Part shown: piece after piece, positions 1 through 29,552 of the stretch
Layout of the letters: each line of letters begins with the position of its first letter
How positions within the stretch are numbered: the first letter of the stretch is position 1
IMG/VR virus record: IMGVR_UViG_3300017963_000617
Span: 1-29,552 of that record
DNA from: a virus
Lineage: Duplodnaviria; Caudoviricetes
Reading direction: 5' to 3' (one strand)
Length of the DNA stretch: 29,552 bases
Position numbers and translations under genes: made by a program
The notes under the pieces: generated by a model
Told to the model about the DNA's origin: nothing
What the model saw: only the letters and a program-made list of their open reading frames with translations
Database searches by the model: none

Positions 1-34
1 AAATTTCAAGACACCTTGATTTTTATTCTGAACA

Positions 35-376
35 CTACTGACGAACGACTTCAAAAATTCCACCCATAGAAACGACCAGATCTCCAAACGCCTGTTGCGC
101 CGGGTCGACCTTGCCGGACATCTTGATTTCCTTTGCGACGACCTGCGCGATTGTCATTCCGACCATTTCGTTCGTTATTTCAACCGCGCGCCAACCGACC
201 AGATCTGACCAACCCTTCGGTGCGGCGCGCAACGGTCGCGGATTTTTAAGGATAAGAATATTTCCTTCGCGCCGGACGGTTTCACCTTGCCAACCGACGC
301 CCGCGTTGATCCGAAAAAGACGCGTGTCGGAAGGTAAGTCCTTCAGAATTTCGCGAATTTTCTGACCTTCGCGCAT
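35..376 (-). CDS. VRR-NUC-family (PD-(D/E)xK) nuclease
   Basis: 113 aa. RLFRINAG, GWSDLVG, xEIK and QxxF...GG motifs are typical of stand-alone phage VRR-NUC proteins. The ATG overlaps the upstream TAA (TAATG). Confidence 0.75.
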   Translation of the reverse strand: MREGQKIREILKDLPSDTRLFRINAGVGWQGETVRREGNILILKNPRPLRAAPKGWSDLVGWRAVEITNEMVGMTIAQVVAKEIKMSGKVDPAQQAFGDLVVSMGGIFEVVRQ

Positions 377-813
377 TAATCACAATCCGCGTTCGCGCAA
401 GGATCTTTTCCGCGCTTCAAGCGCCGAAGGTTTCTGTCAACCAACCAATCATAAAGCTTTTCACGCTTGCGCCGGTCACGAATGCTTGAAGTGACTCGTT
501 TCGCTTCGTCGCGAGCGAAGGCTTTATGTTGAACCGATTGAATTTCGCCAACGGTTTTTTTGACGCCTTGAATCGCTTCGGAATTTTCCTTGACGTTGTC
601 CTTCAGTCGATTAAACCGCTTCCCGCCGCGATCTATTATCGTCTGACGCGATTGTTCAATTCGTTGGTCGACGTCTTCCTTGTCATAGTATTTCATACCT
701 AAAATGAAAGAAAAACCCGCAAGCAAACAACCACCAATAAATAGGATATTTTTCATTGTGGACGAAACCCACTGAACAGAACGCGAAAAGGTCGATTTTG
801 AATTATTTTTCAT
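376..813 (-). CDS. Single-pass membrane-anchored coiled-coil protein (possible lysis accessory or i-spanin-like)
   Basis: Hydrophobic ILFIGGCLLAGFSFILGM followed by a charged helical region and two C-terminal Cys; directly downstream of the transglycosylase. Function is inferred from position only. Confidence 0.4.
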   Translation of the reverse strand: MKNNSKSTFSRSVQWVSSTMKNILFIGGCLLAGFSFILGMKYYDKEDVDQRIEQSRQTIIDRGGKRFNRLKDNVKENSEAIQGVKKTVGEIQSVQHKAFARDEAKRVTSSIRDRRKREKLYDWLVDRNLRRLKRGKDPCANADCD

Positions 814-1297
814 GTCGTTCGCCTTTGAATTTATTGATTGCCCATTGATAATGTCGCCACCTGGCGCGCGGCCGGGTCAAAACCGGTCGGCACTTGCCCG
901 ACATATATCGGTTTATCGCTTCCAGAATCGACGGACAGCGCCGAAGGCATGCCGACAGGTATTCGACGCCGTGTCTGATTTCGTCGGCGACAGACGTCAA
1001 CCTGCGGCCTTTTAACGCTATGCCGTGAACCTGCATCAATCCAAGTTCGCCCTTTTTGCCGACGACGCCGGGTCGAAAACTGGATTCAAATTGGATCATG
1101 ACGGCGGTCAGCATGGGATCAACCTTGTTTTCCGCTGATATTGTAATTATCGGATTGACCAATTCCAGCGCAGACGCGCGTTTTGAAGGGCGGACGTCTT
1201 GCTTGTTGTGATCAATATAGGCGCGAACCGCGTCGGTTTCGGTCGCCCAAACCGGCAATGATGCAAGTAAAAGGGCGATTGCAACGTAAAATCGCAT
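803..1297 (-). CDS. SLT-family lytic transglycosylase (endolysin) with N-terminal signal peptide
   Basis: Motifs QFESSF (catalytic Glu), GLMQV and RYMSG (variant of AYNAG). Start re-called to ATG 1297 (MRFYVAIALLLASLPVWA), just after the fibre stop at 1299; the track start at 1393 overlaps the fibre gene. Confidence 0.85.
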   Translation of the reverse strand: MRFYVAIALLLASLPVWATETDAVRAYIDHNKQDVRPSKRASALELVNPIITISAENKVDPMLTAVMIQFESSFRPGVVGKKGELGLMQVHGIALKGRRLTSVADEIRHGVEYLSACLRRCPSILEAINRYMSGKCRPVLTRPRARWRHYQWAINKFKGERHEK

Positions 1298-1298
1298 A

Positions 1299-2741
1299 TT
1301 AGACCAGCATCGCGTGAGGTATCCGGCGAACGTATCCGGAACCGGTTTCTGAGGGGTCTCGCCGGACAATTGCCCAAACGTCGCGACCGTCAAATTTCAT
1401 TCGACCGATGTCCTGTTGAAACGCGTAGCTTCCCAGTTCTGACGGATTCGTAAATGACGTCATGTAGGGATCAGGGTTGAAGACCGCGTTCCCGGTGTCA
1501 TAGTCGCCTGGAAATTCGCGAAGTGGAAACCGCGAACAACCGACATATTGATCCGCGCCCGCCTGCGTCGGTTCCAAACTACACAACCAAGCGTTTGTCC
1601 CGTCAAAACAAGCGACCGCAGCGCTGACCTTCGGTGAATTGAACGCAATTGAACTGTCCGCGACCGGGTCGAAAACACGAAGCGAAGACGTCGGCGTCGG
1701 GCTGAATACCCAAAACAGATCGCCGTCGCATATAATCGGGCCGACGTCGCCGGTAATGATTTTCGGCGTCGTTGTGAAACCCGGATCTCCCAAACCCGGA
1801 ATCGAAGCGGCACAATAATAAATTGTCCCCGATTTCGCGCTGAAAACTATCACTGACCCGTTCGACGCGATTCCGCCCATTGGACCGCTTGAAGGACTTA
1901 GTCCGCCGGGTGCGTCGCCGTCGCCTTCGGCGACAAGCGTTCCGTCGGTTCTAAGTAGTAACGCCAGGACGCCCGCGCCGCCGGTTGTTAAGTAGTCCTT
2001 TTTTACTACAATGTGATCGTCGTCCGCGACTATCATCATTGAATTATTTAGCGAACCCGTTCCCGTTAAAAGCGTTCCGGCGGAACTCCAACCTGACCGA
2101 ACCGAATAATCTGAAATTCGATAACAACAGACGCGCGACGGTTGATTCGGCGACAATGCCGTATCGGTAAAGGTCACGTAAACGTAAACCCCGTCAGAAC
2201 AAAAACTTGTCGGTTTCCAGGTTCCCGCCGGAAACCCGGCCGCTAAAAGAGAACCGGAATTGTCGATTTCGGCGGTCAGATCTTCAGGGTCGTATTTGTG
2301 AATTCGATTGTTTGTAGCTTCAAGTATCAACAGAAGTCGATTTCCTGCGTCGTCAAATCCGACTTCCAATCCTTCAAGCTGCGCCGTCGCACCCAGAAAA
2401 ATCTGATTTCCAGCGCTCCAAGGGTGCGAAATCGGCGCGCCGTCGCCGGACGCGGAAAACAACCCGGTCGCGACTTGTTCGTTTGTCGCGCGCGGTGAAA
2501 TTGTCTGCCCGGCGAACAACCGACGAAGGGCGTTCAACCGTTGCGACGCGTCAGACGCTTCGCTGTCGCCGCTTGGACTGAATCCCGCGTCTTTCATTAA
2601 CGCTTGCGACGCACCCCAAAGATCGTCAACTAGAACCTTTTGAATCGGCGTCCCGTCCGTTGACGACGGTCCGGTTGAATCCTTACTCGTGACGTCCGGA
2701 AACGCGCCTTGTGTATTGGCAATTGTTGAATAGTCTTTCAT
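1299..2741 (-). CDS. Tail fibre/receptor-binding protein with probable beta-propeller C-terminus
   Basis: The N-terminus (DGTP...DDLWG..QALMKDAG..PSG..E...SQRL.AL) resembles baseplate-attachment domains of myophage fibres. Repeated blade motifs: FCSDGVYVY, IASNGSVIV, IICDGDLFW, ACFDGTNAW, MKFDGRDVW. Follows the gp48-like gene. Confidence 0.75.
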   Translation of the reverse strand: MKDYSTIANTQGAFPDVTSKDSTGPSSTDGTPIQKVLVDDLWGASQALMKDAGFSPSGDSEASDASQRLNALRRLFAGQTISPRATNEQVATGLFSASGDGAPISHPWSAGNQIFLGATAQLEGLEVGFDDAGNRLLLILEATNNRIHKYDPEDLTAEIDNSGSLLAAGFPAGTWKPTSFCSDGVYVYVTFTDTALSPNQPSRVCCYRISDYSVRSGWSSAGTLLTGTGSLNNSMMIVADDDHIVVKKDYLTTGGAGVLALLLRTDGTLVAEGDGDAPGGLSPSSGPMGGIASNGSVIVFSAKSGTIYYCAASIPGLGDPGFTTTPKIITGDVGPIICDGDLFWVFSPTPTSSLRVFDPVADSSIAFNSPKVSAAVACFDGTNAWLCSLEPTQAGADQYVGCSRFPLREFPGDYDTGNAVFNPDPYMTSFTNPSELGSYAFQQDIGRMKFDGRDVWAIVRRDPSETGSGYVRRIPHAMLV

Positions 2742-2750
2742 TGTTTCACC

Positions 2751-3542
2751 TTAAACATAGTTGACCACCAAACCCGCCCATGAATGAAGCGGTTTATATT
2801 TCAAAATTATTTTCAAAAACGCCGACCGGCGTTCCGTCGGGATATTCGCCGGAACGATTGTTGTCGGTCCGGTCCGATTTCCGCCAACGAAGAAGATAAA
2901 ATTCCAACGTCGCGGATCGGTTGGAATATGATATCCAACAGGCGTCCGGTTCATGTCGCGGAAGAATCCAAGAACCGCGTTCGCGTTTCCGGTGACAAAC
3001 GGCCCGTCGCATTGCATAAGGATCGCCGGTTGTTGTGTTTCGACCAGTTCGCCGTTTACAAGAAGATCGTCGTCAGTGATTATCAGCGCCGGGTCAACAA
3101 TCGGGTCGTTCGCGTGAACCTGCGCGGTGAACCCGGCCGCCGTCAAGGCGTCTTGAAGGTCGTCAAGCGACCCGGTTCCGGGTTTAGCATATACAACCGA
3201 ATGAAGTTCCTGACGCCGAACGTCTTCGTCAATCGCCGTGTCAGTGACAATCCCGTATTCTTTTTCAAGGTCGGACAGGATAGGCGTCAAAAGCGGTTCG
3301 CGGATATACGCAAGGGCCTTCATGAAGTTATAGAGGTATTGCCAATTATTCCCGCGCGCATAAATGAATTTATCAAATTCACCGTCGGGAACCGGGCGCC
3401 AGATAGATCCGGGCGGAAGTAACGCCTTGAAAACGGCGTTCATGAACTTGGGATCTTGTTTTAGCGTTCCGGTTCCATGGTCGACGCTTCCCCATGGTTC
3501 GTCAAACCCATAACCGCCTAAACCGTATCCCGCTGGACTCAT
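2751..3542 (-). CDS. Baseplate wedge protein, Mu gp48/YmfQ (DUF2313)-like
   Basis: ALLPPGSIW, LSDLEKEYGI and C-terminal LKYKPLHSWA motifs. Start re-called to ATG 3542, which overlaps the upstream TAA (TAATG). Confidence 0.75.
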   Translation of the reverse strand: MSPAGYGLGGYGFDEPWGSVDHGTGTLKQDPKFMNAVFKALLPPGSIWRPVPDGEFDKFIYARGNNWQYLYNFMKALAYIREPLLTPILSDLEKEYGIVTDTAIDEDVRRQELHSVVYAKPGTGSLDDLQDALTAAGFTAQVHANDPIVDPALIITDDDLLVNGELVETQQPAILMQCDGPFVTGNANAVLGFFRDMNRTPVGYHIPTDPRRWNFIFFVGGNRTGPTTIVPANIPTERRSAFLKIILKYKPLHSWAGLVVNYV

Positions 3543-3856
3543 TAGTTCACCGGATCTAGTATTTTCCAAACCGCGCCTTGAATAAGCGGATTGTAGTATT
3601 TCGCGACAAGGGCCTTCAGATCTTGAATATCTTCAGCGCGCAGGTCGACTTCGTCGCCGTCGTGTATTTTCTGCGCCAACTGATAACGCGTGAATTTTTT
3701 CTGTGCGTCGGCGTCCTGGTCGTTTTCAAGAAGAACGTTTGTCAAAATAAGGCGAAGATCTAATTCGCTTCTTTTGGTTTCTGTCCCGTCGTTGATCGCG
3801 AGAAACAAAGGTTTTCCCGCTAGGTTGTTCAGCCTTGTCGTTGTTTTGATTTTCAT
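3542..3856 (-). CDS. Hypothetical small helical protein (possible fibre chaperone)
   Basis: 104 aa from ATG 3856 (MKIKTTTRL), preceded by GGAG at 3865-3868. Immediately downstream of the 975-aa fibre. Confidence 0.7.
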   Translation of the reverse strand: MKIKTTTRLNNLAGKPLFLAINDGTETKRSELDLRLILTNVLLENDQDADAQKKFTRYQLAQKIHDGDEVDLRAEDIQDLKALVAKYYNPLIQGAVWKILDPVN

Positions 3857-3938
3857 TTTTGTGTCTCCTGGTTTGCCTAGTTTAGCAAATGAAAAAAAAA
3901 TTGTGTTTTGCCGGGTCGCAACCCGACGCCTTTTATTG

Positions 3939-6866
3939 TTATAACCTTTCAATCTTTAAATTGATATCTTCAATCGTGAAATTCGTCGTGTCGGTTAGAC
4001 CTGAAATATAAAGTTCAACATGGTTTCCGCTTGTCAGCGAGGCGATTGTATCGCTTCCAAACGCGCCGAAGTCGCCCGCGCCGCCTGCGGCGAAAAGACG
4101 TTTGACATGCGCTGTCAATTCTGTGGCTTGCGCAGCTGTACCACCGCCAGTGTAAGCGGTAAACCCGGTCCCGTCGATGTTCGTTGAATTATCGTCCTGA
4201 AGCTCAAATGTTGAAGCGGTAACGTTCGCAACGGTGAATATCCGGTCGCTTATTTCCGTCATACCGCCGACTGACTTGATCGCGACCTTCTGACCGTTTG
4301 ACAACCCATGGCCCGACGCGGTGACAACAACCGGGTTCGCTTGCGTCGCCCCTGTGATCAATGTTTCTGTCGACGAAACCTCAAAAACAGAATATTCAAA
4401 AGTCTTATTTCCGACAGCCGATTCGCCTGACGCCGAAAAAGACACCGAATAATCGCGCGTTGCGCCAATTGTAACACGGTCGTTCGCCTGGTCGGAAACG
4501 CTGTCTTCGTCGGGAAGGTTTGTGTCGAACAGTGTGAACTTAAACCATGAATTCGCCAGTGTAATTGACGTTGACGTCGAATTGTCTTTGACAAAAATTC
4601 CGGCGTAATCTGGAAAAGGAATTTCAGATTTTAATTCGTTCAGCGCGCCGATCAAGGACGTCGCCGAAAAACCGGACAGAATTGTTTCGCCGGATTCGTT
4701 CAGCGTTATAGATCCAGATCGTGCAGTGAAATTGATATCGTCTTGCGCTGAAATCGCAATAGTTGCAAGACCTGAACCTGCGTTGTTTGCGGTAATCTGG
4801 ACAACTGAATTCGCCGTCGATGAAACGTTCGCTTGACGCGCCCTTATTTCAACTGTCGCAAGCGCCGAACCGGACGCGTTGCCCGTCGACCAAACATTGA
4901 CCGTCGAAGTTCCGGTTCCCTCGTTGTTTGAAAAAATTTGTGTTTCGGCATTTCCAGCGGCGCGCGTTATTGATTGAACGGTTGTTTTTGCCGCGCCGTT
5001 GCCGTTTTTCGTTTCGGATCTTAATCTTGCGGACGCGTCGCCGGTTGCGCCGTCTTCCTGAACACCTTCAACAGTAACAGTTGCGTTGCCGGACGCGCTG
5101 GGTAAACCTATAGTTGCTAACAATATATCAGCGGCGCCCGCGCCGGTTGCCTGATATGTAAACCCGCCGGTCCGACTCGTTGCGGTCGCATAACCGCCGA
5201 AAAATCCGTTTGAATCTCCAAATGAAATTATATTATAGGTTGTAGGCGAATTTAAGGAAATAGCATAACCGGTTGTTGTATTCCATGCACCCGTGGGGAT
5301 CGGATTGCTTGTTATTTCAAGAACATTTGAACGCGCGCCTGTTGTATCCTGATTTATTAGTTTTAATGCGACATGATCGCTTGGATCTTCCGCCGTGATA
5401 GTCCATTGGCTAGCGGATTCAACCGAATCGGCGTTTATTGAAATAATTCCGTCGCCTGCGCCAGCGTTCGCGGCGTCAAGAAACAACGTCAGGTCGCCCG
5501 CGTCGGAACCGCTGACGGCAAATCCGGAACTGACGTCTGATTCAAGGTCGATTGCGGTTGTCGCGTCAACGGACAACCCGTCGCCCGCGTTCTGCGGCGA
5601 CAGAACTGACGCCGCGCGGTTCCACAACGATTCCGCGACAATTTCCCCTTTCAGTTCGTTCAGCGCGCCGACAATCGACGTCGCGGTAAACGCGCCATCA
5701 AGGGTCGTTTCGTCTGATTCATTCAGGGTTATCGTTGCCGCGCGCGCGCCCAATGTTAGATCCGCGGTCGCGCCGGAAACCGTAAAATTTGAAGCGGCCG
5801 AGGCATCGATCGAAACCGCAACGGATTCAATTTCAAGCGTTGCCGTTGAACTGATTTTATGCGATCCGCCTCCGCTGAACGCAATCGCGTCGCCGCTTCC
5901 GGCGTTTTCAATCGATAAAACGTCGGGATCGTTCGTTGAATCGTTTTGAATCAACGAAAGCGGGACCGCGTTTTCGGTATCGGCGATCGTTATTTCAACC
6001 CGATCGCCTGCGGTTAGCGGCGACAAAACCGACCCGGCTCGATTCCAAAACACCGACGGAATAGAATCGTCGACATATTTCTTGATCGATTGTTGCGTTG
6101 CAAGCGCGGCCGGGTCGTCCGAAATCATGTCGTCTTCGTCGCGAATGATGTCAACCGCCGCACCGGCGGCGTCAAGCTTCAAGCTATCGCCGGAATTTTC
6201 AGGCGACAAAACCGACCCGGTTCGATTCCAGTAAAAAAGCTGTGTATTGTCGACTTTTTCCCAAACCGACCCGTTAAAAACCGCCCAGTCGCCAATTTGC
6301 CAGTCTGTTATTCCGTCAAGGTCTGTCGTTCCAGCGACCGAAACGACGTAATAATGACCAGTTGTTCCGGTGCTACTGACAAGCGTCGGCGTATTCGTCG
6401 ACGCGTTCCAGGTTCCTTGATACTGAAGCGCGCCGGAAACGCCCAGATCGGTTTCGTTGATCACTTCATTTAGTGAAGTTTTCCAACCGTCTACAGCGTC
6501 AAATTCCGTCTTTTCGCCCGCCGCCGGCGCGCGAAGCGCTTTGTTTTCTGTCGTAAACGCGACACCGTTCGTCGTTGACGCAACACCGTTGTTGCCAATA
6601 CAGCGGATTAGATAGGAACCCGGCGCCGCTTGCGTTGCGTCAAACGTCGGCGCTGGCGCCGCAGGGTCGGACAAAACCGCCGTCGCGCCTATTGGTTGAT
6701 CTAGGATTTCCCATAAATAGGAAGTTATCCCGACGGTTGAACCAAGGGACAGCGTCACCGTCACGGCGGAAGACCCGATTTTTGAATATGGAAAAACGCG
6801 CGCTTCGCCGGGAACGCCGGCGGGTTCGCCTGGAAGATCTATCGCAATTAGTGGATTTAATGGCAT
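3939..6866 (-). CDS. Long modular fibre/adhesin-like virion protein
   Basis: 975 aa, S/T/A/G-rich. N-terminal Ig/PKD-like segment (SYLWEILDQP...APTF...PGSYLIR), a YQGTWNASTNTP...GHYYVVS..GDW module, internal repeats, and a C-terminal C1q/BclA-like beta sandwich interrupted by an E1-FCCH-like domain. Confidence 0.75.
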   Translation of the reverse strand: MPLNPLIAIDLPGEPAGVPGEARVFPYSKIGSSAVTVTLSLGSTVGITSYLWEILDQPIGATAVLSDPAAPAPTFDATQAAPGSYLIRCIGNNGVASTTNGVAFTTENKALRAPAAGEKTEFDAVDGWKTSLNEVINETDLGVSGALQYQGTWNASTNTPTLVSSTGTTGHYYVVSVAGTTDLDGITDWQIGDWAVFNGSVWEKVDNTQLFYWNRTGSVLSPENSGDSLKLDAAGAAVDIIRDEDDMISDDPAALATQQSIKKYVDDSIPSVFWNRAGSVLSPLTAGDRVEITIADTENAVPLSLIQNDSTNDPDVLSIENAGSGDAIAFSGGGSHKISSTATLEIESVAVSIDASAASNFTVSGATADLTLGARAATITLNESDETTLDGAFTATSIVGALNELKGEIVAESLWNRAASVLSPQNAGDGLSVDATTAIDLESDVSSGFAVSGSDAGDLTLFLDAANAGAGDGIISINADSVESASQWTITAEDPSDHVALKLINQDTTGARSNVLEITSNPIPTGAWNTTTGYAISLNSPTTYNIISFGDSNGFFGGYATATSRTGGFTYQATGAGAADILLATIGLPSASGNATVTVEGVQEDGATGDASARLRSETKNGNGAAKTTVQSITRAAGNAETQIFSNNEGTGTSTVNVWSTGNASGSALATVEIRARQANVSSTANSVVQITANNAGSGLATIAISAQDDINFTARSGSITLNESGETILSGFSATSLIGALNELKSEIPFPDYAGIFVKDNSTSTSITLANSWFKFTLFDTNLPDEDSVSDQANDRVTIGATRDYSVSFSASGESAVGNKTFEYSVFEVSSTETLITGATQANPVVVTASGHGLSNGQKVAIKSVGGMTEISDRIFTVANVTASTFELQDDNSTNIDGTGFTAYTGGGTAAQATELTAHVKRLFAAGGAGDFGAFGSDTIASLTSGNHVELYISGLTDTTNFTIEDINLKIERL
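6019..6230. repeat. 29-bp direct repeat inside the fibre gene (6019-6047 and 6202-6230, 28/29 identical); diverged third copy at 5596-5624
   Basis: ggcgacaaaaccgacccgg(c/t)tcgattcca, encoding WNR(T/A)GSVLSP; spacing 183 nt keeps the reading frame. Confidence 0.9.
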
Positions 6867-6878
6867 TTTTTCACCTCG

Positions 6879-8276
6879 TTAAACAAAAATCACGCCGCCG
6901 GACTTCGCCATTTCGCCTTGTTTTAATACATAGGAAGGTATAAATATACCAACAACAAGACCGAAACCAACCGTTCCGGCGGAACCGCCGACGGGTTCGA
7001 TAATATCCTGAACAACCGACGAAACCGTCAAGTCGGTTATTGTGTTGTTTTTGTCCGACTCGAAATCAAGACCAGTTATAAACGGACGCATCTCGCGGGC
7101 GTATTCATCCAGCGCCGTTTCAATATCGCTTTCGACCTGCGTCTGAATTGCCGGGTCAACAACTAGGTCGCGAACTTCAAAATAAAACGTCGTCCGTTCT
7201 ATGGATTCGACAAAAAGCGTTTCGTCGGTCTCCCCCAAAGGCGGCCGGGTTCGCCCGGTGTCGGGATTTGTATTTATATTGTCGCGAACGCTCGCAAGCA
7301 ACGCAGGCGGCGCGATTCCGTCCGGATCGATACTTGAAACCGCTTCGACAAAAACCGTCCGGTCGCCAGGAAGCGACTCGTTGTCGCAAACAACGGTCGG
7401 ACCTGCGCCTTCGTTTGCAATAGTCGCCGCAAGCGTCATTTTGTTCGCCGCGACCGAATTGATCGCATAAATCCCGTCATTACTTGCCGACCCTTGAACG
7501 TTGACGGCGTGACCAACTGCAAATTCCGCGTCGGTGAAATCGGTTGTTGTCGAATTGATCGAATTATCCGCACTGGAAAAGAAAATATCCGAACCCGTGA
7601 CCGTGTATTGTCGCGGTTTTCCGGCATATGGAAACGCGTTTTCAACGCCGGTTGTTTGTTCCGCCCAGGTCCGATAGTCCGCCGAATTCCCGCCGCCGCC
7701 GACCGTCCTGATTTCGGTCAGGATTCGCCGCCGATATGATTCGTCACTTTCTTTTTCAACCCCTAGTTCGTTGACAGCCGTTACCGTTCCGACGGTTGAA
7801 ATTCCGGGTGTCTGCGTTCCAATCGTCAATGTGTCGCTGACTTCAAGATTTCCCGCCGGGCCGGTTGTCCGCGCGGTGATATCCAGCGTTACGACGCCGC
7901 CCGCTTCGCTTACGCTTGCGTCGGCCTTGTATCGTTCATTGTTTGCGTCGCCGACCCAATCGACCGTCGAAGGAAGGTAAGCACTTGGATCGGCGTCCGC
8001 TTCGATTTCGAGGTTTGCGGCGTTCGCCGGTCGCCTATAGACACCGTAGTTTTCACCAATTCGATCAAGATCTTCGTCGGTCGCGGTCAGCGCCAGGTTT
8101 TGAAGAACGCGTTCGGCCGCGAACCTGAAAAGCGACGTTCCAAGAAGCGCGTCAATCGCGGCGCAAACCCGCAGAAATGCTCGAGGGATAAGCGGAACCG
8201 ATTGATTCAGCGAATTTTCGTAATTCGTAAGGAATAGATCTTTCAGTTCTTGCGTCGTTGGTATCTTTAGCGCCAT
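6879..8276 (-). CDS. Baseplate J / Mu gp47-like wedge protein with an 80-aa insertion
   Basis: TATDEDLDRIGENYG, GPAGNL, GVEKESDESYRRRIL and GGNSADYRTWA motifs of the baseplate J family. Confidence 0.92.
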   Translation of the reverse strand: MALKIPTTQELKDLFLTNYENSLNQSVPLIPRAFLRVCAAIDALLGTSLFRFAAERVLQNLALTATDEDLDRIGENYGVYRRPANAANLEIEADADPSAYLPSTVDWVGDANNERYKADASVSEAGGVVTLDITARTTGPAGNLEVSDTLTIGTQTPGISTVGTVTAVNELGVEKESDESYRRRILTEIRTVGGGGNSADYRTWAEQTTGVENAFPYAGKPRQYTVTGSDIFFSSADNSINSTTTDFTDAEFAVGHAVNVQGSASNDGIYAINSVAANKMTLAATIANEGAGPTVVCDNESLPGDRTVFVEAVSSIDPDGIAPPALLASVRDNINTNPDTGRTRPPLGETDETLFVESIERTTFYFEVRDLVVDPAIQTQVESDIETALDEYAREMRPFITGLDFESDKNNTITDLTVSSVVQDIIEPVGGSAGTVGFGLVVGIFIPSYVLKQGEMAKSGGVIFV

Positions 8277-8278
8277 GA

Positions 8279-8728
8279 TTAAACCTTTTTATGCGCCGGG
8301 TCGGTCGCCTGGTTGATCCAGTTTTCCCCGTATTTGGTCAAAAGAAGCGTTTCGACGTCCTGACCTGGCGGTTCGATCAAAATTTCGGTGACGCGCAACT
8401 GACCGGTCGGATTCGCCGTGTTCGCCTGAATACGCGTCGCGATTTTTTCCGTTATCATCCATGCAAGGGCCTTTTCCGCCGAATCTCGAAGGTTATTTAG
8501 GTTTGTAAGCGTCACCGGTTCGCGACCGTTAAATTCATAGTCAGAACCGATCTTTTGATTTTCGTCTTGAAACAACACGTTTCCACACCAACCGGGTTCA
8601 GTAAACAGCGAAATAAACGCGGCGTTTTCAAAACCCTGATCCATGACAGGCTGACCGGCATTAAACACAAGGTCTGAACCGTTTTCGGTCAAAATCAACT
8701 TTGGGTCTCCTTGAAATCTGTCCGCCAT
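8279..8728 (-). CDS. Baseplate protein, Mu gp46-like
   Basis: AAFISLFT..GWCG...IGS...AEKALAWM pattern; lies between the spike and J genes. Confidence 0.8.
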   Translation of the reverse strand: MADRFQGDPKLILTENGSDLVFNAGQPVMDQGFENAAFISLFTEPGWCGNVLFQDENQKIGSDYEFNGREPVTLTNLNNLRDSAEKALAWMITEKIATRIQANTANPTGQLRVTEILIEPPGQDVETLLLTKYGENWINQATDPAHKKV

Positions 8729-9234
8729 TATGGAACCTTTATTACGTCAATTTTCGCCGGGTCGATTGTCTTCGTTGACGGGTTCGCTGTAGCGGGCGAC
8801 CCGCCGGTTCCCGGTGCGTAGGCTGTCGCGAATGCGTCCCATTGCGTTTTTAGGTCGTCAAACGCTTCCTTCAACTTTGAAAATCGAACCGCGTTGTCGG
8901 CGTTTCCGTTTATTTCAATTACGCCGCTTGATAGTAAATTCATGAACGCTTTGATCGCGCCTGCGTCGATTGAATAAATTTTTCGTTCGCCTTCGTTCAT
9001 TGACGGTTCGATCCCGTCGTCAACAGCGACACCGACCCGCCAGGAAGAACCAAGGTCGATTACAATCACGCGCGAATCGTTCGGCGGGTTGTAGTCTTCG
9101 CCCGACTGCCTAAACAGTTCGACCGACTGAACGTCGTCCGGATCGGTCAATTCAACCTGAAGGATTAAGACGTTTTTGTCACCGTCGCGATTTTTTCCGA
9201 CGGCGCGTCCGGTGATTCTACCTATCGCCGCCAT
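8728..9234 (-). CDS. Baseplate central spike, Mu gp45/gpV-like
   Basis: LQVE...G...NPP.DS.V.V...G...V.VA.D...EGE..IYS pattern of gp45-type OB-fold spikes; follows the hub gene. Confidence 0.75.
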   Translation of the reverse strand: MAAIGRITGRAVGKNRDGDKNVLILQVELTDPDDVQSVELFRQSGEDYNPPNDSRVIVIDLGSSWRVGVAVDDGIEPSMNEGERKIYSIDAGAIKAFMNLLSSGVIEINGNADNAVRFSKLKEAFDDLKTQWDAFATAYAPGTGGSPATANPSTKTIDPAKIDVIKVP

Positions 9235-10478
9235 GGTTCACCTATTGGTTCGCCTGTGAATACATTCGGCGGAACAATCGACAGTGTCGCCGTCGTTCCA
9301 TTCTTTTCGAAGTTGAATTCAACGCGCCGAATGATAAAATCGAACCCGTCAGGAATAAACAACGACGGCGCCTTGTAAGTAACAAGCGTATTTTCCGACC
9401 ATAGTTCGCCGTTTGGCGAATACCAACTGTCAACCGGAATTTCCATGGTCAGCGCGTCGGCGACCTGTTTCGATCTGCGCCAGTCGGCCGCCGCCTGAAT
9501 ATTTCCCGCGGTTGAATCTTCGGCGGAAAATGTCAGAAATCTTGACTTCGGAATTGCCGTGTCCTTCGCTGTCGCCGTCTTTCGCTTTCGATTTGGACTG
9601 TTCGCAATCGCCTTGTAAACGTTGAACCGCTGTCGACCGTCGAATTTCGCCGCAGAATCCCGAACCGGCGGTTTTCCTTCTTCAAGTGTCCCGACCGGCG
9701 CTCCGGTCGTTTTTGCCTGATAAAATATCACTTCTCCGTCGACTGTTGACGATATCAAAACCGCGCGCTGTGTCGCGAGACCCGCCAAATGTTGAAAGAT
9801 CTTATCCGTCGCGCGCGCCGTTACCTGGTCGAAAATTTCGTTATCGTCGAAATCATAGACAATCGGAATTCCTAAAGGTTCGATCAGTTCCGTCGCCCGG
9901 TCCTTCAGGGTTATTTTTTTCGACTCATAAGGCGGACGCACGGTCGAATCGACAATGTCCGCCGCCGCAGAAGCGCCTTCCAGCGCAACCACGACGCCGC
10001 CTGAACCGCTTGAAGGGTTGACCGAATACAAAACCCCTGTGAATCGTTTCCGTCCGCCTAGATAGCATTTGACGGCCTGATATCCATAAGGCCGGATTAG
10101 TTCAGTTAGTTCAAGGTCTGAAGGGCTCCACTGAAGGGACGCCGCGAACCCGTCCGCGACCGTGTCCATTGTTCGCATTAGTGACGCGCCTTCAACGGGA
10201 ACTTCAGTCCCTTCAATTTCAAAGGTGAACGCGTCAGGATCTTTTCCGACTAAATCGACCGCAAGACTGTTTTCAAGCGCCGCAAGTTCCGGGTCGGTCG
10301 GAATCGTGATCACTTCGCCTGGAAAAATCAGTTCCGGGTTTCCGGACCTTAAAACCGTCTGATTCGCCCTCCAAATCAACCGCCATTTTCGACCGTTTCC
10401 GTATGCCTGCGCCGCGATTCCAGACAGCGTGTCGCCTTCAACGACGATATATTGCTTCCCTTGTGTCGCTTTAGCCAT
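9222..10478 (-). CDS. Baseplate hub (Mu gp44/gpP-like) with N-terminal LysM domain
   Basis: LysM motif YIVVEGDTLSGIA...YGNGRKWRLIWRAN...PELIFPGEVITIP, followed by gp44-like motifs (AADIVDS, DSW..PNGELWSEN). Confidence 0.85.
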   Translation of the reverse strand: MAKATQGKQYIVVEGDTLSGIAAQAYGNGRKWRLIWRANQTVLRSGNPELIFPGEVITIPTDPELAALENSLAVDLVGKDPDAFTFEIEGTEVPVEGASLMRTMDTVADGFAASLQWSPSDLELTELIRPYGYQAVKCYLGGRKRFTGVLYSVNPSSGSGGVVVALEGASAAADIVDSTVRPPYESKKITLKDRATELIEPLGIPIVYDFDDNEIFDQVTARATDKIFQHLAGLATQRAVLISSTVDGEVIFYQAKTTGAPVGTLEEGKPPVRDSAAKFDGRQRFNVYKAIANSPNRKRKTATAKDTAIPKSRFLTFSAEDSTAGNIQAAADWRRSKQVADALTMEIPVDSWYSPNGELWSENTLVTYKAPSLFIPDGFDFIIRRVEFNFEKNGTTATLSIVPPNVFTGEPIGEPWRR

Positions 10479-11781
10479 AGATCACGACCTCGCGACCCGG
10501 TTCAAGGAGAAGGATATCTTCTCCCTTTAGATGGTTTGATGAAATAAAAAGGTCAAAATTTTCATCGTTTTCGCCTAGTGATCCATATTCTGTTATGGTG
10601 ATTTCAATCGGCGCGCGCGGTTTGGTCAAAACAAACCGCTTTTCAACGTTCAGGTCAAACGCGGAAACAAGAAGGTATTTAATCGCGGACGCCGTCGCAA
10701 GCGCGGCGTCAACGAACGATTGCGACTGACTGAAAAACTGACTGTCAATGTCGTTATCTTCAAAATTCGCCATTACAACGTCAAGGGCGTCGGAAATAGT
10801 CGCGAATTTCGTTGACAAGTCTTCCGCAAATTCAACTGCTTCCGCGCGCGTCTGAAGAAGGCCGGTTGTAGCAATTTTTGCATTCGCGCCTAGTATCGCA
10901 GACAACGAATTTTCAAGAACAGCCGTCCGGTTTTTGTCTTCAGCGCTTGCGCCGCCTGGTAGTTCGTCAAGAAGTCCGGTCGTCAGGTCGGCATAGTAAT
11001 CAAGACGCGACCCGATATCGTTATTTGCAAGAAGTGGGATCTGCGTCAGTTGTTGCATTTGACCGGAAAGTTCTGCGGCCGCCAGCGACGGCGCGTTCAA
11101 TACGTCCTGAATTGACCCTTGAATCCCGTCAACTAGGTTGTTCAATGAATCAATTGTTGTAAACAGAGGCGAAAGCGCCGCGTCGGTCAACCCGGTTGCT
11201 ATGTCCGCGACGTCCTGAATTGTGTTCCGAAGGGTTTCCGTCTTTTCGCTTATATTGTCCGCGAATTGTTGCGCGGCGTTGATATTCAGGTTGTTGACGT
11301 TTGCGTCGGTCTCGCCCTTCAATTCCGGCGCCGACGTCAAGTCTTCAGGAAGAATCGGATCGATCCAGCTAGTTCTGACTTCCGTTATGTTTCCGTTTGT
11401 GATCGGTTGCGTCTGTTGAGAAATGGACAGCATTTGAAGATCTAAAAAACCAAGAACCGGGTGCGTAACATCCCAAAGGCCGTTTTGATCTGCGCTAGTC
11501 CAAAAACGCGCGGCGTCAAGGTCGTTGTCTTTTCCCGCGAAGAAAAACGTTATATCATAGTGCGACGAAGTCATTTCCAAGTCTTGCGCGATTGTTCCGA
11601 CGATCTTCGGATAGTCGAACAGACCGATCTTTTTCGATTTATCCCTTGTGTCGCCGCGCCAAAAACCGGAATATTCGTCACCGTCCGGCGAAATGAATTT
11701 GATATTGGGTCGAAGGCGCGCGTTCCAATCGTCCGGACCTAGACCTAAGATATCCTTTATTCTGTCAAGCGTTTCCGTCAT
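10471..11781 (-). CDS. DNA-circularization / tail-tube initiator protein (Mu gpN-like)
   Basis: N-terminal W..RLRP...F...YP...QDL...HPVLG and C-terminal EYGS...F...N..L..G motifs; directly after the tape measure gene. Confidence 0.75.
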   Translation of the reverse strand: MTETLDRIKDILGLGPDDWNARLRPNIKFISPDGDEYSGFWRGDTRDKSKKIGLFDYPKIVGTIAQDLEMTSSHYDITFFFAGKDNDLDAARFWTSADQNGLWDVTHPVLGFLDLQMLSISQQTQPITNGNITEVRTSWIDPILPEDLTSAPELKGETDANVNNLNINAAQQFADNISEKTETLRNTIQDVADIATGLTDAALSPLFTTIDSLNNLVDGIQGSIQDVLNAPSLAAAELSGQMQQLTQIPLLANNDIGSRLDYYADLTTGLLDELPGGASAEDKNRTAVLENSLSAILGANAKIATTGLLQTRAEAVEFAEDLSTKFATISDALDVVMANFEDNDIDSQFFSQSQSFVDAALATASAIKYLLVSAFDLNVEKRFVLTKPRAPIEITITEYGSLGENDENFDLFISSNHLKGEDILLLEPGREVVIYG

Positions 11782-13736
11782 GGGTTCACGCCTAGCATTT
11801 CAACACCGACGCGCGGGCGCGACATTTCTTCTTCGAATTCCGAACCCGGCGGCGCGCCTGCGATTGTAAGTTTCCCGCGCATCAATTCCGTTTGTCGCTG
11901 TCGTCCTTCGACTTCGCCCGCGTTCGGCGCCGTTCGCGGACCGGAAACGGGAAGTTGCTCGCGAAATAATTCGTCATAGTCGGCGTCAAACATATGTTTC
12001 GGACCGGGGACGCCTGCATGACTTCCGAAGCGCGCCGCGTCGCGTTTCTTCTTGAAGTCGTCCATTAGGTTGTTAAGATTTTTGAAAACCTTCGTGTCGA
12101 TTCCGAAAAAGTCCGCGACCTTCTGTCCGCCTGCGGCGACCAACTTCATGAACACCATTAAAAGATCTTCGATTGCCGTCCTGACCAGTTCGACGCCTTC
12201 AAGGAACGTCACCTTCAAAAATTCCCAGTTCTTGACAACCGTCAGAAGGACCGAACCCCACGCCGCAAACGCCGCGATATAGACTGCAAGCGGATTCGCC
12301 GCAAGAAACACAAACAGCGGTTTTAATGCAACCGACATTCCCCACATCATAACGCCGAACAGCGTCTTCAGGCTCGCGATTCCCGCAAGGACGGCGGGCG
12401 CGCTAAGTGCCGCAACGGCGACGCCTAGACCTATGAAAAGCGGACGCATATCGTCAAGGGTTGTCTTCAGAAAATCTAAATCGGTTCTAAGGCCGACAAC
12501 CGTTTCGTCTTTGAACGTTCGGAAGTCGTCCGACAGTTTTTTGACGTCAATTCCGCGCAACGCTTCAACCGTCCGGTCGATTGCGCCCGGAATTTGATCC
12601 TTGAATACGTCGACGAATTTAAAACCCGTTTCAATCGCTGTTGACTTCAGAACGCGCAAGCGATTTCCGACGGACGTTCGCATATCGTCAGCGACTTCCT
12701 TCGCCGTGCGTCCTGATTCAATGGTTTTTGTTTTGTAGTCTTCTAGCCATTCGCCGCCTAGTTCAAGAACCTTTGAAACGCCCACAATCGCGCGCTGACC
12801 GAAAACCATTTTGATCGCCGCTAGTCGTTGCGCGTCCGTCATTTTTTCCGTCGCCTTTGCGAAGTCGGTGAAAATTTCAATCGGTTTTCGCATTGACTTT
12901 GTCAACGGGTCGACTGCGTTGACGCGCATCTTGCGAAGTTGTTTCGCACCCTTCGCCGTCGGCGCCGCCAGTTGAGTAAACATCATTCGCATTGTCGTTC
13001 CCGCAAGGGTGCCTTCCAGGCTTGCCCGCGACACTGCGCCCGCTAAAGTGGCGAAATCTTCCAGTTCGCCGCCTGCGGTGTTCACTACTGCGCCCGCGAA
13101 TTTCATGGTTTCGAAAAGGCCCTGAAGGTCCGTCGACGCTGAATTCACGGTTCTTGAAAACACGTTATTAATTCGGGATAAATTTTTTAAACGTTCTTCG
13201 GGATCTTCCGCCGCCAGGTTGAACGAATTAAGAGCCTTGACGCCGATTGCCGTCGATTCCGCTAGATCCATCGCCGCAATAGTCGCTAGGTCTGTCGTTG
13301 ACGCCGCCGCAAGCATTGCCTGTTCTTGATTGAACCCGGCCTTGACTAGTTCGTCGATTGCGCGCGCGGATTGCGCGGCTGTAAATTCCGTCGTCGCGCC
13401 TATGTCGCGCGCGGTTTTTTCCAGCGTCTTGAACTGTTCGGTTCCGCGCTGAACGTTCAACTTCGCGGCGGCGGAAGTGATCGCGTCGTCAAAATCGACA
13501 AATTCAGACGTGACGTTGCGAACGCCTTCCTGAAGTAAACCAAACGTTCTTGAAATCATTCCGGCGGTTAAAATTCCGCCGACGATAGACTTGAAACCAA
13601 GCGCCGATTTTGAGGCCATGCGAAACGCGCCTTGCGACTTGCGTCCGAAGCGGTCCGCGCCCTTCGACATGCGTTTGAAGGCCGGTGTGACCCTATCGTT
13701 CGCTTTGAACGTCGTCCTGACAACGAAATCGGGCAT
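11778..13736 (-). CDS. Tail tape measure protein (TP901-family core)
   Basis: ARDIGATTEFTAAQSA...LVKAGF, NSASTDLQGLFETMKFAG and GTLAGT motifs; helical and Ala-rich with a hydrophobic stretch. Confidence 0.93.
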   Translation of the reverse strand: MPDFVVRTTFKANDRVTPAFKRMSKGADRFGRKSQGAFRMASKSALGFKSIVGGILTAGMISRTFGLLQEGVRNVTSEFVDFDDAITSAAAKLNVQRGTEQFKTLEKTARDIGATTEFTAAQSARAIDELVKAGFNQEQAMLAAASTTDLATIAAMDLAESTAIGVKALNSFNLAAEDPEERLKNLSRINNVFSRTVNSASTDLQGLFETMKFAGAVVNTAGGELEDFATLAGAVSRASLEGTLAGTTMRMMFTQLAAPTAKGAKQLRKMRVNAVDPLTKSMRKPIEIFTDFAKATEKMTDAQRLAAIKMVFGQRAIVGVSKVLELGGEWLEDYKTKTIESGRTAKEVADDMRTSVGNRLRVLKSTAIETGFKFVDVFKDQIPGAIDRTVEALRGIDVKKLSDDFRTFKDETVVGLRTDLDFLKTTLDDMRPLFIGLGVAVAALSAPAVLAGIASLKTLFGVMMWGMSVALKPLFVFLAANPLAVYIAAFAAWGSVLLTVVKNWEFLKVTFLEGVELVRTAIEDLLMVFMKLVAAGGQKVADFFGIDTKVFKNLNNLMDDFKKKRDAARFGSHAGVPGPKHMFDADYDELFREQLPVSGPRTAPNAGEVEGRQRQTELMRGKLTIAGAPPGSEFEEEMSRPRVGVEMLGVNP

Positions 13737-14310
13737 TAATTACCGGCCTCCTTTTCAGATATCATGTTGTGCCAATTGTTGAAATATTTCAGTTCGCCAT
13801 ATTTCAACCTTTTTAGTTCGCTTGGTTGTATCCCTCGGAAGAACAGATTTCCGATCCACTGGTCAACGCGAGGGACTATACTTGCAAAAAAAGCGCACCC
13901 AAGCATTCCGCAATCGATATGTCGACGCCCTTCAGGCGCATTATCACCGCGCCGCCTTCCTTCGACAGACCGCCCAAAAATGAATAGATCTTTCCATGAT
14001 AATCCGATTCCTTGTTGTCTTTCATGGCGATTTTTGAGCGGCCGTCAATTTCGCGGTATTTGATAACGGTCAAGCTTCCTTCTTTTCCGCCTATCGGTTT
14101 CTTTAGATACTGATAGACGTTCAGGGTGTCGTCTTCTTCCTTGATTTCAAGACGTCCCTTTTTGATCGCTTTTAAAAGCTTGTTACAAGATGACGTGATT
14201 GCGTTGTGAACGTTTTCGTCTGAAATGTCGTCAAGATCCAAATCGTAATAGTCAAGCAACGTGTCAAGCTGCTTTTGAGCGTTTTCCTTCGACAATTTTT
14301 TTTCTGACAT
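13736..14310 (-). CDS. Extended tail chaperone (GT / E+E'-type, ~191 aa) produced by -1 ribosomal frameshift at T TTT TTG (13891-13885)
   Basis: The -1 frame is open for 49 codons (ASIVPRVDQWIGNLFFRGIQPSELKRLKYGELKYFNNWHNMISEKEAGN) and its TAA overlaps the tape measure ATG (TAATG). Confidence 0.85.
13876..14310 (-). CDS. Tail assembly chaperone (gpG/gpE-type)
   Basis: 144 aa between tube and tape measure; ends in the slippery sequence CTT TTT TTG. Confidence 0.8.
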   Translation of the reverse strand: MSEKKLSKENAQKQLDTLLDYYDLDLDDISDENVHNAITSSCNKLLKAIKKGRLEIKEEDDTLNVYQYLKKPIGGKEGSLTVIKYREIDGRSKIAMKDNKESDYHGKIYSFLGGLSKEGGAVIMRLKGVDISIAECLGALFLQV

Positions 14311-14329
14311 TGTTCATTTTCCTTTTTTG

Positions 14330-14710
14330 CTACCCGGCGAACAAAGTCCAGTCGTCGTCCGGAAGGACTTGACAGGTTGTTCGGTTCTCCTCCGTTTCGT
14401 TGTTTTCTATTTCAAGGGTTCCTTCGCAACGATAGGTATCGCCTGCGGCGTTCGTATACGAAAACGCGACTGGTTCAAGCTGTTCGGCGTAGCCCTTCAA
14501 AACGTCGCGTTCGACCGAATTAGTCACAAGAACCAACCCTTCGCGAATCGGTGGACGTTTCATCATTTTACGCATGGACTTTCCAGAAGTCGCGATCATG
14601 CTGTTTTCGAATTTTGAAATCGTTTCGGTCAAATTCGCGTCGGCGGCGACCCTGAACGGAACGCCTTCGACCGTGAATTTTCGAAGCGATCCTGATACAT
14701 CATAAGGCAT
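14330..14710 (-). CDS. Tail tube protein
   Basis: 126 aa immediately after the sheath, with a GGAGG SD; size and position match Mu-type tubes. Confidence 0.75.
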   Translation of the reverse strand: MPYDVSGSLRKFTVEGVPFRVAADANLTETISKFENSMIATSGKSMRKMMKRPPIREGLVLVTNSVERDVLKGYAEQLEPVAFSYTNAAGDTYRCEGTLEIENNETEENRTTCQVLPDDDWTLFAG

Positions 14711-14724
14711 TTTTCAAACCTCCT

Positions 14725-16293
14725 TTATTGCAACAACACGGCAAGCGACGCGTCGAATTGTGTCACAGTGTCGAAAATTCCGCCTTCGCCGCTTACAAGC
14801 AACGGTAAAGTCGAATCAAACCCGGTTCCGCCTGCGCGAATCGTCACAAGTCCGCCCGCCTGAAGGCGTTCGATTGTAAACGCCGCCGTGAATATCCAGG
14901 CGCGCCCTTCAAACGCAATCGTCAGCCGAAGAAGGTCGTCAATCACCGCGTCAATATCGCGAGCCTTTTCGCGACTGATCGAATTTGAAACCTTCGTCAC
15001 GTCTGCGACAATGCTGATCCCTTGCCATTTCGTCCCGCTGAAATTCACGCGTTCGGCGTTCAGCACGTTTTGAACGATGCTGATATTTCTCATTGACCGA
15101 TATACGTTCGACGTGATCGGAACACTGGTCGGATGATAGAAGGTCGCGACGTTTTGCAGTATAAGCGCGTTTCCAACCGCCTTTGTCGGCGAAATTCCCG
15201 CCTTCAATGCCGTGTCGCGCGAATCATAAAACCGCGTCCAGCGGTCCGCCAGCGCGCCCGGAATGATTCCCGGTAACACTTGACCGATATATGATTCTTC
15301 CGCCCGGTCGTTGTTGACGCGCGCCATGATTCCAATCGTCACCGCCGCGACTTCCGCCGGATGATTCGGCGACCCTGGCGCGGCGATTATGCCGTTTGTC
15401 CGGTCGGTCTCGCGTCGTCCGTCGCCCAATGCAACAAGGGCGGAAAGCGCCGAAGAACCGGGTTCGACGTCGCCGTCAAGGACACGAAACGGCCTTGAAA
15501 CCAATTTCGCATAGTTCCCGGTTTTCGTATCACCGATCCCGTTGTAAACGCTGATTTTGTTCAGGGTCGTTGAATCCTGTCCGTAACCGTGAACAACGTC
15601 GGTGTTGTGGTTTACGTTCTGATCGTCGCCGGTTCCAAGACCGTCAAGCGCGTCGTCAACGTCGGGAAGACCGGCGCCGCCTGTCATGTCGGTTACAACC
15701 GCAACAACGCCCGCGGGAAGTTCTTCTTGAAATCCCCAGTTGAACGTCAGGGAAATCAAGTCACCCCAGGGGCCTTTTGACTTCGACGTGAAGTCGACCT
15801 GCGCGGGCGTCCCGCCGTTGACCGCCGCCGTTACCGGAAGATCGTCGTCGGCATTCACCGCGGCGACAACATTCGTCGCAATGTCGGTGTCGGCGTCGCT
15901 GTCCGAAACGGTAACAGGAACCGCGATTCCTGCGATATACAGATACAGCGTCGCGTTTTCCGTCGGAACCGACCCGGTAAAATCGATATCGCCCGCCGCC
16001 GCAGTTGCGCCGCCCGCTTCAGGTTGTGGAACAATCCAGGTTTCGACGCCTTGCCCGCCTGCGAAGGTCCGGACCGCCAACCTATGCAGCATGAACCCGA
16101 AACCCGTCTTCGCGCCGACGTCCGCTTCGTCGGTCACAAGAACCGGAACATTGTCGACGACGCTTGTTTTTGCGGGATCATACGTCCCGATAATCACAAT
16201 TTTTCGCGGAAGCACGTCGGCGGACGGCGCGAATTGAACGTTTTCCGCGCTTGCGCCGACTGCGGCCGCGAGGCTGTTTGCACTTAAACCCAT
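14725..16293 (-). CDS. Contractile tail sheath protein (Mu gpL-like)
   Basis: 522 aa with IVIIG, GFGFMLHRL, YIAG..V.V, VNADDDLPVTA, SKSKGPWGD, MTGGAGLPD..AL and AL.AGISP motifs. Confidence 0.9.
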   Translation of the reverse strand: MGLSANSLAAAVGASAENVQFAPSADVLPRKIVIIGTYDPAKTSVVDNVPVLVTDEADVGAKTGFGFMLHRLAVRTFAGGQGVETWIVPQPEAGGATAAAGDIDFTGSVPTENATLYLYIAGIAVPVTVSDSDADTDIATNVVAAVNADDDLPVTAAVNGGTPAQVDFTSKSKGPWGDLISLTFNWGFQEELPAGVVAVVTDMTGGAGLPDVDDALDGLGTGDDQNVNHNTDVVHGYGQDSTTLNKISVYNGIGDTKTGNYAKLVSRPFRVLDGDVEPGSSALSALVALGDGRRETDRTNGIIAAPGSPNHPAEVAAVTIGIMARVNNDRAEESYIGQVLPGIIPGALADRWTRFYDSRDTALKAGISPTKAVGNALILQNVATFYHPTSVPITSNVYRSMRNISIVQNVLNAERVNFSGTKWQGISIVADVTKVSNSISREKARDIDAVIDDLLRLTIAFEGRAWIFTAAFTIERLQAGGLVTIRAGGTGFDSTLPLLVSGEGGIFDTVTQFDASLAVLLQ

Positions 16294-16296
16294 TGT

Positions 16297-16950
16297 TTAA
16301 CCTCCTGTTAAAACGCCCGCTTCGGCCTTGTCTGCGGTCGCGCTGTCTGGTTGATAAAACTTATTATCGACGTCAATCGCAGGCGGAACCGCCGGTTCCG
16401 GCGTCGCGCCTGTGACCTGTTCGTCAATTTTGCAAGTTAATTGCATTGATCCAGTTAAGACAACCAACTTCCCGCGCGGAAGTGGATCGTCCTTGTTTAT
16501 CCCGCTTATCCAGCGGGAACCGACGGGACGCGCGAGACCTAGATCAACATTTCGCGCGTCCATTATTTCCTGATAGATTATGTCGGCCAATTCATCAAAC
16601 GAATTGTCGGCCAGGTCGGACGCTTCCTGTAAAGCCGCAAGCGCGCCTTGTATTTGCGCGGGCGTCGACGCTGGATTTTGAATAATAGACAAATCGACAA
16701 GCGCCGGTTTTGAAACCGTCAAGTCAAAATTGATCGTTATTTCGTGCGACGTCGAAGACCCGGCGACGCCGCCGCCGGACTTCGAAAAATCGCCGGAACT
16801 ATAATAGACCTGAACCGACCGGTCGTTGTTCTTGACTTCGCTTTCTCCCTGTCCCGGTTTCTGATATCCAATCGTCCGATATCGTCCGCCTTCGGCGGCG
16901 CCTAGAAGGTTGACGACCGAAGCCTTGATCAATCGAAAATTCATTGTCAT
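16297..16950 (-). CDS. Probable tail terminator/completion protein
   Basis: 217 aa directly upstream of the sheath; assigned by synteny only. Confidence 0.5.
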   Translation of the reverse strand: MTMNFRLIKASVVNLLGAAEGGRYRTIGYQKPGQGESEVKNNDRSVQVYYSSGDFSKSGGGVAGSSTSHEITINFDLTVSKPALVDLSIIQNPASTPAQIQGALAALQEASDLADNSFDELADIIYQEIMDARNVDLGLARPVGSRWISGINKDDPLPRGKLVVLTGSMQLTCKIDEQVTGATPEPAVPPAIDVDNKFYQPDSATADKAEAGVLTGG

Positions 16951-17558
16951 GACTGCGCCGCCTCCACAAGATAAAGGCGAATGAAACCAATCGCGCCGCC
17001 GTCTTCCGTCGGTCGTTCGACAATGAACGGATATTTCGGCGCGTCAACCTTCGGTTCAATCGGAATTTCGCAATACCACTTTTCACCGTCGGCGGGAATT
17101 CTGACAAGCGACGTCCGGCGCAAGGTCACGACCGGTTTGTGAACGATTATTTCCTGACCTGTTTCGGGGTTGTCAACTAATGTGTCATAGATGATCTGAC
17201 CGACCAGTTCAAGACTATCGTTCACCATTGCGACCGTCGCGCCCGCTGATTCGTCGACTATCGATTCAACAACTATTATTTTGTTTTGTGTAATATTTTG
17301 AACAGTGTAAGAACCGTCATTCAAGGCGGTTCCGTTGATCGATATTGTGTCGCCGTCAGAAATCCGAATATATCGAAAATCCGTCGCTGTCGAATTCACG
17401 CTTTTGTCGGAAGCAACGAACGAAAGATCGTCAGCGCGAACAACAATCGGACTGTCCTGTTTTTCACCGTCCGGACCGATAAGGACCGCAGGCAATCCCC
17501 ATTCGCCTTCAAGTGAAAATTCGAGGTCTAATTCGACCTGTTCGCGCAGGTTGATCAC
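16947..17558 (-). CDS. Probable head-closure (FII-position) protein with an 80-aa insertion
   Basis: Lies between the capsid-associated small genes and the tail terminator. Removing residues 37-116 leaves about 123 aa, the usual size for this protein. Confidence 0.6.
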   Translation of the reverse strand: MINLREQVELDLEFSLEGEWGLPAVLIGPDGEKQDSPIVVRADDLSFVASDKSVNSTATDFRYIRISDGDTISINGTALNDGSYTVQNITQNKIIVVESIVDESAGATVAMVNDSLELVGQIIYDTLVDNPETGQEIIVHKPVVTLRRTSLVRIPADGEKWYCEIPIEPKVDAPKYPFIVERPTEDGGAIGFIRLYLVEAAQS

Positions 17559-17573
17559 TTCGCCGCCGCTTTC

Positions 17574-17723
17574 CTACTTTTTGATCGTGATACCCTTCGG
17601 AAGTTTGCCCTTCGGGACTTCGCCCTTGAACTTATTTCCGCCGATATAGATCGTCTTTTTCTTTTCCGCCGGTTTTTTGTCGTCCGGTTTTTCCGGCGCG
17701 GCGTCGGGTTTGTCTTTAGCCAT
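17574..17723 (-). CDS. Small Lys/Pro-rich protein, 49 aa (not in ORF track)
   Basis: MAKDKPDAAPEKPDDKKPAEKKKTIYIGGNKFKGEVPKGKLPKGITIKK; fills the gap between neighbours and its start overlaps the end of the upstream gene. Confidence 0.7.
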   Translation of the reverse strand: MAKDKPDAAPEKPDDKKPAEKKKTIYIGGNKFKGEVPKGKLPKGITIKK

Positions 17724-17976
17724 TGTCAGCCTTCTTTTTCTTTTTCGACTTAGGCGGTTTCGGTCCCGCCTTTGTCGTTTTTTGAACCGCCGCGCTTGTC
17801 TTCGACTTCGTCGGTTTCGCGGCCGGTCTCGGTTTTGCGTCAGGATCGGAAATCCGTCCGTCCGCCTTCATTGCTTCAAGCATTTCGTCGGGAACGACGT
17901 CTTCAGGAACTTCGTCGCCTGGTTTGTACTTGACGCCGGTTCCCTTCAAAATGCCCGGTCCGTTCCAAATAAACAC
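17716..17976 (-). CDS. Small capsid-adjacent protein (lambda FI position) with basic low-complexity tail
   Basis: Start re-called to GTG 17976, two bases after the capsid stop; YKPGDEVPED...M...GRI core followed by a K/P/A-rich tail. Confidence 0.6.
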   Translation of the reverse strand: MFIWNGPGILKGTGVKYKPGDEVPEDVVPDEMLEAMKADGRISDPDAKPRPAAKPTKSKTSAAVQKTTKAGPKPPKSKKKKKADNG

Positions 17977-17978
17977 GA

Positions 17979-19196
17979 TCAGACCGCGTTCAGAATGACG
18001 GCGAACGCGTCTGTCTGCGTCGTCGCGAAAATCGGCGCGGCCTGCATGCGCGCGGTAACGCGTTGCCATGATTCCGGCGCGTAAGCGTCAAAAAAGAACA
18101 TTCCAGGTTCAACAGTCATTCCGCCGCCATTGATATTCGGCGGCATGTTCGGCATTGAAACGTCGAAACCGAAAAGTTGTTGATAAAAGGTCCGCCGGGC
18201 CGGAATATCCGGAAGCAATTCGGGCGGTCCGAAGTAACGATCAGCGCGGGCGCCGGAATAACAAACCAAAACCTTCGCGTTCGGCATGTATTTGGTCGCG
18301 GTTCCTGCGCTGTTCGTGTAAACGTCCGAATAAGTGAACATCCAGATTTCGTGTCCGCGCGGCGTCAGAAGGCGCCCACGCGCAGTCATTCCGGCCTCGA
18401 TAAAGCGGGAATAACGCGACGGAACCGGCATTTCCTGAGAGACAAGGATCAGCTCAAATCGCCGGTTGTCGGCCTTCGCGATAAGGTCTGTATTCTTCAG
18501 AAACGCTTCAAACGCGCCTTCGCCGAAAACCGCCATATCCGCGGAAACGTGAGCATTCTCGCGAATCAGATCCCAACAATCGTCAATGTCGCCTAGTGCG
18601 TCAGCCGCGGCGTTCGACCATTGTGTGATCAGCGTCACAAAATGCGCGCTATTCCTTAAAAAATCGTACTGTTGATCCGGGTCGGCGGTTCCAAGAATCG
18701 CGTCCATCTTGCCTTCAAGAACGGACTGCGCCGCCAGGACTTCAAACAGACGGACGGTCCGGCGAACCTGTTCCTGGTGCTCACGAAGCGCAAGCGCGCG
18801 CAAACGTTCCCGTCGCGCCCGCCGTTCGTATGGATTTTCACCGGCAAGGCGATTCAAAAGCTGTGAAGCTTCAATGTCGCCTTCTTCGACTACCAACGGA
18901 AAAACCCGGTTGATATTCGTGAAACGCTGTGACAGTGTGTTTTCCTGCGGCGCGGTAATGAACCGACCGTTTGTCCCGCGCGGTACAAGCGCGGCGATTC
19001 GTTCGTTTGCGCGAATAATGTCGATATCGACAGCGTTCGCGTTTGGCGAATAGATTGTTTGTGAATTTGTTTCCGGCCGTCCGAAGAAGCATTGAAACGC
19101 AGTCGGAACGCCGATCACGCTTTTTTCGTCGAAGGCGTTCGCCATAATGCGCGAATACAAATCGACGGAAAGTGGGTTGGTCTGATAGTCAGCCAT
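17979..19196 (-). CDS. Major capsid protein, lambda gpE family
   Basis: 405 aa with VDIDI...IAALV.R, R..E.LAAQ.VL.GK, QYDF.R..H..TL..QWS...DALGDI and C-terminal MQAAPI motifs; GGAGG SD. Confidence 0.9.
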   Translation of the reverse strand: MADYQTNPLSVDLYSRIMANAFDEKSVIGVPTAFQCFFGRPETNSQTIYSPNANAVDIDIIRANERIAALVPRGTNGRFITAPQENTLSQRFTNINRVFPLVVEEGDIEASQLLNRLAGENPYERRARRERLRALALREHQEQVRRTVRLFEVLAAQSVLEGKMDAILGTADPDQQYDFLRNSAHFVTLITQWSNAAADALGDIDDCWDLIRENAHVSADMAVFGEGAFEAFLKNTDLIAKADNRRFELILVSQEMPVPSRYSRFIEAGMTARGRLLTPRGHEIWMFTYSDVYTNSAGTATKYMPNAKVLVCYSGARADRYFGPPELLPDIPARRTFYQQLFGFDVSMPNMPPNINGGGMTVEPGMFFFDAYAPESWQRVTARMQAAPIFATTQTDAFAVILNAV

Positions 19197-19210
19197 TTTT
19201 AAACCTCCCT

Positions 19211-19648
19211 CTAGTTTTCGAATTCGTCGATTGCGCGTGTCGCTTCGACGTAAATGTTATGGCGTTCAAGTTCGTCGCCAACGGTCAGACCGCTGGAAGT
19301 AATAACGTCCGCCAGGGTTTTGGAATTTTCGATCACAAGCTGATTCACGTCAATTGTGATTTCGCCGCCAACGATGATCGGGATGTCGGGAACGTCGCCC
19401 GCGACCAGTTCCGCCGCCGAAACGTCCGCCTTGATAATTCCGGCGGGAAATTCAGAACCGTCGGAAGCGGTGTTATCCGTAAAAGGAACCCACTTTCCCG
19501 ACGCGCTGATCTTCGACATAAGGGTGTTTTTGACAAGCGCCGCCGAACGGCCCGCGTCGGTCAACAGGGTTTCCGCAGTCTTGACAAGCGGTTCGCCGGA
19601 CAGGACAAACGGAAAATTCGTATAGTCTGTTCTAGTTTGAGCGGCCAT
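19211..19648 (-). CDS. Head decoration protein (lambda gpD-like)
   Basis: TLMSKISASGKWVP...ASDGSE.PAGI motif; lies between protease and capsid genes. Confidence 0.8.
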   Translation of the reverse strand: MAAQTRTDYTNFPFVLSGEPLVKTAETLLTDAGRSAALVKNTLMSKISASGKWVPFTDNTASDGSEFPAGIIKADVSAAELVAGDVPDIPIIVGGEITIDVNQLVIENSKTLADVITSSGLTVGDELERHNIYVEATRAIDEFEN

Positions 19649-19649
19649 C

Positions 19650-20036
19650 TTATTTCACTCCTTTCAAGGCGTCAATCGCCGCCTGAACTTCCGCTTCGTT
19701 TGAAACGGTTCCGTCTTCGGAAATGGTTTCGGTTTCAAGCTGCGCGGGCGTTTCGTCCGGTTGTTCGTCTTGCGCGGCCTTCGCGTTCCTCTCCTCCTTT
19801 AAGGCGTCGAACGCAATAACAGCGCCGGTCAAAACCGCCGGTTCCATGTCGCCCTTCAAAACGTCGCAGGCGATTTTCTTGATCGATTCGGGATAGTCAG
19901 ATCCCGCCAGATAAGGAATCGCCGCCTTGATCGTCGCTTCGGCCTTTTTTGCGCCTTCCGCGAACGCTTCGTTTTTGATCGCTTCAACCTCGCTGGCGAG
20001 ATCTGGCGACTCGTTGATCGCATCCTGCAAATTCAT
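19650..20036 (-). CDS. Nested in-frame scaffolding protein (lambda Nu3-like), 128 aa
   Basis: Internal GGAGG (20046-20042) lies 5 nt before the in-frame ATG 20036; acidic helical sequence; same arrangement as lambda C/Nu3. Confidence 0.7.
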   Translation of the reverse strand: MNLQDAINESPDLASEVEAIKNEAFAEGAKKAEATIKAAIPYLAGSDYPESIKKIACDVLKGDMEPAVLTGAVIAFDALKEERNAKAAQDEQPDETPAQLETETISEDGTVSNEAEVQAAIDALKGVK

Positions 20037-21298
20037 TTTTTCCTCCATTTGTTTTCCCGCGCCAGCGGGTTGGTTTGCAGTTTTTTTGTCTTCGCGTTCT
20101 ATCTTTTTTATATAGCGATCTATAACCGCTTGAACTTTTGGTTTGTCGGCGCTTGGTATCTGAACGCCGCCGCGGGCGCCCTTCATGGCGCCGTTTGCGG
20201 CAAAAACGCCGCGGCGAATGGCAACCATGCGTCCGTCGACGATATCCGCAAACGGAAGCTTATAGGCGCCGAAGTTTTCGGCGTTTTCGGCGTCGTACCA
20301 AAAAAACGCTTTCTTGTAATTCGCGCCCGGTTTTTCTGTCGACCCTGTCGCGCGCCTGACGCGCGTCTGTGCCGCGCCCGAATCCCATGGTTTGTCAACT
20401 ATCGGAAGATCTGCGAACGGCGTCGCGCCCGCTGTTATGGTCTCTTGAACACTTGCCGACGCTGTCGGTTCGCCGACGGTTTCTTCAATTCTTCCGAATA
20501 TCGATCCGTTGACGCTGTCTATCATGCCAACCGACAGCGCGTCCGCGCGGTTTTCGTCCGGATCTTTCGCGACTAGCAACGCGCCGCGACCGAAATCTTT
20601 GATCACTTTTTGTTCGGTGACGCCGCGACCGTCTGCGACCCTATTAATGAAGATCCGTTCGATTGCGTCCGCGCGCTGTTGTATCGTTTCGCGACCTGCT
20701 TTGGTATCCGCGTCAGGCGCCTTTTCAGGCGCGTTCCGCGAAATGACATTGACTTTTTTGATCCCAAACGCCTTTTCGCGTTCTGACGTATCAATTTGAG
20801 TAATTACAACACCGATTGAACCGCTTTCAACCGTTGGCGAAATCGCGCGAATTTCCGACGCCGCGCTTGCGATCCAATAACCCGCGCTCGCGATCATGCC
20901 GTGATTTTCAGCGATAACGTGTTTTTTCATCGCCAGGTCTGCGACAGCCTGTCGGACTTCTTCGACGCCATTCACCGCGCCGCCTGGCGTATCCATGACA
21001 AGGCGAACGGTTTTGACCTTATCCGTTCGCGCTGCGACGTCAAGCGCGTCAATTATCTGTGAATAGGCTGTTCCGTCAAATCCAAACAAGCGCGCCAACG
21101 GCGGCGGCCCGTCCTTCGACAACGCGCCGACAATCTTGATCGTCGCGCTGTCGTCGTCTATCTGAATGATGGATCTAGGCGCGGCGAATTGTTCCTTCGC
21201 CGATAGTGTTCAGCTATGCGTTCCGCGTCGGCCGTTATATTGTGGACCTGGTCTAAGTATCCGACAATATAGTTTTCTTCACATGCCCATATTTTCAT
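19650..21298 (-). CDS. S49-family prohead protease (lambda gpC-like); reading frame broken near 21209-21210
   Basis: DTPGG, IASAGYWIASA and GSIGV motifs. The natural start MKIWACEE at 21298 (TAATG-coupled) is out of frame with the catalytic domain by one base; the restored length would be 549 aa. Confidence 0.85.
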
Positions 21299-21465
21299 TA
21301 GCGACCAACCTTCTTTTCGATCTTGGCAACCAACGATTTCAGATCTTCAACGGCGTCGGCCAGTTCTTCAACCGCTTCGCGCAACTGCGGAACATTTGTC
21401 GCGCCTTGCGCCTTCGTCTTCGCGTCCGCCGCCTTGTTGATAACTTGTGGATTTACGTTTGCCAT
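21298..21465 (-). CDS. Small coiled-coil protein, 55 aa (not in ORF track)
   Basis: MANVNPQVINKAADAKTKAQGATNVPQLREAVEELADAVEDLKSLVAKIEKKVGR; TAATG overlaps at both ends; clear heptad pattern. Confidence 0.8.
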   Translation of the reverse strand: MANVNPQVINKAADAKTKAQGATNVPQLREAVEELADAVEDLKSLVAKIEKKVGR

Positions 21466-22031
21466 TATTCAACCTCGATCAATGTGTCGCCGTTCGCGAC
21501 CACGTACCATTCGCTGACGTCCTGTTGAACTAAGTATTCGTCGGCGTCAAGCGAATCATATTCGCCGTCTGTCTTTTCATACGCGTTGATCCCAAACGTG
21601 TCAGACGTCGAATTGTAAACAAGCGAAATAAGCACGTATTTGGTCAGCGTTTCGTCCGCGACAACCGTCGTTTCGTCGTCAATGTCAAGTTCGCTGACCG
21701 TTGTCGTGATAACAAGACCCGCCGCCGTGCTACTGACGATCAATTCTGCGGCGTAATTAGCGGGGAGAATTTCGGCTTTAAGGTGTTCGCCGGTTTCGAT
21801 TTTCGTTATCAAAACGCTTGTATGATCCGCAACTAACCCGTCAAGGATCGTGTCGTCTGCGCCTGTCGGTTCGGTCTCAAAAATCACTTCGCAGTTGTCC
21901 GACGGTCCGTCAACGTTTATTCCGGTTAGTTCAACAGAAATCGCGGATTTTACGATCTGGATTTTTAAAACGTCAGCCGAAACGACGTCGTTTGGAAAAT
22001 CGGTTATCGCGTAATTTCTTGAAACCGTCAT
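21465..22031 (-). CDS. Hypothetical acidic beta-rich protein, 188 aa
   Basis: Start re-called to ATG 22031 (ATGA overlap with the upstream stop). Confidence 0.75.
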   Translation of the reverse strand: MTVSRNYAITDFPNDVVSADVLKIQIVKSAISVELTGINVDGPSDNCEVIFETEPTGADDTILDGLVADHTSVLITKIETGEHLKAEILPANYAAELIVSSTAAGLVITTTVSELDIDDETTVVADETLTKYVLISLVYNSTSDTFGINAYEKTDGEYDSLDADEYLVQQDVSEWYVVANGDTLIEVE

Positions 22032-22588
22032 GAAACCCTCCAAACTTCGATCCATGCGTCTTTTATCGACTGTGTGTTTCCGCCTGTACCGTCGCGATAT
22101 TGAACCTTGAATTGTTTTGATGCACCGGAAAAAACAACTTCATGCACGCTTGAAAAACCCGGATAATTATCGGCGCTGTCTTTGATTCTCATTTTCCATT
22201 CGTCGCCAATTATTCCCGCGTCTGTCACATTGTACAGCCGCGCGAACCCGGCCTTGTCTGCATTGTTTACCATCGCACCACACGCGATGCGATACGTTCC
22301 CGTCAACGCGGGCGTCGTCAATGTGACTTTGTCCTGGTAAGTTGCAAGCGTGGTTTGTGATTGCGCCAGCGATTCCGCGCGTTGATAGTCCTGACCAAAA
22401 ACGTTCAGGCGCGGATCGTTTCCTTCACAAATCGTATTCGCTGACGATCCATAGGTCGGCGTCAAAACCGCGTCGACGTTGTCACCGGTATTCGTGATCC
22501 CGTTCGACCCCGAAACCGTGTTTGTTAACCCGCCGCCTGCGGCGACGGTCGGCCCTATTGTATGTTCACAGCATTCCTTGGTCGTCAT
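22028..22588 (-). CDS. Short fibre/spike-like protein, 186 aa
   Basis: YGSSANTICEGNDPRL resembles the G.TA.TV..GND.R phage fibre motif, followed by an all-beta C-terminal domain; ATGA overlap. Confidence 0.55.
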   Translation of the reverse strand: MTTKECCEHTIGPTVAAGGGLTNTVSGSNGITNTGDNVDAVLTPTYGSSANTICEGNDPRLNVFGQDYQRAESLAQSQTTLATYQDKVTLTTPALTGTYRIACGAMVNNADKAGFARLYNVTDAGIIGDEWKMRIKDSADNYPGFSSVHEVVFSGASKQFKVQYRDGTGGNTQSIKDAWIEVWRVS

Positions 22589-22845
22589 AAATCCACCCTA
22601 ACCGATCCGGCCTTTTTTTTCGGATACACATAAACATCGATTGCGGAAGGCGCCGAAATTTTCGCCGACTGGCCGACCCATGGTTGCGCGTCTGACAGGT
22701 CGGTCGGCGCCGGGTTAGTCGTCGCGCGATAGGTTGTCCAGTATTCCAGATCTGTTTTTTGCTTCCAAAGTTGACCAGTTGAAACGCCGGTTGCAACCTT
22801 CGTCCATTGATTCGCCGGACACGGTACCAATACAGGATCAGCCAT
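22585..22845 (-). CDS. Hypothetical small beta protein, 86 aa
   Basis: Start re-called to ATG 22845 (MADPVLVPCPANQW) with GGAGG at 22858-22854; overlaps the end of the portal gene. Confidence 0.75.
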   Translation of the reverse strand: MADPVLVPCPANQWTKVATGVSTGQLWKQKTDLEYWTTYRATTNPAPTDLSDAQPWVGQSAKISAPSAIDVYVYPKKKAGSVRVDL

Positions 22846-24469
22846 TGTTTGGGCCTCCTTCGTTGTTTGTCGATTTTTGCCATGGGGGGGACGCAAGTTC
22901 CGCGAATTCGCGTTTTAGCTTCGCCCGGTTTGCCTTGCCCGACGACCCGTTCAGGTTGCGCGCGACCCTGTCAAGCGTCTGTCCGCCCATGGTCGCATAT
23001 AACTGATCGGCCTTCGCCGTTTTCGCCGGGTCGATATTCGGCATAGGCGCCGAAATCCAGCTATGACACAACCAAGCGGCGCGCAAGCGCGGGTCGGTCC
23101 AACCTGGCGCGACAATTCGCCCGGTCGCGACTTCGCCCGATAACCACATTGCGTAAGCGGGCGACAGAAAATCAGAATCAAGTTCAGCTTCCCAAATTCC
23201 GCGAATTCGATCCCAAAGGATAAGCGCCGCGCGCGAAGCGGAATAATTCTGTCCGAATTGCATCTTGACGCGTTCAAGCGGAATCGACATGGACGCGGAC
23301 AAATACGACGCGACGGCGTCCATATATTCCGGATATTGCGGAAGTGGCGAACTGTCTTGAAACGGTTTCAACCGTTCGCCTTCTTGCAACGAAAAAACAC
23401 CGACCGAACCGGGAACGTTCAAGGTCGCTTGCGGCAAGCGGTGGAATCGAACGGGTTCTGACATCGCCGCCGCCGCTTCCGCCGGAACGGTATTTTCGTC
23501 AATGGTCGGAATAGGCCCAGCGTTCCCTTCGGTTATGTCTTCAAAAGGATTCGACGCCGCGTTGTGTTCGCTTGGTTCATTAACCATCGTAATATTCGAT
23601 TGATTAATGCACTTCTTTAGGGTTGCAAGGGCATAGTCTTCCATATTTTCCAAATTTTGCAAAATATGGGAAATTCGCGAAAACCCGCGCCCCTGACCTG
23701 GAAATTCGGGTTGATATCCATGGATCATAAAAACGCGCTCCGACCTGGCGCCGACGCGCGGAACCCTGACTTCCTTGTAATTCATTTTTGCGTCGCGAAC
23801 CCAAACCTTGAAGGCCGTTTCGCGACCTGCGGCGTCACGCTCGATTCCGTCCTTGTCGGTCTGAAATCCATATGTCGAAGTATATTCAGAACCGCGAATT
23901 TGATTCGGGTCTATCAATAAAACTTGAAGCGGATTCAAAATGTCGCGCCGGTCTGAATAATAGAACCGTGAAAAATATTCCCCGTCGCGCTGTTGAAAAT
24001 TCACCGCTAGTCGTTGCGCTTGGTAAAAATTCATTGTTTCGTCGCGATAGGAAGTTTTCGAATTCGCCCAAATATGGAACCGTTCGTTAACGTCTTCCGA
24101 CCATTCTTCGGCCTGATCTTCCGAAATACCCAAAATTCCGGCGGCCGGTTCCGCCTGCAATTTCAGACCACGGTCGACGACGCTGTTTCCATACGTTTCG
24201 ACAATCGCCTTTCCTAAAGGACTTTCGAGGTAAGCTGACCTGGCGTTTTGTCTCAACAGCCAGTGATCAAGGATCGGCGACTGACCAGTTGACGACATTC
24301 CCCAATCCCATTTTGATCCGTCGGAACCGGTGTCGCCATAATATCCGGCGTAACCGTAACCGCCATAACCAAAACCATATGACGCGCCGACTTGCCCGAA
24401 ACCGTTCAGCGCGGCGTCGCTGGAAAACCATTCCTTGAAAAACTTCCCTATGGTATCAAGCGCACCCAC
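22838..24469 (-). CDS. Portal protein, lambda gpB family
   Basis: LRQNARSAY, DGEYF, DGIERDAAGR..A, GQGRGFS, NYSASRAAL and IDPAK motifs. Start re-called to GTG 24469, overlapping the gpW TAG. Confidence 0.93.
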   Translation of the reverse strand: MGALDTIGKFFKEWFSSDAALNGFGQVGASYGFGYGGYGYAGYYGDTGSDGSKWDWGMSSTGQSPILDHWLLRQNARSAYLESPLGKAIVETYGNSVVDRGLKLQAEPAAGILGISEDQAEEWSEDVNERFHIWANSKTSYRDETMNFYQAQRLAVNFQQRDGEYFSRFYYSDRRDILNPLQVLLIDPNQIRGSEYTSTYGFQTDKDGIERDAAGRETAFKVWVRDAKMNYKEVRVPRVGARSERVFMIHGYQPEFPGQGRGFSRISHILQNLENMEDYALATLKKCINQSNITMVNEPSEHNAASNPFEDITEGNAGPIPTIDENTVPAEAAAAMSEPVRFHRLPQATLNVPGSVGVFSLQEGERLKPFQDSSPLPQYPEYMDAVASYLSASMSIPLERVKMQFGQNYSASRAALILWDRIRGIWEAELDSDFLSPAYAMWLSGEVATGRIVAPGWTDPRLRAAWLCHSWISAPMPNIDPAKTAKADQLYATMGGQTLDRVARNLNGSSGKANRAKLKREFAELASPPWQKSTNNEGGPNNG

Positions 24470-24771
24470 TAGCAAGAAGTCCTTCCGAACGGTCCGCGCT
24501 TGCGGCGCAGGTTCATGTTCACGACGCCCGCGCATTCCAAACGCCGATAAAGTGAATCAATTTCGGATTCCAGCGAATCAATGACGCCCTTCATTTCGTC
24601 CAGCTTGCGCCGCCAGGTCTGTTGACTTCCCTCGTTACTGTCGAACCGATAGCGTTCCGCGTCGGTTTCAAGCGCGCGTTCAAAGGTTGCGTACAATTTT
24701 TCAAGCTGAATTTGTTTTGTTTGGATAAGCGCGATGATTCGCGCCCGCTTCGCGGTGTCACGACACGACAT
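24469..24771 (-). CDS. Head-completion protein (gpW-like)
   Basis: 100 aa with a helix, beta-hairpin (ERYRFD..GSQQTWRR.L..M...I..LE.EI), helix layout; directly upstream of the portal gene. Confidence 0.7.
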   Translation of the reverse strand: MSCRDTAKRARIIALIQTKQIQLEKLYATFERALETDAERYRFDSNEGSQQTWRRKLDEMKGVIDSLESEIDSLYRRLECAGVVNMNLRRKRGPFGRTSC

Positions 24772-24776
24772 ATTCT

Positions 24777-24806
24777 TTTATATGTGTATTTCTGAAAAGC
24801 TGTCAA
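24777..24806 (-). promoter_or_regulatory. Sigma70-type promoter for the head/tail operon (TTGACA-N18-TATAAA), 5 nt before the gpW ATG
   Basis: Perfect -35 at 24806-24801 and -10 at 24782-24777; no SD between the -10 and the ATG. Confidence 0.6.
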
Positions 24807-24849
24807 GCAATATATTGCCATATACGCAAGTTACCATATGTTGCCATGT
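24807..24849. promoter_or_regulatory. Candidate operator cluster: palindrome GCAATATATTGC (24807-24818) and three TTRCCATRT direct repeats (24815, 24831, 24841)
   Basis: Directly visible, adjacent to the -35 box in a divergent intergenic region; function is inferred. Confidence 0.45.
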
Positions 24850-24940
24850 ATCTTTTTTGCGTCAGATCTCGAGGTAGGACCGCAGGAAAAAAACGCAGGT
24901 CATGCGTTTTTCCGTGTTTTTTCGGGTTATAATGGAAATT

Positions 24941-25246
24941 ATGGAACACGATTATCACGACAAGGCGATCAGGCGCGTTCACTATATCGTTTTTAGGGCA
25001 ATTCGCGAAGGTAGACTTCGGCGCCCGGATCGTTGTTCAGAATGCGGACAGGCAAAAAAACGAATCGTCGCGCACCATGAAAACTATTTCATGCCGTTAG
25101 ATGTGACCTGGCTTTGCTGTCGATGTCATTTTGAAATCCATCAACCATTCTCGCCGGAAAACGCGGGCGGGACTTCCGTTTTTCACCCGTTCAACCCGTT
25201 TCCGACAAAACCACTAGGCGATCAATACTTCCTTCCTATCATCTAA
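24941..25246 (+). CDS. Small HNH-like zinc-finger endonuclease, 101 aa (only credible plus-strand gene)
   Basis: CSEC...AHHENY..PLDVTWLCCRCH..IH motif. Start re-called to ATG 24941, 7 nt after a perfect TATAAT (24928-24933). Confidence 0.75.
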   Translation: MEHDYHDKAIRRVHYIVFRAIREGRLRRPDRCSECGQAKKRIVAHHENYFMPLDVTWLCCRCHFEIHQPFSPENAGGTSVFHPFNPFPTKPLGDQYFLPII

Positions 25247-25252
25247 ATAATT

Positions 25253-25285
25253 GAACCCGGTCGCGTGGCAACGCGCGCCGGGTTC
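25253..25285. other. Stable hairpin GAACCCGG-T-CGCGTG-GCAA-CGCGCG-CCGGGTTC
   Basis: 8-bp perfect outer stem plus a 5-6-bp inner stem, just after the HNH stop; followed by AATTATTT on the minus strand. Confidence 0.7.
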
Positions 25286-25353
25286 GTGTCCGCCAAAGGA
25301 GAAGGCCAAGACTTCCCAATGGTCGCAAATTTCCGCGTTCCTGTCAAACATAC

Positions 25354-25394
25354 AAAAAAGGCGCGCTTCGCATGGGGGTAACACGAAGCGCGCC
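25354..25394 (-). terminator. Intrinsic terminator downstream of terL
   Basis: 11-bp perfect stem GGCGCGCTTCG/CGAAGCGCGCC (25360-25394) followed by T6 on the minus strand. Confidence 0.85.
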
Positions 25395-25449
25395 GGATGA
25401 GGGGAAACCTCAATGCTGAATTCAAGTCTGAACTATTCCGATAGACCTG

Positions 25450-27498
25450 TCAAGCAACCGACCGACGCGCCGTCTTCCGTTCAAGATAGTCCAAAACATA
25501 AGGCGTCCGGATCAGCTTTTCGACCGCTTCCTTCGCGGCGCCGTCTTTTATCTTCGCGCGTTGCGCCTGTAGCACCTGCGCCGACAACCATATTTCCTGC
25601 AAACAAATGTTATAGACCTTCAGGTCTAACGCTTCGTTCCGGCGACTGCTAGGTTTCCAAAATGTTCCGTCGTCGCGCTGTTCTTCGGCTGTCAACATCT
25701 TGTAATAGTCGTCAGGATAGTCGGACGGGTGATCCATGAAATTCGGTCGCTGCGGATACGCCGCGCGCCGCTTGATTTTCAAATTTTGGTAAACCTGTTT
25801 TTTGTACCAGTTGGTAGAAATTTGGTATGTTGTCGTTCCCGACTTCTTGCGTTCGCGAAATCGGTCGGTATCTGAATACATTTCCGCGTCGTGAACTTCG
25901 TCGATATTGCCCGTCGTTTTTTTGAGCGACCGAAATCCTTTAATCGGAAACGTGTTGTTCCAACGCTGGCAAAACTGAAAAACGATGTTTTGAACCTTCC
26001 CGTCCGCCGAATCGATCCCGATTATCTGCGGCGAAAACCGAAATCCGTCCGACCGGTGAAACACAAGACCGCCCTTCGCCGCCCAATTGTGCATTTGTTC
26101 CCAGGCGCCCGCGAACGGGTCGTTGATCGGACCTCTAAAAACTTTGTACACAATCGACCACGTCCGATATCCGCGACCATGCGCGCAGACCTCCAGTTCA
26201 AGACGCGGGCCGAATTCGGTCGACCGCTTGCGTCCCGCCTGAACGTCAACCGCCATAGTCAGAAACAACGGGCCGGGTTGGTAATCCGGAATTATGCCGG
26301 ACTTGTAGTCGCCCGCTTGGTCCTGAATTTCGCGCGGGTTCGGTTTGCTTCCAAGTTCCCGATAGGGCAAACCCAAATCGGTGTTCACAAACGCGCGACG
26401 CTTCAACGGTTGATCTTCGCTGTTAATATGCGTCTGAATAATCGTCGCCCAGTCCTCCATTAATGAATAAACCGCGCTGATATGATACGACCGCCGATAG
26501 GGCGAACCGCTGCGCGCCGTCGGTTCCCATTGTCCCGCCTGAACCATTTCGTATTTTTTCGATTCGGGAATAGGTTCGTCGCAGTTCGCGCATTGATAAT
26601 AAATCGACCGTTCGTCAAGCAATCCGTCGGTCAATTCCCACTTCAACCCCGGCCCGTTGTCGGTTTCGTCCTGATCGTCGCTGTAACCGAATTCAAGCGT
26701 CTGTCGTTCGCCGCAAAACGGACACGGGACTTGATACCTTCGCCGGTCGCCGGATTCGTACAAAGGCCATATATGCGATTCTTCGAAGGTCGTCGGCGTC
26801 GACGTATAAAGGATTTTTTTGCGCTTCTTCCAGGCTTTTGTCCTTGCTTCGGCAATGCTGACCGGGTCGCCTTCCTTGTCGACGTTCCAAGCATAACCGT
26901 CGACTTCGTCAAGAATCAGGTTCCGGATCGAATCCATACGCATCCCGGCCGCGCTTCCCGCCGTCGTCATGTCCAACGACCCGCCCGGAAATTCTTTTGA
27001 AAACATTGTATTTCCGGTGCGACGCTGTCCTTTCATGACGTGTTGTGGTACAAGCTTACCTTCCAACCCGCAGGAAACAAGAAGCGGCGTCAGTCGTTTA
27101 TTGACCCACTTCTTCAACAGCTTTTCGTTCGCTGTACAATACAAAATCGGACCGGGAACGCTTCTAATCACATACGCGATCAGGTTTTCGATCATAGCGG
27201 TCGCGCCGACCTGCGCGGACTTCGCAAGGATTATTTCGCGAATCGGTGAACTTGCCGACAGGCATTCCATGATTTCAACTAAATAAGGCGTTCGTTCGTT
27301 TTTCCATGGCCCTGGATAGGGCGTCCCGCGCGGAAGGCGTCGGTGCTTCGCTGCGAATTCCGCAACCGTCAAAGTCGGAATTCGGGTCGGACAGTCGTCA
27401 ATCATGCGTTGAAGGTCAGCATATATCCGCGCGCATTCGGCGGGCGGAATGACTAACGTCGTTTCAATCCGCTTCGGTTTTTGGTTCTTCCTGGTCAT
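25450..27498 (-). CDS. terL: Terminase large subunit, lambda gpA family
   Basis: RTPYL.EIM, Walker A KSAQVGAT, Walker B LILDEVD, STPT coupling motif, CPFC/CANC, nuclease AVDVQ and RNEALD motifs. Confidence 0.96.
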   Translation of the reverse strand: MTRKNQKPKRIETTLVIPPAECARIYADLQRMIDDCPTRIPTLTVAEFAAKHRRLPRGTPYPGPWKNERTPYLVEIMECLSASSPIREIILAKSAQVGATAMIENLIAYVIRSVPGPILYCTANEKLLKKWVNKRLTPLLVSCGLEGKLVPQHVMKGQRRTGNTMFSKEFPGGSLDMTTAGSAAGMRMDSIRNLILDEVDGYAWNVDKEGDPVSIAEARTKAWKKRKKILYTSTPTTFEESHIWPLYESGDRRRYQVPCPFCGERQTLEFGYSDDQDETDNGPGLKWELTDGLLDERSIYYQCANCDEPIPESKKYEMVQAGQWEPTARSGSPYRRSYHISAVYSLMEDWATIIQTHINSEDQPLKRRAFVNTDLGLPYRELGSKPNPREIQDQAGDYKSGIIPDYQPGPLFLTMAVDVQAGRKRSTEFGPRLELEVCAHGRGYRTWSIVYKVFRGPINDPFAGAWEQMHNWAAKGGLVFHRSDGFRFSPQIIGIDSADGKVQNIVFQFCQRWNNTFPIKGFRSLKKTTGNIDEVHDAEMYSDTDRFRERKKSGTTTYQISTNWYKKQVYQNLKIKRRAAYPQRPNFMDHPSDYPDDYYKMLTAEEQRDDGTFWKPSSRRNEALDLKVYNICLQEIWLSAQVLQAQRAKIKDGAAKEAVEKLIRTPYVLDYLERKTARRSVA

Positions 27499-28712
27499 AA
27501 CGCTAAAGCAAGTTGGCGCGTCGCACGGTCGACCCGTTCAACCGCCGCGTCGAAATAGTCCTTGTTTTTTTCTATCCCTATGAACGAAACGTTTTCTTCA
27601 TGCGCGGCGATTCCCGTCGTCCCGCTTCCCATGAACGGATCTAGCACCGTTCCGCCCGGCGGCGAAACAAGGCGGATCAGATAAGACATTAACTTAACCG
27701 GTTTGACCGTCGGATGCCGGTTGTCTTCGCCGCGTTCCGCCGCGCTTGCCTTCGCAACGTAGAAAAAACGCGAAGCGGTTCCAGTGTCATTGAACCCAAA
27801 AGGTTTACCATTTGTCACACCGGAAAAATCACCATAACAACCTTTTGATTTGTTCCTTCCTTCTGTTCCGTATCCGCCGCCAACGCCCGCGCTTTGCCGG
27901 TCCAGTTCCGCAACCGGACAGCCGTCGGAACATTCGCCCGGTTCGCAATCTGGCGAATGCGTCAGGATTACGTTCGCGGGCCAGCGGCCGGACGCGGGAA
28001 CAAAATCGTCGCCGCCCTTCCCAGTGTTAAACATTGAACCGCCTTTTGTCGTGTTGCGGTCCCGCGTGAAATAATTTCCTTCAATCCGACAACCGTCGAT
28101 ATTCAGCGCGCCGGTTCCATGCTCCAGAACGTTCTTGACCACTGTCCCCTTGAACGGTTTCCTGCCCACGCAGATGGGCTCATTGGCGGGCTTAAGCGCG
28201 GTGCCCCATCCGCTCCACTGAGCGGCGGCGGGTGTGGCGGGGGCGGTTATGTTGCGTATTAGCGGATCAGTGTTTTTATTAGGTCCACTTATCCCCCGCC
28301 CGTTGCTGGAGTTCCCGCGAATATCATTCGTTAAAGTTTCCACGCCCACAACAGGTCGCACTTCGCCCGCCGCCTTGTCAATCGCCTTCGACACGTCAAG
28401 CGACTTCGGAAATCCTGAACCATACAACCATTGTATTTGGTCGCGTATTTCAAAACCGCCGTCTTCGATATTGACGACCATTCGATGATATGTCCGCGTC
28501 CCGCCGAATGACAAAAGATGTCCGCCAGGTTTCAACACGCGACAGACTTCGCGCCATAGGTCAACCGGCGGAACGTCATAATCCCAATTTTTTCCCATGA
28601 ACGATAAACCATAAGGCGGATCGGTCACAACCGCGTCGACCGAATTCGACTCCATGGTTTGCAAAACTTCAAAACAATCGCCGTGAATCAATTCGCGCGT
28701 CGGTTGTTTCAT
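27495..28712 (-). CDS. Orphan DNA amino-methyltransferase (N6-adenine/N4-cytosine, beta class)
   Basis: GDC, VTDPPY near the N-terminus, HPTVKP and VLDPFMGSGTTG near the C-terminus; ATGA overlaps with both terS and terL. Confidence 0.93.
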   Translation of the reverse strand: MKQPTRELIHGDCFEVLQTMESNSVDAVVTDPPYGLSFMGKNWDYDVPPVDLWREVCRVLKPGGHLLSFGGTRTYHRMVVNIEDGGFEIRDQIQWLYGSGFPKSLDVSKAIDKAAGEVRPVVGVETLTNDIRGNSSNGRGISGPNKNTDPLIRNITAPATPAAAQWSGWGTALKPANEPICVGRKPFKGTVVKNVLEHGTGALNIDGCRIEGNYFTRDRNTTKGGSMFNTGKGGDDFVPASGRWPANVILTHSPDCEPGECSDGCPVAELDRQSAGVGGGYGTEGRNKSKGCYGDFSGVTNGKPFGFNDTGTASRFFYVAKASAAERGEDNRHPTVKPVKLMSYLIRLVSPPGGTVLDPFMGSGTTGIAAHEENVSFIGIEKNKDYFDAAVERVDRATRQLALAL

Positions 28713-29377
28713 GCCTTCTTGCCCTTGGTTTTCTTCCCGTCAACCGGCGGTTCAACCGGCGGGACCGGTTCAACCGGAACGTCGCCTTCGTCCGGCGACG
28801 TCATAATATACTTCGCACCGTCGACCGGCGGCGAAACCGCTTCGGCCGCGCGCTTCGCCTTTTCAATTACGTCGCTGATCTGCGTCTTCAATTCTTCTTC
28901 AATCGCGCGTTCCGGTGTTTCACTGGCGCGCGCTTTCATCCATATGATATCAGCTATCGATTCCGGCATATAGATCAAGTCGTTCAAAAGAAAATCGTAA
29001 AACGCGCCGAATTTCTGTTGAATCGCTTCGCAATCGATAATGACGCCTAGCTTTTCGGCATATTCCAAGGACTTCAGGTCAGCTTGCGCCTTCTTGTAAC
29101 GCGTATCTTCGACGCCCTTCTGAACCGGGTCGAACCCTTCGCCTTCAAACGCGCGTTGCGCCGCTTCCCGAATTACCTGACCGCGACCCTTCTTCGCGTT
29201 CTTCTTCTTGTCCTTCGCCTGATAACGAATCGACTTCGGCGCGTTCGCGTCAACCTTCCCGTCGACCAGTTCGATTTCGCCGCGCGTCACCGCGTTCTGA
29301 ATCGCGACCGGCGTCACGTCGCAGATCTTCGCGAACCTGTACTTTGTTACAAGATTTTGTTCAGGCGCCGCGTCCAT
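28709..29377 (-). CDS. terS: Terminase small subunit (Nu1-like)
   Basis: N-terminal HTH-like VTKYRFAKICDVTPVAIQNAVTRG, central KAQADLKSLEYAEKLG helix and Pro-rich tail; first gene of the packaging operon. Start re-called to ATG 29377. Confidence 0.75.
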   Translation of the reverse strand: MDAAPEQNLVTKYRFAKICDVTPVAIQNAVTRGEIELVDGKVDANAPKSIRYQAKDKKKNAKKGRGQVIREAAQRAFEGEGFDPVQKGVEDTRYKKAQADLKSLEYAEKLGVIIDCEAIQQKFGAFYDFLLNDLIYMPESIADIIWMKARASETPERAIEEELKTQISDVIEKAKRAAEAVSPPVDGAKYIMTSPDEGDVPVEPVPPVEPPVDGKKTKGKKA

Positions 29378-29383
29378 AATGAT

Positions 29384-29417
29384 ATAATAAACCAACCTTT
29401 GACAGAAAACAACTGTC
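29384..29417 (-). promoter_or_regulatory. Candidate terS promoter (-10 TATTAT at 29389-29384) with inverted repeat GACAG-N7-CTGTC (29401-29417)
   Basis: AT-rich non-coding region; the -10-like box lies 6 nt before the ATG and the inverted repeat covers the expected -35 position. Confidence 0.4.
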
Positions 29418-29552
29418 CAAAAAACGCTTATATTCTATGTACTTAAAGGAAATCACGAATTTCGGACACAATGAATATTTTTCCACTTAGAGTGTATTAT
29501 ATTCAATCAAAATCCGTTATAGTTGCGAAAGCTGGCGCGACGCGACATACAG

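Follow-up and report, generated by a model that had tools for sequence, protein, structure and literature searches.

The window is a stretch of 29,552 nt (positions 1–29,552 of IMG/VR record IMGVR_UViG_3300017963_000617; Caudoviricetes) which corresponds throughout (1..29552) to a tailed-phage virion module; all the genes named in this paragraph lie on the minus strand. A gene for a predicted N6/N4 DNA methyltransferase (PF01555; 27495..28712) is placed between those for the terminase small subunit (28709–29395) and the terminase large subunit (25450–27498). The head module (17979..24535) comprises the portal (22838–24535), an S49 protease (19650–21122), a decoration protein (19211–19648), and the major capsid protein (17979–19196), and the contractile tail module (6879..16293) contains the sheath (14725–16293), tape measure (11778–13736), Mu-like baseplate hub (9222–10478), and baseplate J (6879–8276) genes. 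A transglycosylase (803–1393) and a small endonuclease (35–376) are also encoded; homologs of the latter occur in the relatives G003, G007, and G008, all of which are without a GAG purge. One protein of no assigned function matched viral clusters only in an Atlas search.

The same phage is also represented by a 48-kb record (G001) that extends past the window and carries a polymorphic IS66 element just outside it, the approximate insertion point being at positions 1..9. Several of the tests below were performed on G001 without the IS66 element. Among the 59 scanned ORFs, none matched an anti-restriction family in Pfam, and a single partial match to a Lar-like family was obtained with PHROG.

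Extent of the GAG/CTC loss

The initial annotation of the window had reported a strong, strand-symmetric depletion of GAG/CTC on the basis of hand counts of 4 (1021–2040), 2 (12001–13020), and 0 (27541–28080), all of which were exact. The whole window retained 39 GAG and 80 CTC, i.e. 119 sites or 4.0 per kb, against the 961 (32.5 per kb) expected from base composition, which is about one-eighth of expectation. No 1-kb bin contained more than 9 sites, and both words were scarce in all six frames on both strands. When the expectation was derived from dinucleotides (AG and TA are low in the window), 623 sites were expected (O/E 0.19, z −20), and GAG/CTC was the most depleted of the 32 trinucleotide pairs. 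All eight GAG-containing 4-mers were found at 0.08–0.21 of their frequency in G003, with values of 0.08 for ACTC, 0.14 for TCTC, 0.19 for GCTC, and 0.21 for CCTC. The strand counts relative to G003 were 80/445 and 39/282 for the coding strand and 39/298 and 13/110 for the template strand, indicating that both had been purged alike.

The annotation had further held that Glu codon preference or Shine-Dalgarno avoidance alone could not account for the scarcity of both words on the coding strand, and the out-of-frame counts bore this out. In the 30 genes, GAG made up 38 of the 553 Glu codons (93% were GAA) and CTC 13 of the 692 Leu codons; in the two other frames, GAG was found 19 and 17 times (116 and 55 in synonymous-codon shuffles) and CTC 16 and 7 times (40 and 142 in the shuffles). 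When the amino acid sequence was held constant but codon bias was unconstrained, the effect was x0.08, and only 14 of 502 GAG/CTC sites of G003 orthologs were retained. Each of the three bases had been changed when it fell at the wobble position, middle-base transversions included (GAG to GCG, 28/58; CTC to CGC, 34/80, in the frame where the middle base is the wobble base). Survivors do occur in Shine-Dalgarno sequences, as noted earlier, and their contribution is minor: GGAGG was present 14 times on both strands, and GAG lay ≤22 bases upstream of the start in 9 of 30 genes. The recently inserted IS66 served as an internal control and had a normal GAG/CTC content (0.95), as did the nearest complete relative (1.05). 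Since the depletion survives dinucleotide and synonymous-codon control, affects all three positions, and spares the recent IS66, the results showed that the GAG/CTC loss reflects selection on the DNA, as the annotation had proposed.

Other words were avoided independently of GAG/CTC, namely CCA, GATG, GCA, AGCC, CCC, CAC, GAAAG, and several 6-base palindromes. The palindrome depletion was of the kind expected for orthodox Type II restriction, with zero copies of GGATCC and CCCGGG in the window and values of x0.04 for CGATCG and x0.07 for GCCGGC.

Type I restriction geometry

Avoidance of Type I restriction was assessed by counting convergent half-site pairs with an A-to-T distance of 7–10, corresponding to 6–9 bases between the methylated adenines, a spacing taken from published tables. 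In G001 without IS66, 231 such pairs were found against 398 expected (0.58, z −8.4), and the window alone gave 145 against 252. The deficit was specific for orientation and distance, as divergent (1.16) and direct (1.09) pairs and the distances 5, 6, 11, and 12 showed no depletion in the same sequence. Codon shuffles yielded 0.98 ± 0.03 against the real 0.58, bacterial controls from three MAG samples (38–40 kb) were flat (1.01, 0.98, and 0.98), and the index of the IS66 element was 0.90, which was not significant. An index below 1 was obtained for 71 of 73 family loci. When 32 A-containing registers were scanned without bias, the ten largest deficits were those of GCA, CCA, GTA, CAG, CAC, CAT, TAC, TAG, CTA, and GAG.

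The surviving GAG words avoided a partner T (130 vs 164). When only words without a T at distance 7–10 were considered, GCA (0.99), CAG (0.99), and CCA (0.84) recovered, showing that avoidance of the Type I geometry accounts for their loss, whereas GAG remained at 0.16 (90/570; 1.19 in G003). Most of the GAG loss must therefore have a cause other than Type I restriction. The Type I index did not correlate with GAG O/E across the 73 family loci (rho 0.09, P 0.47). A Type I variant with an m4C partner received no support, since G was not clearly depleted at distance 7–10 around the survivors (0.87–1.03, pooled). The earlier suggestion that avoidance of a 3-mer implies either many overlapping sites or an unusually short target held in its first part for the Type I geometry, and a short target may apply to GAG alone.

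Whichever explanation of the GAG loss is adopted, Type I restriction marks phage genomes in a pooled, orientation-specific manner where a site-by-site survey had reported no such mark. Measuring the pooled mark requires no knowledge of the host, and phages that apparently escape by site loss are thereby distinguished from others. In our literature search, which covered few subscription papers, neither a purge of GAG/CTC nor a pooled avoidance of Type I sites was the subject of any paper found.

Relatives, cultured phages and host searches

GAG O/E was 0.03 in PA73, 0.04 in KL1, and 0.01 in RcTitan (records L189, L201, and L190, respectively), and CAC, TAG, and the Type I geometry were lost alongside GAG in all three. 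Their T-free GAG values were 0.04, 0.04, and 0.01, compared with 1.23, 0.97, and 0.70 for T-free CAG. These phages differ from that of the window in belonging to other genera, in having known hosts, and in showing a deeper purge and a stronger palindrome loss; a helicase was the sole homolog found between G001 and PA73 or RcTitan. A single triplet is lost far beyond any other in unrelated phages. The GAG loss was partial in RcCronus and PY223. In a hand-picked panel, all 10 phages or loci with a GAG O/E <0.5 (the window and G001 counted once) had a Type I index ≤0.87, and phiKMV, 119X, D3, and PB1 displayed neither signal. RcTitan and RcCronus, which grow on Rhodobacter capsulatus, are cultured phages with the same trait and make direct testing feasible.

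Searches directed at the host gave the following results. The closest named homolog of the IS66 element (72% identical) was labelled only 'Proteobacteria bacterium', plasmid matches were only ~34% identical, and a search of 251 genomes from the phylum of G016 gave zero matches at E 1e-80; the IS66 of G001 may resemble myxobacterial IS66. Six family MAG contigs, which carry mixed taxonomy, were set aside as hosts. A search of 837 genomes (401 + 135 + 301) for short matches to the phage led to ten loci that were checked as spacers, and none of them was located in an array; no CRISPR repeats were seen among the loose ends listed next to short joints resembling spacer pairs.

Origin of the GAG/CTC purge

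The GAG loss depended on flanking context. Cross-validated retention in G001 ranged 7-fold, from 0.05 to 0.34, and CNGAG was hit approximately three times harder than other contexts (10/809 vs 80/2071, P 1e-4). The best context decile was at 1.30 in RcCronus and 1.24 in L026 and at only 0.34 in G001, where the best deciles of the other four words reached 1.45–2.37. The worst GAG contexts varied from phage to phage. Of the 12 spacer-adjacent triplets that we counted in Table S3 of Blow 2016, GAG (24) and GCA (27) occur most often, and the 49 rows containing 'gag' consist of 7 Type I, 14 Type III, 12 Type IIG, and 16 palindromic Type II motifs, of which ggAg is the shortest; a three-base motif is absent from these rows.

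We lean, with modest confidence, towards a cumulative selective effect of numerous Type I, IIG, and III specificities with GAG in common. A large and shifting set of host restriction-modification specificities with a GAG core would exert long selection on the phage, and each GAG would be read, in its context, by some Type I (as a half-site), IIG, or III enzyme of the host population, CNGAG-type words being an example. Each site may carry a small cost on entry into a new strain, so that synonymous changes would strip the sites singly until a fraction is left. The strongest purge would be expected in phages without a general anti-restriction protein. The phages may then form a continuum from context-dependent loss (RcCronus, L026, and PY223) to near-complete loss (KL1, PA73, and RcTitan), with the phage of the window representing a late stage.

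Rusinov 2018 (PMC6286503) describes restriction-site avoidance in phages as a DNA-level, strand-symmetric loss of words that includes 6-base palindromes, as found here; single Type I or IIG sites are reported there as not avoided across phages, whereas we found Type I avoided in aggregate and a word of three bases to be the most depleted. Roberts 2013 (PMC3753647) reports that plasmids and phage of Staphylococcus aureus lose bipartite Type I sites, and mobile DNA is likewise affected here, although single known sites were counted in that study and many half-site pairs at distances 7–10 were pooled in ours. Asymmetric methylation-based targets of MANTIS and Type III systems also shape phage genomes according to a recent preprint (bioRxiv 10.64898/2026.09.23.753747), but those targets have six bases and are often lost from one strand. 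Escape of the one-strand Type III/MANTIS kind was rejected for GAG, as the coding and template strands were purged alike.

Nineteen published IIG/III motifs predicted retention in G005, L026, PY223, and G006, and the trend was reversed in L002 and RcCronus. They were not predictive in G001, where covered and uncovered GAG words were retained at 0.16 and 0.18, respectively, and retention was nearly flat (0.11–0.18) across the four classes compared. CAG and AAG also terminate many published IIG/III motifs, and neither is blanket-depleted. The alternatives are that restriction specificities have GAG as their main hub or that there is a defence reading three bases.

It is possible, if doubtful, that the host carries a defence with an effectively three-base GAG/CTC target and a low probability of action per site, operating on top of ordinary restriction and sparing modified host DNA. 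Fitting candidates would be BREX type 4, a phosphorothioate system resembling Ssp, and a methylation system that has yet to be described. The flat retention, the reduction of all eight 4-mers, the T-free GAG values of 0.01–0.04 in the three cultured phages, and the equal purge of both strands are consistent with such a target. A precedent is the BREX type 4 system of Bacteroides salyersiae (Yuan 2026, PMC12914056), which phosphorothioates ACTC, CCTC, and TCTC, i.e. NCTC, so that its effective core is the word purged here; GAAG, another BREX type 4 motif, ranked first among the avoided words of the relative G007 and within the first three in G009, and the three-base phosphorothioate motifs C*CA and C*AG exist. 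However, that system comes from gut Bacteroidota and its anti-phage role is putative, its order of preference (CCTC > TCTC > ACTC) is the reverse of the phage loss (ACTC most, CCTC least), and brxPCZL is given for 0.6% of a general genome set. According to its description, SspE senses host DNA that carries the modification, and it would not necessarily select on the number of phage sites. Moreover, the intermediate phages lose GAG in a context-dependent manner and are normal in the best contexts, and an efficient cutter facing the 181 remaining sites would leave no gradient to climb. It is possible, if again doubtful, that a widespread and undescribed bacterial defence reads only GAG/CTC, spares modified host DNA, and has independently led unrelated phages infecting Pseudomonas, Burkholderia, Rhodobacter, and Bordetella as well as the uncultured host of the present phage to lose the triplet.

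It is improbable that a CRISPR-Cas system of the host uses GAG as its PAM, and GTG and GGG as weaker forms of it, and that escape mutations have accumulated. A PAM has three bases and is effective on either strand, the series GAG, GTG, GGG parallels the AAG, ATG, AGG of Escherichia coli type I-E, which tolerates GAG for interference, and the family locus L142 has lost AAG (0.14) and ATG (0.49) with a Type I index of 1.04, i.e. without a Type I signal, suggesting that the family may include cases of an equally deep purge resembling that of a PAM. Published PAM depletion (Kupczok and Bollback 2014, PMC4246573; Ortega-Sanz 2025, PMC12174588) likewise concerns short words on both strands after codon control, but it is mild, ~1.5-fold at most as group medians (strongest median log2 −0.59, compared with about −2.4 here), and GAG does not figure among the listed consensus PAMs. 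GAG is also absent from the PAM table and text of Vink 2021, being only a tolerated variant of E. coli I-E. In the phage, the canonical AAG and GAA/TTC were enriched (1.42 and 1.57 of G003), and in PA73 the CC/GG word that matches the I-F PAM was at x0.46 compared with x0.01 for GAG.

We consider it very unlikely that an enzyme of the phage itself, either a GAG nuclease that cuts host DNA or a modifier whose product harms at GAG, forces the loss of sites, even though G001 encodes small endonucleases and the methyltransferase, together with a radical SAM protein and with a PAPS-reductase protein that has short BrxP and SspD matches. The annotation had also raised a phage modification system. 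The methyltransferase family was not found in the GAG-depleted relatives G005 and G006 and was found in the unpurged G007, G011, G012, and G013; it thus occurs in the relatives without regard to their GAG depletion, and this distribution led us to reject it as the cause. Apart from one weak 104-aa match to G005 (E 3.5e-5), no G001 protein of at least 70 aa was common to the depleted G005, G006, PA73, or RcTitan yet missing from G003, G007, and G008, and the IS66 element with its 88 GAG/CTC is present in part of the population.

Mutational bias, codon preference, or Shine-Dalgarno avoidance acting without any defence is barely credible despite the GAA preference and the low AG and TA, as codon effects, Shine-Dalgarno effects, and positional mutation were rejected, being largely refuted by the out-of-frame, ortholog, and fixed-amino-acid tests, and as the depleted phages differ in their replication genes (no polymerase found in G001, PolA in G005 and G006, and an annotated polymerase in RcTitan and KL1).

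The phage and its loss of GAG/CTC

The window carries 30 genes on the minus strand, with terminase, portal, protease, capsid, contractile tail, Mu-like baseplate and N6/N4 methyltransferase among them; the sole plus-strand ORF of those scanned (24902–25246) is endonuclease-like and sits between the terminase and head genes. The 48-kb record of the same phage, G001 (94% complete; coordinates given as L009), has capsid and terminase proteins identical to those of the window and the same sequence at both window ends, and adds helicase, primase, RecT, YqaJ, radical SAM and PAPS-reductase genes as well as an IS66 element. The 28 ORFs scanned in this additional part gave no match to a polymerase or an integrase. 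Cultured relatives are distant (sheath approximately 30% identical). The radical SAM and PAPS-reductase genes adjoin each other (L009:13024–15632) and gave zero hits in seven phages compared; the PAPS-reductase protein matches BrxP (E 6e-16) and SspD (E 4e-9) over short stretches. Several short skips within its gene (L009:14621–15043) in assembled contigs are variants or assembly artefacts.

The initial annotation had reported GAG plus CTC to be scarce from hand counts, which were exact on recount. The depletion is real and strong: the window contains 119 GAG/CTC, against 961 expected from base composition and 623 from dinucleotides, with a deficit in six of six frames. In codon alignments with the nearest complete relative, G003 (98% complete; capsid 70% identical; GAG+CTC observed/expected, O/E, 1.05), 14 of the 502 GAG/CTC of G003 were retained, and substitutions affected every position; GAG to GCG and CTC to CGC were among them. 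A conditional-logit model of 11,931 G001 codons, which fixed the amino acids and left codon bias free, selected GAG first (×0.08), followed by CCA (×0.24), GATG (×0.18), TA (×0.20), GCA (×0.38) and AGCC (×0.27), and further by CCC (×0.32), CAC (×0.25), GAAAG (×0.24) and palindromes. The alignments and the model largely rule out codon use and positional mutation bias as the cause. The loss is selection on DNA, as had been proposed, and it survives both dinucleotide and codon control.

The IS66 element adjoining the left end of the window (L009:1376–3778), which is only a proxy for host DNA, has 88 GAG/CTC in 2,470 bases (O/E 0.95). Its insertion is recent, because assembled reads contain the uninterrupted site as well as the element, which has duplicated 8 bases of target, and some of the phage population lacks it; these read runs may be the window's own source and are not independent of it. 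The contig of the window ends at IS66. Among 73 family loci of at least 9 kb, the median GAG O/E was 0.92, and seven were below 0.5; the record of the window is one of these, and two pairs among them are duplicates or near-duplicates.

The region L009:17000–18700 contains an HNH gene and small ORFs, of which two have a higher GAG content (9–15 per kb) and are possibly more recent acquisitions. GATC, AGATCT and CATG are over-represented in the window and may be targets of the phage methyltransferase.

Avoidance of Type I geometry

Type I enzymes recognize two half-sites, with 6–9 bases separating the methylated adenines in published tables. We counted pairs in which the A of one of nine words, selected among words that this phage or its relatives avoid, faced the T of another, by distance and orientation, with distances 14–40 in the same phase as baseline. 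The results showed 231 convergent pairs at distance 7–10 in G001 versus 398 expected, and no depletion of divergent pairs, direct pairs or distances 5, 6, 11 and 12. An unbiased scan of 32 registers yielded a nearly identical word list, and five undepleted control words were flat (1.03). The corresponding observed/expected ratio (Type I index) was 0.98–1.01 in three bacterial MAG samples and 0.98 in codon shuffles; within the family, 71 of 73 loci were below 1 (median 0.86). Individual bipartite words were prominent, e.g. CGA-N8-TCC (6 vs 40, raw counts not corrected for frame).

Rusinov 2018 (PMC6286503) took Type I sites one by one and found no avoidance, whereas the pooled geometry is avoided in G001, and Roberts 2013 (PMC3753647) described avoidance of single Type I sites in S. 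aureus elements, whereas the signal here is pooled over half-site pairs. A literature search, with most subscription journals outside its scope, found no description of GAG/CTC purging or Type I-geometry avoidance as here (further sources: PMC8482600, PMC11931770, PMC12707154, PMC6568314, PMC9646914, PMC3874165).

The GAG-specific remainder and its possible causes

The phenomenon is best classed as an extreme form of restriction-site avoidance, in which a Type I component was measured and a further, GAG-specific loss goes beyond it. Among words of G001 lacking a partner T at distance 7–10, GCA and CAG came back to 0.99 of expectation and CCA to 0.84; GAG (0.16), CAC (0.58) and GATG (0.33) remained low, and control distances were flat. 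In the window, GATG/CATC and AGCC/GGCT are lost in all flanks and remain depleted (0.30 and 0.19) where a Type I partner is absent. The GAG loss left after Type I is partly context-shaped: CNGAG was approximately 3-fold rarer than other GAG contexts lacking a partner T, and cross-validated retention by context ranged from 0.05 to 0.34. Both strands were purged equally, which argues against escape from Type III or MANTIS-type systems through site loss on a single strand.

We prefer cumulative selection by many Type I, IIG and III specificities sharing GAG. Among 12 spacer-adjacent Type I triplets counted in the Blow 2016 S3 table, GCA (27) and GAG (24) were commonest, followed by CGA (19), AAG (17), CCA (16), GAC (15), CAG (15), CAC (12), GAA (9), AAC (8), ATG (6) and TAG (1); 26 of the 49 'gag' rows there list contiguous motifs of Type III or IIG enzymes, several with the form CNGAG, and none of the 49 is a motif of just three bases. 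The lead of GAG is modest and alone does not predict a 5- to 100-fold gap, for which the many-enzyme reading must assume a lineage-specific specificity pool and saturation. The strongest result against it is that 19 published IIG/III motifs failed to predict surviving GAG in G001, together with the low value of even the top decile of contexts.

A host defence with GAG/CTC itself as a three-base target is the main rival, though we consider it unlikely. It has precedents: in Bacteroides salyersiae a BREX type 4 system modifies NCTC (PMC12914056), and three-base motifs such as C*CA and C*AG have been described. However, the anti-phage action of such variants is putative, and the NCTC preference order is opposite to the phage's loss order. 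Avoidance of CRISPR PAMs is improbable, as it fits GAG poorly, although it fits one relative, L142, in which AAG (0.14), ATG (0.49) and GAA (0.55) are low over 1–5362 without a Type I signal, a pattern that resembles evasion of PAMs of types I-E and I-C. A phage-encoded cause is very improbable, no shared gene having been found behind the loss among the phages compared.

The trait in other phages

Three cultured phages of other genera show the same loss: PA73 has 28 GAG/CTC (O/E 0.03; Type I index 0.52), KL1 29 (0.04; 0.70) and RcTitan 10 (0.01; 0.67). Of the 28 survivors in PA73, 20 lie within GGAG and 24 within GAGT, which suggests a conserved functional word. Eight further cultured phages, chosen by hand and five of them taken as 22–25 kb stretches, were compared. 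GAG was partly depleted in RcCronus (O/E 0.37) and PY223 (0.31), both of which had a Type I signal; two Vibrio phages had that signal without the GAG depletion, and phiKMV, 119X, D3 and PB1 had neither. GAG O/E and Type I index were uncorrelated within the family.

The worst GAG contexts vary from phage to phage. In RcCronus and L026, GAG is normal in the best contexts and near zero in the worst, so that loss depending on context is enough by itself to place GAG first among depleted triplets; G001 looks to be further along this line.

The relatives G007 (L183–L185) and G009 (L188) are enriched in GAG (1.35 and 1.42) and strongly avoid GAAG (×0.14 and ×0.08), which has been published as a phosphorothioate motif of BREX type 4. 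The low-GC relatives L016 and G006 (L180–L182) have lost GAG, GAC and CG together, and G006 has zero GAGAAG, GATGAC and CTGCAG.
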